Positions 1 through 64,000 are shown, counted from the first letter of the stretch. The stretch: DNA of 64,000 nucleotides from an uncultured Bacillota bacterium (GCA_963804645.1 CAWDRG010000009.1:800001-864000); one strand, 5' to 3'. Translations and numbers: made by a program. Notes: a model not told the origin generated them from the letters alone.

Positions 1-289
1 CCAGATTGTCACATGCCGGCTCGTCGCCACATCACCGGCTCGCACGGTGCCGAATCAGGTCGCGCAGCTGGAGCAGGGCGGTGCCAAGAAAGGCGAACGC
101 CCGGCCTTTTTTGACGGAGCGTTTGTGCCGACGGCCGTGTACGATCGATACCGTCTCGCGCCTGGGGCCGCGCTTGTCGGCCCGGCGGCCATCGAGGAGC
201 GTGAATCGACGGCGCTCGTTCCTCCAGGTGCGACCGCGCGCGTGGACGAGCACCTGAACCTGATGATCAGTCTGCCGGAGGGGACGTAG
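1..289 (+). CDS. hydantoinase/oxoprolinase subunit A, C-terminal part (cut by window edge)
   Basis: C-terminal motif 'VYDRYRLAPGAALVGPAAIEERESTALVPPG...VDEHLNL'; directly upstream of a subunit B gene. Confidence 0.85.
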   Translation, partial: QIVTCRLVATSPARTVPNQVAQLEQGGAKKGERPAFFDGAFVPTAVYDRYRLAPGAALVGPAAIEERESTALVPPGATARVDEHLNLMISLPEGT

Positions 290-290
290 G

Positions 291-1922
291 ATGTCGGCGC
301 CGCGCGTGCAGATCGATCCCGTGACCCTCGAGATCTATTGGAACCGCCTGATTACCGTGATGGGTGAGACGGATTTGACGCTACTTCGGACGGCGATGTC
401 TACGATCGTAAGCGAGGCGAAGGACTTTGCCTTTGTGCTGCTCGATGCCGACGGCAACGGTCTCGCCCAGTCGATCGACAGTCTCACCGTCTTTACCGGC
501 ATCCTCCCCTATACTGCGCGGCATCTGTTGAGTATATTCCCGCCCGAGGAACTGCAAGACGGCGACGTGCTGCTGACGAACGACCCCTGGATTGGCGCTG
601 GGCACCTTCCTGACTTCTGCTTCGTGAAGCCGGTGTTCCACGCGGGCCGTATTGTCGCCTACATGACGTGCCTGGTCCATATGGCGGACGTGGCGGGGTC
701 GTTGAGCTACTTCGGCGCCCGCGACGTCTTTGAGGAAGGCGTGAACCTTCCACCCTGCAAGCTCTACCGCGCCGGCCAGCCCAGCGCGGAGATCCTCGCG
801 ATCATTCGAGCCAACTCGCGCGTGCCCGAGATCTCGATCGGTGACGTGCGGGCGGTCATCTCCGCGCTGCACGTGGCGACCGAGCGCCTCCGGGAATTTC
901 TGGACGATTACAACCTCCCCGGGCTGCAGGATGTCTCCGCGAGCATCCGACAGCGGTCCGAGGACGTCATGCGCCAGGCGCTGCGTGTGATCCCGCCTAG
1001 GACCTACAGTCACGCGGTGACCATCGACGGGTTTGGGGACGACACCGTGACGATCGCGGTGAACATCTCCGTGCGCGATGGAACGGCGACGATCGACTAT
1101 GCGGGCAGCTCGGCGGAGACGTTCACCGGCGCGATCAACGTGTGTCTGAACTATACACGCGGCAGCACGCTCGCGGCGATCAAATCGGCTCTGACGCCCG
1201 AGATTCCAAGCAACGAAGGGCTGTTTCAGCCGATCGCGGTGCTTGCGCCCGTGGGGTCGATCCTCAACTGTCGCAGTCCGGTTCCGGTCCGTGGAAGGTC
1301 GGCCGTGGCCGTACACGCGTGCGAGGCCATCTTCGGTGCACTGACCCCGGCGATCCCGGACAGAGTCATGGCGGGGAGCGGTACCTTCTGGGGCGTGTGG
1401 ATGACCGGCCGCTTTGACGACGGGCGGCCGTTCAGCGCGGCGATGCTGCCCAACGGCGGTATGGGGGCCAGCGGGCGCAAAGATGGGCTTTCGACGACCG
1501 CGTTCCCCTGGAACAGCATGGTGACGCCGACAGAAATTCTTGAGAATCAAGTACCTCTATACCTAGAGCGCAAGGAGTTGCTGCCGCGTTCCTCGGGCGA
1601 CGGGCGTTTCCGAGGCGGCCTCGGTCAGCGTCTCGTGTTTCGTCCGAGGGGCGACACGCCGGTGACGATGTCGCTGCGGCCGGTGAACCTGCGCTTTCCG
1701 CCGCCCGGATTGATGGGCGGGGACCCCGGGACGTTGGGACGCGTCCTCCTGAACGGCCGATCTGCGACGGAGACGGTATTTACACTGCGCGCGGGGGACG
1801 TACTGGTCTGCGAGCTGCCCGGCGGCGGCGGGTTCGGGTCCGCATCGCAGCGCAGCGATGATTCGCGCTCGCGAGACACGGAGCTCGGCTATGCCGCGCC
1901 CGCGCCGGGGGGTAGTGAGTGA
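291..1922 (+). CDS. hydantoinase B/oxoprolinase family protein
   Basis: 'DPVTLEI', 'NDPWIGAGHLPD', 'HMADVAG', 'GRFRGGLG', 'PGGGGFG' motifs. Confidence 0.92.
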   Translation: MSAPRVQIDPVTLEIYWNRLITVMGETDLTLLRTAMSTIVSEAKDFAFVLLDADGNGLAQSIDSLTVFTGILPYTARHLLSIFPPEELQDGDVLLTNDPWIGAGHLPDFCFVKPVFHAGRIVAYMTCLVHMADVAGSLSYFGARDVFEEGVNLPPCKLYRAGQPSAEILAIIRANSRVPEISIGDVRAVISALHVATERLREFLDDYNLPGLQDVSASIRQRSEDVMRQALRVIPPRTYSHAVTIDGFGDDTVTIAVNISVRDGTATIDYAGSSAETFTGAINVCLNYTRGSTLAAIKSALTPEIPSNEGLFQPIAVLAPVGSILNCRSPVPVRGRSAVAVHACEAIFGALTPAIPDRVMAGSGTFWGVWMTGRFDDGRPFSAAMLPNGGMGASGRKDGLSTTAFPWNSMVTPTEILENQVPLYLERKELLPRSSGDGRFRGGLGQRLVFRPRGDTPVTMSLRPVNLRFPPPGLMGGDPGTLGRVLLNGRSATETVFTLRAGDVLVCELPGGGGFGSASQRSDDSRSRDTELGYAAPAPGGSE

Positions 1923-1987
1923 ACGGGCGCGTGCACGAGAGAAGCGCCGAACGAGTCCGTTCTTCTTTCTAGCGGAGGGTCGTCACC

Positions 1988-4318
1988 ATGGTGGATCGGT
2001 CCGCCGGCGTGTCGCAGCAGGGCGCGGTGGGACGTTTCGCGGCGCTTGAGGCGATCCAAGACCGCATCTTGTGGTTGAGCATGCTGATGATTCACCATGC
2101 AAATCGGGTGCGGCCCAACCCCAGCGGTCTAAAAGTCGGGGGGCACCAGGCGTCCAGCGCGTCCGTGGTCTCGCTCATGACCTCACTGTTTTTCGATTTC
2201 ATGCGGCCGGGAGACCGGATATCGGTCAAGCCGCACGCAGCGCCGGTGCTCCACGCCGTCCACTACCTGCTGGGCAATCTTGACCGGCGGTATTTGACCA
2301 CGCTTCGTGCATTCCACGGTCTGCAGGCGTACCCGAGCCGCACCAAGGATCCGTTTCCGGTCGACTTCTCCACGGGGTCCGTTGGATTGGGCGCCGTCGC
2401 GCCGAACTTTGCCGCGTTGGCGAGCCGCTACGTCCACGCGCACTTTGGGTGCCCCGAGGAGACGGGCCACCGGTTCATTTCGCTGATTGGAGACGCCGAG
2501 CTCGACGAAGGGTCCATTTGGGAGGCGGTGGCCGAGCCGGCGCTGACGCAGTTGGACGACGTGATCTGGGTCGTCGATTTGAATCGCCAGTCCCTCGACC
2601 GGGTTGTGCCCGGGTTGCGTGTGCGGCAGCTGGAAGCGATGTTCCAAGCCAACGGCTGGAAGGTCATCGAGGCCAAATACGGGCGGCAGCTGACTGAGGC
2701 GTTCCGGCGGCCCGGCGGCGACGCGCTGCGCCGGCGGATCGATGAGATGTCGAACGAGGAATATCAGTACCTTCTTCGTGCCGGTGTCTCCGTGGTGCGC
2801 CGGGAACTCGGAGAAGATCTTCTTGCCGATCGATCGGACGGTGCCGTAAGGAGGCTCCTCGGCGATCTCGGCGGACATGATCTGCAGGTCCTTCACGACG
2901 CCCTTGCCGACGCCGATGCCGTGCGGGGGCCCTCGGTGATATTTGCCTACACCATTAAGGGGTGGAGGCTGCCCATTGCGGGAGATCCGCTGAACCATTC
3001 GGCCCTTCTGACATCCGAGCAAATGGACACGCTTCGGAATCAGCTTGGAATTCCGGCCGATGACGTATGGGCGACGTTCCCGGCGGATAGCGAGGAATCG
3101 CGAGTGTGCCGGGAGACGGGGCTGACGGTGGACGCGGCCGCGCGCCGCCCCCACTCGGTCGAGGACGTACCTGACGATCTTGGCCGGGAGTATGGGGATG
3201 TGACGTCGACCCAAGGGGCGTTCGGACAGATTCTCACCACGCTCCTGCGGGTCTCTCCGGGCGTCGCACGCCGGGTCGTGACGGTGAGCCCGGATGTCGC
3301 GATTTCCACGAACTTGGGGGGATGGATCAACCGCGTCGGCGTATGGCATCCGACGGACGATCAAGACCCCTTTACCGTGCTTGGACCACGTCTCATCCAG
3401 TGGAATCGCAAGCCGCAGGGACAGCATATCGAGCTGGGGATCTCTGAGACAAACCTGCTCATGGCGCTGGGGCAGCTCGGTCTCGCCGGGGAGAGGACAG
3501 GAGAACCGCTCCTTGCCATTGGCACGCTGTACGATCCGTTTGTGGCCCGCGCTCTCGATGCCTTCGTATACGGCATTTACTCAGGCAGCCGATTCGTGTT
3601 GGTGGGGACCCCCTCGGGAGTGACACTGGCTCCCGAAGGTGGGGCCCATCAGTCAATCGTGACCCCGCTCGTTGGGGAAGGGTTGCCCGGGGTACTGTAC
3701 CACGAGCCGTGTTTTGCGCTTGAACTCGAGTGGCTTCTCCTGGACGCCCTTCGGGCGCTGTATAGTGCCGACGGCGGCCGGGCAACGTACTTCCGGCTCA
3801 GCACGGCGGTCGTCGACCAAACACTGCTTCCCGGGACCGATCGCGAACAACTGCGCAAGAAGGTTCTCTCGGGGGCCTACCGCCTCGTCGATCGTGCCGC
3901 GGACCCCGGATGCCAACCGGGCAGAAACACGGTCGAGATCTGGGCCACCGGCGTCATGGTGCCCGGGGCGGTGCGGGCCTCCGAGGAGCTCCTTCAGGAT
4001 GGCATCTATGCGAATGTGGTGAACTGTGTGAGTCCGGGCCTTGTCTATAGGACCTGGCAGGACGCGACCCACGAGAGCCTCAAGCACCTGCGGCCTGCAC
4101 CGGTACAGATGCCGGTGAGTGGTCCGGTGGTTACGGTTATTGACGCCCACCCCGCGGCCCTGGCCTGGGTCGGCAGCATGCTCGGACGAAAGGCGTATCC
4201 ATTAGGTGTGGTGCGTTTCGGTGAGTCCGGGCTGCCCGCGGACTTGTACCAAGCCTGCAAGATTGATTGGGAATCGATCTACGCAGCGTGCTGTGTTGCA
4301 CTGAAAGAAGCACAGTAG
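1988..4318 (+). CDS. AceE-like ThDP-dependent 2-oxoacid dehydrogenase E1 (transketolase-like)
   Basis: 'KVGGHQASSAS', 'FSTGSVGLG', ThDP motif 'GDAELDEG...DLNRQSLD', 'HIELGISE', 'APEGGAHQS'; GGAGG RBS. Confidence 0.88.
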   Translation: MVDRSAGVSQQGAVGRFAALEAIQDRILWLSMLMIHHANRVRPNPSGLKVGGHQASSASVVSLMTSLFFDFMRPGDRISVKPHAAPVLHAVHYLLGNLDRRYLTTLRAFHGLQAYPSRTKDPFPVDFSTGSVGLGAVAPNFAALASRYVHAHFGCPEETGHRFISLIGDAELDEGSIWEAVAEPALTQLDDVIWVVDLNRQSLDRVVPGLRVRQLEAMFQANGWKVIEAKYGRQLTEAFRRPGGDALRRRIDEMSNEEYQYLLRAGVSVVRRELGEDLLADRSDGAVRRLLGDLGGHDLQVLHDALADADAVRGPSVIFAYTIKGWRLPIAGDPLNHSALLTSEQMDTLRNQLGIPADDVWATFPADSEESRVCRETGLTVDAAARRPHSVEDVPDDLGREYGDVTSTQGAFGQILTTLLRVSPGVARRVVTVSPDVAISTNLGGWINRVGVWHPTDDQDPFTVLGPRLIQWNRKPQGQHIELGISETNLLMALGQLGLAGERTGEPLLAIGTLYDPFVARALDAFVYGIYSGSRFVLVGTPSGVTLAPEGGAHQSIVTPLVGEGLPGVLYHEPCFALELEWLLLDALRALYSADGGRATYFRLSTAVVDQTLLPGTDREQLRKKVLSGAYRLVDRAADPGCQPGRNTVEIWATGVMVPGAVRASEELLQDGIYANVVNCVSPGLVYRTWQDATHESLKHLRPAPVQMPVSGPVVTVIDAHPAALAWVGSMLGRKAYPLGVVRFGESGLPADLYQACKIDWESIYAACCVALKEAQ

Positions 4319-4387
4319 GCGCCGCAGCGGAATGCGCACACCATCGGAGTACGAGAGTCTCGGGCCGAAGCCGACGGGAGTGATCGC

Positions 4388-5827
4388 ATGGTGACTGATA
4401 TCGCCTCTCCAGTCGAGGCTCCGACAGCGGCGATTGCTGATTTCGTGGTCAACATGCAGTTTCGGGACATCCCCCGATTCGTCGTTGTGAGCGCGTGTCA
4501 ATGTGTGATCGACAGCGTCGCCAACTCGATCGGCGGGGCCGCCCTCGAGCCGGGGCGCATCGTCGTGGATTACATATCCGCGATGGGCGGGGCGAGGGAA
4601 TCGAGTATTCTCGCCACGGGCCTGCGGGTGCCGTCAGCCCTCGCGGCGTTCGTAAACAGTCACCTCGTGAACGTGCTTGATTTCGATGACACCTTTGAGT
4701 ACATTGCACACCCAGGTGCAACAGCCATTCCTCCTGCCCTTGCGGTGGCGGAGAGGGTTCACGCGTCCGGCGAGGCGCTTCTGACCGCGATTGTGGCGGC
4801 GTACGAAGTGTCGTTGCGTATTGGCTTGGCGATTCAGCCGTCGGCGCAGCGGCACCGAGACGTCTTTGGTCTCGGCACCTGGCAAACGTTCGGGGCGGTG
4901 ACCGCCGCGGCGAAGTTGCTTCATCTTGACGCCGACGCGGTTCGACATGCATTTGGGCTCGCCGGATCCGTGGCTCCGGTACCCCACTGTCGCAAACTGG
5001 GGCTTGAGCGGGAGGAGCGTCCGTTTGCGTGGGGCAAGAACAACTATCATTATGCGTCGCTCGCGGGCGTGACCGCCGCGGACCTGGCCAGCAGAGGTTT
5101 TTTGGGAAATCGGTTCGTCCTTGACGGACCGCATGGGTTCTGGCGGATGGCTGCGTCCGACCAATGCGATTGGCGCCAATTTACCGCGGGCCTTGGCGAG
5201 GATTGGTTGCTACCCCGCACCTCGATGAAGCCGTACGCTGGGTGCCGATGGACGCATTCCAGCATCGATGTGGCATTGCGGCTGGCCGGCCGGTTTCCAC
5301 CTGATCGGATACGGCACATCCAAGTGTTCACGTTTTACGAGGGCCAAGTGAGCCTCTCCGCAGCACACCCGCAAAACATCATCGACGCGCAGTTTTCCCT
5401 CCCATACCTGCTGGCCCTGTGTTTTCTCGGACGATCGCCAGATCGCGGGTTGCGCGAAGGGGACTTGACCGATCCGATGGTTCGCGCGTTGGCGACTCGC
5501 ATTCGAGTCATAGAGGATCCGGCGTTCACAGAAGCCTACCATCTGCGAAAGGTTACGCCGAGCCGGCTGATCGTCGAGCTGGAGGATGGTGCCATCCTTG
5601 AGGAGTACTGCGAAGTCCCCCGTGGCGCTCCCACGGACCCGGTGTCACCCGAGGAAACGCAGGCCAAGTTTAACTCGTTGGCAACGCCGTTGTTGGGGAC
5701 CCGGCGAGCGCAGCGCGCACTCTCGGGCATGCTCGCGTTAGACGCCGTTGCCGACGTGACCGCATGGGTTCGGTCGTGGGCCGGGTCTGGCAGACGCGGC
5801 AAGGCGGGATCAACTGCGGTTGGATAA
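4388..5827 (+). CDS. MmgE/PrpD family protein
   Basis: 'LDFDDT...HPGAT', 'KPYAGCRWTHS', 'AQFSLPY', 'PRGAP' motifs. Confidence 0.9.
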   Translation: MVTDIASPVEAPTAAIADFVVNMQFRDIPRFVVVSACQCVIDSVANSIGGAALEPGRIVVDYISAMGGARESSILATGLRVPSALAAFVNSHLVNVLDFDDTFEYIAHPGATAIPPALAVAERVHASGEALLTAIVAAYEVSLRIGLAIQPSAQRHRDVFGLGTWQTFGAVTAAAKLLHLDADAVRHAFGLAGSVAPVPHCRKLGLEREERPFAWGKNNYHYASLAGVTAADLASRGFLGNRFVLDGPHGFWRMAASDQCDWRQFTAGLGEDWLLPRTSMKPYAGCRWTHSSIDVALRLAGRFPPDRIRHIQVFTFYEGQVSLSAAHPQNIIDAQFSLPYLLALCFLGRSPDRGLREGDLTDPMVRALATRIRVIEDPAFTEAYHLRKVTPSRLIVELEDGAILEEYCEVPRGAPTDPVSPEETQAKFNSLATPLLGTRRAQRALSGMLALDAVADVTAWVRSWAGSGRRGKAGSTAVG

Positions 5828-5967
5828 TTTGCCGGCGGCGGGCGGATCCACAATTTGTGGGAGCACACGCGGTTTCCACCCAAGCGCGCTCCCGGCGATA
5901 TGTCTTGGGTGTTGAAACGGAGACGTTCATCCAGCTTCTATATCTCGTCACGCACGGGTGTTCGCAG

Positions 5968-5996
5968 TTGACACCATTCGGACTACTTTCTATTAT
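5968..5996 (+). promoter_or_regulatory. sigma70-type promoter of the GntR operon
   Basis: TTGACA (5968-5973), 17 bp spacer, TATTAT (5991-5996). Confidence 0.75.
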
Positions 5997-6007
5997 GAAT
6001 CAATCCT

Positions 6008-6022
6008 GTCGACCGGGTCGAC
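6008..6022. promoter_or_regulatory. putative GntR (FCD) operator
   Basis: Palindrome GTCGAC-CGG-GTCGAC between the promoter and the ATG at 6025. Confidence 0.55.
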
Positions 6023-6024
6023 TA

Positions 6025-6747
6025 ATGCCTAGGCACTCAGGCAAGTTGGGCGTTCTGCCACGCGTAGCTCCGGACGGGAGCCGGTTGTCAGACCGAATCG
6101 CCGACACCCTTCTCCAAGAGATTCTATCCAATCAGATCGCGCCCGGCGATGCCCTGTCGGAATCGAGACTTGCCGCTCGCTTCGGGACTAGCCGGGCCCC
6201 CGTGAGGGAGGCGCTCCAACGGCTCGAACGTGAGTGTGTAGTCGCCATCATCCCCCGGGTGGGCGCGCGCGCTCAGGCGTTCACCGCGCAGAGCGCAAAC
6301 GACCTGTACGATTTGCGGATCGCTTTGGAGTCGCATGCGCTTCGCCGCTCAGCGCTCAGCCCAGAAGAGTTGGAACAGTTACACCGGATCGTGGCGGAAA
6401 TGGAAAGAGCGGCACGCATGCACAAGATTCGGGATGTTGTGGAGTATGACCTCAGTTTCCACGAGGCAGTCTGTCGGTTTTCCGGCAATCAGCGACTCGT
6501 GGAAGCGTGGCTACCATTGCGCCGAAATGCAAAAGCTCTATATTTTTTCATGATGAGCCGCATCCCCGTAGACGTGGGCGCGCTTCCGCAATCTCACAAG
6601 GCTATTATCGGGGCGTTGAGCACTGGCGACACGGAACACGCCGCGCGGTTGCTGACCGAGCACATCGAACAAACCCGCTCGGAACTCGTTAGTCTGCTGG
6701 GACGTGACGAAGAGCGCACCGTGGCGCGTTTACCGGGTACGGTGTAG
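6025..6747 (+). CDS. GntR family transcriptional regulator (FCD domain)
   Basis: wHTH 'LSESRLAARFGTSRAPVREALQRLE'; FCD 'DLSFHEAVCRFSGNQRL...HKAII'; start chosen downstream of the promoter. Confidence 0.9.
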   Translation: MPRHSGKLGVLPRVAPDGSRLSDRIADTLLQEILSNQIAPGDALSESRLAARFGTSRAPVREALQRLERECVVAIIPRVGARAQAFTAQSANDLYDLRIALESHALRRSALSPEELEQLHRIVAEMERAARMHKIRDVVEYDLSFHEAVCRFSGNQRLVEAWLPLRRNAKALYFFMMSRIPVDVGALPQSHKAIIGALSTGDTEHAARLLTEHIEQTRSELVSLLGRDEERTVARLPGTV

Positions 6748-6787
6748 TAGCCTGTACTGACTTGTTCTCTCGGGATAGGAGAGACGC

Positions 6788-8848
6788 GTGGAGGCACTGG
6801 GCTCCGGATACGTAGTGGGAGTCGAGATCGGTGGCACGTTCACCGATATTATCCTGCTCGGCGAACATGGGATCGTTGAAACCGCTAAGGTTCCCACCAC
6901 GCCGCGGAATCCCGCGGAGGGCGCGTTAGCGGGTCTGTTGCAGTTGTCCGTCCCGCTGTCGGCACTGCGCGCCGTGGTCCATGGGTCCACGATCGCGACG
7001 AACTCGCTTCTGGAGCGCAAAGGGGCGACGACAGCGCTGTTGATGACCGAGGGGTTCAGGGACGTTCTGGAGATTCAGCGGGAAGAACGCGACCGGATAT
7101 ATGATCTTCGCTACCAGAAGCCACAGCCGCTCGTACCGCGCGAGCGTGTGCTGCCCGTGCGCGAACGCGTTGACGGCGCGGGGCGCATCATTTGTCCCTT
7201 GGAGCTGGGCGGCATCCAAGCCGCGATTAATGAACTCATCGAGAAGGAACACGTGGATTCGATTGCCATTTGTCTGCTGAACTCCTATCTGTACCCGAGG
7301 CACGAACAGCAGTTAGCGGAGCTCATTCGCCGGTGCCACCCGGATCTTCATATTTCCATCTCCTCTGACGTGCTGCCCGAGTTCAGAGAATACTACCGTG
7401 CGAACACTACCGTGATCGATGCGTTCGTGACGCCGAAGGTGAGTGCGTATGTCGGCGCCATGGGGGCAAAAATGTCCGACGAGGGGTTGCGGGGAGAGTT
7501 CATTGTCATGCAGTCGAATGGCGGGATCCTTCCGGCGGAAGCTGCGCGAACCCATGGTGCGTGGATTCTGCTATCGGGGCCGGCCGCGGGAGCGGTAGCG
7601 GCCGCTTCGATTGGGACGGAGGCCGGCTATCCAAACGTCATCTCCCTGGATATGGGAGGGACGAGCGCGGACGTGTGCCTGGTTACCTCGGGCGTCCCCC
7701 ACCTGACGACGGAGACGGAGATCGATCACCTGCCGATTGGGTTGCCCATGACGGATATTGCAACCATCGGGGCCGGCGGAGGCAGTATCGCCCGTATCGA
7801 CGACGGGGGGATGCTCACAGTCGGACCCGAGAGCGCAGGCGCCGACCCCGGTCCGGCTTGTTACGGACGTGATGGTCGCGATGCCACAGTGACCGACGCG
7901 AACGTGCTGCGAGGGTTGATCCGCCCAAAGTCGTTCCTGGGCGGACGGATGCCGCTCCTTCCTGAGCGCTCTCGGACGGTGTGTGCGCCACTTGCCCAGC
8001 GGTTGGCGAGAGATATTGAAGATGCGGCCGAGGCGGTGTGCCGGGTGGTTAACGCCAATATGGCGCAGGCGATCCGGGTCGTCTCCGTGTCCCGCGGGCA
8101 TGATCCGAGAGATTTCGTGCTCGTTGCGTTTGGCGGTGCGGGTCCGCTTCATGCCGCGGACCTCGCCGAGGAGCTCGAATTGGAGCGGGTACTGGTCCCA
8201 CGCCATCCGGGACTTCTCTCCGCGTACGGCCTGCTGGTCGCAGACTTTCGCCGGGACTACGTGCAGACTCGCGTCTCTCCGGCGGCCCAGACGACGAGCG
8301 CGGAAATCCTGGATCAATTCGACAGGCTAGAAGTTCGAGGGCGGGAAGAGTGCGGTCGGTATCGGTCGATTTCCCACATTGCGCCGGTGGGAATGTCGCT
8401 TGACATGCGCTACCACGGGCAGGCGTACGAGTTGATGGTTCCGGTCACGCGACGAGACTTTGCCGCGTCGGATCTCGGTTGGTTGTCCGACCGCTTTCAT
8501 ACCGCTCACAAGCTGCGTTACGGACACGCCTCCCCGCGTGACGCCGTCGAGATCGTGAATTACCGGCTATCGCTCGGGGCCCCAGGTGGTCTGACGAGTT
8601 TGCGCGAGACGGCGCTGCCCAATGGAAATCGGGAGACGAAACATCAGACCACGCCTGACGCGACGGGCCGTGTCTACCACAACGGAGAATGGGTCCCCGC
8701 AGCATATTGGCGCCGCGAGCAACTTAGCAGTGGGCAATGCTGTCAGGGGCCGTGCGTGATCGAGGAACCGACCGCGACGACCTATGTGCCTGCCGCCTGG
8801 CAGGCGGCAGTAGATCACCGCTACAATCTTCTCCTGACACGCAAATGA
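6788..8848 (+). CDS. hydantoinase/oxoprolinase subunit A
   Basis: 'EIGGTFTD', 'HGSTIATN', 'LSGPAAG', 'DMGGTSAD', 'GPESAGADPGPACY', 'FGGAGPLH'. Confidence 0.93.
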   Translation: MEALGSGYVVGVEIGGTFTDIILLGEHGIVETAKVPTTPRNPAEGALAGLLQLSVPLSALRAVVHGSTIATNSLLERKGATTALLMTEGFRDVLEIQREERDRIYDLRYQKPQPLVPRERVLPVRERVDGAGRIICPLELGGIQAAINELIEKEHVDSIAICLLNSYLYPRHEQQLAELIRRCHPDLHISISSDVLPEFREYYRANTTVIDAFVTPKVSAYVGAMGAKMSDEGLRGEFIVMQSNGGILPAEAARTHGAWILLSGPAAGAVAAASIGTEAGYPNVISLDMGGTSADVCLVTSGVPHLTTETEIDHLPIGLPMTDIATIGAGGGSIARIDDGGMLTVGPESAGADPGPACYGRDGRDATVTDANVLRGLIRPKSFLGGRMPLLPERSRTVCAPLAQRLARDIEDAAEAVCRVVNANMAQAIRVVSVSRGHDPRDFVLVAFGGAGPLHAADLAEELELERVLVPRHPGLLSAYGLLVADFRRDYVQTRVSPAAQTTSAEILDQFDRLEVRGREECGRYRSISHIAPVGMSLDMRYHGQAYELMVPVTRRDFAASDLGWLSDRFHTAHKLRYGHASPRDAVEIVNYRLSLGAPGGLTSLRETALPNGNRETKHQTTPDATGRVYHNGEWVPAAYWRREQLSSGQCCQGPCVIEEPTATTYVPAAWQAAVDHRYNLLLTRK

Positions 8849-8927
8849 GCGACGGCACGTTTGGACCGAAGGGCTTCCGAACCGGGAGTGGCGCGGGATA
8901 GAAGAACGCCAGGGGGTCTCGACTGCC

Positions 8928-10622
8928 ATGCGGGAGACGACAACCGTAGTGGACGAGTTCCGACTCGACCCGGTGGACTTCAATGTCATCAGCCAAGTCA
9001 TCATGAGCATCCCGAAGGAAATGAGTGCGAATCTATTTCGCGTTGCCTATTCGACGATCGTCCGTGAGGCGAAGGACGCGTCGGTTGTGCTGATGGATGC
9101 GGCGGGGCAGATCGTGGCACAGTCTGACAACATGCCGTTCCATATGAATTCGGTCGGCGAGGCGTTCAAAGGGTGTGCCGCCAAGCATGACATGGCGACG
9201 CTGGAGCCCGATGAGGTGGTAGTACACAATGATCCGTATGCCGGCGGTCAACACTTACCTGACGTCTTTCTGTTCACCCCCGTTCGTGCCGACGGCCATC
9301 TGTTGGGTTTCTGCTGTACCGTCGCGCATCATCTCGATGTCGGTGGTGGCGGTCCTGGGTCGTTGAACCCCCTGGCGACCGATATCTTTGGTGAGGGAAT
9401 CGTGCTCTCGGCGGTCCGCGTCCGGGTGCCCGGCGATTTTGGAATTGGCACGCTTGGCGAAATCATCGCCTCGAACGTACGAGTCCCGGACAAGACGCTT
9501 GGGGATTTTAACGCGCAGTTGACGGCAAACCGGACGGGCACGCGGCGGATGCAGGACTTGGTACGAAAGTACGGCTTCGCCAAAGTGAAGGCGGTCATGG
9601 GAGAGATGATCACGTACTCGGAGCGTCGGACGCGCGCAGAAATCGCCAAGCTTCCGAGCGGCGTGTACAGTGCGGAGGAACGGGTCGACGACGACGGTTT
9701 TTCCGACCGGTCCTATCGCGTGTGTGTGACGGTTCGGTTGGAGGCGGGAGAGATCTACGTTGATTTTGCGGGTACCGACGGAACCGCGCGAGGCATTATC
9801 AACGCGCCACGGGCCTCGACCATTTCCGCGGTTTATCTTATCCTCAAGAATCTTCTCACGGGTCCTGACGTCCCTCCGAACGAGGGGTGCAATCGGCCGG
9901 TGCACATTTCAATTCCTCATGGGTGTTTACTCAATCCCTATTATCCCGCACCGGTGCGCGCGAGAGCCAACGTGTGTCAGCGCGTTGTGGACGCCATCAT
10001 GCAGGTCTTTTCACAGATCGACCCCGAACGAGCGGTCGCATGCTGTCACAACACCATTATCGCGGTCAATCTTAGCCGCCTGACTCCCGCCGGATGGTCG
10101 GTCTTTAGCGAGCCCCTGCGCGGCGGCTATGGGGCGAGCCGGGATGGTGACGGAGCATGTCAGTGCGGGACTCCGATTGACAACTGCCGTAGCACCGCGG
10201 TGGAACCGACTGAAACAGACTTTGGTTTCTTCCGACTCGTACGCTACGAGTTGCTGACCGACTCGATGGGGTACGGCACGCACAACGGTGCGCCGAGCGC
10301 GGTCCGAGAGTACGAGATCCTCGAGGACGGGGTCATTTTTACGTCCTTTTCCGACCGGCATAAGACGGCGCCGTGGGGTCTTTTTGGCGGCATGGCCGGG
10401 CGTTCGAATCGTTTTTCCGTCTTGCGGGGCGGAGAGGAGATCGTGCTGAAATCGAAGTCTTCATTCGAACTGAAGTCAGGCGACCGCCTGACGATTGTAA
10501 TCGGAGGCGCGGGGGGATATGGGGATCCGAAGCAACGTGCACGGGAGTTAGTGGAGCGTGACCTGCGGCAGGGACGGATATCACAGACCGTCGCAGCTGA
10601 GATTTATGGCTATCGCGGATAG
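8928..10622 (+). CDS. hydantoinase B/oxoprolinase family protein
   Basis: 'AYSTIVREAKD', 'NDPYAGGQHLPD', 'HHLDVGG', 'GAGGYGDP'. Confidence 0.93.
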   Translation: MRETTTVVDEFRLDPVDFNVISQVIMSIPKEMSANLFRVAYSTIVREAKDASVVLMDAAGQIVAQSDNMPFHMNSVGEAFKGCAAKHDMATLEPDEVVVHNDPYAGGQHLPDVFLFTPVRADGHLLGFCCTVAHHLDVGGGGPGSLNPLATDIFGEGIVLSAVRVRVPGDFGIGTLGEIIASNVRVPDKTLGDFNAQLTANRTGTRRMQDLVRKYGFAKVKAVMGEMITYSERRTRAEIAKLPSGVYSAEERVDDDGFSDRSYRVCVTVRLEAGEIYVDFAGTDGTARGIINAPRASTISAVYLILKNLLTGPDVPPNEGCNRPVHISIPHGCLLNPYYPAPVRARANVCQRVVDAIMQVFSQIDPERAVACCHNTIIAVNLSRLTPAGWSVFSEPLRGGYGASRDGDGACQCGTPIDNCRSTAVEPTETDFGFFRLVRYELLTDSMGYGTHNGAPSAVREYEILEDGVIFTSFSDRHKTAPWGLFGGMAGRSNRFSVLRGGEEIVLKSKSSFELKSGDRLTIVIGGAGGYGDPKQRARELVERDLRQGRISQTVAAEIYGYRG

Positions 10623-10703
10623 CAGCGCGGAGGGGCGGCACCGAAACGGTACGGGGATAGACACGTTTGGGTTTGCGCATCCACGCCACACGGGGGTGAC
10701 AAG

Positions 10704-12266
10704 ATGAACCACCGGAGGATATCTCGACGTGAACTGGTGAGTCGTGCCGCAGCGGTCGCGGGCGCTGGGATTTTGGGGCGAGATCTCACGGCGGCTTCTG
10801 TTGCTTGGGCGGCACCGTCTTCGACGGGATCCAATGAGCTCGTCATGGGCTTGACTCCTGATCCGACATCGATCGATCCGCGGGTCGCTTACGCTACGTC
10901 GATGTTCGGTCCTGTGCAGCAGATGATGTTTCAAACCCTGGTGTTTCATGATCTCCGCGGGCAGATCACCCCGCTGCTCGCGGAGCGGTGGGAACTCGTT
11001 GATCCGACTCATTTGAAGCTTTACTTGCGCAAGGGCGTCAAGTTTCAAAATGGGGAACCCTTCAATGCCGAAGCGGTCAAGTTTACACTGGAGAGCTTCC
11101 TTGATAACAATCTCAAGTTTACGCAGAAAGCATTTCAGCAGTTTCTGCCCGCGATTGGTTCCGTGCAGGTCGTCGACGACTCGACGGCCGTGTTGGTCTT
11201 GAAGCATCCCTCCCGGTCGGCGCTGAGTAACTTGGAGATCATCGGCATGGTGCCTCCCGTGCAGGCTGCGGCAGACGGCGCGAGTTTTGGTACAAAGCAT
11301 CCGGCCGGCACCGGGCCGTATCGATTTGCGGAATACGTGCCTGGGGTGCGCTGGGTGCTCGAGCGGAATCCGTCCTATTGGGGCACCCCCGCGCGAACCG
11401 ACCACGTGACCATCCGCTTCATTCCAGACGACGCCGCACGGGTCGCCTCGCTGGAGAGCGGCGAAGTATCGATCATCGACAACGTCCCACCGGACTCGGT
11501 GGCCCGGTTGCGGGCCTCAACGAATGAGAAGATCGTGTCTTCCAACACCACGCGCATCGTGTACATCGAGACGCGGTGCGACCGCGCGCCGTTCAATGTG
11601 GCGAAGGCGCGCACGGCCGTCAACTACGCGGTCGATCGCGCGCGTATCGTCGGGGACTTGTTTCAGGGGCACGCGCAGGTGGCGCATTCTGTGTACAGCC
11701 CGCTCATTCCCGGCTATAATGGCAGCCTGCCGCAGTACGTCTACGATCCGTCGACGGCGAAACGCCTGCTTTCGGAAGCCGGGTATCCCAATGGCGTGAA
11801 GATCAAGTTTGGATACCCGACCGGGCGATATTTGAACGACAAGGCCCTAGGTGAGGTGCTCACCGCGCAGCTGAGCGGAGCCGGGTTCGATGTGGACGCG
11901 GAAACGGGCGAATGGGGCACGTATCTCGGGAATGCACTGGGAGGCAAGTACGACGCATATATCCTCGCCATCGGGACCATCACGTTGGATCCCGGCTATG
12001 CGACGACTCAGTTCGGTACAGGCGCGGCATTCAGCAAGTTTAGTGATCCAGAGATAGACGCGCTGCTACTTCAAGGAGACCAGACATTCGATCCAGGGAA
12101 AGTCGCGGCCATTTACCAGAAGATCCAGGCACTAGTGTGGGCGCGCGGGCCGTGGGCGCCGCTGTACTTTCAGCCGGAATTGGACGCCACGAGTGCGAAA
12201 GTGAGCGGGTACGCGGCGCGGCCCGATGAATACGTTATATTTTCTTCCGTGGTGGTGAACAAGTAG
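10704..12266 (+). CDS. ABC transporter substrate-binding protein, family 5 (Dpp/Nik-like), Tat signal
   Basis: N-terminal 'SRRELV' twin-arginine; 'LRKGVKFQNGEPFNAEAVKFT', 'GTGPY'. Confidence 0.92.
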   Translation: MNHRRISRRELVSRAAAVAGAGILGRDLTAASVAWAAPSSTGSNELVMGLTPDPTSIDPRVAYATSMFGPVQQMMFQTLVFHDLRGQITPLLAERWELVDPTHLKLYLRKGVKFQNGEPFNAEAVKFTLESFLDNNLKFTQKAFQQFLPAIGSVQVVDDSTAVLVLKHPSRSALSNLEIIGMVPPVQAAADGASFGTKHPAGTGPYRFAEYVPGVRWVLERNPSYWGTPARTDHVTIRFIPDDAARVASLESGEVSIIDNVPPDSVARLRASTNEKIVSSNTTRIVYIETRCDRAPFNVAKARTAVNYAVDRARIVGDLFQGHAQVAHSVYSPLIPGYNGSLPQYVYDPSTAKRLLSEAGYPNGVKIKFGYPTGRYLNDKALGEVLTAQLSGAGFDVDAETGEWGTYLGNALGGKYDAYILAIGTITLDPGYATTQFGTGAAFSKFSDPEIDALLLQGDQTFDPGKVAAIYQKIQALVWARGPWAPLYFQPELDATSAKVSGYAARPDEYVIFSSVVVNK

Positions 12267-12288
12267 CATCACCGGGCGGTCCGAGACG

Positions 12289-13209
12289 ATGAACTCTCGG
12301 TACCTCCTTGGACGCTTGTACCAGGCGTTGGTGGTCATCGCCGTCGTCATCGTCATTGCATTTGTCTTGCTCCGAGCGGCGCCCGGCGACCCCGCCTTGC
12401 TGATGCTCCCCCCGGAGGCGGGCCCGAAGTTGGTCGCGCAAGTGCGCGCCTCGATGGGCCTCGACCGGCCCCTTATTGTGCAGTTCTGGGCGTATGCCGT
12501 GCAAGTCGTCCACGGGAATCTCGGATGGTCGGAACGGTTCCACGTGCCGGTCGTGCAGGTGATCGAAGAGTTTTTCCCACGCACGTTGCAGCTGGCCGCC
12601 ACGGCCATGGTGGTGTCGAGTGTCGTGGGCATTTCGCTCGGTGTGCTGGCGGCGGTTCGCGCTCGGTCGCTCGCGGATGTTGCGGTGACGTCACTTGCCG
12701 TGATCGGGCAGTCCGTGCCCGGATTCTGGCTCGGGCTCATGTTGATCGTGGTGTTTGCAGTGGAGCTCGGCTGGCTTCCGGCGTCCGGGGGGGGCGGGCT
12801 GGGTTTGATCTTGCCGGTCGTCACATTGAGCATGTACATCATGGCGCTGATTGTCCGTGTCACACGGTCTACCATGATCGAGGTGCTTTCACAGGACTAT
12901 GTGCGCACTGCTGTCGCCAAGGGATTAGCGCCGCATCGGGTGATCGTGCGCCACGCGTTGCGCAACGGATTTTTGCTCATCTTGACCGTCTTGGGTCTGC
13001 AACTCAGCAATGTGATCGGCGGCGCTGCGATCACTGAGGCGGTGTTCGCGTGGCCAGGCTTAGGGACCGTTGTTTTTCAGGCCGTCGCATGGCGTGACTA
13101 TGCGCTGGTACAGGGGGTGATCCTTTTTTCGGCGATTAGTTTCGTGTTCATTAACCTCTCCATCGACGTGCTGTATACGGTCCTCGATCCGCGTGTCAGA
13201 TACGGGTAG
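12289..13209 (+). CDS. ABC transporter permease (DppB-like)
   Basis: 'PGDPA', 'DYVRTAVAKGL...RHALRN', 'FAWPGLG', 'DPRVRY'. Confidence 0.93.
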   Translation: MNSRYLLGRLYQALVVIAVVIVIAFVLLRAAPGDPALLMLPPEAGPKLVAQVRASMGLDRPLIVQFWAYAVQVVHGNLGWSERFHVPVVQVIEEFFPRTLQLAATAMVVSSVVGISLGVLAAVRARSLADVAVTSLAVIGQSVPGFWLGLMLIVVFAVELGWLPASGGGGLGLILPVVTLSMYIMALIVRVTRSTMIEVLSQDYVRTAVAKGLAPHRVIVRHALRNGFLLILTVLGLQLSNVIGGAAITEAVFAWPGLGTVVFQAVAWRDYALVQGVILFSAISFVFINLSIDVLYTVLDPRVRYG

Positions 13210-13303
13210 CCGATTGACCGCTATCGTGCCCGAGATGGCCGGATGCCGTGGACTCCGTATACCGACTCTCGCGCGCTGGGCAATCTGAGCGGCTGGTCGG
13301 GTC

Positions 13304-14152
13304 GTGCGGCGTTTTCGTAAGCATCCGGGCGGGGTGATCGGGTCCATCATCGTGTTGATGGCGTTGTGTCTTGCCATTGCCGGGGGACGGGTCGCTCCGA
13401 CGAACCCGAAGGCCATCGATCTTGACAACCGCCTGTTGCCGCCTCTTTCAACACGCGCGGGGACGACGCACTATCTGGGTACCGACCAGGTGGGGCGGGA
13501 TGTCCTGAGTAACGTTATCTCGGGTGCACGTGTGTCAATGACGATCGGGTTTGTATCGGTCTTGGGGGCCGGAACCGCAGGACTGGTTCTCGGTCTTCTG
13601 GGTGGGTATTTAGGAGGCAATGTCGATTGGACCGTTCGGGTTATCACCGACACCCAGATGAGCATTCCGTTTCTGTTACTCGCACTTGCGGGCGTCGCGA
13701 TCTTTGGCCATGACGTGCGCGCACTCATCGGGATTTTTATCGCGACAAGTTGGTACGTGTACACTCGTCCGGTTCGCGCGTTAGTGCTTTCCCTCAGGGA
13801 GACCGCATTCATCGAGGCCGCGCGGGCCATCGGGTGCAGCTCCGCTCGAATCCTATTGTTCCACATGTTGCCGAGCGTGTTGGGGATCGCCGCAGTTATC
13901 GGCTCCTTAGAATTGGCCCGGATCATTGTCGTCGAAGCCTCCCTGAGCTTTCTTGGAGCCGGCGTCCCCCCAAGCACACCATCATGGGGGAGTTTGATAT
14001 CCGATGGGCGTCCGTACCTTCGCGAAGCATGGTGGATTTCCGCGGCGCCCGGGGTGGCCCTGACGATTCTCACGGTAGGCGTGTATCTGATGGGTGATGC
14101 GCTACGAGATGTCTTCGATCCCACGAGCGAGCGTTGGAAGGTCCTGCGGTAG
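13304..14152 (+). CDS. ABC transporter permease (DppC-like)
   Basis: 'LGTDQVGRDVLS', EAA motif 'FIEAARAIG', 'LSFLGAG...PSWG', 'GDALRDVFDP'; exact start uncertain. Confidence 0.9.
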   Translation: MRRFRKHPGGVIGSIIVLMALCLAIAGGRVAPTNPKAIDLDNRLLPPLSTRAGTTHYLGTDQVGRDVLSNVISGARVSMTIGFVSVLGAGTAGLVLGLLGGYLGGNVDWTVRVITDTQMSIPFLLLALAGVAIFGHDVRALIGIFIATSWYVYTRPVRALVLSLRETAFIEAARAIGCSSARILLFHMLPSVLGIAAVIGSLELARIIVVEASLSFLGAGVPPSTPSWGSLISDGRPYLREAWWISAAPGVALTILTVGVYLMGDALRDVFDPTSERWKVLR

Positions 14153-14180
14153 GTGATATGGTGACAACAATCGAGCGGAG

Positions 14181-14885
14181 GTGCATCGCATGGAAGGGCC
14201 CCACAAGCTGCCCACTGCTGAACTGGAGCCAGCAAGGATCATTGGGATGTTGAGATTGGTACACACCTCGACTGTGGTAGACATCCTGGAACAGCATCAT
14301 TTCCACGGAGCGGTCGATAATCGCATTCGGCCACTGGTGCATGGTGACACCAGACTCGTGGGACGCGCACAGACCCTGAAGAAAGCCGCGTATCATCCCG
14401 AGGCGCCGCAAGCGAAGGACAGCCCCTCTCACCATTTCTTCCCGCTCTTGGACCTTGCGACGCCGGGTGACGTGATCGTGATCGACGCATCCAGTATTCC
14501 CAACGCGGCATCCTGGGGTGGCCTTCTTGGCCGTGTCGCTCGGATGCGAGGCATTGGCGGTGCCGTGATCGACGGCGCGGTCCGGGATCTTGCGGATCTT
14601 CGCGCGATCGGGTTGCCGGTCTATGCGACCAACCTCACCACACTCAGCGGTCATCATCGACTCATGAGTCTGGCCATGAACGTTGAGATTGAATGCGGCG
14701 GTGTCCCCGTGCACCCGGGCGACTACATTGTGGCTGACGAGGATGGCGTCGCGGTCGTGCCCGCCCGTATGGCTCCGTTCGTTGCAGACGCGTTGAAGGC
14801 TGAACAGAGGGAGTTGGCCATTGGGGCCTTCATTGAAGAAACCGGGGACTACGTGGAGGCGGTGAAGCGATTCGGTAGCGAGTAG
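14181..14885 (+). CDS. RraA family protein (HMG/CHA aldolase-like)
   Basis: 'PGDVIVID', 'ASWGGLL', 'VIDGAVRD', 'GGVPVHPGDYIVADEDGV'. Confidence 0.88.
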   Translation: MHRMEGPHKLPTAELEPARIIGMLRLVHTSTVVDILEQHHFHGAVDNRIRPLVHGDTRLVGRAQTLKKAAYHPEAPQAKDSPSHHFFPLLDLATPGDVIVIDASSIPNAASWGGLLGRVARMRGIGGAVIDGAVRDLADLRAIGLPVYATNLTTLSGHHRLMSLAMNVEIECGGVPVHPGDYIVADEDGVAVVPARMAPFVADALKAEQRELAIGAFIEETGDYVEAVKRFGSE

Positions 14886-15148
14886 ATGCCGATCCGGGGT
14901 CCACGACCAGGGGCCGGTGCGTGAACGGGAGGTCGCGTTTTGACCGTATGCTGCGGGCTTTCTCGCAAACGTCCAACTTCTGGGGGACGACGATGGCGGG
15001 GCCGGCATGCCAGTAATCGCCGAGATGGCGGGGATGCTTGAGGTGCGCTGGGAGCGGGTTACAGTGTCCGGCGAACCAATCTCAGTGACAATCGCGCGGC
15101 CAGCCTGATCCTTGGCCGTGCGCGTGACCTCCGGTCACGTATGATGCC

Positions 15149-16255
15149 ATGTCCTCGGTGGGTGACACGATGATGACTACCATTGCTGTGCTCGGTGGCG
15201 GCAACGGCGGGTTCGCCACCGCCGCGTATCTCGCGAGTAAGGGACATACCGTTAGCCTAAGCGAACACCCACTGTTCGAATCGACCCTGCGGGCCGTCCG
15301 CGAACAGGGCGGTGTGATGTTGCGCGGCGTCGCGGGAGACGGTCTTCAGCGCGTCGCCGTGCGCTCCCTGTCCGATGCACTTCACGATGCGGGCATGGTC
15401 ATTGTGTGTGTCCCGGCCTTCGGCATCGAGCCTTGGGCTGAAGCCCTGGCGCCCCATCTTCGTAAGGAACATCTCGTCGTGTTGAACGGCTCCGCTTGCG
15501 GAGGCGCGCTCCGGTTTGTGAGGCGGTTGCGCGCTGTGAATGAGGGTGCGCGCCCTCAAGTGGCGGAAACAGCTTCCTTGACGTTCGGGTGTCGCAAATC
15601 GGGCCCTGCAGAAATCACGGTTTTGGTCCTGGTGCAGGGCGCGTTCTTTGCCGCGTTTCCGGGGACCGCGACGCCGGAAGCCGCTGCAGCATTCGGCACC
15701 TTTTTCCCAATCACTCCATGCCGCAACGTCTTGGACACCACCCTGAACAACGGCAACCCCGTTTCACATGTGCCCGCGGTGGTGCTTAACGCCGGACGCA
15801 TTGAGCGCGCGTCGGGGGAGTTCTACTTGTATACGGAAGGCATCACGCCGGCGGTTGCCAGCGTCATGGAGGCGGTTGACCGCGAGCGCTTGGCATTGTG
15901 TCGCGCGGTCGGTGCCCCGCCGGTGACTTCGCTGGAGCGGATCGTAAAGTACGGTTACGCGAAGCCCGCGCAAGACTTCTGGTCAACCTACCACAATAGC
16001 GACGTGTATCCTGCTGTCAAGGGACCCGCGTCTCTGGACGAACGCTATCTTACCGAAGACGTGTCGTTCGGCCTCGGGGTGTGGTCGTCACTGGGGCGCG
16101 CACTGGGAGTGGCGACCCCGCACATCGACGCGCTCATTCTCCTTGCCGCGACACTCCTGGGGAAACGGCTTCCGCAGCCGCTGGGGCTCTCGGATCTGGG
16201 CCTCGAGGGCATGGACGCAGCCCGCATGATTGAGTTCGTCATGCGGGGGACGTGA
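15149..16255 (+). CDS. NAD/NADP octopine/nopaline (opine) dehydrogenase family protein
   Basis: 'IAVLGGGNGG', 'NGNPVSH...LNAGRIE', 'FYLYTEGITP', 'RYLTEDV'; start may be slightly downstream. Confidence 0.88.
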   Translation: MSSVGDTMMTTIAVLGGGNGGFATAAYLASKGHTVSLSEHPLFESTLRAVREQGGVMLRGVAGDGLQRVAVRSLSDALHDAGMVIVCVPAFGIEPWAEALAPHLRKEHLVVLNGSACGGALRFVRRLRAVNEGARPQVAETASLTFGCRKSGPAEITVLVLVQGAFFAAFPGTATPEAAAAFGTFFPITPCRNVLDTTLNNGNPVSHVPAVVLNAGRIERASGEFYLYTEGITPAVASVMEAVDRERLALCRAVGAPPVTSLERIVKYGYAKPAQDFWSTYHNSDVYPAVKGPASLDERYLTEDVSFGLGVWSSLGRALGVATPHIDALILLAATLLGKRLPQPLGLSDLGLEGMDAARMIEFVMRGT

Positions 16256-16555
16256 ACGCGGATCGGTGATCACTCGCTCCGTCCGCCCGGGATCAGATGC
16301 TCCGCGTGGACAGCGTGAAGGCATCGAGAGGGGGTGCAGTTCACAGTGGACTTTGGACCATCGCTGGGAGAGATCGTTCGGAAGCGGCCTTGAGGGCTTG
16401 GCTCGGTCGATACGGAGATCGTGGCACGTGCGGCTCGTGTGATTCCGCTCGCATGTCACATGTTCTTGGTATCGATAGTGCACGGTGGCGGGACCGAACG
16501 AACGGAGCTGAACGAGTTGGTTGGTTCTTGGCAAATTCCGGAGGGAGGGAGTCTC

Positions 16556-16978
16556 ATGGCACATGACGCACAATCGACGCGGTGCAGTGTTGAATATGTT
16601 CAGGTCACCGGGTTGGGCCGTCCGGTAGGAGAGTATTCTCCTGTGGTGAGTGTGCGGGGAGCACGGTTACTGTTTGTGGCGGGCAAGGTTGCTATCGATG
16701 AAGAGGGCAAGATCGTTGGGGTGGGCGATATCGAGGCGCAATGCCGCCAAGTAATGAAAAACCTCAAGGGCGCGCTTGAGGCGGCAGGGGCTCACCTCGA
16801 TGATGTCGTCAAGCTCACGGCTCTGCTCACCGATCGAGCGCATTCAGCAACTTGGCGCCGCGTGCGGCAGGAGTTCTTCACCAAGAATCTTCCGGCGAGC
16901 ACGGGATTCATCGTCGGGGCGTTGGCCAGCGATGAGTACATGATTGAAGTGGATGCGATTGCCGCGGTCTGCGATTAG
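16556..16978 (+). CDS. RidA/YjgF family protein
   Basis: 'YSPVV...LFVAGKV', 'DVVKLT', 'PAST', 'MIEVDAIA'; GGAGG RBS before ATG 16556. Confidence 0.88.
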   Translation: MAHDAQSTRCSVEYVQVTGLGRPVGEYSPVVSVRGARLLFVAGKVAIDEEGKIVGVGDIEAQCRQVMKNLKGALEAAGAHLDDVVKLTALLTDRAHSATWRRVRQEFFTKNLPASTGFIVGALASDEYMIEVDAIAAVCD

Positions 16979-17322
16979 TGAATAAGCGTGAATGGACGCG
17001 CGCGCATCGCCGATAGGGTTCGGGGCCGCGACTGAGGTTTCTGTGTCTGTCGGCGGGAAAAATCATCCCACGCAGAAGGCGCGCTGGCACCCGAAAGGTG
17101 TCACGGGGCCGGTCACGGCTTTGCGTTGAGGCCGTTTACGAGGGTACAAGCGGGCACACAAGTATGCGCATACCGGAATCCGACCCGGGGATCTCCCATG
17201 CCGGTCCTGCGGGAAGTCTCGACGCTCAGTGCGCGACAATCCCGCGGTTCCAGACAGGAAGTCTTGCCGCTGGTTCCACTTGCTTCGCGGAGGACTTTGC
17301 TCAGCGTTCTCCCTAAGCCTCG

Positions 17323-18370
17323 CGGGCCTTGTTGTTGCAGGTGCTGTACACGGTGCGCAGTGAGCGGCAATTGATGGAGCAACTGGATTACAACTTGCTG
17401 TTTCGCTGGTTCGTCGGGTTGAACATGGACGAGCCGGTCTGGGACCCGACGACGTTCACGAAGAACCGCCAGCGGCTGCTGGACGGCGATATCGCGCAAG
17501 CCTTCTTCACGCGCGTACTGGCCCAAGCGCGGGCACGGGACCTGCTGTCGATGGAGCACTTCACCGTCGACGCGACGCTCATGGAAGCGTGGGCGGGCCT
17601 GAAGAGCTTTCGCCCCAAGGACGACGACCCGACCGACCAGCCGCCGCCGGATGATCCCGGGAACCCGACCGTCAACTTTCACGGCCAACGCCGGAGCAAT
17701 GCCACGCACCACTCGACAACGGATCCCGAGGCGCGCTTGCAGCGCAAGGGCCACAGCCGGGAAGCGAAACTGTCCTATCTGGGCCATGTGCTGATGGAGA
17801 ATCGCCATGGCTTGGTGGTGCGGGCCCAGGCGACCGCGGCGACGGGCACGGCGGAACGGGACACGGCCGAAGAGCTGCTCGAGCAGGTGGCCGGCGAGCG
17901 CCGCGTGACGGTCGGTGCCGACAAAGGCTTCGACACGCCGGAATTCGTCCAAGCCCTGCGCGACTTGAACGTCACCCCGCACATTGCGCAGAATACCAGC
18001 AAGCGGCGCAGTGCCGTGGATCTCCGAACCACCCGGCACCCCGGGTATGAGATCAGCCAACGCATCCGCAAGCGGGTGGAAGAGATCTTTGGCTGGCTGA
18101 AGACCATCGGGCTGATGCGCAAGTTGCACCATCGCGGCACTGATCGAGTGGACTGGATGTTCGTGTTTGCCTGTGCGATCTACAACCTGGTGCGGATCCG
18201 CAACCTCCAGGCGGTACCCACTTGAGGACGCCACACCTCGGGCTGATGCCGAGGGTGTATGGAGCGCGCGGAACTCGCGCCAGCACATCCGAGGAGCTTC
18301 AGTTGGCATGATCACTCCCGAACCGAGCACGATGATTGGCCATAAACGCGTTTTTTCCGCGGCCTGCTAG
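17323..18370 (+). mobile_element. IS5 family element, 5'-truncated
   Basis: Transposase remnant followed by right end TTTTTTCCGCGGCCTG and CTAG (18351-18370), typical of this IS5 group; no matching left end found. Confidence 0.8.
17329..18225 (+). pseudogene. IS5 family transposase lacking its N-terminus
   Basis: '(RA)LLLQVLYTVRSERQLMEQLDYNLLFRWFVGL', DDE residues in 'VDATL', 'GADKGFD', 'RVEEIFGW'; in-frame TAA at 17314. Confidence 0.85.
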
Positions 18371-18425
18371 GGCGGACGCAGGGCGGTTGCAGGGACACAG
18401 CTGCTGTCCAGCGTCTCTCCGAAAT

Positions 18426-19658
18426 CTACCGTCGCGTCGGCGCTGCCGCGGGCGATCGGTCGCGATCGGCTCGCTGCTCGCGGCGCCGCACGCTCGCCCC
18501 GGACCGTAGCCTCGACTGCTGCCGGGCCGCCGTGAGTCCCGCCTCGGTATCGACCGGGTGCCCCAGGTCGCCGAGGGACCGGCCGAGCGCCTCCAGACCA
18601 GCGAGCAGCCACTCGGGTTTCGTGTAGCCGAGGTGGCCGATCCGGATCAGCTCGAACTTCGGGTGACGGGTCACGCCGCCGCCGATTACGACGTCATATG
18701 CCTCTCGGGCCCGCACCGAGACTGCCTGCGCGTTTGCGCCTTCCGGCATCAGGATGGGCGTCACCGTGTCGACGGCGTAGGCGTCATGGGGCAGCGTCCG
18801 AAGGCCCATGCCCCGCGCGGCGGCCCGGGCCATCCGCCCGAGTCGCCGGTGCCGCTCGAACACCTTGGGCAGCCCCTCGCGGACGATGAGCCCAACCGCG
18901 GCGTGAGCTCCGAACACGATGCTCACCGCGGTCGTGAACGGCGTACCCGGCAGGGTGCCGTGGATCTGCGCGCGGGCCTTGCGGAGGTCGAAGTAGTACT
19001 TCGGAAGGCTCGAACGCTCGGCCGCCTGCCACGCCCGCTCGCTGACGCTCACGAAGGCCAGTCCGGGCGGGCTCATCAGCGCCTTCTGGGACGCCGTGAC
19101 CGCGACGTCCACGCCCCAGCCGTCGGTCTCGATGGGGATCGCGCCGATCGAGCTGACCCCGTCCACCATCAGAAGGGCCGGATGGCCGCCAAGCGCCTCG
19201 CGGACGCCGCGGACGTCGTTCAGGACGCCGGTGCTGGTCTCGCTCTGCGTGACGAGGACCGCGCGGTACTCGTGTCCCGTATCCGCGCGGAGGCGCTCGC
19301 CGACCTCTGCCAGCGGCGTCGGCTGTCCCCACTCGGCCATCACCCGATCGACCCGGACTCCGTACTGCTCGGCGATCGCCGCCCACCGCTCGGCGTAGCT
19401 ACCGTTGTTGACCGACAGCACGCGATCGCCCGCGGATAGGAAGTTCACGATCGCGGCCTCGAGCCCGCCGGTGCCGGTCGCGTTCAGGGGGATGATGTCG
19501 TTCGCCGTGTCAAAAATCGTCTTGAGGCCCTGGAGGAGCTCCCGCACCATCTCGCCGAACGCCGGTCCGCGGTGGTTGACCATCTGGCGGTTCATCGCCC
19601 GCAATACTGCGGGCGGCAGCGGCGTGGGACCGGGAATCAGTAGGGTCGTACGGGTCAT
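18426..19658 (-). CDS. class V PLP aminotransferase (alanine-glyoxylate/serine-pyruvate family)
   Basis: 'LIPGPTP', 'SETSTGV', 'VDGVSS', 'ASQKALMSPPG'; GAGGAG RBS. Confidence 0.92.
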   Translation of the reverse strand: MTRTTLLIPGPTPLPPAVLRAMNRQMVNHRGPAFGEMVRELLQGLKTIFDTANDIIPLNATGTGGLEAAIVNFLSAGDRVLSVNNGSYAERWAAIAEQYGVRVDRVMAEWGQPTPLAEVGERLRADTGHEYRAVLVTQSETSTGVLNDVRGVREALGGHPALLMVDGVSSIGAIPIETDGWGVDVAVTASQKALMSPPGLAFVSVSERAWQAAERSSLPKYYFDLRKARAQIHGTLPGTPFTTAVSIVFGAHAAVGLIVREGLPKVFERHRRLGRMARAAARGMGLRTLPHDAYAVDTVTPILMPEGANAQAVSVRAREAYDVVIGGGVTRHPKFELIRIGHLGYTKPEWLLAGLEALGRSLGDLGHPVDTEAGLTAARQQSRLRSGASVRRREQRADRDRSPAAAPTRR

Positions 19659-19943
19659 CGCTCTCCTCCTCGTTGCGTGTCCGGTGACGTCCATTCTCGG
19701 TTGCCGGCACCCGCCCTCCCGTTCTGGTGTTGGCCCGCCACCGTCCGCGGGCGGTCGGCTGTCGGCGAACACCTCGTCGGCGGTTCCCATGCGCCGAAGC
19801 GGTCGGCATTAAGCCATGTGGTTCGGGTGGATGTCCGCGAAGACCTCGCCGGCGCCGCCGGCGATCCACCGCTTGTCACGGCCCCGGAAAACCCGGCGTT
19901 CCCTGTTGCGGCGCCGCTCGATCCATGACAAAGGCTCCCACTG

Positions 19944-20468
19944 CTATCCGGCTCGGTACGAACTTCGCGACGTCGGACTCCAGCAACCTGATATCAGCCT
20001 CCCTTGTCGGAACACTCGCTCGCTCGCCCACCGGTAGATGCTCTTCGGAGACACTTTCAGGATGCATCCGCGACTCGTTTCATGAGACCGGCCGCGCGGG
20101 GGACGGAGGCGGACGTAAACCCCGTCGTTCCGCACCTCCGTCGCGTACACGACGAGCCGCTTTTCCGAGGTGCCGAAGAGCGCCTCGCCGGTCCGGATGT
20201 CGAATTCCCACGCGTGCCACGGGCACCGGATGACGCACGCGTCCAGCCCATAGTCCTTGTCGCCCGGCGCGGACGGCACGATCGTGCCGCCGAAGGGGCC
20301 GAGGGCCACGGGCGCGCCTTGGTGCGGGCACATGTTGCGGATGGCGTAGAGGCCGTGGGCGGTGCGGATCACACCGATCGAGCGGCCGCCAACGTCGCGC
20401 AGCACGACGGCGTCCAGAGGAAAATCCTCAAGCGCCCCGACGCGGATCGCCTCGTCCGGACGCGTCAC
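19944..20468 (-). CDS. Rieske [2Fe-2S] ferredoxin-like protein (C-terminus reads into unrelated DNA)
   Basis: 'CPHQGAP' and 'CPWHAWEFD' Rieske motifs. Confidence 0.88.
   Translation of the reverse strand: MTRPDEAIRVGALEDFPLDAVVLRDVGGRSIGVIRTAHGLYAIRNMCPHQGAPVALGPFGGTIVPSAPGDKDYGLDACVIRCPWHAWEFDIRTGEALFGTSEKRLVVYATEVRNDGVYVRLRPPRGRSHETSRGCILKVSPKSIYRWASERVFRQGRLISGCWSPTSRSSYRAG
19950..20083 (-). pseudogene. eroded excisionase-like helix-turn-helix gene
   Basis: Across frameshifts reads 'MKRVADA/LKVSPKSIYRWASERVFRQGRL/IRLLESDVAKFV', resembling HTH_17 excisionase domains. Confidence 0.45.
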
Positions 20469-20481
20469 CCGGGCGTCCTTT

Positions 20482-21591
20482 CTAGAAGCGTTCGCCGAAC
20501 GTCTCCAGGGCGTTGCCGGCGTAAATCCGCTGTTTCAACGGCTGCGGCAGCGCCGTGAAGACCTTGAACGGATCGTCGTTGTCCCAGTGCGGGTAGTCGG
20601 TGCTGAACAGCAGCGTCCGCTCCGCCCGCATCGCCTTGAGAAACGGCAGGAACTCCTCCTCATTGTCCGGGCCGTCGACCGGCTGCGTCGTGTACCGGAT
20701 GTGCTCGAAGACGTACTCGCTCGGCGGGCGTTTGACCCAGGGGATCTCGGTCCGCAACTCGCGCCACCGCTTGTCCATCCGCCACAACGTGGAGGGCAGC
20801 CACGTGAATCCCCACTCGATGAAGACGACCCTGAGCTTCGGGTAGCGCTCGAAGACGCCCTCGAAGACCAAGTTCACGGTGTTGGCCATCCCGAGCGCAA
20901 AGTTTGACACGTTGCGCTCCGCATACGTCTGAGGCACGCCGCCCGCGAGGGTCGGGGCGCCCTGGTAGGTGCCCTCGCCCCCGGAAGGGTGGTTGACGAC
21001 CGGCAGATCCGCCTCTTGCGCCGCCTCGTAGACCGGGTTGAACCAGGTGTGGCCCATCATCTGCTGGAGCAGCGGCAAGAAGACGGCGGCCACGCCCTTC
21101 GATCCCGCGTGCTTCCGGATCTCCGCCGCCGCGGAGACGGGATCGTGGGGCGACACGACGAGGGTGTACCGCAGGCGATCGTCGCGCGGCAGCCACTCCT
21201 GCACGAAGTAGTCGTTGAGCGCCGACAGATATGCGGCGGCCAGGCGGGGGTCCGTCCAGGTGTTCACCCATTCAACCGGCACGAGCAGCGCTTCGCTGAT
21301 CTGCCACTTCGCCATGAGATCCTGCTGGAGGAAAGCAAGGTCGCTGCCCGGCTCGCCACCCGACGGCGGCACGGCATCCCACCGATTAATCGCCCCGCTC
21401 GGATTCGGGTAGCGGAAGGGATGTCGCTTTACCTCGCGCTTCAACCGCGCGAAGCTCTCGAACTGAGTCTGCCACGCCTTGGTCATGTAGGGCAGCAGCG
21501 AGCGGACGCCTTCAGCCGGAGTGACGTGCACGTCGCAATCGACGATCCGGAGTGCCTGCTGCTGCGCGGGTGAGCGCGTCTCGACCATCAT
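20482..21591 (-). CDS. amidohydrolase family protein (Amidohydro_2), likely dinuclear oxygenase type
   Basis: 'IVDCDVH', 'NHP', 'FERYPKLRVVFIEWG', 'TTQP', 'FSTDYPHWD'; adjacent Rieske gene. Confidence 0.88.
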   Translation of the reverse strand: MMVETRSPAQQQALRIVDCDVHVTPAEGVRSLLPYMTKAWQTQFESFARLKREVKRHPFRYPNPSGAINRWDAVPPSGGEPGSDLAFLQQDLMAKWQISEALLVPVEWVNTWTDPRLAAAYLSALNDYFVQEWLPRDDRLRYTLVVSPHDPVSAAAEIRKHAGSKGVAAVFLPLLQQMMGHTWFNPVYEAAQEADLPVVNHPSGGEGTYQGAPTLAGGVPQTYAERNVSNFALGMANTVNLVFEGVFERYPKLRVVFIEWGFTWLPSTLWRMDKRWRELRTEIPWVKRPPSEYVFEHIRYTTQPVDGPDNEEEFLPFLKAMRAERTLLFSTDYPHWDNDDPFKVFTALPQPLKQRIYAGNALETFGERF

Positions 21592-21680
21592 CACACCACC
21601 TCGTGCGTCATCCCGCGGGCCGATCGCCGCGAGTATGCTGTCGATCCGTGTTCTCCCCTCGACGGTGCGCCCCCGGCCGC

Positions 21681-22853
21681 CTAGGACAGCGCCGCCGCGA
21701 TCCGCGACGCCGCCTCTTGCATGACCGCGGCCGGCTGCAGCAGTGTCGCCCGCATGTAGCCTTCTCCGGGCCCGAAAGCCGTGCCCGGATAGACGAGCAC
21801 GTTCGCCTGGTCCAGCAGGCGGACACAAAACTCGTACGACGATTCGCCGCGCGACGGGACGCGCGGGTAGAGGTACAGGGCGCCGCGCGACCAGCGGCCG
21901 CCCATCCCCAGCGGCTCGAAGGCGTTCAACAGAATCTGGCGCCGCTCCGCGTAGGTCCGGCGCATCTCCTCGACGCAGTCCTGGGGGCCCTCCAAGGCCG
22001 CCAGCGCCGCCGCCTGTGACACTGCCGGCGCACAGATCGTGAGCGTATGCTTGATCACCTCGATGGGGCCGACGAACTCGCGCGGGACCACCATATAGCC
22101 CACACGCCACCCCGTCATGGCGTAGATCTTGCTGAAGCCGTTGATCATGACCGTCCGGTCTCCGAGTCCCGGCTCGGCCGCGATGCTCGCGTGCGGCGGC
22201 CCTTCGTAAACGTACCGTTCGTAAATGTCGTCGGCGATGACCAGGAGGTTATGCCGGCGCGCGATGTGCCCGAGCGCGGCGATCGTATCGTGTGGGATGA
22301 CGGCTCCGGTCGGATTCTCCGGGCTGACAACGACTATGAGCTTGGTCCGGGGCGAAATGAGCGCCTCGACGTCGCGCGGATCGACCACGAAGCTGTTGGC
22401 CTCCCGGGTCGGCACGAACACCGGTACGCCGCCCGCAAGCAGAATTGCGCGCGAATACGAGATGTAGTGCCGGTCGGCCAGCAGGACCTCGTCGCCCGGA
22501 TCGAGCAGCGCCTGAAACACGACGTACATCGCTTCCTGTGCCCCCGCGGTGACGATCACCTGGCCCGGGCTGACATCGACGCGATAGTCGCGCCTGCACT
22601 TTTCCGCGATCGCTTCCCGGAGGTCCTGCCGGCCCTGCCAGTGCGTGTAATGGGTCGCGCCGCTGTCGAGGGCGCGTTTCGCGGCCTCGACGATGTGGGG
22701 CGGCGTCGGCAGGTCTGGATCGCCGCGACCGAGGGACACCAGGCCCTTGCGGCCCTCCGCCAGCGCGAGCAGCCGCTCGCGATCCCCGACCCCCTCTTTG
22801 GCCGCCCGCTTGGACACGCGCGGGGCCATCGTTTTGTCGGACGGAAGACTCAT
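21681..22853 (-). CDS. class I/II PLP aminotransferase (aspartate aminotransferase-like)
   Basis: 'GDPDLPTP', 'SPENPTG', 'DDIY', 'GFSKIYAMTGWRVG'. Confidence 0.92.
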   Translation of the reverse strand: MSLPSDKTMAPRVSKRAAKEGVGDRERLLALAEGRKGLVSLGRGDPDLPTPPHIVEAAKRALDSGATHYTHWQGRQDLREAIAEKCRRDYRVDVSPGQVIVTAGAQEAMYVVFQALLDPGDEVLLADRHYISYSRAILLAGGVPVFVPTREANSFVVDPRDVEALISPRTKLIVVVSPENPTGAVIPHDTIAALGHIARRHNLLVIADDIYERYVYEGPPHASIAAEPGLGDRTVMINGFSKIYAMTGWRVGYMVVPREFVGPIEVIKHTLTICAPAVSQAAALAALEGPQDCVEEMRRTYAERRQILLNAFEPLGMGGRWSRGALYLYPRVPSRGESSYEFCVRLLDQANVLVYPGTAFGPGEGYMRATLLQPAAVMQEAASRIAAALS

Positions 22854-23062
22854 CCCCGCTCTCCCTCCGGTGCATCGCCCCCCTGGAAACACGAGGCTGC
22901 GACGTCGTGGCGGCCCCGCGCCATCGCCCGCAGGCGTTCGCGGTCTCCAGTACGGTTGTTTGGCGTGCGTGTTGCCGCACCCGCTGCGACCGTCTGCCTC
23001 TCGGACAACGTCATGCGGTATCCCCCACGGTGTAGTTTGGTCGCGTACGCGGTGCGCGAACG

Positions 23063-24487
23063 CTAGCGACGACGCTCCGACTCGAACATCTGCGCGAATC
23101 GGAACCACACGGCGGCGGCGAACACGATCCCGTTGACGTAGTAGTCCAAATCCAGGTTCTCGTCTGGCGAATGGATCCGGCAGTCGGGATTCGCGAATCC
23201 CGTCAGCACGGGCGGGATCCCCAGCGATTCCGCGAAAACGCCTTCCGCGGTGGGGCCGCGGCGCTCTGCGGCCCATGCCGGCCCGAAGACTTCCATGCCG
23301 GCCTGGCGGATGGCGCGAACGATCATCGCGCTGGGCTCGGTGTGCCACGTCGGGGTCCGCGCCGAGATCACGCGCATCTCAACGTCCACGAACCCGCAGG
23401 AATCGAGGTGCTCGCGAAGCTTCTGCGCTTGACGTGCGGCGTCAAGCCGCGGGGGGCACCGAAAATCAAGCTTAGCGCTCGCGCGACGCGGCACGGCCGT
23501 CATCAGCACTCCCGGCGTCGTCTCCCCCGCCCAGAGGCCGCAGATCGTGCAGGTCGGCTCGACGTAGAACGCGCGGACCAGTTCCTCGCCGGTTCGTCCG
23601 GCGGGGAAGGTGTTTCGCCGCAGCCCGTGCTGCGCCCGAACGGCGTCCACGTCGAGGTCGCGCGCCTTCTCGCGGAAATATTCGCGATCGCCGTCGGTCA
23701 CCGCGGCGAGGTCGTCGCTCCATCCTGGGACGACGACGCGGTCCGACGCGACGTCCTTGATGGTCCGCAGCGCTTCGATCAGGCGCCAGGCGGCGTCGTG
23801 CACGAGCACGGCCCGACTGCTGTGGACATTTTCGCCCGCCGTCTCCACCGATAGTTCGACGTAGAGAATACCACGACCGAACAGATCGACCCGCGGCAGC
23901 CCACTCGAAGCTTCGGTCGATCCGTCGAGGCAGAACAGACCCTCGGCACCGCGAAGCTCGGCCGCGTGACTCAGGACCCAATCCCCGAGATGCGCGGATC
24001 CGAGCTCTTCCTCCCCTTCAATCACGAGCCGTACGTCGACCGGAAGCCCGCCGGCCGCCAGACAGGCCTCCGCCGCAAAGACAAACGCCAGGCATCCGCT
24101 CTTGTTGTCGACCGCACCGCGACCGTAGAGCCGACCATCGTGCACCTCACCGGCCCACGGATCGTAACTCCACGCGGTACGCTCGCCCGCCGGCTTGACG
24201 TCATAGTGGGCGTACCCCACCACCGCAGGCGAGTTCGACGGAACCGGACCGCGCGCAAACAGTGTCGGTCCGGCGCCTGGGATCGGGTCCGCCCGGACGC
24301 GCAGCCCGGCGGTGACTGCGACATGCTCGAGGTACTGCGCGGCCGCGCGACACTGTGCCACATCGGTGGTCACGCTGGGAATGCGCACAAAGTCGCGCAG
24401 CACGTCGACATACCGTTGCCGGGACGCGCGCACATGCTCCCGCACCCTCGTGAATCGGGCCGGCAGCCCCTCGACTCCGTCCGTCAT
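23063..24487 (-). CDS. M20/M25/M40 family metallopeptidase
   Basis: 'AHYDV', 'GRGAVDNKSG', 'EGEEE', 'IHSPDE'. Confidence 0.9.
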   Translation of the reverse strand: MTDGVEGLPARFTRVREHVRASRQRYVDVLRDFVRIPSVTTDVAQCRAAAQYLEHVAVTAGLRVRADPIPGAGPTLFARGPVPSNSPAVVGYAHYDVKPAGERTAWSYDPWAGEVHDGRLYGRGAVDNKSGCLAFVFAAEACLAAGGLPVDVRLVIEGEEELGSAHLGDWVLSHAAELRGAEGLFCLDGSTEASSGLPRVDLFGRGILYVELSVETAGENVHSSRAVLVHDAAWRLIEALRTIKDVASDRVVVPGWSDDLAAVTDGDREYFREKARDLDVDAVRAQHGLRRNTFPAGRTGEELVRAFYVEPTCTICGLWAGETTPGVLMTAVPRRASAKLDFRCPPRLDAARQAQKLREHLDSCGFVDVEMRVISARTPTWHTEPSAMIVRAIRQAGMEVFGPAWAAERRGPTAEGVFAESLGIPPVLTGFANPDCRIHSPDENLDLDYYVNGIVFAAAVWFRFAQMFESERRR

Positions 24488-24523
24488 CGCCGCCCTCCTC
24501 GCGCGCACGAACTCGCCGCACGC

Positions 24524-24770
24524 CTAGGTCTTGCCAATCCTCGAGTCGTCCATGTACACCCTGGTCGTATACGTCACGCCGCGCACGTTCGATCGGAACC
24601 GTACGGTACCACCGGTCGGTACAGCGGCACGTACAACCCGGCGTCCGCGATGCGGCTCCCGATGCGGCGAAATCCGCTTCGTGGCATCCGTCTCAACCTC
24701 GGCCTGAACCCGAGCATGGTGACCTCGGCTGCGTCCCGACTCGAGTCGGGACGCCATCGGACGCGCTTCG
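24524..24770 (-). pseudogene. relic C-terminus of a family 5 ABC substrate-binding protein
   Basis: Frameshifted translation 'KRVRWRPDSSRDAAEVTMLG/QAEVETDATKR.../RIADAGLYVPLYRPVVPYG/FRSNVRGVTYT' aligns with the C-termini of the binding proteins ending at 28196 and 30146. Confidence 0.75.
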
Positions 24771-24834
24771 TCTACGCCCCAGGGCCGGCGGGTTCCGCCT
24801 GGTCGCGGCATGCGCGCCCCCTCTGCGGTCGGCA

Positions 24835-26013
24835 CTACGCGGTCACCGACGCCTTCTGGCGGAAGAACGCGCTCAGGTGATCAACGACATACGCCACATC
24901 GTCCTCTGTCATTTGCGGGTACAGCGGCAACGTCATGATTTCACGAGCCAGGCGTTCCGTCACCGGAAGGGCGCCGGGACGGAGACCCGCCCGATCGCGA
25001 TACGGCGCGTCGAGGTGAATCGGGGTCGGATAGTGCACCTGAGTCTTGATCCCCTGCTGCCCGAGGTACCGGCGAAGCGCTGGGCGGTTCGGCACGCGGA
25101 CCTCGAACCGGACGTACGAATGCTCCGCCCACGCACGCTCCCCAGGAAGCTGGAGCGGGAGGGATCGTTCGGAGATCAGCGTCCGGTACAGCGCGGCCCA
25201 GCGCCGGCGCTGCGCGACCCACGCCGGCAGGCGGCGCAACTGAACCCGCGCGACCGCCGACAGCACTTCAGACTGCCGGTAGTTGAAGCCGACCTCGTCG
25301 TGAGACACGGCGAGGTCCGCGTCCGGTCCTTGGTGATAGTGTTCTCCCCGTCCGTGGTTGGCGAGATTGAACACCCGCCGCACGCGCATCTCGTCGAACG
25401 AGCCGACGGCGCCGCCCTCGCCGCCGCACGTCATCGCCTTGTTCTGCACGAAACTGTAGCACCCCATGTCCCCGAGCGTGCCCACGGATCGCCCCTTATA
25501 GCGGGCGCCGATAGCCTGACATGCGTCCTCGATCACGAACAAGTTGTGGGTCCGCGCCTGATCCAGGATCGGATCGAGATCGACTGGCGATCCCGCGGTA
25601 TGGACGGGCATGATCGCGCGAGTCCGCGGCGTGATCGCGGCCGCGACGGCAGCCGGATCGATATTGTAGGTATCCGGCTCCACGTCGACGAACACCGGCG
25701 TGGCCCCGACGAGCGACACGCAGTGCGCCACGCTGACAAACGTGTTGCTCGGAATGATCACCTCGTCGCCAGCGCCGACGTCGTAGGCGAGCCACGCGAG
25801 GTGCATCGCCGCGGTCCCGTTGGCCAAGTTGGCGATGTGCGGCCGTCTGCCGTCCGGCACGAGGTAGGCGCCGACCTCCTCCTCGAGGGACTTGCCCTCC
25901 GAAGCCTCGTGCGGCGACGTGCGGATGTAGTGCCCTGACTCAAGGACCCGACACGCTGCGTCCTTCATCTCCTGATCGACAAAGGGCCGAAACGCCACGG
26001 TGCGGCTGGCCAT
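24835..26013 (-). CDS. DegT/DnrJ/EryC1/StrS family aminotransferase (copy 1)
   Basis: 'NGTAAMH', 'GDEVI', 'IEDACQA', 'SFVQNK...GEGG', 'GFNYR', 'HYPTPIH'. Confidence 0.92.
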   Translation of the reverse strand: MASRTVAFRPFVDQEMKDAACRVLESGHYIRTSPHEASEGKSLEEEVGAYLVPDGRRPHIANLANGTAAMHLAWLAYDVGAGDEVIIPSNTFVSVAHCVSLVGATPVFVDVEPDTYNIDPAAVAAAITPRTRAIMPVHTAGSPVDLDPILDQARTHNLFVIEDACQAIGARYKGRSVGTLGDMGCYSFVQNKAMTCGGEGGAVGSFDEMRVRRVFNLANHGRGEHYHQGPDADLAVSHDEVGFNYRQSEVLSAVARVQLRRLPAWVAQRRRWAALYRTLISERSLPLQLPGERAWAEHSYVRFEVRVPNRPALRRYLGQQGIKTQVHYPTPIHLDAPYRDRAGLRPGALPVTERLAREIMTLPLYPQMTEDDVAYVVDHLSAFFRQKASVTA

Positions 26014-26086
26014 ACCTGCCTCCTCACTCAACCTGGTTCTGACGACGCCCCCCGCTGGAGGGGTTCCTCAGGCGATCTGCCGATCC

Positions 26087-26110
26087 TTCCATAGTTCGGA
26101 ATTGCGTTGC
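26087..26110. promoter_or_regulatory. putative IclR-type operator
   Basis: TTCC-N7-GGAA-N5-TTGC; same architecture as sites at 32811, 34754 and 43032. Confidence 0.45.
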
Positions 26111-26226
26111 AGAATTAATCTGGATTCGTACGGTTTCGATTGTCCATTCCGTAAGACGCTTCGGGTGAGGCTAGGTACGGAGACCTCGGATCCGCACGCG
26201 GGCGCGCCGTCGCGTTCGCCCCCGGC

Positions 26227-27111
26227 TCACATCCTTCGCAGGCGTGGGTCGAGGGCGTCTCGAAGGCTGTCCCCGACCAAGTTCACCGCCAGCACGAACG
26301 TCAGAATCGCGAACCCAGGGAACGTACTGATCCACCACTGGTATAGGTAGTCGCGCCCAGCGGCCACCATCGAGCCCCACTCGGGCACCTCGGGCGGAGC
26401 CCCGAGCCCGAGGAAGCTCAACGAGGCGAAGGTCAGCATCGCCCGCCCGACGTCCAGCGTGCTCAAGATGACGATCGGCGAAATGGTTCCCGGCAGGACG
26501 TGACAGGTCAACACCCGCCAGTCGGAGGCACCGAGGGCACGCGCCGCCTGCACGTACTCGCGGTCGCGCAGCGAGAGGACTAAGCCGCGCATGTAGCGCG
26601 CGTAGGACGGCCACCACGCGATCATGATGGCGATGACCGCATTGCGAATACCCGCGCCCAGCGCCGCCGTGATGACCATGGCGAGGATGATGGTGGGGAA
26701 GGCGAGCATGAGGTCCGTGAAGCGCATCAGCGCCTCATCGACCTCCCTCACGAACCCCGCCGCGCTTCCGATGACTGACCCGATGATCATCGCCAGCACG
26801 ACCGCCACGACCCCAACGGGGATCGACAGCCGTGATCCGTAGATCACGCGGCTGAGAATGTCGCGCCCGAGTTCATCGGTCCCGAACCAATGAGCGGGCG
26901 ACGGCGGCGCGAGTCGTGCCGGAATGTCCTGGGCCAGTGGGGCGTACGGAGCGATATGAGGCGCGGCCGCGGCCACGACCAACCAGACCACAATCACGCC
27001 GAACCCGCAGAGCGTCAGAGGCGCCCGCACGAGACGACGCGGCAGCGACCGCGCGATCAACCGGCGCCGACGCGGGGCGGAGAGCGACGCGGAGTCAACC
27101 CTGGCGTTCAC
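26227..27111 (-). CDS. ABC transporter permease (DppC-like)
   Basis: 'FGTDELGRDILSR', 'EYVQAARALG', 'PEWG', 'GDSLRDALDP'. Confidence 0.92.
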   Translation of the reverse strand: MNARVDSASLSAPRRRRLIARSLPRRLVRAPLTLCGFGVIVVWLVVAAAAPHIAPYAPLAQDIPARLAPPSPAHWFGTDELGRDILSRVIYGSRLSIPVGVVAVVLAMIIGSVIGSAAGFVREVDEALMRFTDLMLAFPTIILAMVITAALGAGIRNAVIAIMIAWWPSYARYMRGLVLSLRDREYVQAARALGASDWRVLTCHVLPGTISPIVILSTLDVGRAMLTFASLSFLGLGAPPEVPEWGSMVAAGRDYLYQWWISTFPGFAILTFVLAVNLVGDSLRDALDPRLRRM

Positions 27112-27112
27112 C

Positions 27113-28132
27113 TCAGCCCACCCGGATCCGCGGGTCGAACATCGCATAGGCGAGGTCCACCAGCAGATTGACGAAGATGTACACGGCGGCGACCACAATG
27201 CCGACCCCCATGATCGCCGGAAAATCAAGAGATGTCGCGCTGCTGAACGCGTACATCCCCAAGCCGGGCCAGGCGAACACGGTTTCGGTCACCACTGCCC
27301 CCGACAGCAGGTCCCCAAAGCTCAGGCCGATCACCGTAATGACCGGGATGAGGCCGTTGCGCGCCGCGTGCACGAGCATCACACGCCGCCGGCGCAGTCC
27401 CTTTGCGCGCGCCGTGCGGACGTAGTCGTCGCCCAGCGTCTCGAGCATACTGCCGCGCATGACGCGCGTGATCCGGCTCAAGCCAAAGCTCGACAGCACC
27501 AGGGCCGGGAGAATCATGTGGCTGGCCCAGTTCGCGACCACATCCATTCGGCCGGCGAGCAGGCTGTCGATCAGCAAGAACCCCGTCACGAACGGCGGGG
27601 GGACAATCGTCGCATCCAACCGGCCCGGAGACGCGGCGATTCCCAACTGAGCGTAGAAGATGAGCAATGCAACCAACCCGAGCCAGAATACCGGCATCGA
27701 GACGCCCAGCATCGCGACCACGCGAGCCACTTCGTCCACCAGCTTTTCGCGATTGATCGCCGCGAGGATTCCGAGCGGCACGCCGACCACGACGCTGAAA
27801 ATCAGCGCAGGCACTGCCAGCTCGATCGTCGCGGGCAGGTGCTGGCGGAGATCAAAGATCACGGACTGCTTGGTCGAGATCGAGGTGCCCATGTCGCCGT
27901 GCGCGAGGTTCCACAGGTAGATCAGGTACTGCTGGTACAAAGGCCTGTCCAATCCCCAGCGATGACGAAAGGCCGCGACGATCGCGGGGTCGGCCGCGGC
28001 CTGGTCACCGAGGTTCGCTGCGACGGGATCGGCGGGCACGGCGTGAGACAGGACGAAGCTGATCATGGTGATGCCGATCAGCATCGGCACCAGCAGCGTC
28101 ATCCGCCTGAGGATGTAAGCTTGCAGGCCCAC
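27113..28132 (-). CDS. ABC transporter permease (DppB-like)
   Basis: 'PADP', 'DYVRTARAKGL', 'ETVFAWPGLG', 'DPRIR'. Confidence 0.93.
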   Translation of the reverse strand: MGLQAYILRRMTLLVPMLIGITMISFVLSHAVPADPVAANLGDQAAADPAIVAAFRHRWGLDRPLYQQYLIYLWNLAHGDMGTSISTKQSVIFDLRQHLPATIELAVPALIFSVVVGVPLGILAAINREKLVDEVARVVAMLGVSMPVFWLGLVALLIFYAQLGIAASPGRLDATIVPPPFVTGFLLIDSLLAGRMDVVANWASHMILPALVLSSFGLSRITRVMRGSMLETLGDDYVRTARAKGLRRRRVMLVHAARNGLIPVITVIGLSFGDLLSGAVVTETVFAWPGLGMYAFSSATSLDFPAIMGVGIVVAAVYIFVNLLVDLAYAMFDPRIRVG

Positions 28133-28150
28133 AATCAGCCCACGGCCGTA

Positions 28151-28186
28151 CGGGGGCCGGCCCGCGTCAAACGGCGCGGCCCCCCG
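28151..28186 (-). terminator. GC-rich stem-loop between binding-protein and permease genes
   Basis: CGGGGGCCG...CGGCCCCCCG inverted repeat just after the stop; no U-tract, so possibly an mRNA stabiliser. Confidence 0.4.
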
Positions 28187-28195
28187 ACGTGCAGC

Positions 28196-29839
28196 CTAGC
28201 TCTTCCGGACGGCAGCGTAGTCCACAAACCAGGTGCTGGCCAGCGTCACGCCGTGGACATTACTACGGAACGCATACGGTGCCACCGGCTGGTACAGCGG
28301 GGCGTAGGGGCCGATCTGCGCGATCGTGCGATCGACTTGCTGGTACAGGGAGGCACGTCTCGCGGCATCGACTTCGGCCTGCGCCCGGTCCGCGAGGGCG
28401 GAGAGCTGCTGCGCCTCCGGACTCGCGTCCGCGGCCCACCCCGCCCGCTTGCCGACGGTGCGCCCCGGAACAAAGACAAGATAGTCGCTGACGTCCGGAA
28501 AGTCCGCCGCCCAGGCCCAGAGCCCCAACTGATCTTTGCCATCACGGAACTTCTGCAAGGCGACGCTGGACGGCAGGCCGTCCAGGCTGAGTTGGATGCC
28601 GACTTTCGCCAAATCCGCCTGGACCTTCTGCGCGACGATGCCGAACTGCACTCCGTAGTAGACGTTCCCGGTCGAAAATGAAAGCGTGCCGCTGAGATTG
28701 CCCGCGTTGGCTTCGGTGAGGAGTTGCTTGGCCCGGGCGATGTCCGTCTTCGCCGCCTCCGACGGCGGCATCGCGCCGGGCAAATTCGTGGGAATCACGC
28801 CCGCCAGCCGGACGGCGCCGGGGCCGGCCAGGGCAAGCACGCCTTGGTAGTCGATCGCGTACCGCACCGCCTGCTGTACCTTCGGGTTGCTGAAGGGCCC
28901 GCCGACCTGCGGGTTGTTGTTCATGACCACATACAGGAGATTGAGGGCAAGACTCGTGTTCACGGTCACGCCCGGGGAAGTTCGCAGCGTCCGTGCTTCA
29001 TCGGGACCGATCCCCCACGCGATGTCGAGATTGCCTTTCTGGATCAGCAGCTGTTCTGTGGCGGGCTCCACGATATCCTGAACGACCACGCGTGAGATCG
29101 GCGGCGGTCCCCCCCAGTGACTGGGGTTCGCCGTAAGCACCGCCTGCTGGGCCGGCGTATAACTGTCAAGCACATACGGCCCTGAGCCCGCCGAGTGGGC
29201 GTTCAGATAGGACTCGGCCTCGTCTTTCGTCTTCGCATCCGGGCTGGCGTCCCCACCGTGCTGCATCACGTCCTTGCTGTCCACCGCACCGCAAACGGGG
29301 CTTGCGAGAATCGGGATGATGCCAGGATTCGGGGCGTCAAGCCGGAGCACAACGGTCCCCGGATCGGGCGCCACCACCTCCTGCACGCCGTCCAAGAGGA
29401 ACGCACCGTTCCCCTTGATGTACCGGACGCGGTCCAACGACCATTTGAAATCGCTGCTCGTCAGCGGATTGCCGCTCGCGAAGCGCACATTGGGACGGAG
29501 GGTAAATGTGTACTCCTTGCCGTCGGGCGACACCTTCCAGGACGTCGCGAGCGAGGGTTTGGGAGATTTGAGGTCCTCGCCGACGAACGTCACCAGCGAA
29601 TCGTAGATGGCATGGCCGACGTTGCTCGACCCGTTCTCCAGCTGTCGGCCGGGATCCAACGTCTTGATATCGAAGCTGAACGCCACGGTCAGCGTATCCG
29701 CCGCCGCCGATGCGGCCGAGGCCGCCCAGGGCCCGACCGCCCGGTTGGCCAACGCGTATCCGATCCCCCCGCCAGCCAAGCGCAAGAAATCACGACGGTG
29801 AAGCCCGGACGTGATCGCGTGCTTCCCATACTTGTTCAT
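28196..29839 (-). CDS. ABC transporter substrate-binding protein, family 5, Tat signal
   Basis: 'HRRDFL' twin-arginine; 'YTFTLRPNVRFASGNPLT', 'GSGPY'. Confidence 0.93.
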   Translation of the reverse strand: MNKYGKHAITSGLHRRDFLRLAGGGIGYALANRAVGPWAASAASAAADTLTVAFSFDIKTLDPGRQLENGSSNVGHAIYDSLVTFVGEDLKSPKPSLATSWKVSPDGKEYTFTLRPNVRFASGNPLTSSDFKWSLDRVRYIKGNGAFLLDGVQEVVAPDPGTVVLRLDAPNPGIIPILASPVCGAVDSKDVMQHGGDASPDAKTKDEAESYLNAHSAGSGPYVLDSYTPAQQAVLTANPSHWGGPPPISRVVVQDIVEPATEQLLIQKGNLDIAWGIGPDEARTLRTSPGVTVNTSLALNLLYVVMNNNPQVGGPFSNPKVQQAVRYAIDYQGVLALAGPGAVRLAGVIPTNLPGAMPPSEAAKTDIARAKQLLTEANAGNLSGTLSFSTGNVYYGVQFGIVAQKVQADLAKVGIQLSLDGLPSSVALQKFRDGKDQLGLWAWAADFPDVSDYLVFVPGRTVGKRAGWAADASPEAQQLSALADRAQAEVDAARRASLYQQVDRTIAQIGPYAPLYQPVAPYAFRSNVHGVTLASTWFVDYAAVRKS

Positions 29840-30145
29840 TCGTGACCCCCTCTGCGTCGTAAGTACGCGTTCGACTGCTTCAAACGCGCTATCCCCGTGA
29901 GCTCGTAGAATCTTTGCGCGGCGCGACGACTTTCATGAGGCGTGCTGACGGCTTCCAGCAGCGCTCGATCCCTGCCCAGGGAATCGAGCGCGCGCACGCG
30001 GTCCACTCCCGGAGCCGGCGAGGAAACCGGCCTCCGGTCTGGCGTTGCAGTGTGTCGCATCCCGCAGTTCGGCGAATTGCGCCACAAGGCGCCCAACGGC
30101 TGTCCCATCGCAGTGGGCCGCACCAGCCCCTGCCATGCTACCCGG

Positions 30146-31796
30146 CTACGCCTTGCTGATCGTCGAGTAGTCGACGTACCAGCCGGTGTTATAGGTCACG
30201 CCCTTGAGGTTGGACCGGTACGCGATCGGCACCGCTGGCTGGTAGAGTGGAATGTAGGGCCCGTCGGTCGCGAGCCGCCGGTCGATCTCCTGGTACAGAG
30301 CGTCCGCCTTGGCCGGATCCGTTTCGCTCTCCGCCTGCTGCCCCAGTTTGGTGATGTCCTGCGCCTCCGGACTCGAGTCCGGTGCCCATAGAAGGCGCTG
30401 GCCGACGGTTCGCCCGGGAAGGAAGACGAGATAGTCGCTCTGGTCCATGTAATCAGCGAGCCAGCCGCCGAGCCCCATCGGCAGTTTGCCCTGCCGTATT
30501 GCCGTGATCTCGATCGCATACGGCTCGTCGATGAGATTCAGCGTGATGCCGATGGCGGCCAAATCCTGCTGAAGCTTCTGCGCCAGGATTGCCAGGTCGA
30601 GGCCGAACCCTGCGTAGGTGCTCGAGTAGAAGAACTGCCCCTCGAGGTTCGTGAGATTCGCCTGCTGCAGAATGGCTCGGGCGCGCGCTTTGTCCGTCTT
30701 GGGGGCCTCGCTCATCGGCCGCGCGCCGGGGAAACTCGGCGGGATGATGCCGGCCGAGCGGCGGGAGCCCGGCGCCGTCAGCGCCATCACACCCTGGTAG
30801 TCGATCGCGTAGCGAATCGCCTCGCGCACCTTCGGGTTTGCGAACGGTCCGCTGACCTGCGGATTGGTATTGAAGATATGTCCACCACGTTGAGCTGGGG
30901 GAACGAATTCACGGCGACACCGTCGACATGGCGCAGCTGGCGCGCCTGGTCGGCCTGAATGTTGACGGCAATGTCCATGTTGCCCTTTTGCACCAGAAGA
31001 GCCTGCGTGCTCGACTCGTCGACGTTCCTGAATGACGACCCGGTCGAGCGGCGACGGTGCCCGCCAATAATTTGGGTTCTTCGTCAGCACGATTTGCTGG
31101 TCGGGACGTACGAGTCGAGCGTGAACGCGCCCGTCCCTGCGGAGTGCGGAGTTGAGGTACATTTCCGCATTGTCCGTTTCGCCGGCATTCGGCCCGGCGT
31201 CGCCGCCGTGCGCGATAACGACCTTGGAGTCGAGGGGGGCTCAGCGACGGCGTGGTGAGGATCGGGAGCAGTGCTGGCTTGGGTGGCTCAGCTTGATGAC
31301 GAACGTCGTCGGATTCGGCGCGTCTACGCTCGACACGCCGTCAAGGAGCCAGGCGCCGTTCCCCTTGATGTTGATCAGCCGCTCAAATGACCATTTGAAG
31401 TCGGCCGCGGTCAACGGGTTGCCGCTCGACAAATTTGACGTTCGGCCGCAGCTAAAGGTGTACGTGAGCCCGTCCGGCGAGATCGTCCACTGGCTGGCGA
31501 GCGACGGCCGGATCGTTTTCAGATCCGCGCCTGCGAACGTGACCAGCGTGTCGTAGCAGTCACATGGTCGATGTTGTTCGTCGCGTTTTCGAGCGTGCGG
31601 CCCGGATCCAGCGTGTGGATGTTGAGCAGCGTCGCGACGCGTGAGTACCTTGCCGCCGGCGGACTGCCGCGGCCGCCGAGCGACTGTCCGCGACAGATAG
31701 CGCGCCGCCGCCGAGCATCGCCAGCGATGCGGCCACGCCGGTCCGGAGCACCTGCCGCCGGGTCATCCGGAGTCCTGGGCGTTCGTTCAAGAGCAT
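30146..31796 (-). CDS. ABC transporter substrate-binding protein, family 5 (several frameshifts)
   Basis: Fragments 'MTRRQVL', 'TLDPGRTLEN', 'SGNPLTAADFKWS', 'NPKVREAIRYAIDY' are collinear with the paralog at 28196-29839. Confidence 0.85.
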
Positions 31797-31841
31797 CGTC
31801 CACCCCCTGCGTGGCGTGTCGTCGAGTACCCGTGCGGATGT

Positions 31842-32666
31842 CTAGGGCATTGACATGGGACGCATGACAAGCGACCATCCACCATCGATCAGAATGTCCT
31901 GGCCGGTGAGGTACGCGGACGCGTCGGATGCCAGAAACACGCACAACCCCACCATGTCCTCCGGCTGCGACACCCGGCCGAGTCGGGATCAGATCGATCG
32001 TCATCTTGGATCGGGCCGACGTCCGGTCGGCCGGGCGCTCCGGCGACGCGATCGAACCCGGCGAAATCGCGTTGGCCGTGATCCCATCGGCCGCCCATTC
32101 GACCGCGAGCCCGCGCGTGAGCGCCATGACGGCGCCCTTCGACGCGCTGTACGAGGTCCGCCGGACCACCCCTTTCCGCGCCGAGATCGAGGCGATGTTG
32201 ATGATCCGGCCCTTGTGCTGACGGCGCATAAATGGGTAGACTGCCTGGCAGGCGTGCAAGACGCCGCGGACGTTCACGCCCATGATCCAATCGAAGTCCG
32301 CCGCGGTGTGCTCCGCCGCCGTCTTGTCGACCCTCACCGCGCCGTTATTGACCAGGACATCGATCTGCCCCCATCGATCGGCGGCGAAGGCTGCCATCCG
32401 CTCGCAGGCCGCGGGGTCGCTCACGTCGGCCGCGCACGCTCCGCGCTCCATCCCTCTTTGCGCAGCGCGGCCGCCGCCGCCTTGCCACTGTCCGCATCGC
32501 GGTTGGCGATGAGCACGTGGGCTCCCGCGCCCGCGAGCCCGCGGCTCAGTCCCAATCCAAGGTTGCGGTTGCCGCCGGTCACAATCGCCACTCGACCGGC
32601 AAGCGAAAAGAGATGCAGGGTCGGCAGATGCGGCGCTGGCGATCCGGAGCGATCGGCGGCGATCAT
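31842..32666 (-). CDS. SDR family oxidoreductase (frameshifted)
   Basis: '[10 protein letters not shown]', 'DVLVNNG', 'YSASKG', '[11 protein letters not shown]' in successive frames. Confidence 0.85.
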
Positions 32667-32810
32667 AGGTCGGTCTGGTCCTCCCTCCGAGATGCGGTGC
32701 CAGCCATGACAGATGCCGTTCCCTATTTGGTGCGCAGGATTGGCTTTCCTCCCGATACCGACAGCCAAACGAAGATGTTTCGAAAGACCATTTATTTGGT
32801 CGGCAGATTC

Positions 32811-32834
32811 GGAAGGGAATTTCATTTCTGGGAG
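32811..32834. promoter_or_regulatory. putative IclR-type operator in the divergent SDR/iclR promoter
   Basis: Reverse strand CTCC-N7-GAAA-N5-TTCC; a related site CGAAAGACCATTT lies at 32781. Confidence 0.4.
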
Positions 32835-32882
32835 GGAACCGCGTGGCTGTCGCACCGCATCGCCGCCAGGTGGGAGGCGCCA

Positions 32883-33655
32883 ATGCCGGAATCCGACTCC
32901 GTCAAGACCGTCAAACGGTCCCTCGACATTCTGAACCTGCTTGCTGAGGACGGACGGCAATTGGGTGTCATCGAACTGAGCAAGTGCCTCAAAACGAGCC
33001 AAAGCACGGTGTACCGGATCCTCTCAACGCTCGCAGACGAGGGCTACGTCACGCAGGATCCGCGAACGGAAAAGTACCGCCTCGGGCTGCAGGGCATCAT
33101 CCTCGCCGGGGCCGCCCTCAACCAGCTCGAGATCCGCAAGCAGGCGATCTCGATCCTCGAGCGCCGTGGTTTCGGCCACCAGCTACAACGCCAATCTCGG
33201 CATCCTGCACCGGCAGCACATGATGTACATCGCCAGGATCGACGGCCCGAAGAGCGCGCGGATGTACACGCCCATCGGGCGGCGCGCGCCCGCGCACGCG
33301 ACCGCACTCGGCAAGGCGATCCTGGCGTTTTTGCCGGCCGACGCAGCGGCGCCGATCGTGGACGGAGCGGCAGCCTGATCGCCTGCACGCCGCACACGAT
33401 CATCGACCCGGCGGTCCTCGCCGAAGAACTGCGCCGGATCAGGGAGCGCGGCTACGCGGTCGACCGGGAAGAGCTCCTCGCCGGCATCTGCTGCGTCGCC
33501 GTGCCGGTACGCGGGCCGTCCGGGAGGCGTCGAGGCGGCGCTCAGCCTGTCGGCGTCCGTCTTTCAACTGCGCGAGGAGGACACGGAACAACTACGCCCG
33601 CGTGCTCCAGGACGCGGCCTACGAACTGTCCGGGCGCCTCGGGTACCCGGTTTGA
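32883..33655 (+). CDS. IclR family transcriptional regulator (frameshifted)
   Basis: 'SVKTVKRSLDIL...STVYRILSTLADEGYV', 'HATALGKAILA', 'IRERGYAVDREE...CVAVP'. Confidence 0.88.
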
Positions 33656-34644
33656 GTGTCGGCGTCCAAGCCGCGCGGTGCGCGTGATCACGACGGGCGG
33701 GACGATCGCGGGAAAACGGCTGCCGTCCGGGACCGTGGCCCCCGGCCTCGGCCCGCCGAACTGCTGGCCCGCATTCCGATGGTAGGCGAGTATGCCGAGT
33801 GCGAGGTGGACATTGGCTGGAGGTGCCGAGCAGCGCCATCGGGTTCCCGCAGATGCTCGACCTGGCCGCGGCGGGTGACGGGCGCGCTCGCGGACCCGGG
33901 GCTCGCGGGCGTCGTGATCACCCACGGGACTGGCACGCTGGAGCAAACGGCCTATTTCCTCGACGTCACGTTGGGGCACGAACGGCCCGTCGTGGTGACC
34001 GGCGCGCTGCGGAATCCAACGCTGCCGAGCGACGACGGCCCTGCCAACCTGTCTGCATGCGATTCAGGTCGCCGCGTGCGAGCGCTCACGCGGTCTTGGG
34101 GTCCTGGTGGTCATGAACGGCACGATTCATTGTGCGCAGGGATGTGACCAAAACCAGCCCGGCGAATCCCGCGGCCTTTCAGTCGCTCGAATTCGGCCCA
34201 CTCGGCGCAGTCGACGAGGACTATGTGTTTTTCGCGCGGCGGCCGTTCAGACGGCCGCGGGCCGTGCTGCCGGCGGCCATCAACGCGCGGGTCGAGCACC
34301 TTCCGTTCGCGGCCGACCCAAGCGACACGCTCCTCCGGGCCGCGATCGAGGGCGGCGCCCGCGGCCTGGTGATCGAATGCGGGCGGATGAACGCGTCGTA
34401 CGTCGAGCTGTTGAAGGACGCGATGGCCCGCGGGATCACCGTCGTCGTCGCGAACCCGTACCCTACGGGCCGCCTGCAGCGGAATACCTACCGCCACGAG
34501 GGCGGCGAGTCGCACCTCTTGTCGCTCGGGATGATCTTCGCCGGCACTTCGGGCCTCAAGGCCCGGGTCAAGCTCGTCGCGCTCCTAAGTGCGGGCCTCA
34601 GCTGTCGCGAAATCAGAGACCTGTTCCACGCGGAGTGGCAGTAG
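33656..34644 (+). CDS. asparaginase family protein (frameshifted)
   Basis: 'ITTGGTIA', 'VITHGTGTLEQTAYFL', 'PVVVTGALR...DGPANL', 'VTKT...AFQS...GPLG'. Confidence 0.85.
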
Positions 34645-34753
34645 GCCATCCGGCGTGTCCGGCGGCGTACGCCCTCGAGTCGCTCACCGGACCGATCCTC
34701 ATCGGAACGAACCGTGTGAGTTCAAAAGGGGGCAGGCGATCCATGGAGAAGTC

Positions 34754-34778
34754 TTGCGGGTGTCGAAAGACCGTTTCG
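34754..34778. promoter_or_regulatory. putative IclR-type operator
   Basis: TTGC-N7-GAAA-N5-TTTC containing the palindrome CGAAA-GACCG-TTTCG. Confidence 0.5.
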
Positions 34779-34861
34779 CTCCGCGTACTGTCGCTCCGTC
34801 TGAGTGACATCATCGTTCCATGATGCCGTCCCAGCGGCGGTCTTTGGGAGAAGGTACGCCG

Positions 34862-35860
<999 letters not shown>

Positions 35861-35890
35861 ACGCGCTCGCACCCCGAGGAGGGATTCGAC

Positions 35891-36622
35891 ATGGCCGATG
35901 ATCGTGTGTTGTGCATCAGCGCCCACGCGGCGGACTTCTGCGTCCGGGCGGGCGGGACGCTGGCCCGGTACGCCGCGGCCGGGTCGCACGTCCGGGTGGC
36001 CGTCATGAGCCCGGGCGCGCGCGGGGAGTCGAACGAGTTTTGGAAGGCGCGCGGCGGCAAGACGACCGAGGAGGAGGTGGCCGAGGTGCGGCGCACCGAG
36101 GCCCGGGCCGCGGCGGAGATCCTCGGCGTCGAGATCGTCTTCTACGACTACCGCGACCAGCCGCTGACCTTTGATTTCGATCGGCTGATGCGGCTCGTGC
36201 GCGAGATCCGGACCTTCCGGCCGCGGATCATCATCACGCACCCGGCGAAGGAACCGTACAACCCCGATCACACGACGACGTACCAAGCGACGATGGAGGC
36301 CGCATACTACACTGGTCTGGCCGGCGTCGAGCCCGATCTGCCGGTCATGACGCCGACGCAGATCTTCGCGTGCGAGCCCACCCAGCCGCTGACGGAGATG
36401 ACGGGCTTCGTGCCCGACTACTACATCGACATCACGGACACGATGGACGCGAAGATGCGCGCGACGGCCGAGTTTCGCGCGCAGCCCTACCACGTCGAGC
36501 GCTACCGCACGCGCTCGCAGCAGCGTGGCACCCAGGCCGCGTACGTCGCGGGAGATCCCGCCGTCAAGTTTGCCGAAGCGTTTCAGCGGCTCACGCCGTG
36601 GTGCGGTCGGCTCTTCCCGTAG
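35891..36622 (+). CDS. PIG-L/LmbE family protein, GalB (4-oxalomesaconate hydratase)-like
   Basis: 'SAHAADF..RAGG', 'GARGES', 'PYNPDH', 'EP.QP', 'IDIT', 'QRG.QA' match the GalB subgroup as I recall it. Confidence 0.82.
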   Translation: MADDRVLCISAHAADFCVRAGGTLARYAAAGSHVRVAVMSPGARGESNEFWKARGGKTTEEEVAEVRRTEARAAAEILGVEIVFYDYRDQPLTFDFDRLMRLVREIRTFRPRIIITHPAKEPYNPDHTTTYQATMEAAYYTGLAGVEPDLPVMTPTQIFACEPTQPLTEMTGFVPDYYIDITDTMDAKMRATAEFRAQPYHVERYRTRSQQRGTQAAYVAGDPAVKFAEAFQRLTPWCGRLFP

Positions 36623-36731
36623 CGGATTCGAGCCGCGGGGACCGCGTCGCCTGAGCGCGATGCCCGCGAATGGCCGCGGCCGTCCCCTGGGGGACGGCCG
36701 CGGTCGCTTCAGGGCGAGGAGCGCGGCGCCG

Positions 36732-37880
36732 CTACGCCGCGGCGCGGCCCTCCTTGAAGAACGCGATCACCGAGTCGGCCACGCGGGCCAGCATCTCGTC
36801 GGTCATGTGCGGGCCCACGGGCAGGGAAAGGTTCTCGCGGCACAGCCGCTCCGCGATCGGGAACTGGCCCTCGCGGGTGCCGTAGCGGGCCTTCATCGGC
36901 CCCAGCAGGTGCAGCGGCGTCGGGTAGTGGATGCTCGCCGCGACCTCGCGCCGGCCGAGGAACTCGGCCAGCGCGTCGCGCTGCGAGGTCCAGACCACGT
37001 AGTGCAGGTACGACGGGTTCGCCCAGGGACGCTCGGGCGGCAGCCGGAACGGCAGTCCCGCGTCTTGGAAGCGCGCGGTATAGTACGCGGCGCCCCGCCG
37101 CCGCTTCGCCGTGAAGTCGCCGAGCAACTGGAGCTGGAGGCGGCCGAGCGCGCACGACATCTCGGACAGGTGCATGTTGTAGCCGATCCACCGCTGATCG
37201 TACCAGCGCGCGTCGGTGCGGCGGATGAAGCTGATCTGCTCGTCCCGCAGCCGGCCCTGGTCGCGCAGGCTCGAGATGCCCTCGGCCAGCGCGCGGTCGT
37301 TGGTGACGACGGCGCCGCCCGTGCTGAACACGGTGATCATCTTGCCGGAGAAGCTGAAGAACCCCGCGTCGCCGAGACCGCCGGCCGGCCGGCCCCGGTA
37401 CTCCGCGCCGAGCGCGTGGGCCGCGTCCTCCAGCACGAACACGTCGCGCGCCCGCGCCGCGGCGACGATCGGGTCCATGTCGCACGGGAAGCCGTACATG
37501 TGGATCGGCACGACCGCGCGGGTCTTCGGGGTGATCGCCGCGGCGGCCGCCGCCGGCGCGATGTTGCCGGTGTCGGGGTCGGCCTCGACCAGTACCGGCG
37601 TGGCGCCGAGCTTCACGACGGCCGCGAGGACGCCGATGTAGGCGTTCGCGGCCATGATCACCTCGTCGCCCGGGCCGATGCCGCGCGCGTCCAGCGTGAG
37701 CATCGTCACCGACGTGCCGGAGTTCGCGGTCACGCCGTAGCGGCAGCCACAGCGCTGCGCGAGCTCGACCTCGAAGCGCTCGGTCTCCTGGCCGCCGAAC
37801 GTCTTGCCGCTTTCCAGCACCTCGAGCGCCTTGCGGCGCATCTCATCGGTCACGATCGGCGCGCGGTACGGAATCTTCAT
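36732..37880 (-). CDS. DegT/DnrJ/EryC1/StrS family aminotransferase (copy 2)
   Basis: 'NSGTS', 'GPGDEVI', 'EDAAHA', 'FSFSGK', 'GYN', 'HYPTPLH'. Confidence 0.92.
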   Translation of the reverse strand: MKIPYRAPIVTDEMRRKALEVLESGKTFGGQETERFEVELAQRCGCRYGVTANSGTSVTMLTLDARGIGPGDEVIMAANAYIGVLAAVVKLGATPVLVEADPDTGNIAPAAAAAAITPKTRAVVPIHMYGFPCDMDPIVAAARARDVFVLEDAAHALGAEYRGRPAGGLGDAGFFSFSGKMITVFSTGGAVVTNDRALAEGISSLRDQGRLRDEQISFIRRTDARWYDQRWIGYNMHLSEMSCALGRLQLQLLGDFTAKRRRGAAYYTARFQDAGLPFRLPPERPWANPSYLHYVVWTSQRDALAEFLGRREVAASIHYPTPLHLLGPMKARYGTREGQFPIAERLCRENLSLPVGPHMTDEMLARVADSVIAFFKEGRAAA

Positions 37881-37900
37881 GCGCCCCTCCCTTCTCTGGA

Positions 37901-39047
37901 TCAGCCGCGGCCGGCGAAGAACTCCGCGATCGCGGCCGTCACGTACTCGACCTCGGCCTCCCCCACCGCGGGGTGGCACGGCAGCGACAGGATCTGCCGG
38001 CACGCCGCCTCGCTGCGGGGAAACTGCCCTTCGCGGTAGGGCAGCCTCTCGGCGAGCCCCGCCTGGAGGTGGACCGGCACGGGATAGTGGACCGCCGTCG
38101 TGACGCCGCAGCCCTGCAGGTGTTCCGAGAGCGCGTCGCGCTCCTTGAGCCGGACGACGTAGTGCAGCCACGTGTGAGCGGCGTACGGCCGCTCCACCGG
38201 CAGGCCGAGCGGCAGGCCGAGGTCGCGGAACCGGCGGGTGTAGTCGGCGGCGGAACGCCGCCGCTCCGCGTTCCAGGCCGGCAGCTGGTCGAGCTGGCAG
38301 GACGCGACCGCGGCCACCATCTCGGTCAGACGGAAGTTGTAGCCCAGCGCGTGAATCTCGTAGCCCCCCCGGCGGCCGTGGTACCGCCGGTCGACGAGGT
38401 CCTGCGCGAGGCCGGGATCATTCGGTGGTCGCGGCGCCGCCCACCCCGGTGGCGGAAATACCCTTGTTGCTGAACGCGAAGACGCCGACGTCGCCGAGGC
38501 CGCCGGTCGGCCGATCCTTGTAGCGGCCGCCCAGCGTGTGCGCCGCGTCCTCGAGAATCCGCACGCCGCGGCGCTTGGCGAGCGCGCACAGCGGGTCCAT
38601 GTCGACCGCGTGGCCGTAGCAGTGCTGGACGGCGATTGCGCGGGTGCGCGGCGTCAGCGCCGCCTCCACCTGATCCACGTCGATGTTGTCGGTCTCGGGC
38701 TCGACGTCGACCAGAACCGGCATGGCACCCAGTTGCAGCGCCGCCTCCGGGACGCCGCCGTAGATGTTGGCCGGCATGACGACCTCGTCACCGGCACGCA
38801 CGCCACACGCGTGCAGCCCGATCAGGATCGCGCTGCTGCCCGACGTGCAGGCCACGGCGCGGGCCGTGCCGCTCAGCGCCGCCAGTTTCGCCTCGAGCGC
38901 ATCGGTGTAGGGGCCGAAGTAGTGGATGCGCCGCCGCATCACGTCGTGGACGGCGCGCAGCATCTCGTCGGTCACGGGATAGGGGAACTTGTACGGGATC
39001 TCCATCCTGGCGCGCACGTCCTTGGCGCGCACGTCGGTCGACATCAT
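37901..39047 (-). CDS. DegT/DnrJ/EryC1/StrS family aminotransferase (copy 3, frameshifted near 38350-38420)
   Basis: 'SGSSA', 'GDEVV', 'EDAAHT', 'FAFSNK', then 'GYNFR', 'HYPVPVH', 'LSLP'. Confidence 0.88.
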
Positions 39048-39057
39048 CGCACCCCGC

Positions 39058-39282
39058 TCAGCCTCCGGCATGCGGCGCCGCGTCGTCCGCCGGCGCCGGT
39101 GGTACGAAGCCGTGTGGAACCGCGGGATCGCCGGGGACGGCCTCCCGCGCGCGCTCGAGCCCGTCCCGGTGCGCCGCGACGTTCTGCACGATCGCGGCGA
39201 GGTCGTCGTCGTCCACGGCGATCCCCCGGCGGGCAAGCTCGGCGCGGATCTCGTCTGTCCGGTCCTGCCCGCCGCGCGTCAT
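39058..39282 (-). CDS. small (74 aa) GatC/AtzG-like amidase partner, putative
   Basis: 'MTRGGQDRTDEIRAELARRGIAVDDDDLAAIVQNVAAHRDGLERAR...P...F.P'; ATGA overlap with the amidase stop. Confidence 0.65.
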   Translation of the reverse strand: MTRGGQDRTDEIRAELARRGIAVDDDDLAAIVQNVAAHRDGLERAREAVPGDPAVPHGFVPPAPADDAAPHAGG

Positions 39283-40639
39283 GCCGCGGCCTCCGCGAGC
39301 GCCGGGCGGCGCGTGTGCCAGGGCGTCGCCTGCTCGTACGCATGCGCGATGCGGAACAGCGACGCTTCGTCGAAATACCGGCCCGCCAGCTGCATGCCGA
39401 CCGGCAGCCCCGCGGAGGTGAAGCCGCAAGGTACCGTGAGCGCCGGATGCCCCGACATGTTGAACTGCCGCGTGCCCCAGCTCGTGTCCGGGGGCTCGTC
39501 CAGCTGCATCTCGACCGAAAACGCGGGCTGCGGCAGCGTCGGCGTCACGATCGCGTCCACCCGCCCGAGCACCGCGTTGACCTGATCGGTCCAGGCGACG
39601 CGGACGCGCGCCGCGTCCTCGTACTCGCCGCTCGTGTAGCACGCACCCGACGCGATCCGCCGGCGGGTGCGCGTGCCGTAGTCGCGCGCGCGCTCGCGCA
39701 GGCCCGCCGCGTGCAGGCCGTAGGCCTCCGCCATGATGAGAACCCCGCCCGGCGCGGTGACGTGCGCGGCGAGCCGGAGATCGACCGGCTCGAGCCGTGC
39801 GCCGAGGGACTCCAGCTGGCGCAGCGCCGCGCGCAGCGCCGCGTCGACCTCGGGATCCAGCCCCTCGTAGTAGTGCTGCCGGGGGACGCCGAGGACCATG
39901 CCCCGGATCCCCGCCTGCAGCCCCTCGGCGAAGTCGGGGACGGGCGCCCTGGCGCTGGTCGGATCGGCCGGGTCGTGCCCTGCCATGGCGGTGAGGAGCA
40001 GCGCGCAGTCGGCCGCGCTGCGTGCCATCGGGCCAACGTGGTCCATGCTCCAACTGAGCGGCAGGAGGCCGTTGCGGCTCACGCGCCCGTAGGTCGGCTT
40101 GAGACCGACGATCCCGCAAAAACTCGCCGGGACCCGGATGGAGCCGCCCGTGTCCGAACCGGTCGCCGCGACCGCCAGGCCCGCCGCGAGCGCGTTGGCC
40201 GAGCCGCCGCTCGACCCGCCGGCGTAGCGGCCGAGATCCCACGGGTTGCGGTGCACGCCGAACAGGTCCATCGTGCCGCAAGCGAACTCGGTGGTGTTCG
40301 TCTTGCCGAGCAGGATCATGCCGGCGTCGCGGAGCCGCCGCACGTGGGTCGCGTCGCGGTCCGGTACGTACTCGAGCAGGCAGCGCGAATGCGCGGTGGT
40401 CCGCACGCCCCGCGTCAGGCTCACGTCCTTGTGCGCGACCGGCAGGCCGTGCAGCCGGCCGCGGCGGCGGCCGGTCCGCGCGATCTCCTGCTCCGCCGCG
40501 CGCGCCTCCGCGAGAGCCCCCTCACCGCAGACCGTGATGTAGCTCGCCAGCCGGCCGTTGTACCGGTCGATCCGCCCGAGGAACGCCCGGACGATGTCGA
40601 CGGGCGAGACCTGGCGCTCGTCCAGCAGGCGCCCGAGCT

Positions 40640-42956
<2,317 letters not shown>

Positions 42957-43031
42957 CGCTATCCCTCCTGAGGTTCGGCAAGGAAATCCTTCGCGGTGAG
43001 AGAAACAACCCCTCCAAATACCGCTACATTG

Positions 43032-43056
43032 TTTCAAAAAGCGAAACGGTATTTCG
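43032..43056. promoter_or_regulatory. putative IclR-type operator in a divergent promoter
   Basis: TTTC-N7-GAAA-N5-TTTC containing the palindrome CGAAA-CGGTA-TTTCG in an AT-rich intergenic region. Confidence 0.55.
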
Positions 43057-43111
43057 ATTCTTCACACAAACACCGAGGAGGAGTTGTATGCTCGAGGGAC
43101 ACTGATCCGCG

Positions 43112-43280
43112 CCCGAGATCTCGGAATGGGGCTCCATGATCGCATCGGCCCGGAACAACCTCGCCCAGTGACGGATCGCAGACCTTCCTCGGGCTCGCGA
43201 TCTCGATCCTGGTGCTCGCATTCAACGTGCTGGGCGACGGGCTCCGGGATCTGCTCGATCCGCGGGTTCGGTCGCGGTAG
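43112..43280 (+). pseudogene. relic 3' end of a DppC-like ABC permease
   Basis: 'PEISEWGSMIASARNNLAQ*.../GLAISILVLAFNVLGDGLRDLLDPRVRSR*'. Confidence 0.8.
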
Positions 43281-43321
43281 CGGAGCGTGTGAAGGAGGAC
43301 GTACTTGGCGAGAGACGACGT

Positions 43322-45307
43322 ATGATCGGGCTCCGGCTCGGCATTGAAACCGGCGGCACCTTCACCGACTGGGTGCTGTCCAGGGGCGACCATATCGAGG
43401 CGACCGGCAAAGTCATGTCCACGCCGGCGGAGCCGGAGCGCGCGGTGCTGGCGGCGGTGGCCGAATGCGGCGTGCCGCCGTCCGAGATCGCCGCGCTGAT
43501 CCACGGCTCGACCGTCGTGACGAACGCGGTGCTCGAGCACAAGGGCGCCCGCACGTGCCTCGTCACCACGAAGGGCTTCCGCGACGTGCTGCTGATCCAG
43601 CGGCAGGCCAAGACGCGCCTGTTCGACCTGTTCTACCGGCAGCCGGAGCCGCTCGTCTCCCGCGACCACATCATCGAGGCCGACGAGCGCATGGGGCCCG
43701 ACGGCGCCGTCCGGCGGCCGCTGCGGGACTTTGCCTTCGTCGAGCATGTCGCGCGGCTGGTCCGCGAGGAGCGCATCCAGTCGGTCGCGATCTGCTTTCT
43801 CCACTCGTACGCCAACGCCGTGCACGAGATCGCCGCCGAAGAGGCGCTCGCCGCGGCGCTGCCCGGGGTGGCCGTCACCCGGTCCTCCGACGTCCTGCCG
43901 CAGTTTCGCGAGTACGAGCGCACCAGCACATCCGTCATCAGCGCCTACGCGAAGCCCGTCGTGGACCGCTACCTGTCCCGCCTCGAGGACCGGCTGCGCG
44001 CAGCGAGACTTCCGCGGGCCCGTCACCATCGTGCAGGCCAACGGCGGCACCATTCCGGCCCACGCGATCCGGCGCCACGCGGCGAAAATGATTCTGTCGG
44101 GGCCCGCGGCCGGCGTCGTCGGCGCCACCACGGCCGCGCTCGAGGCCGGTTTTCTCAACACGATCACCTTCGATATGGGGGGGACCAGCACCGATGTGTG
44201 CCTCGTGACGGACGGCCGGCCGGGCGTCACGCGCGAGTACAAGATCGCCGGGTTGCCGCTCAACGTCCCGATGATCGACATCACCACCGTGGGCGCCGGC
44301 GGCGGCAGCATCGCCGACGTGGACCGCGGCGGCATTCTCAAGGTCGGCCCGGAGAGCGCGGGCGCGGACCCGGGCCCGGCGGCGTACGGCAAGGGCGGCA
44401 GCGCGCCTCACCGTCACGGACGCGAACGTCCTGGTCGGGCGCATCCGCCCCGAGGCGTTCTTCGGCGGGCGGCTGCGGCTCGACGCGGCGGCCGCCGAGG
44501 CGGCGCTCGGCGCCCTGTCCGACCGCGTGGGGCTGCCGCGCCTCGAGACGCTCGAGGGCGTGCTGCGCCTCGTCAACGTCACGATGGCCCAGGCCGTCCG
44601 GCTTGTGTCCGTCGAGCGCGGACACGACCCGCGCGACTACACGATCGTGGCGTACGGCGGCTCCGGGCCGCTGCACGCGGTGGCGGTGGCGTCCGACCTC
44701 GGCATCTCGCGCGTGCTCGTGCCGGTCAACCCCGGCCTCGTCTCCGCGTACGGCCTGCTGCTGGCCGATACGCGCCAGGACTTCTCGATCACGCGCGTCA
44801 TGCTGGCGGCGCGCGTCGCCGACGAGGACGTCGCGGCGCTGTTCGCCGACCTCGAGGCCCAGGCGCACCGGGAGTTCCAGTCCTACGAGCGTCCGTGGGC
44901 GGAGGTGACGTGCCGCCGGGAAATGGACATGCGATACGTCGGCCAGGCCTACGAGATCGGCGTGCCGTGCGACGGGATGCCGGTCGCGGCGGCGGTCGAG
45001 GCGTTCCACGAAGCGCACCGGGTCCGCTACGGGCATGCGGTCCGCGAGCAGGACGTGGAAGTGGTCGGGTACCGGCTGATCGCCGCCGCGCCCTCGCCGC
45101 TGCGCGCGATCCGTCCCGCGCCGGGCCGGCGCGCCGGCCCGGCGCCCCGCGCCGAGGGCTACCATCCCCGAGAGCGAGATCGACGCCGGCAGCCGCCTCC
45201 CCGGGCCGTGCGTGATCGAAGAGCCGACGGCGACGACGTACGTGCCGGACGGCTGGTCGGCCCGCGCCGACCGGCTCGGCAACCTCATCCTGGAGGCCGG
45301 CGCATGA
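43322..45307 (+). CDS. hydantoinase/oxoprolinase subunit A (frameshifted)
   Basis: 'ETGGTFTD', 'HGSTVVTN', 'LSGPAAG', 'DMGGTSTD', 'GPESAGADPGP', 'YGGSGPLH' in successive frames; ATGA overlap with subunit B. Confidence 0.88.
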
Positions 45308-46960
45308 ACCCGGTGACGCTGTCGGTGATCGGCCACGCCTTCGCGGCGACCGCGGAGGAGATGGGCGTCAACCTCTACCGCTCCGCGCACTCGACCATCG
45401 TGCGCGAGGTCCGCGACATCGCGACGGCGGTCCTCGATCCGCGCGGCAATACCGTCGCGATCGCCAACTACATCCCGCAGCTGCTGAACGCGATCGACCC
45501 CGCGGCCGCCGCGATCGCCGAGGAGTACGAGTTCGCGTCGCTCCAGGACGGCGAGGCGTTCGTCGTCAACGACCCGTTCCACGGCGGCCAGCACATCAAC
45601 GACGTGCTGCTGTTCACGCCGATCCGGCTCGACGGCCGGCTGCTCGGCGTCAGCTGCGCCAACGTCCATCACCTGGACCTCGGGGGCGGCGCAGCGGCCA
45701 GCAACGCGCGGGCGACCGACGTGTTCCAGGAGGGCATCGTCTTCCCGCCGATGCGGATCCCGCTCGACGACGAGTGGCGGTCCTCGCCGTTCGGGAAGTT
45801 CTTCGGCGCCAACGTGCGCGCGCCCCGGACCGTGCTGGCGGATTTCGACGCGCAGATCGCCGCGTGCCGTACCGGCGAGTCCCGCGTGCGGGCGCTCGCC
45901 CGGAAATACGGGGTGGACGCGATCGCGGAGTTCATGGCCGACGTCCAGGACTACGGCGAGCGGATCTCCCGGCAGGCCATCGCCGCGATCCCGGACGGCG
46001 AGTACTACGGCGAGGCGTACATGGAGGACGACGGCACCGGCGCGGGCCCGTTCTACGTGCGCGCGACCGTCCGCATCGCCGGGAGCGACATGACGATCGA
46101 CTTTGCCGGCACGGACCCGCAGGCGCGGGGCTTCATCAACGTGCCGTGGGGCTCGACGCTCTCGAGCGTCCGGACGACCGTCGCCGCGATCCTCGGGATC
46201 ACGCATCTGCTGGTCAACGCCGGCAGCATGCGGCCGGTCCACGTGACGGCGCCGCTCGGCTGCCTGCTGAACCCGCGCTGGCCGGCCGCCACCCGGGCGC
46301 GGACCAGCGCCTGCTATAAGATCTTCGACGCGGTCAACATGGCGCTCGCGCCCGTGCTGCCGAGGCAGCGTGATGGCGCCGGGCTTCGACGCCCAGACCG
46401 GCATCTCGTTCGGCTACCGCGCGGGCGGCCACGCCCGCATCCTCTCCGAAGTGCTCGGCGCCGGGAACGGCGCGCTGTGGTGCCAGGACGGCGCCGACGG
46501 CATGATCATGCCGCTGACGAACGGCCAGAACACGCCCGTGGAATCGGTGGAAATCGAGTTCCCGTTCCTCGAGATCCTGCGCTACGGCCTCGTCCCCAAC
46601 TCCGGCGGCGACGGCGAGTATCGCGGCGGCCTCGGCATGGAGCGCGCGTACCGCATCCTCGAGGAGGACGTCACGTTCGGGCTGCACTCCGATCGGCACC
46701 GCCACGGCGCGCCGGGCCTCTTCGGCGGGGGCACGGCGGCGCCGGGCGCGTGCGTGCTGGTGCGCGACGGGACGGCCCGAGTGCTCGGGTCGAAAGTGCA
46801 CGAATCGCTGCGGGCGGGGGACCGCCTGATCGTTCGCTCGGGCGGCGGCGGAGGATACGGCCGCCCCGAGCACCGCGCCCCCGAACGCATCGAGCAGGAC
46901 GCGCGCGAGGGCCGGCAGGTCCACGGCGCGAGCGTTCCCTCGCCGGGCGATAACCTCTAG
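45304..46960 (+). CDS. hydantoinase B/oxoprolinase family protein (frameshift near 46365)
   Basis: 'MNPVTLSVI', 'NDPFHGGQHIND', 'HHLDLGG', then 'GEYRGGLG', 'GGGGYG'. Confidence 0.88.
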
Positions 46961-47098
46961 CGACGCGGTGGCTCAGACCCCGAGGCAGATCGCGAGAAGC
47001 AGAGCCACCCGACGCGGAGTCCACGATGAGGTCCCGAACCTTCCTGCCTCCGCGCCGGGATGCAGACGTCGCAGGTGCGCGCGCCGGCGCCCCGTCCG

Positions 47099-47261
47099 CT
47101 ACGGCGGCGCGGGGGCCGCCGGCGCGGTCTCGTCCGGCGAAGTGGCCGATGACCGCGTCGATGACGTAGGCCAGTTTGTCGTCGCTCATGTGCGGGCCGA
47201 CGGGCAGCGACAGCGTCTCGGCGCACAGCCGCTCGGCGACTGGAAACTGCCCCGCCCGCGT
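47099..47261 (-). pseudogene. duplicated 3' fragment of a DegT aminotransferase gene
   Basis: '[43 protein letters not shown]'; DNA nearly identical to about 48205-48341. Confidence 0.82.
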
Positions 47262-47503
47262 ACGGTTGATGGAACCGAAGCGCCTTCGATATCGCTCGAC
47301 CGTACGCCCGTCCTCCGGAAGGAGCGGTGCGCACTTCCTCTGGCTCAGTCGGACGAAAATCTTGTGCTCGTATTCTCGCCGTCCGAGTGCCTCGAAGGCA
47401 ACGCATTCGCGCCCGCCCTGTGGACCGCCGGCCCACGTGCCCGCGTACGGAAGCCGTTGCGCGTTGGAACGTCCGACTACCTCGCGGCGATGGAATGATT
47501 CGG

Positions 47504-47899
47504 TCACGTCCCCAGAAACGCGATGATATCTACCTCGACGCGCAGCTCCGGACTGCCGAGTCCTGCCACGATCAGACCGGTGTGAGGCGGCCGATGGTCG
47601 CCGAAATGCTCGAACCGCACCTGGCTTACGCCGGGAGAATCAGCCCGGTCGACGAGATACGTGGTCACTTTTACAACATCACCCCACCCCGCACCCGCGG
47701 CCGCAAGCACCCGACCAATGTTCGCATACACTTGCCGCGCCTGTGCAACGGCATCTCCGGGGCCCACTATGTTCCCCTGTGCGTCGCGACCGACTTGGCC
47801 CGCAAGGTACAGTGTGTCACCCGCGCGAATGGCGGCGACATAACTCGGCGTCCGATGCACGTCCTCGGGTTGAATAATCGTGCGGACGGGTCGATTCAA
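47504..47899 (-). CDS. RidA/YjgF family protein
   Basis: 'AGDTLYLAGQV', 'DVVKVTTYL', 'PPHT', 'RVEVDIIA'; GGAGG RBS before TTG. Confidence 0.88.
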   Translation of the reverse strand: MNRPVRTIIQPEDVHRTPSYVAAIRAGDTLYLAGQVGRDAQGNIVGPGDAVAQARQVYANIGRVLAAAGAGWGDVVKVTTYLVDRADSPGVSQVRFEHFGDHRPPHTGLIVAGLGSPELRVEVDIIAFLGT

Positions 47900-48182
47900 C
47901 AGTGCACCTCCGTCATGTGTCTGATGGCCGATTGCGTGATGCTCCGTCGATGGGCGCGGCGCTCCCTCGAGAAACGCCGACTCAGACGTGCCCGTCATCT
48001 TGTTCGCGTGCCACCCCGCCGTCAGCGGAGACCGACGTGGCACACGAGCCGAAGCCGATCGCTCGTCAGCTGGCATCCCGCGCCAAAGAGGGCGCGTTTG
48101 GCAGTGTCGCAACTAGACAGGACCGCACTGCGACCCACCGGGGCTGGTACGTCACCGATACCGGGGGCGGGCGGTCTGTCCG

Positions 48183-49344
48183 TTACGGCCGGACGGCCGC
48201 CGCCGTCTCGCGCCCGGCGAAGTGGCCGATGACCGCGTCGGCGACGTAGGCCAGCTTGTCGTCGCTCATGTGCGGGCCGACGGGGAGCGACAGCGTCTCG
48301 CTGCACAGCCGTTCGGCGACCGGGAACTGCCCCGCCCGCGTGCTGTATTGCTCCATCACCGGCGTCAGCAAATGGAGCGGCGTGGGATACAGGGCGATCG
48401 CCTCAATCCCGCGCTCGGCCAGCGTCTCTCGCAGCGCGTCCCGCTCGGGGCTCCAGACGGTGTAATGGAGGTACGACGGCGCCGCCCACGGTCGCGCGGG
48501 CGGCAGCCGCAGGGGCACCCCGGCCTCCTGAAAGCGCGCGGTATAATACGCGGCCGCCCTCGCCGGTGCGCCACATACTGCGGCAGGCGCCCCAGGTCGA
48601 TGCGGCCGAGCGCCGCGCAGAGCTCCGTCATGTGCATGTTGTAGCCGACCCAGCGCTGGTCGTACCACTGGGTGTCGGTCCGCCGGACGAAGCTGATCCG
48701 CTCATCCCGCACCCGCCCCTGATCCCGGAGGCTCGACAGGTCCTCCGCGAGCGCGCGGTCGTCCGTGACCGCGCCGCCGCCGGGCCCGAAAATCGTGATC
48801 ATCTTCCCGAAAAGCTGAAGAACCCCATGTCGCCGATGCCGCCGGCCCGCCGGCCCTTGTACTCGGCCCCGAGCGCGTGCGCGGCGTCCTCGATCACGAA
48901 CAGGCCGTGCCGCTCTGGCCGTCTCCATGATCGGGTCCATGTCGCACGGAAACCCATAGTCGTGAATGGCGAAGACCGCCTTCGTCCGAGGCGTGACCGC
49001 GGCCTCGACCGCGTCCGGCCGGATGTTGGACGTCTCGGCGTCGACCTCCACAAATACAGGCGTGGCGCCGCGCTTGACGACGGCGGCCAGCACGCCGACG
49101 TAGCCGTTGGCCGGCAGGATGCACTTCGTCGCCCGGGCCGATGCGCTTCGCGTCCAGCGCGAGCAGGCAAATCGAGGTGCCCGAGTTCGCCGTGACGCCG
49201 TACCGGCGGCGGCACCACGCGGCCAGTTCCGCCTCAAAGCGCTCGGTTTCTTCCCCGCCGTAGGTCTTCCCGGTCTCCAGCACTTCCAAGCGCCTTGCTC
49301 CGCTGCTCGGGCGTCGGGGCCATCAACCGGTTCGGAATGTTCAT
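48183..49344 (-). CDS. DegT/DnrJ/EryC1/StrS family aminotransferase (copy 6, frameshifted; close paralog of copy 2)
   Basis: '[18 protein letters not shown]', 'EDAAHA', 'FFSF/GKMIT', '[12 protein letters not shown]', 'LSLPVGPHM'. Confidence 0.88.
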
Positions 49345-49462
49345 CTGCACACCGCCTCGGTGGCGCATGATCGTGAAACAGGCACCGTGGACGTTCGATC
49401 ACATCGCCGCGACTCCTGTGGTTCGAGGACTTCGCGCGGCGCGAACCTGAACATTAGTGTGC

Positions 49463-50817
49463 ATGGCGGCCTCACACCACCGAACGCCATCTCGCCGACC
49501 TGGCGGCATGGGCCTCGGGCCTGAACATCTCCGACATCCCGGCCGACGTTTTGCGGCGGGCCGCCCTCATCGTCCTCGACCTCGTCGGCTGCAACCTCGC
49601 CGGCAGCCGCGACGACGGGATGCCCGCGTTCGCGACGGCGCTCGGCCTTCGGCCAGGCCGTGCGACGCTCGTGGGGACGGCGGTTCGAGCGGATCCGGCG
49701 GCCGCCGCTCTGTTCAACGCCGCGGCGATCGTCGCGCTCGAGCTCGACGAGACGAACCTGTTCGCGAAAGGTCATCCCGGCGCGCATGTCTGGCCCGCGG
49801 TCCTCGCCGCCGCCGAGGACGAGGGACGCTCAGGCGCCGATCTCCTGACCGCGTTCGTCGCCGGCTACGAAACGGGCGCCCGTGTCGGCCACGCGTCGCA
49901 GCTGTCGCCGTCGGTTCACCCGCACGGCACGGCCGTCGCGGTCGCGGCCGCGGCGGGCCTGGCGAGACTCTGGAGGTTCTCGCCGGAACAGTTCGCGGCG
50001 GCGGTGCAGCAGGGCGCGGCCCTCCTCGTCGCCGGCGGACTGGAACGCCGCGCGGCTTGGCGGCACGGTGCGGAACCTCTTTGCCGGCGTCGCGGCTCAG
50101 AACGCGTTCGTCGCGGCCGAAAGCATCCGGAGCGGCCTGACGCATGACCCGGCGGCCCTCGATGCAGTGCTCGGTCAGATCCTCGGGACGGGTCTGGAGG
50201 CCGCGGCGCTGTCCGCAGGGCTGGGCGATGAGTGGGCGATCACGGGTGAGCTCTACTTCAAGCACCACGCGTGCTGTCTCGGAGTCCACAGCGCGCTCGA
50301 CGCGCTGCTGGATCTCCGGCGGCGCGTGCCGTTTGCTCCCGATCGCGTGCGCCGCGTCGTGGTCGCGACGTACCGTTCGGCCGCGCTCTTGGGCAACCGC
50401 GAACCCGCGACCCCGCTCGCGGCGAAGTTTTCGATCCCCCACGCGCTCGCCGCCGCGATGGTGCTGGGAGAGACGGGACCCGGCGCGTTCGACCGAGTCG
50501 AGCCTTCGCAACGAGCACATCAGATCGCTGTCTCGGCTGATCGACGTCTCGGAGGATCCGTCCCTGACGGCGCGCCTGCCGGCCTCGCGGCCCGCGCGCG
50601 TCCTCGTCACGCTGGACGACCGGCAGCTCGTCGGCGAGTGCGCCCGGTCGGAGGGGCTGAACGCCGGGGCCGGGCGGACGCGCGATTGAAGAAAAGTTCA
50701 CGAGGCTGGCGGAGCCGGTGATCGGGCCGGACGCCGCGGCCGCCGTGCCGGGACGCCGTCCGGCGGCTCGACACGCTGCCGCACGCCGCCGCCCTGACCG
50801 CGCTGCTGCAGACCTGA
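49463..50817 (+). CDS. MmgE/PrpD family protein (frameshifted)
   Basis: 'LELDE...GHPGAHVWPA', 'GYE', 'YFKHHACC', 'AKFSIPH'. Confidence 0.85.
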
Positions 50818-50845
50818 GAAACGGCGCTGCAGAAGGGCGGCCGGG

Positions 50846-52240
50846 CTACAGTCGCGGCTCGGTCCGCCCCGCGGCCCGGACCTCAAGCCACCGGCCGCGG
50901 CCCCGTTCGGCGGTGATCTGGGTACGATCGAGCACCACGTCTCCTCGGCTGATGGTAAACACGGGCCATCCGCAGACCTCGCGCCCATCGTACACGGAAT
51001 ATCCCGCGCGCGACTGCATCGACGCGCCGTCGATGGTGCGCGACAGGTCCGGATCCCAGACGACGAGGTCGGCGTCCGAGCCCACCGCGATCGTGCCCTT
51101 TCGCGGGTACAGGCCGAAGATCTTGGCGACGTTCGTGCTGGTGAGCTCCACGAAACGCGACAGCGAGATGCGCCCCGTGCGGACGCCTTCCGAAAAGAGC
51201 ATCGGCATGAGGGTCTCGAGATCGGCGACGCCGTTCCGCACGGTGGCCACCGTGAGCGAGGGATCGGTCTTTTGACGGAGCGTCCACGGCGCGTGATCCG
51301 TGCAGACGGCCTGAATATCGCCGCCCGCGACGCCGGCCCAGATGGCGTCGACGTCCGCCTGCTCGCGAAGCGGAGGCGCGCCGGTGTATTTGGCGCCGTC
51401 CGGCTCCTCGAGCCGTTCGCGGGTCAGATACAGGTAAAGCGGCCGTGTCTCCACATACACGGGCAGCCCCTCGGCGCGGGCCGCGCGGCACCGGGCCAGG
51501 GCCGCCGACGAGGAGAGATGGACCACGTAGACCGCGGCGCCCGTCGCCCGCGCAAAGCCGATGGCCCGTTCGGTCGCGACCGCTTCCGTGTAATCCGGCC
51601 GGCTCTCGGGATAGTGTCGAAGACCGGCGCGGCCTTCCTCCGCCAGCCGTCCTTTGAGAAACCGCTGGAGCGCGCCGTCTTCGCAGTGCACCAAAGTGAT
51701 CAGCCCGGTCTCGGCGGCGGCGCGCATCGCCCGGAGGTACCCGTCGATCTCCGTGTCGAAGTTGTCGCGGCTCATAAAGATCTTCAGGCTGCCGTGCCCC
51801 TGTGCCGCGAGCGTGCGCACTTCCTCGATTGCCGCCGCCGTCGGTTCGGTCAGCACGGGGTGCAGCACGAAATCGACCGCCGCGTCGCGGCGCGCCGCGG
51901 CGAGATCCCGGTCAAGCGCGTCGCGCACCCGCTCGCCGGCCCACTGAAATGTCATGTTGCCGATCGTCGTCACGCCGCCGGCGATGGCCGCCCGGGAACC
52001 CGTCCAGAAGTCGTCCACCCACAACTCGCGACCGGGCTCCGGCCGCGCCGCTTGGCTGAGATGGACGTGGATATCGACGCCGCCGGGAAGCACATAGCGG
52101 CCGGCCGCATCGAGCTCGCGCCGCCCGCGCATCGCGCCCCCCACCTGCGCGATCACGCCGTCTCGAATGCCGATATCGGCCGGGCCGTTCCACGCCGCGG
52201 TGACGATAACGCCGCTGCGAATGATGAGGTCATGTTCCAT
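50846..52240 (-). CDS. hydA: dihydropyrimidinase / D-hydantoinase
   Basis: 'PGGVDIHVH', 'AAIAGGVTT', 'SLKIFM', 'HCED', 'VVHLS', 'TDHAPW', 'GSDADLVVWDP'. Confidence 0.88.
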   Translation of the reverse strand: MEHDLIIRSGVIVTAAWNGPADIGIRDGVIAQVGGAMRGRRELDAAGRYVLPGGVDIHVHLSQAARPEPGRELWVDDFWTGSRAAIAGGVTTIGNMTFQWAGERVRDALDRDLAAARRDAAVDFVLHPVLTEPTAAAIEEVRTLAAQGHGSLKIFMSRDNFDTEIDGYLRAMRAAAETGLITLVHCEDGALQRFLKGRLAEEGRAGLRHYPESRPDYTEAVATERAIGFARATGAAVYVVHLSSSAALARCRAARAEGLPVYVETRPLYLYLTRERLEEPDGAKYTGAPPLREQADVDAIWAGVAGGDIQAVCTDHAPWTLRQKTDPSLTVATVRNGVADLETLMPMLFSEGVRTGRISLSRFVELTSTNVAKIFGLYPRKGTIAVGSDADLVVWDPDLSRTIDGASMQSRAGYSVYDGREVCGWPVFTISRGDVVLDRTQITAERGRGRWLEVRAAGRTEPRL

Positions 52241-52326
52241 ATGCGTGAAGATCAGATTCGTAGGGACGGACCAGCGGACCTTTCAGGTGCTACACGACCG
52301 CCGAGACTGCGCGGCGTTTTTGCTCT

Positions 52327-52773
52327 CTAGGCCTTGCGGGAGACCTTGCGCTTGGGCGCCTTCTTGCCGCGTGAGGTGTTCAGCGCAGCCGCCGCCCTTA
52401 CGAGACCCCTGAACGCGTTCTCGTCAATCTCATGTTCCGCATCGATAACGATGGCGCGGAAGGCGTTGCCTTCGAGACTGGCATTGAAGAGGCCGTTCGG
52501 GTCCTTGAGAGAAGCGCCTTTGGCGAAGGTCAGCCTCACGTGGTGCTTGTAGGTCTCGCCGGTGCAAATGATCCCTTCGTGAGACCATACCGGAACCCCG
52601 GCAGGGTTCGATGGCTTCTTCCATTTCCGCTCTTCGACGACGTCGGGGGCAGCTTGCCTGATGAGAGCACGAAGCCGGGAGAGGGTCTCACCCCGCCAGT
52701 CGCTCAACTCCGCTGCTCGTGTGCCGATGAACTGGGATGCAGTTTCGCCGGACGCCAACTCTGGACCCTTCAT
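52327..52773 (-). CDS. DUF1801 (YdhG-like) domain protein
   Basis: 'DWRGETLSRLR...VVEERKW...GVPVWSHEGIICTGETYK...TFAKGASLKDP..LFNASLEGN'. Confidence 0.85.
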   Translation of the reverse strand: MKGPELASGETASQFIGTRAAELSDWRGETLSRLRALIRQAAPDVVEERKWKKPSNPAGVPVWSHEGIICTGETYKHHVRLTFAKGASLKDPNGLFNASLEGNAFRAIVIDAEHEIDENAFRGLVRAAAALNTSRGKKAPKRKVSRKA

Positions 52774-53256
52774 GGTCCGAACTCGGGAACCTCTGTCTCC
52801 CCGTATACCTTGCGCCTTTTTCGCCACAGCATCACCAACGAATCGTATTTGCCCGCGTGCTCCAAACTTATCAATCGGAATTTTCAATGAGTATTGAGCC
52901 CAAACAGCCCTTCGCGCCACTCCTTGCTTTCCCACGGAGATTTCCGTTTTTGCGCCCCCGCTCCTCTAGTCTCTACGGTAGCGGCCTGATTCGAGGACGA
53001 ACGGGGACCGGATCGCCTGAGGGCTCAGCGCGTCTCGTCGTTGAACGCGTCGCGTAGCTGTTTACTGAGCGCCCGGTAGGGGCTCCGCGGATTCGGGAAG
53101 CAAGACAGGGAAGTTGGCGGCGGACGGCGCATTAGAGACCCCGGGCGCTATTCAACGCGCGCCGCTTCACTGCTGCCGGACACCCGGACAGGCGGAGGCC
53201 ATCGTCATGCCGGAGAGTGCCGTGCCGCCGGCGTTCATTGTGATCGTGCCCCGACC

Positions 53257-54061
53257 ATGAACGCGCCGGTGCCAGACCTCAAGCTCGCCACCTGGAACGT
53301 CAACGGGATCCGGGCGCGTCAGGGCGAGGTCCAGCAATGGATCGAGCGCGAGCGCCCGGACGTCGTGTGTTTGCAGGAGATAAAGGCCGCGTCCAACCAG
53401 GTGCCCTCCGCGCTGTGCGAGATGGAAGGATACTGGTGCTACTGGCACGGCGACAAAGGCTACTCAGGCGTCGCGCTTCACATCAACAAGACGACGGCGC
53501 CCGAGCGGCCGGCGTTCGTTCATCCCGTCGTTCGATAGCGAGAGTCGTATCGTGGTGACGGAAGTCGCCGGCATCACGATCGCGTTCCGTCTACGTGCCC
53601 AACGGCGGTCAGGGACTTCGCGGCGAAAATGCGGTTCCTGGAAGCGCTCGACGAATACGCCGCGTCGTTCCAGACTGAGATCGGCGAGACGCACGGCCAC
53701 TCGTACTGTGCGGCGATATGAACGTGGCGCGAGCCGACATGCGATGTCCATCCAAAGGAACGCAAGCCCGCGCGCGATCGGACAGCTGCCCGAGGAGCGC
53801 GCGATGATCGAGCGGATCCTCGGCCGCGGCCTGGTCGACCTCGGGCGCGCGCTCGATCCGGACAACGACGGTCTCTTTACCTGGTGGGCGCCCTGGCGGA
53901 ATATGCGGCAACGCAACATCGGCTGGCGGCTCGACTATGTGTTCGTAAGCGCCTCACTGGCAGCGCAGGCAACCACGTGCCTGGTCCAAAGAGATGTAGG
54001 AACCAGTGACCATGCACCGGTGATGGCTTGCTTCAGATCCCAACGCGTCGTGACCCCGTGA
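53257..54061 (+). CDS. xth: exodeoxyribonuclease III (frameshifted)
   Basis: 'ATWNVNGIR', 'CLQEIK', 'GYSGVA', 'FTWW', 'GWRLDY', 'SDHAPV'. Confidence 0.88.
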
Positions 54062-54683
54062 CGCCGCAGCGACAGCGACCGACCGCCGGCTGGCGCCAAC
54101 CGGTCGCACCTGCGAGTCAAACCCATTCTCGGATGCCGACCGGCCCCCTCGGCCTGCGGGCGACGGGACGGTACGTCGGATGACAACATCGGCGCGGCTG
54201 TCGCGCACGAGGCTGGCGCATCTACCGGAGACGGTCGTGCGACCGCGCTACGACCCTAAGACTGTCGGCACCGACATCGTCCATCTCGGCCTCGGTGCGT
54301 TTCATGGCGCGCACCAGGCCGTCTACACGGACGCGGCCTGATGCCCGGCCCACATCGGGCGATTCGGCCGCGCTGCCGTCCCTGGGTTCGCCCACGTAAT
54401 CGAATGCACCCGTTTGTGTGACACACCGTTCTCCAGCAGGCTTGGGAAGGCGAAGAGATTCTGATCAAGGAGGATCTCGCCCGATTGCGCTGATTGTTTC
54501 TTTGTCGTCAGCTTTCTGCGCGCCGCCCGCCCGCGGCATGCCCTTCGAGCAAGCCGGTGGACCTGCGCACTCGGAATGCGCAGGTCAACGGTTTTGACCC
54601 ACTCGCGGCCCCCGAGGATTCGTGGGTCTCTTGCGAGGCTCGATCCTGCCGACCACCGCCGGTGGAGCCATTTCAGTGGCCAG

Positions 54684-54989
54684 TCATCCGGTACGAGCCA
54701 GGACAGCAACTTCTCTATTGAGGCGAGACCCGAGCTTGTCTTTCTCGACCTCGAGGTCATAACGAGATTGAAGGTTAAGCCAAAATCTCTCGGACGTTCC
54801 GAAGTGACGCGCCAATCGAAGCGCGGTATCAGCACTGATCGACCGAGTTCCGTGTACTATTTCGTTGATTCGACGCGACGGAACGTTGATCGCCTTGGCC
54901 AATCTGTACTGGCTGACTCCTAAAGGCTTGAGGAATTCCTCATTGAGGACTTCGCCTGGGTGGATGGGCGGTGTCTTTTTCACTGCCAT
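54684..54989 (-). CDS. higA: HigA family antitoxin (Xre HTH)
   Basis: 'PIHPGEVLNEEFL', 'RINEIVHG.RSISADTALRLARHFGTSERFWLNLQ'. Confidence 0.95.
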   Translation of the reverse strand: MAVKKTPPIHPGEVLNEEFLKPLGVSQYRLAKAINVPSRRINEIVHGTRSISADTALRLARHFGTSERFWLNLQSRYDLEVEKDKLGSRLNREVAVLARTG

Positions 54990-55002
54990 CGGCTATACCT
55001 CG

Positions 55003-55284
55003 TCAATGATAGTCGACGATCTCAACGTCATGAGCGTCTCCATCCGTCCACCTAAAGCAAATACGCCATTGATCGTTAATGCGGACGCTAAATTTGCCCT
55101 TTCGATCCCCAGAGAGTTTCTCCAGTCTATTCCCGGGCGGTACTCTTAGGTCATCCAGCGATTCCGCCGCATCGATTACGAGAAGTTTCAGTAGCGCCTT
55201 TCGCTGAACCTCCGGCGCAAACTTCCGCGGTCGCGCTCGTTGGAAGACTCGTTCCGTGTCGCGATCTCGGAAGCCCCGAATCAC
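55003..55284 (-). CDS. higB: HigB/RelE family toxin
   Basis: 'MIRGFRD', 'DLRVPPGNRLEKLSGDRKGKFSVRINDQWRICF', 'VEIVDYH'. Confidence 0.95.
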   Translation of the reverse strand: MIRGFRDRDTERVFQRARPRKFAPEVQRKALLKLLVIDAAESLDDLRVPPGNRLEKLSGDRKGKFSVRINDQWRICFRWTDGDAHDVEIVDYH

Positions 55285-55291
55285 AATAGAG

Positions 55292-55320
55292 ATAATAACG
55301 CGTCACGTTACTATTGTCAA
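55292..55320 (-). promoter_or_regulatory. higBA sigma70 promoter with overlapping palindromic operator
   Basis: Minus strand TTGACA-N17-TATTAT; inverted repeat ATAATAACG-N5-CGTTACTAT (55292-55314). Confidence 0.8.
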
Positions 55321-55362
55321 TTGATTTAGGCGCACTCCGAATCCGCACGTCAATGTGCTCAC

Positions 55363-55550
55363 CAGCCGGGACTCGGGGTCTCGCTCCGAAAGACGATCCT
55401 CGCCGGCTGGGCGCCATCCGCAGCGCGTCCGTGCGGCACCCGACCGCCTCGGCGGACGCGGCCACGCTCCGGCAGCTCGAGCGGATCGAGGAGTACCTCG
55501 AGGCGCGCGGCTATCTCACCCGGCGCGCCGCCAAGACGTCCACGCGGTAA
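55363..55550 (+). pseudogene. relic 3' end of a probable DapA/DHDPS-family gene
   Basis: 'QPGLGVSLRKTIL/RRLGAIRSASVRHPTASADAATLRQL' resembles DHDPS-family C-termini; coding-like GC3; no 5' part. Confidence 0.5.
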
Positions 55551-55632
55551 CCACGTCGCGATCCCCCCGCGTGACGTCGGGGGCTTCCTTCCCGAGCCCG
55601 CACTCACCATGTTGCGAGAAGGCGTGGTTCGC

Positions 55633-56784
55633 TCAGACCGAGTTGTACTCAACCGACTCCCACCGACCGGTTTTCCCGCTCCTCAGCACCGCCCCATGGA
55701 CGGAGACGGCGGCAAGTCCATCGTGGAACGTCGGATACGCGACCTCGGCCTGATCAGATGGGTTCCCTGCGACGATCGCTTCGTACATGTGCGCGACGAG
55801 CTGCTTGAATGTGTCCGCAAATCCCTCAGGAAATGCTGCACCGTATCCCACGTAGCCGCGGGCTCTGTCCGTCAGCAACGCGGGATCTCTCAACACGATC
55901 TGATTCGGCACGTGGCGGCTTCCAACCCAGAGCTCATTACCGTCGGGAGCGTGCCACGCGGCCGCCTGACGGCTGCCGTCTACTTCGACGGCATAATCGT
56001 ACCTCCGGCCCGCGGAGGCCTGCGAGATGCCCAGGATTCCGCGGCATCCTCCGCGGAAACGGACGAGCAGGTGGGCAATTTCCTGGCCATCCACCTTCGT
56101 TTCGGGGCCATCCGGTCCGCCCGCCCGCCGCCGCGGGTGAACGGTTCGCAAATCCGCGCACACCTCTGTGATCACATTGCCGACCACAAAGGTGACGAGG
56201 TCGATGAGGTGGCAGCCGATCGTGGACAGCGCCACGGACGGTCCGCCGATGGACGGGTCAAGCCGCCAGTTCCAGTCCGTGGCCTCGAGCAGACCATCCT
56301 CCAGCACCGACGCCCGCACCGCCACGATCTCTCCCAGATCCCCGCGCCGCACCCGCTCGCGGAGCTCCTGGATCAGCGGGTAGAATCGCATATTGAAGCA
56401 GACCGCGTGAACGCCGCCGGCGGCCACCGCCGTGCGCGCGAGTTCAAGGGCCTCGGTCTCGGTGATCGCCAGCGGCTTCTCGAGCATCACGTGCTTGCCG
56501 GCCGCCAGCGCCTGCAGGGCCATTGGATAGTGGAAGACGTTGGGCGTGCAGATGTGCACCACGTCGATCTCGGGATCCGCCAGGACGAGAGAGAAGTCCG
56601 CGGTCGCGGTCTCGGCGCCGATCTGGTCTCGGGCCGCCTTCGCCCCAGCGTCTGTTCTCCCGACGACGACTCGAACCCGAGCGCCCGCCCTTCGGATCGC
56701 TTCGGCATGGATGCGTCCGATCGTCCCCGGACCGACGACCGCCGCCCGCACGTCGGCAACGTTCCTCACGCCGGTCCGCCTCAT
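55633..56784 (-). CDS. Gfo/Idh/MocA family oxidoreductase
   Basis: 'VVGPGTIG', 'HICTPN', 'GKHVMLEKP', 'FNMRFYP', 'DWNWR', 'IGCH'. Confidence 0.92.
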   Translation of the reverse strand: MRRTGVRNVADVRAAVVGPGTIGRIHAEAIRRAGARVRVVVGRTDAGAKAARDQIGAETATADFSLVLADPEIDVVHICTPNVFHYPMALQALAAGKHVMLEKPLAITETEALELARTAVAAGGVHAVCFNMRFYPLIQELRERVRRGDLGEIVAVRASVLEDGLLEATDWNWRLDPSIGGPSVALSTIGCHLIDLVTFVVGNVITEVCADLRTVHPRRRAGGPDGPETKVDGQEIAHLLVRFRGGCRGILGISQASAGRRYDYAVEVDGSRQAAAWHAPDGNELWVGSRHVPNQIVLRDPALLTDRARGYVGYGAAFPEGFADTFKQLVAHMYEAIVAGNPSDQAEVAYPTFHDGLAAVSVHGAVLRSGKTGRWESVEYNSV

Positions 56785-56990
56785 GGAGATGCGTCTCGCT
56801 GACTCGCGCCGTATTTCGGCAGCCAATACTCTAGGTAGAGTCGTTCACAGTCGGGGCTGCAGAAGAGTCGTGTTTCCGACGCTGCCTCTACCACCCAGAT
56901 ATCACGCGGAATCATCTGGCCGCAGAGAGAGCAGTTTAGCACGGTGGTGTCCCACCAGTCGGCATTCCGCTGTTCCCAGTGGCCTGCCAT
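56781..56990 (-). CDS. small 69-aa Cys-rich protein (CxxC...CxxxC, TRASH/zinc-finger-like)
   Basis: 'NCSLCG...FCSPDC'; GAGGAGG RBS; follows hydantoinase B and overlaps the next gene (ATGA). Confidence 0.8.
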   Translation of the reverse strand: MAGHWEQRNADWWDTTVLNCSLCGQMIPRDIWVVEAASETRLFCSPDCERLYLEYWLPKYGASQRDASP

Positions 56991-57006
56991 TTCGGCCCTC
57001 CTCTGA

Positions 57007-58816
57007 TTACCTGGCGGCCGGCAACGCGGCGGTACCGTTCATGTCCGCGCGCCGGGCGGCCGTCGCGTCGACATCCAGTTCGTGACGGCCGTCCACGGTT
57101 CGGGTCACTACGCCGTACAACTCGCGTCCCGCGTCGGCTGAGATGAAACCCTGCGTGATGTCACGCAGCACGGCCTCGCTCGACCGCTGCGTCGGGTCGC
57201 CGTAGCCCCCGCCGCCCGGCGCCTCAAGGAGAATCTGGTCTCCGGCGGATACCACGCAGTTGACAAACTTCGCGGGGCTCGTCGTATGGTAGACTTCCTT
57301 GAACGTCCGGAACGTGGTGTCTCCGCGTTTCTTGATCAGGATCGCCGAGTGATTGGCGCATCCGCCGCCGAACAGCCCCCAGGGCGAGACTCTTCATGCG
57401 CTCGAACACGGCGCTGACGGTGATCTCGGCCGGCGGGAGGACCTCAATCACACGCTGGGTGCCGAGCCCGCCGCGGTGCGTCCCCGGACCGCACGAGTCC
57501 TGCACGAGGCGGTACCACTGCGTGAGAAACGGATACCGCGTCTCGAAGACCTCGACCGGGGTGTTGCGGCAGTTGCCGTTCGGCACGATGAGCGCACTGT
57601 TGCCGTCCGCAAACGCCCGGCCTCCCCAGCCGCCGCCCTCGAAGTGATAGTTCACGTAGTACTGATTGGTGTCGGGGTGGACGCCGCCGAACAGGAAGTT
57701 GCACGAGGTCCCACCCTCCGCCGCGGCGACCCGCTCGGGGACGGCCTCGGCCAGGGCGCCGAGGATCAGATCGACCATCCGCGGGTGGCTCTCCGTATTG
57801 CCGGCGACCGAGGGCCCCGGATAGCGCACGTTGACGCAGGTCCCGGGCGGCGCGATGATCTTGATCGGCCGGTAGCAGCCGGAGTTGTGCGGGATGTTCT
57901 TGTCGGTCACGTGGAAGATCGCGTTGTACGTCGCCGAGGCCGTGACGCCAAACGTGGCGTTCACGATCCCTTTCGCCTGCGGGTCCGAGCGGGACCAATC
58001 GGCGATGATCTCGTCGCCCCGGATGACCATCGTGACCCGGAAGTGCGTCGGGTTCTCCGTCGCCCCGTCGTCCTCCATGACGTCCTCGAAGGCGTACTCT
58101 CCGTCCGGCATGCGCCGGATCTCCTCGCGCATCCACCGCTCGGCGTGGTTCATCAGTTCCCGGCAGGCCGCGTTGATGAACGCCGCGCCGTATTTATCGA
58201 GCAGCCGGTGCATCCGCCGCTCCGCGATGTGGAGGGACCCGATCATGGCGTGGAAGTCGCCCCACGTGTTGCGCGGCGTCCGGTGGTTGGCGAGGACGAG
58301 CTTCCACAGATCGTGGACGTACTCGCCGCGGCGCATGATCTTGACGAGGGGCAGCCGCAGGCCCTCCTGGAACACGTCGGTCGCGGTGGCGGCGAACGAC
58401 CCGGGCGCCATGCCGCCGATCTCGGCGACATGCCCGATGTTGGCGGCAAACCCAAACAACTCTCCCTCGTAGAAGATCGGCTTCAGCACCATGTGCTCGG
58501 GCATGTGGCAGCCGCCTCGGTAGGGGTCGTTGTGAATCACGACGTCCCCTTCCTCGAAGCTGTCGAGTCCGAGCTCCGCGATCGACCACTTGACCGTGTA
58601 CAGGATCGCCCCGAGCTGGGCGGGACAGAACTCGGCCTGTGCGATCATCTCGCCGTCGCGGTTGAACAGCACGCACGAAAAATCGAGTCCCTCGTTGAAG
58701 ATCGGGGAGTAGGCCGTCCGCATCATCGCGGTGCCCATCTCCCGACAGATGTTGACGAGATGGTTGTGGATGACGCTGAGGGTCGTGAGATCGGTCGGAT
58801 CCGTCGCGGACGTCAC
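57007..58816 (-). CDS. hydantoinase B/oxoprolinase family protein (frameshift near 57385)
   Basis: 'RTAYSPIF', 'NDPYRGGCHMPE', 'GHVAEIGG', 'HRGGLG', then 'PGGGGYGDP'. Confidence 0.9.
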
Positions 58817-58820
58817 GGCG

Positions 58821-60920
58821 TCACCTCTGTTCTCCCATCACGTTGGCCGCCGCGCGCCCGCCGCCCGCCCCGGCGTCGATGCCGGTGATCACCAGCATGC
58901 CGTCGCGAGTCACATCCAGGTCCTGTCCGGGGTGCACCAGCGTGACGGAGTTCTCTTCCTCGATGAGGGCCGGGCCCCGGAGGCGCGCCCCGGCGCCGAG
59001 ATCTGCCCGTCGGTAGACCGGGCAGTCCTGCCGCCCGCTCGTCTTGAAGTACACCTGCCGCACGGTGCGGGCCATCGGAGTCGCCTGCGGGGGCAGCGGC
59101 GGGAGATCGACCTTGGGCAGGGGCCCGATGGCGCTTACCTTAAAATGGATGAACTCCATGGTTTCTCCGGCGATGTGGTACCCGTAGAACTGCTCGTGCT
59201 GCCGGTCGAACCGGCGCATGACCTCGCGAAGACTCTCCGACGAGATCGTCCCCGGAGGCACCGGGATGTCCTGCTCGTAGTTCTGACCGAGGTAGCGCAT
59301 GCTGATCGATCGGAGGAGGAGGGGCGTCCCGTCGAACCCCTCGGCGCGAAGGTCCTGCACCGCGGAGGCGGTCATCTCGTTGAACCGCTCCTCGAACCGC
59401 GCGGGGTCCAGGTCCGTCGAGCGGTAGCCGTGGGTCCAAATCCGGTCCACGCGCAGGTCGGCGAGCAGCGCGCCGAACGCCGACCCGAGCCCAGGATGCG
59501 GCGGCACGATGATTCGCCGGATGCCGATCGCCTCGGCCAGATCCGCGGCGTGGAGCGGACCGGCCCCGCCAAACGCCACCAGGTCGAACTCGCGCGGGTC
59601 CAGGCCGCGCTCGACGGTCACGAGGCGGATCGCGTCGGCCATATTCTCGTTCGCCACGGCGACGATGCTGTGCGCGGCCGCCTCGACGCTCAGCCCGACG
59701 CGCGCGGCGATCTTGTCGACCGCGGCCCACGCCCTCTCGGGATGGAGCGGCAGGTCGCCTCCGAGGAAGAAGCGCGGGTCGACCCGGCCCAGGACCACGT
59801 TGGCGTCGGTGACCGTGGCCTCGGTGCCCCCGCGGTCGTAGCAGGCCGGCCCCGGATCGGCCCCGGCGCTCTGGGGCCCCACCTTGAGAAAGCCGCCGTT
59901 GTCGATCCAGGCGATCGATCCCCCTCCCGCGCCGATCGTCGTGAGATCGATGAACGGCGCGGCCACCGGGAGCCCCCACTCGACCTGGTACTCGGTCGTG
60001 TACCCGTACTCGCCGTCGGCCACGACGCCGACGTCGGTCGAGGTGCCGCCCATGTCGAGGCTGATGACGTTCCCGGACCCGGCGCGGTCGCCGAAGTACT
60101 TGCCGGCGATGATCCCGCCGGCGAGACCGGACAGCAGCAGCTGCACCGGCTGGGACTCCGCGGCCGCCGCCAGCATGTTCCCGCCGTTGGACTTCATCAC
60201 CGCCCACGGCACGGTCACGCGCCGGCGCGCCAATTCATGGTCGACCTCGCGGACGAACCGGCCCACCAAGGGCTTGGCGTACGCGTCGATGATCGTCGTG
60301 AGCCCCCGCTCGTACTCGCGCCAGATCGGCGCGACGTTGTGCGAGAGCGAGACCGGCACGGCGGGAAAGCGCTCGGCCAGGAACTCCGCGATCCGCTGCT
60401 CGTGCACCGGCGTCGCGTAGCTGAAGAGCAGGTTCACGGCGATCGCGACCGGCCGGCCCGGCTCCTCGGAGAGGCGCCGCGCGACCGCGGTCCCCAGCCG
60501 TTCCAGCGCCTCGTCGGTGAGCGGCACCACCACGCGGCCGTTCTTGTCCACTCGTTCGGCGACACCCAGGCAGTCGCGCCGCTCGCAGAACGGATCCGGC
60601 TTGATCCACTGCAGGTCGTAGTGGTGCTTGCGGTTGAGCCGCTGGATGAACGGGACGTCCTCGAATCCGGCGGTCGTGACGTACAGCACCCGCGCGCCGG
60701 TGCGCGTGTGCACCGCGTTGAGCGCGATCGTGGTTCCGAGGATGAGAAACTCGATGTCCTCCGGCGGGATCCCGCACCCGTCCAACGCCTCGAACACCGC
60801 GCGCTGGGGAGCGGCGGGCGTCGACGGGCGCTTGGCGACGACGAGCCGCCTGGCGGCCACGTCCACGGCCACGAGATCCGTGAACGTTCCTCCGGTGTCG
60901 ATCCCTACGCGATAGCTCAC
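58821..60920 (-). CDS. hydantoinase/oxoprolinase subunit A
   Basis: 'DTGGTFTD', 'DMGGTSTD', 'GPQSAGADPGPACY', 'FGGAGPLH'. Confidence 0.93.
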   Translation of the reverse strand: MSYRVGIDTGGTFTDLVAVDVAARRLVVAKRPSTPAAPQRAVFEALDGCGIPPEDIEFLILGTTIALNAVHTRTGARVLYVTTAGFEDVPFIQRLNRKHHYDLQWIKPDPFCERRDCLGVAERVDKNGRVVVPLTDEALERLGTAVARRLSEEPGRPVAIAVNLLFSYATPVHEQRIAEFLAERFPAVPVSLSHNVAPIWREYERGLTTIIDAYAKPLVGRFVREVDHELARRRVTVPWAVMKSNGGNMLAAAAESQPVQLLLSGLAGGIIAGKYFGDRAGSGNVISLDMGGTSTDVGVVADGEYGYTTEYQVEWGLPVAAPFIDLTTIGAGGGSIAWIDNGGFLKVGPQSAGADPGPACYDRGGTEATVTDANVVLGRVDPRFFLGGDLPLHPERAWAAVDKIAARVGLSVEAAAHSIVAVANENMADAIRLVTVERGLDPREFDLVAFGGAGPLHAADLAEAIGIRRIIVPPHPGLGSAFGALLADLRVDRIWTHGYRSTDLDPARFEERFNEMTASAVQDLRAEGFDGTPLLLRSISMRYLGQNYEQDIPVPPGTISSESLREVMRRFDRQHEQFYGYHIAGETMEFIHFKVSAIGPLPKVDLPPLPPQATPMARTVRQVYFKTSGRQDCPVYRRADLGAGARLRGPALIEEENSVTLVHPGQDLDVTRDGMLVITGIDAGAGGGRAAANVMGEQR

Positions 60921-61050
60921 ACGGGCCTCCTCTGGCGCCGCGACCGGACGCGGCCTGCCGCGGGTCCGCCGGATTTCGGCGATCCGGCCTTACCGTGCTC
61001 GACACGCGGCGCGATGCTGAAATCCGGCGCGCACCTTTCCTCGATCGGCG

Positions 61051-62292
61051 TCACTCGACCACAAACGGCTGCCGTGGAAACGTCGTGAGCAGCTCGACGC
61101 CCCGCTCGGTGACCAGGCCGACCTCGCCCACCGGGACGAGCATGGTGCCGGTCTCGCGGTCCTCGATCTGGGGGTGAAACACGACGACGTTGCCGGCCTG
61201 AAAGGTATCGGTGCTCCCTCCGACCAGAAATGGTCTCTCCGAGTAATCGAGACCGTGGCCGTGCCCGATGCGCGGCGCCGCGAGGCGGTATCCCGTCTGT
61301 TCGGCGACGTCGTAGCAGGCGCGGACCACGCCGACCGCCGGAAGTCCGGGACGCGCGACGGCCGCGGCGGCGTCCACCATGCGGCCGGCGGCCGCCGTCA
61401 GAGCCTCCAGCGCGCGGCACGGCCGGCCGATCGACCCGGTGCGCATCGCCTGGATCCAGTACCCCGCGTACGCCACGTACGCGCCCAGGGCGAATTGATC
61501 GCCGTCCTCGAGGAGCCGGTCGTGCGGGCGTATATCGAGCGGTTCTGGCCATCCGGTGGGAGGCCCCGAGCACATCCAGAAGTGCGCGTAGTCGGCACCC
61601 TCGGCCCGCATCGCGGCTTCTCCCTGCGCGACCACCTGATGTCCCCAGCGGCCGGCGCGGGCCTCGCGCGCCAGCCGCTCGAACCCCAAGTCGATCAGCG
61701 CGGCGGCACGCCGCTGCAGCACGATCTCGGCGGGGCTCTTGACGGCGCGCAGCTCGGCGATGACGTCCGGCAGGTCATCCACCAGCATGTCGCTCAGCGC
61801 CCGCTTCAAGCTGCGGTAGACGCCGTGCGGCACCGTCGCGGCGGCCACCAGACCCACCGGCCGTCCGGCGAGCCCGCGCTCCGACAGAATCTGCTTGGTC
61901 ATGCCGCCGTAAGTCGCGGGAGGCTCGTCGGCCGCGCGCGGGTCCACGTACGTCACGGAGACCGAGCCCGGATCCGGCGAGGCGGTGACCCGGATGTCCG
62001 TCAGCCAGGACACCTGTTTGATCTGCGGAACAAGCGCGGGCAGTCCCGTGTACAGCAGCACCGGATCGCCCTGTACGGGAATGACCACGGCGCACTCGCT
62101 GTTCCGGTCGAGGTTCGACCAGTTGCTGATGTAGCCGACGTGGCCGGTCTGGTTCCACATGGCGGCACGGGTCGCGGAGAACGCCACGACCGCGGCCAGG
62201 CCGCGTGCGGCGGCGAAGGCCCTCACGCGCTCCGTGCGCTCGCGGCACTCCCGCGCGGTGATGCTGCGTTCCGCATCCAGGACCGGTCTCAT
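61051..62292 (-). CDS. M24 (Xaa-Pro peptidase/creatinase fold) hydrolase
   Basis: 'LRAVKSPAEI', 'GY....RT', 'IGHGHGL...E.P'; creatinase-like N-domain. Confidence 0.85.
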   Translation of the reverse strand: MRPVLDAERSITARECRERTERVRAFAAARGLAAVVAFSATRAAMWNQTGHVGYISNWSNLDRNSECAVVIPVQGDPVLLYTGLPALVPQIKQVSWLTDIRVTASPDPGSVSVTYVDPRAADEPPATYGGMTKQILSERGLAGRPVGLVAAATVPHGVYRSLKRALSDMLVDDLPDVIAELRAVKSPAEIVLQRRAAALIDLGFERLAREARAGRWGHQVVAQGEAAMRAEGADYAHFWMCSGPPTGWPEPLDIRPHDRLLEDGDQFALGAYVAYAGYWIQAMRTGSIGRPCRALEALTAAAGRMVDAAAAVARPGLPAVGVVRACYDVAEQTGYRLAAPRIGHGHGLDYSERPFLVGGSTDTFQAGNVVVFHPQIEDRETGTMLVPVGEVGLVTERGVELLTTFPRQPFVVE

Positions 62293-62375
62293 GTGCGGAC
62301 CCTCGCTTCGATAGATGACCTGTGCTCGGTGGGTCACACCCTGCATCTCGCTGCCGCTCGGGGCCGATCCGTCGA

Positions 62376-63362
62376 TCAGATCCGCTCTGCCAGATGCGCC
62401 CGCTTCGCCGCGTCGGTGAACAGGTGCGCGTAGTGCCGGTCGACGTAGCGGATGCTCTTGCGGACCCACAGCTCCGGGTCCTGGTCGGGGAGGGGCGCGA
62501 TCTCGAGACAGTGGGGCAGATGCTCCGGGTCGGGAGCCTCGGCCTGAAGGATCCGCAAGATCGTATCGACGTCGACGGACCCGTCGCCCAACGTCGAGCA
62601 CATGATCTTGGGCTCTCCCTCGAGCGTCTTCGGTTGGACGCGCATGTCCTTCAAGTGGGTCATGACGGTCCACTTCGCGACCGCCTTCACCGCGTCCACC
62701 GGGTCCTCGATCACGCTGAGAGAGTTCGCGAAATCGAAGTTCACGCGGAGCCACGGCGAGTTCACGCCCTCGACGACCCACGCGATCTCCGAACACCGGT
62801 AGTCCATGTGATTCTCGAACGCCATGCCGATGCCGATGCGCTCCGCTTCCCTGCACAGTTCCTTGAAGTTGCCGATCATCCGCTTCACCTGCACGTCGAT
62901 CGGCGGGTGCTTCGAGAAATGATTGTGCTCGACCGCGCCGTTGTGGACCGCGGAGAGGATTGGTGCGCCGGCGACCTTCAGCAGTTCCATCTGTCTGACA
63001 AATTTGGTCCGCTCCGCTTCCCACACGTGTCCCTCCGCGGCGAAATCGGCGTTGGCTCCGCCGACCAGTTCGACACTGCGGGACCGCAGGTAGTCGCGCA
63101 CGGAGTGCGCGTGGTCCTCGTCCTTCAGCCAGGCCGCGGTCATGTACAGCGGGGACAACCCCAGCTCAGCCGCCTTGTCAATGATCCACTCGACGTGGCG
63201 CCCCGGCGCCGGTCCGGTAATCGAGTTGACGTACGGAAGCGGCCGGCCGTAGTTCAAAAACGACGTCTCCGCGACATTAAAGAGGTAGACACCCGCGTTG
63301 TCGTGGCGGAGCGGAGGGTAGCAGACCCAACGGTAGCTGGCTTGAGACAGACCCAACCTCAT
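62376..63362 (-). CDS. sugar phosphate isomerase/epimerase (xylose isomerase-like TIM barrel)
   Basis: 'AFENH', 'NFDFAN', 'THLKD', 'LGDGSVD', 'LEI'. Confidence 0.85.
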   Translation of the reverse strand: MRLGLSQASYRWVCYPPLRHDNAGVYLFNVAETSFLNYGRPLPYVNSITGPAPGRHVEWIIDKAAELGLSPLYMTAAWLKDEDHAHSVRDYLRSRSVELVGGANADFAAEGHVWEAERTKFVRQMELLKVAGAPILSAVHNGAVEHNHFSKHPPIDVQVKRMIGNFKELCREAERIGIGMAFENHMDYRCSEIAWVVEGVNSPWLRVNFDFANSLSVIEDPVDAVKAVAKWTVMTHLKDMRVQPKTLEGEPKIMCSTLGDGSVDVDTILRILQAEAPDPEHLPHCLEIAPLPDQDPELWVRKSIRYVDRHYAHLFTDAAKRAHLAERI

Positions 63363-63461
63363 TTCTCACCCCGACGATCGATTTTCAGCGCGCGGGCGGT
63401 GGTCCTGGAGCGACCCGCGCCGCCCGCTCCGCGCGGTCGCGCCGCGCGCACGCGGCGTCGC

Positions 63462-64000
63462 CTACCAGTTGGTGTGCGAGCCGTCCGCGCGGCGGAAGTG
63501 CGGCAGCTCCGTGAATACGAACTTGGCCGGGTCGGGCAGCGCGCGTTCGTCGATGTCGATCCCCAACCCCGGCGTCGTCGGCACCGGATATCGGGCGCCG
63601 TCGAGCCGGGGGCGGTTCAGAAAGATGGGGGAGACATGCCTCCCGGTGTCGTCGCCCGGAGTTTCGCGGCATTCGAGCCAGGCGAAGTTCGGGATCGCGG
63701 CCGCGAGGTGCACCGTCGCCGCGGTACACACCGGACCGAGCGGATTGTGAGGCATCAGGTCGATATAGTGCGCCTCGCACCACCCGGCGACCTTGACGGC
63801 TTCGGTAAAGCCCCCCACATTGCACAGGTCGAGGCGGGCATACTGCATCAGCCCCCGCTCGATGTAGGGGAGGAACTGCCACTTCGACGCGAACTCCTCC
63901 CCGACCGCGAACGGCACGGTCGTGAGCGTGCGCAGCGCCGCGTAGGCGTCCGGGGTCTCGTCGCGGATCGGCTCCTCCAGGAAGTCGAGCGTGCCGGCGG
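63462..64000 (-). CDS. mandelate racemase/enolase superfamily dehydratase (galactonate dehydratase-like), N-terminus outside window
   Basis: 'FLEEP', 'AVGEEF', 'GGFTE', 'MPHNPLGP', 'PGLGID'. Confidence 0.88.
   Translation of the reverse strand, partial: AGTLDFLEEPIRDETPDAYAALRTLTTVPFAVGEEFASKWQFLPYIERGLMQYARLDLCNVGGFTEAVKVAGWCEAHYIDLMPHNPLGPVCTAATVHLAAAIPNFAWLECRETPGDDTGRHVSPIFLNRPRLDGARYPVPTTPGLGIDIDERALPDPAKFVFTELPHFRRADGSHTNW

Follow-up and report, generated by a model that had tools for sequence, protein, structure and literature searches.

The locus described here raises the question of what six DegT/DnrJ-type aminotransferases do beside ABC importers: do they build amino compounds or take them apart? 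It lies in a 64,000-nucleotide stretch of DNA from an uncultured Bacillota bacterium (GCA_963804645.1 CAWDRG010000009.1:800001-864000), which as a whole is called the window. An earlier note had placed these enzymes outside glycan and antibiotic biosynthesis and had them strip one aminoglycoside- or rhizopine-like substrate between them; the setting holds up, and the single substrate is not supported. Rather, the locus may represent a conserved system for catabolism or salvage, under an IclR regulator and coupled to importers, whose lineage-specific clade of six DegT would act on imported amino compounds built on a skeleton like that of a sugar, a sugar acid or a cyclitol, a reading in which our confidence and our doubt are about equal.

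Six DegT paralogs and an amidase operon

Pfam searches (E<=1e-5) of 144 ORFs of at least 110 aa (21.7-53 kb) and 92 ORFs of at least 130 aa (the rest of the window) placed the DegT_DnrJ_EryC1 domain at six minus-strand loci, four intact and two split across frames. All six starts proposed earlier were recovered (26013, 37880, 39047, 41797, 42956 and 49344), with plausible ribosome-binding sites at those examined for one, and the proposed DegT fragment proved to be a copy of the DegT_E 3' end (85% identity over 179 bp with window 48167-48341).

24838..26013, minus: DegT F type; intact; last gene of the array SBP2-permB-permC-DegT; PF01041 339.9 bits, profile 4-359
36735..37880, minus: DegT_A; intact; PF01041 325.2 bits
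37904..39047, minus: DegT_B; split; two Pfam pieces, profile 5-186 and 187-359
39061..39282, minus: 74-codon gene, predicted amidase partner; ATG overlaps amidase TGA
39282..40673, minus: amidase-signature amidase (GatA/AtzE-like); intact; PF01425 371 bits
40643..41797, minus: DegT_C; intact; PF01041 310.5 bits
41793..42956, minus: DegT_D; intact; first gene of the five-enzyme operon; PF01041 376 bits
47083..47261, minus: DegT_E 3'-end duplicate (fragment); PF01041 profile 323-359
48201..49344, minus: DegT_E; at least four frame changes; four Pfam pieces

The PLP lysine and the aspartate are kept in all six paralogs. The F type (ATG at 26013 preceded by GAGGAGG; 75% identity with DegT_F of the related genome G002, and placed in the F clade) carries the lysine in YSFVQNK along with VIEDACQ, and DegT_A (ATG at 37880 preceded by GGGAGGGG; 94% identity with G002) has both motifs. 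DegT_B retains FAFSNK; DegT_C, with a GTG at 41797 overlapping the DegT_D stop, has VIEDIAH, its lysine being read in the G002 ortholog (TSF-ARK). DegT_D begins with an ATG at 42956 preceded by AGGAGGG, and DegT_E, starting at 49344, is recovered as five tblastn pieces across three frames, whereas its orthologs in G002, G015, G013 and G017 are intact. Pairwise identity among the six is 35-44%, except for A versus E (63%); such low mutual identity together with kept catalytic residues fits six specificities.

None of the paralogs reaches an NCBIfam equivalog cut-off (best PseC, 258 bits versus 423). The nearest solved relatives of the five compared, all but DegT_B, are the biosynthetic NDP-sugar aminotransferases DesV, QdtB and perosamine synthase (180-241 bits), plus 7b0d, a best solved match that carries the label 'glutamine--scyllo-inositol transaminase'. 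2-Deoxy-scyllo-inosose aminotransferases were also matched, the BtrR type at 131-153 bits versus 200-241 for DesV and QdtB. In a DegT tree, the 21 cluster sequences from 5 genomes form six conserved paralog groups and split from 8 other DegT with support 98/96; the clade excludes five DegT of the same genome located in classic glycan loci.

Four DegT genes and the amidase had been described as one tightly packed operon, and the geometry agrees: the overlap is 8 nt between DegT_D and DegT_C and 34 nt between DegT_C and the amidase, while 20 nt separate DegT_B from DegT_A. The nearest solved chain of the amidase is GatA (4wj3, 329.2 bits). Its K82, S154 and S178, invariant across 5 orthologs, are presumably the catalytic triad, with the 24-residue spacing usual in the family. 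A seeming gap of ~220 nt behind it is filled by the 74-codon gene, which had been missed earlier and is kept in 5/5 related loci examined. Pfam and NCBIfam gave no match for its product, which has 35% identity with the small ORF that follows a paralogous amidase at another place in the genome; a complex prediction for it and the amidase scored 0.90, versus 0.00 for the best control. Position and predicted contact thus suggest a translationally coupled, GatC/AtzG-like small partner of the amidase.

Neighbouring genes and their counterparts in relatives

The neighbours listed in the earlier note (ABC importers, an SDR, a 2-hydroxyacid dehydrogenase, a PIG-L protein, an asparaginase-like enzyme, hydantoinases and RidA) were all found by Pfam:

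26230-27228, minus: permC, Opp/Dpp-type ABC permease; BPD_transp_1 with OppC_N or BPD_transp_1_N
27116-28132, minus: permB, Opp/Dpp-type ABC permease; BPD_transp_1 with OppC_N or BPD_transp_1_N
28199..29839, minus: SBP2, family-5 solute-binding protein; SBP_bac_5 257.7 bits
30149..31762, minus: SBP1, family-5 solute-binding protein; frame broken; two SBP_bac_5 pieces
31845..32760, minus: classical SDR (gluconate 5-dehydrogenase/KduD-like); frame broken; adh_short
32874..33652, plus: IclR-family regulator; frame broken; HTH_IclR and IclR_C in two frames
33625..34641, plus: type II asparaginase-like amidohydrolase; frame broken; N- and C-terminal Asparaginase domains in different frames
34820..35857, plus: D-isomer-specific 2-hydroxyacid dehydrogenase; intact; 2-Hacid_dh_C 195.9 bits
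35891..36619, plus: PIG-L-fold protein, GalB-like; intact; PF02585 94.4 bits; a few bases behind the dehydrogenase gene
43184..46957, plus: HyuA/HyuB-type ATP-dependent lactamase/hydantoinase pair; broken into four frame pieces; Hydant_A_N, Hydantoinase_A, Hydantoinase_B
47507..48112, minus: RidA-family gene; Ribonuc_L-PSP 90.8 bits
49479..50814, plus: MmgE/PrpD-family protein; frame broken; MmgE_PrpD_N and _C in two frames
50849..52240, minus: cyclic amidohydrolase (D-hydantoinase/dihydropyrimidinase type); intact; Amidohydro_1

Among the importer genes, permB and permC have 66-68% identity with the G002 permeases and SBP2 has 53% with SBP1 of G002; the nearest solved chains of SBP2 are 8upi, AapF 7kz8 and HbpA 6ofq, with weak matches to two opine binders, 6tfq and AgaA 6hlx. 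SBP1 has many window-specific 1-bp indels, and its intact G002 ortholog (548 aa) begins with a twin-arginine export signal (MTRRQVLRTGAAASLAAL). The G002 regulator is nearest BhcR (190.7 bits) and KdgR (184.5 bits), both below cut-off. The SDR, in three frame pieces of 84-96% identity with G002, has an ortholog there nearest the gluconate 5-dehydrogenase, glucose 1-dehydrogenase and KduD models, again all below cut-off. A KduD/gluconate-5-dehydrogenase-like SDR and a KdgR/BhcR-like regulator are sugar-type partners.

The asparaginase-like G002 ortholog scores 186 bits on TIGR00520 (cut-off 314) and has no signal peptide at its N-terminus; the 2-hydroxyacid dehydrogenase is nearest PGDH and glyoxylate reductase models, and the G002 HyuA/HyuB nearest caprolactamase alpha and beta, all below cut-off, whereas the G002 cyclic amidohydrolase exceeds the TIGR02033 cut-off (395.7 bits versus 393.25). 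The MmgE/PrpD protein has 60-82% identity with G002. The RidA gene is an insertion, absent at the equivalent place in G002, G015 and G013, where HyuB leads directly to DegT_E; it has 73.6% nucleotide identity with a RidA gene in the G012 cluster. An M20 peptidase and class I/II aminotransferases are also among the neighbours; these, with the hydantoinases, RidA and PrpD, suit amino-acid or ureide chemistry equally.

The PIG-L-fold protein resembles a hydratase rather than a deacetylase. Its best solved chain is 4-oxalmesaconate hydratase (5cgz, 138.8 bits, residues 6-235), versus 64.9 bits for chitobiose deacetylase; it is ~45% identical to the hydratase GalB and has AHAADF (AHSADF in GalB) where the aligned deacetylase carries an HPDD-type motif. 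Thus, it is not evidence for N-acetyl sugars.

Neighbourhood conservation, proposed earlier as a check alongside the tree, was found in one small uncultured phylum, in related genomes of which the cluster is kept and intact. Synteny extends through G002, G015 and G013 at 77-91% nucleotide identity, the cluster is also present in G001, G003, G011, G012 and G017, and DegT_D orthologs (at least 71% identity) occur in 17/94 genomes of the phylum (families f1, f3 and f5; the unpublished G054 included). Same-strand arrays with DegT directly behind binding-protein and permease genes number nine, in 8 genomes of 4 families: SBP-permB-permC is followed by DegT_D-DegTx-DegT_C in G035, G051, G053 and G055, by DegT_D and a DegT_A-like gene in G020, by DegT_F in the window, G028 and G035, and by DegT_B in G050. 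The binding proteins of separate cassettes in relatives are only 23-53% identical, and several related substrates therefore fit better than one. The asparaginase homolog and the HyuA/B pair are constant members of the cluster. Relatives add extended SDRs directly behind DegT_F, IolG-like Gfo/Idh/MocA enzymes, a PTE-family lactonase and an HpaI/GarL-like aldolase; the extended SDRs, of a family usually handling NDP-sugars, score 80-105 bits on GalE and RmlB models (cut-offs 262-365).

Broken reading frames

In the present assembly, nine or more genes of the region carry frameshifts, including two of the six DegT genes: an extra base near 38420-38424 divides DegT_B (37904-39047) into 2 pieces, and DegT_E (48201-49344) is in 4 or more. 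One might suppose that the cluster of the window genome is a decaying remnant, its frameshifts real and its pathway lost while relatives keep it. Consistent with this are ~25 window-specific frameshifting indels in 30.1-34.7 kb, with more in HyuA/B (1-base insertions at 44003, 44405, 45174 and 46369), DegT_E and PrpD; a rearrangement relative to kin, in which the importer and DegT_F have moved and the RidA gene was inserted; and an IS element at 17.3-18.2 kb. Moreover, short-read contigs across the worst segments are only ~95-98% identical to the window and may thus stem from another strain. On the other hand, window-specific substitutions favour third codon positions (11/10/60 by codon position in the asparaginase, 14/16/73 in HyuB, 15/13/71 in DegT_E), and ~10 indels per kb with so few first- and second-position changes are at odds with neutral decay. 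Short-read contigs that match the window at 99.8% and 100% identity lack the extra DegT_B base, and contigs match the relatives' frame at 4/4 comparable places shown (38424, 43182, 48559 and 48803). We consider the frameshifts mostly assembly errors and decay unlikely.

Substrates and direction of transamination

The gene content, conservation, operon geometry, catalytic residues, separate clade and importer linkage described above support the earlier placement outside glycan and antibiotic biosynthesis: the six DegT of the window lack glycan genes around them and form their own clade, and in nine arrays a DegT gene stands behind importer genes. This context gives good support to a catabolic or salvage role, and from it we infer substrate class, direction of transamination and step order. 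Literature searches turned up no described pathway of this sort. Exported family-5 binding proteins and Opp-type permeases would import several related low-molecular-weight substrates, in a modular layout with one to three own DegT genes per importer. Carboxamide, lactam and other C-N bonds would then be opened, the candidates being the asparaginase-like enzyme, the amidase with its 74-aa partner, the HyuA/B lactamase and the cyclic amidohydrolase. Each DegT paralog would next transfer one kind of carbon-bound primary amino group to a 2-oxo acid, releasing nitrogen as an amino acid and leaving a keto intermediate. The SDR, D-2-hydroxyacid dehydrogenase and GalB-like hydratase could then channel it toward central metabolism, and relatives could also draw on extended SDRs, Gfo/Idh/MocA enzymes, the lactonase and an HpcH-type aldolase. 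Several observations count against this reading. The nearest solved relatives of five paralogs are biosynthetic, and the extended SDRs of relatives, despite their low GalE and RmlB scores, come from a family that mostly handles NDP-sugars. By Pfam, no ABC ATPase gene lies in the window or near the importer genes, and the window cluster has no glycosidase, sugar kinase or isomerase. The PIG-L protein gives no hint of N-acetyl sugars, many neighbours would serve amino-acid or ureide chemistry just as well, and nine genes of the region are out of frame in the present assembly. GatA/AtzE-like amidases and asparaginases split primary amides, a reaction that frees no amine for transamination.

The same genes could run in the opposite sense, with the DegT enzymes aminating at the expense of glutamine or asparagine and the amidase pair, the asparaginase-like enzyme and the oxoprolinase-like HyuA/B clearing the by-products (2-oxoglutaramate, its lactam 2-hydroxy-5-oxoproline, and 2-oxosuccinamate), a glutaminase-II-type logic by which removal would render amination irreversible. 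Some DegT members do use glutamine, and 2-oxoglutaramate cyclises; a GatA-like primary-amide hydrolase with its partner sits between DegT_C and DegT_B, and the asparaginase homolog and HyuA/B are constant members. However, the paralogs are nearer glutamate-using NDP-sugar aminotransferases than the glutamine-using BtrR type, known omega-amidases belong to the nitrilase rather than the amidase-signature family, importer-led operons with an IclR regulator are a typical catabolic pattern, and Pfam finds neither an exporter nor a scaffold-forming enzyme in the window. We regard amination as rather improbable.

To a similarly low degree we credit non-carbohydrate substrates, namely omega- or beta-amino acids and diamines freed by HyuA/B, the D-hydantoinase and the amidases from lactams, hydantoins and amides, with DegT in place of class III omega-transaminases and the hydratase and 2-hydroxyacid dehydrogenase processing the resulting organic acids. 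The caprolactamase affinity of HyuA/B, the D-hydantoinase score, the GalB-like hydratase, the PGDH/glyoxylate-reductase-like dehydrogenase, and the RidA, PrpD, M20 peptidase and class I/II aminotransferase genes close by all accord with this, but we know of no DegT-family enzyme that works chiefly on an acyclic amino acid, and the partners recurring in relatives (extended SDR, Gfo/Idh/MocA, lactonase, keto-deoxy-acid aldolase) are of sugar type.

Still less probable is the original proposal of one imported polyaminated molecule (an aminoglycoside, 2-deoxystreptamine or a rhizopine-like compound) from which the six enzymes remove different amino groups in turn. Six divergent paralogs with intact catalytic residues in one region, the label of 7b0d and the inosose aminotransferase matches are in its favour. 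Yet the paralogs are divided in relatives among importer cassettes with differing binding proteins, BtrR-type enzymes score below DesV and QdtB, and the PIG-L protein, its main N-acetyl-amino-sugar hint, is hydratase-like. The amidase is of the GatA/AtzE type, with a small partner. By Pfam, the window cluster contains no glycosidase (as for pseudo-oligosaccharides), sugar kinase, isomerase, inositol-pathway gene or Rieske demethylase gene, and no pathway of this kind was found in the literature.

Ordinary biosynthesis of a glycan (O-antigen, S-layer glycan or capsule) or antibiotic sugar, to which family membership and the DesV, QdtB and perosamine synthase matches would point, is largely refuted by context and highly improbable, given the separate clade, the importer linkage, and the lack, as claimed earlier, of any nucleotidyltransferase (NTP_transferase), Epimerase/dehydratase, glycosyltransferase or flippase (Polysacc_synt) match among the window ORFs at E<=1e-5. 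Nor do the related clusters examined contain a nucleotidyltransferase, a glycosyltransferase, a priming transferase or a flippase. The same genome offers the direct comparison: in the complete glycan loci of contig C5, 5/5 DegT genes are accompanied by a priming transferase (Bac_transf), a flippase (Polysacc_synt) and NeuB, along with NTP_transferase, CTP_transf_3 and glycosyltransferase genes, whereas the window DegT have none of these. Here, six copies of an enzyme that usually builds amino sugars are tied to importers of nutrients and to enzymes that split amides. This arrangement suggests that an uncultured soil and peat bacterium may harvest nitrogen from imported amino compounds by an undescribed route.

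Layout and distribution of the DegT cluster

Pfam scans of all long ORFs in the window, which belongs to a 5.3-Mb assembly of 22 contigs, covered 144 ORFs of at least 110 aa at 21.7-53 kb and 92 of at least 130 aa elsewhere. The DegT_DnrJ_EryC1 domain (PF01041) was found at six minus-strand loci:

24838-26013, minus strand, DegT_F-type gene (DegT1), reads through
36735-37880, minus strand, DegT_A, reads through
37904-39047, minus strand, DegT_B, two pieces in different frames
40643-41797, minus strand, DegT_C, reads through
41793-42956, minus strand, DegT_D, reads through
48201-49344, minus strand, DegT_E, at least four pieces in different frames

All six start codons named by an earlier note on this DNA were recovered, with good ribosome-binding sites in those inspected, and the additional DegT fragment that it reported is an 85% identical copy (window 47083-47261) of the last 179 bp of DegT_E (48167-48341). 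The tightly packed operon with an amidase that it described is likewise present, in the order DegT_D, DegT_C, amidase, DegT_B, and DegT_A, with overlaps of 8 and 34 nt and a gap of 20 nt. Every neighbor that it named was detected in the Pfam scan. The genes around the operon encode two family-5 solute-binding proteins (SBP1 and SBP2), two Opp-type permeases, a short-chain dehydrogenase (SDR), an IclR regulator, an asparaginase homolog, a D-2-hydroxyacid dehydrogenase, a PIG-L-fold protein, the lactamase/hydantoinase pair HyuA/HyuB, RidA, a PrpD-family protein, and a cyclic amidohydrolase. The reported lack of biosynthetic partners also holds, as no nucleotidyltransferase, NDP-sugar dehydratase/epimerase, glycosyltransferase, or flippase domain occurs anywhere in the window (Pfam, E<=1e-5). 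The RidA gene (47507-48112) sits between HyuB and DegT_E as an insertion (window 46962-48341) flanked by the two DegT_E 3'-end copies. This insertion is missing from the HyuB-DegT_E junction of three relatives (G002, G015, and G013), and in a fourth (G012) a RidA gene adjoins a seventh, different DegT.

The link to import recurs across the phylum: nine same-strand arrays, in eight genomes from four families, place DegT genes directly behind binding-protein and permease genes.

Table. Arrays of importer and DegT genes (coordinates in relatives were taken from tblastn and are approximate)
Gene order; where found
SBP-permB-permC-DegT_D-DegTx-DegT_C; G035, G051, G053, G055
SBP-permB-permC-DegT_D-DegT_A-like; G020
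SBP-permB-permC-DegT_F; window, G028, G035 (extended-SDR genes next in G028 and G035)
SBP-permB-permC-DegT_B; G050

SBP1 carries a twin-arginine export signal and shares only 23-53% identity with the binding proteins of these cassettes. By Pfam, no ABC ATPase (ABC_tran) domain was found in the window, and none was found beside the importers of related clusters. Since none lies near the three Opp-type systems (10.6-14.1, 26.2-29.8, and 30.1-31.8 kb), the ATPases would have to be encoded elsewhere and are perhaps shared among systems.

The cluster is syntenic and intact in G002, a member of the same genus (87-91% nucleotide identity), and in G015 and G013, from another genus (75-86%), and it is also present in G001, G003, G011, G012, and G017. 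Relative to these genomes, the window is rearranged, with the SBP2-permB-permC block and the F-type DegT gene displaced from their syntenic positions and joined as an array at 24.8-29.9 kb. Within the phylum sample of 94 genomes, all from one order, DegT_D orthologs (at least 71% identity) occur in 17, belonging to families f1, f3, and f5 (16 of 93 without the unpublished G054), and the array-bearing genomes tend towards larger size. A survey seeded with the amidase, restricted to one genome per species, yielded 79 loci, only 5 of which (L013-L016 and L020, all close kin) contain a DegT array. At 63% identity or below, amidase homologs occupy other contexts, and the amidase is therefore no useful marker outside the lineage. 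Queries with the operon and the left flank against a plasmid collection returned at most a 45-bp match.

The flanks have features of their own:

6779-16975, plus strand, second catabolic-type array with HyuA, HyuB, a family-5 binding protein, two permeases, an RraA-like aldolase, an octopine/nopaline-dehydrogenase-family protein, and RidA
17317-18222, plus strand, IS-type transposase (DUF772 and DDE_Tnp_1)
55636-63998, minus strand, right flank with a Gfo/Idh/MocA oxidoreductase, a third HyuB/HyuA pair, an M24 peptidase-family protein, a xylose-isomerase-like TIM barrel, and an enolase-superfamily protein

The left-hand array looks like a utilization cluster for opine-like or N-substituted amino acids. 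The transposase gene lies at a step near 18 kb, where G+C climbs from 0.60-0.62 (1-17 kb) to 0.65-0.73. As the other fetched parts of the genome have values of 0.67-0.72, it is the left flank rather than the DegT cluster that looks foreign. The third HyuB/HyuA pair in the right flank brings the total for the 64-kb window to four HyuB and three HyuA genes.

Interrupted reading frames

At least nine genes at 30-51 kb are out of frame (SBP1, SDR, IclR, asparaginase, DegT_B, HyuA, HyuB, DegT_E, and PrpD), and the flank genes scanned are mostly whole. Alignment with two relatives shows the indels, most of them single-base, to be peculiar to the window: about 25 fall within 30.1-34.7 kb and four in HyuA/B, and the segment at 34.8-43.0 kb has a single uncompensated coding indel, near 38420. 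Substitutions unique to the window are concentrated at third codon positions (positions 1/2/3: asparaginase, 11/10/60; HyuB, 14/16/73; DegT_E, 15/13/71; IclR, 6/3/15), with a weaker skew in SBP1 (43/25/73). The extra base in DegT_B is absent from short-read contigs of public peat metagenome runs that match the window over 2008 nt with 4 differences and over 856 nt with none. Such contigs also agree with the frame of the relatives at 38424, 43182, 48559, and 48803, which are all the comparable places among the indels listed. Where the damage is heaviest, contigs and window are 2-5% apart, and the finding there is limited to open frames in very close strains of those samples; stretches whose contig cover is thin or divergent were left out of this evidence. 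The third-position skew, the DegT_B contigs, and the four agreeing places together argue against natural decay, and the indels of the window are probably, for the most part, an artefact of assembly. We treat the cluster as presumably functional in the population. For annotation, the lesson would be that apparent pseudogenes of this genome are largely assembly errors. Outside the cluster, one further gene is split, probably by another assembly indel:

53080-54058, plus strand, endonuclease/exonuclease/phosphatase-family gene, split over two frames

The DegT paralogs and their partner enzymes

The intact DegT copies score 310-376 bits against PF01041 (cut-off, 19.8), with the scores of the split copies summed over their pieces. 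The six paralogs are 35-44% identical to each other, with the exception of the A-E pair (63%). The PLP-binding lysine and the pyridine-nitrogen aspartate of the DegT family are present in all six orthologs of G002, which is the pattern of an aminotransferase and not of a ColD-type dehydratase. Both are also found in DegT1, A, B, and D of the window; in its DegT_C, the pattern matched only the Asp motif. The G002 versions of DegT_C, D, E, and F fall below the NCBIfam equivalog cut-offs for PseC, ArnB, WecE, DesI, RfbH, and LegC, the best being PseC at 258.4 against 423.5 bits.

The genome has 11 full-length DegT genes in total. A maximum-likelihood tree was built from 29 sequences, namely 21 of the cluster type (from the window, G002, G012, G020, and G028) and 8 others (five copies from contig C5, one from C2, one at C9:743k, and an extra copy from G012). 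The 21 cluster proteins resolve into six paralog groups, each of them kept across genera, and are split from the other 8 with 98/96 support. As all 29 sequences are uncharacterized, the tree shows only a split from the genome's own glycan-locus copies. The C9:743k copy forms a long branch outside the six-paralog clade. The five C5 genes adjoin NTP_transferase, CTP_transf_3, Polysacc_synt_2, glycosyltransferases, Bac_transf, a Polysacc_synt flippase, NeuB, WbqC, and GNAT, and these neighborhoods are textbook glycan loci. The C2 copy (locus L108, G000:C2:176491-177546) adjoins a Gfo/Idh/MocA oxidoreductase and a polyketide-cyclase/SRPBCC protein, with no glycan assembly genes beside it.

The amidase of the operon belongs to the amidase-signature family (PF01425, 371 bits; 329 bits to GatA, 4wj3), and all 5 orthologs compared keep its Lys-Ser-Ser residues K82, S154, and S178 unchanged. 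The apparent spacer behind it holds an unannotated gene:

39061-39282, minus strand, 74 codons, ATG overlapping the amidase stop codon

This ORF is kept in all five related loci examined, and its product matches no Pfam or NCBIfam model, those of GatC and AtzG included. An amidase paralog, 67% identical, is located on the same contig (G000:C9:667.9-669.3 kb). A tblastn search of that locus with the 74-aa ORF returned nothing convincing, and direct pairwise comparison of the 74-aa protein with a 61-aa ORF behind the paralog gave 35% identity (E 5e-4). Complex prediction for the amidase and the 74-aa protein scored 0.90 (the best of 3 controls reached 0.00), with runs agreeing in at least 82% of contacts and a partner pLDDT of at least 73; however, as the GatA-GatC and AtzE-AtzG complexes are already solved, this pass (a mark reached by 116 of 157 solved complexes and by 2 of 215 mismatched pairs) may only reflect likeness to them. 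The 74-aa protein is a predicted binder of the amidase. The arrangement is reminiscent of AtzE-AtzG (6c62) and of GatA-GatC in GatCAB (4wj3, 2df4), where an amidase-signature enzyme with the conserved Lys and two Ser is followed by a tiny, translationally coupled partner. Unlike in GatCAB, no GatB is encoded in the cluster, and the amidase falls below the AtzE and GatA cut-offs (284 against 461 and 343 against 481, respectively).

The PIG-L-fold protein (PF02585) is encoded a few bases downstream of the D-2-hydroxyacid dehydrogenase gene, with which it is paired. It aligns end to end with GalB, the 4-oxalomesaconate hydratase of the gallate pathway (5cgz), at about 45% identity and 138.8 bits, against 64.9 bits to diacetylchitobiose deacetylase, and shares the AH(S/A)ADF motif with GalB; one glutamate of GalB (GERGES) is replaced by alanine in the window protein (GARGES). 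Unlike in the gallate pathway, no gallate dioxygenase, tautomerase, or aldolase gene is found beside it in the window. The AHAADF sequence in place of an HPDD-type motif and the closer match to GalB both speak against a PIG-L/LmbE N-acetylglucosaminyl deacetylase. Being GalB-like, the protein offers little evidence for N-acetyl sugars.

Among the other partners, the SDR is nearest to gluconate-5-dehydrogenase and KduD, and the regulator is nearest to BhcR and KdgR. Related clusters add IolG-like Gfo/Idh/MocA enzymes, a PTE-family lactonase, a HpaI/GarL-like aldolase, creatininase- and isochorismatase-family hydrolases, an alpha/beta hydrolase, M20 peptidases, and class I/II aminotransferases. 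The extended SDRs of the relatives reach only 80-105 bits on the GalE/RmlB models, against cut-offs of 262-365.

Possible roles and comparison with known systems

DegT-family enzymes are textbook components of the biosynthesis of amino sugars for O-antigens, S-layers, and antibiotics. There is about an even chance that the present region is instead a modular, importer-coupled system for catabolism or salvage. Its gene context and clade structure are direct observations; which class the substrates belong to (sugar, sugar acid, or cyclitol), which way the transamination runs, and how the steps follow one another are inferred. In such a system, several binding proteins would each deliver one related amino compound; the asparaginase-like enzyme, the amidase pair, HyuA/B, and the cyclic amidohydrolase would open amide and lactam bonds; each DegT paralog would pass C-bound amino groups of a single kind to a 2-oxo acid; and the SDR, the 2-hydroxyacid dehydrogenase, and the GalB-like hydratase, joined in relatives by the lactonase and aldolase, would process the keto products.

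A bolder version, which we advance tentatively, is that these cassettes of importers and aminotransferases represent a first catabolic branch of the DegT family, serving the uptake of free amino sugars, amino sugar acids, or aminocyclitols and the transamination of their C-bound amino groups; deoxy-amino sugars from dead microbial cell envelopes would, as part of the same tentative reading, be one example of a source. If true, this would constitute a direct mineralization route for a large, poorly understood pool of soil organic nitrogen, used by an uncultured phylum of soil and peat. To our knowledge, the release of soil nitrogen from amino sugars besides glucosamine and galactosamine is a step without known genes, for which the cluster would supply candidate enzymes and binding proteins. 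With its ties to importers, amide hydrolases, and a regulator of catabolic type, a conserved clade would show that DegT enzymes have also been recruited for breakdown or salvage, and transaminases acting on free keto or amino sugars would be useful biocatalysts. For a role in catabolism or salvage, the evidence from gene context is strong, and carbohydrate enzymologists would find such an arrangement surprising; the organisms are, however, uncultured.

The three amide-type enzymes resemble those acting on glutamine (GatA), asparagine (asparaginase), and 5-oxoproline-type lactams (HyuA/B). One possible reading is that the substrates bear carboxamide or lactam groups, as do uronamides and glycated Gln, Asn, and pyroglutamate. 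The same resemblance would also fit glutamine-dependent amination, in which the amide-type enzymes would clear 2-oxoglutaramate and its lactam, an explanation to which we give a small chance. A small chance likewise attaches to non-carbohydrate substrates, with the DegT enzymes acting on omega- or beta-amino acids out of opened lactams and hydantoins. The earlier note had proposed that six DegT enzymes strip a single imported, polyaminated aminoglycoside- or rhizopine-like molecule. This appears improbable: within 24.8-52.3 kb, Pfam detects none of the genes of rhizopine (moc) or aminoglycoside catabolism that were sought (inositol-type dehydrogenase, Rieske demethylase, inositol pathway gene, or glycosidase), and a Rieske gene (19947-20534) and a Gfo/Idh/MocA gene (55636-56844) both lie outside the conserved cluster. 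Ordinary glycan synthesis is highly improbable; the context of the six paralogs argues against a nucleotide-activated keto-sugar as their substrate.

The best solved matches of DegT_A, C, D, E, and F are 7b0d (labeled 'glutamine--scyllo-inositol transaminase'), DesV (2oga), QdtB (3frk), and GDP-perosamine synthase (3bn1, 3dr4), at 180-263 bits, and all share the Pfam family and fold and keep the PLP lysine and aspartate. For 7b0d and 7b0m, searches of the open-access literature yielded no paper. DesV, QdtB, and perosamine synthase are NDP-sugar 3- and 4-aminotransferases that act on nucleotide-activated keto-sugars and are encoded in biosynthetic loci, whereas the DegT genes of the window lack activation and transfer genes, stand behind ABC importer genes, and reach no named equivalog cut-off. 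The inosose aminotransferase BtrR (2c7t) is a DegT enzyme that acts on non-nucleotide cyclitol ketones, and free ring-shaped ketones are thus possible as substrates. However, its type is biosynthetic and scores lower against the window paralogs (123-153 bits) than do the NDP-sugar enzymes, and by Pfam the cluster has no cyclitol synthase or inositol catabolic genes. StsC and the rhizopine enzyme MosB are further inosose aminotransferases of aminocyclitol pathways.

Catabolic parallels are offered by the Salmonella fra locus, which serves the catabolism of glycated amino acid conjugates and encodes the asparaginase homolog FraE, and by the Agrobacterium genes for agropinic and mannopinic acid, which encode the Opp-type binders AgaA/MoaA and a HyuA/B-like lactamase. 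These systems cut the sugar-nitrogen bond by means of oxidases or kinase-deglycase pairs, neither of which Pfam detects in the cluster, and we know of no DegT enzymes in them. Searches of the open-access literature turned up neither a catabolic pathway built on DegT enzymes nor a multi-DegT importer cluster. The fra and agropinic/mannopinic loci resemble the window in bringing together an Opp-type binding protein with an asparaginase homolog and a HyuA/B-type lactamase in a catabolic locus under regulation, and SBP2 weakly matches AgaA (6hlx, 97 bits) and 6tfq (100 bits). The member proteins of the cluster all belong to known families (DegT, amidase signature, PIG-L fold, HyuA/B, and family-5 binding proteins); it is their arrangement that is unusual.
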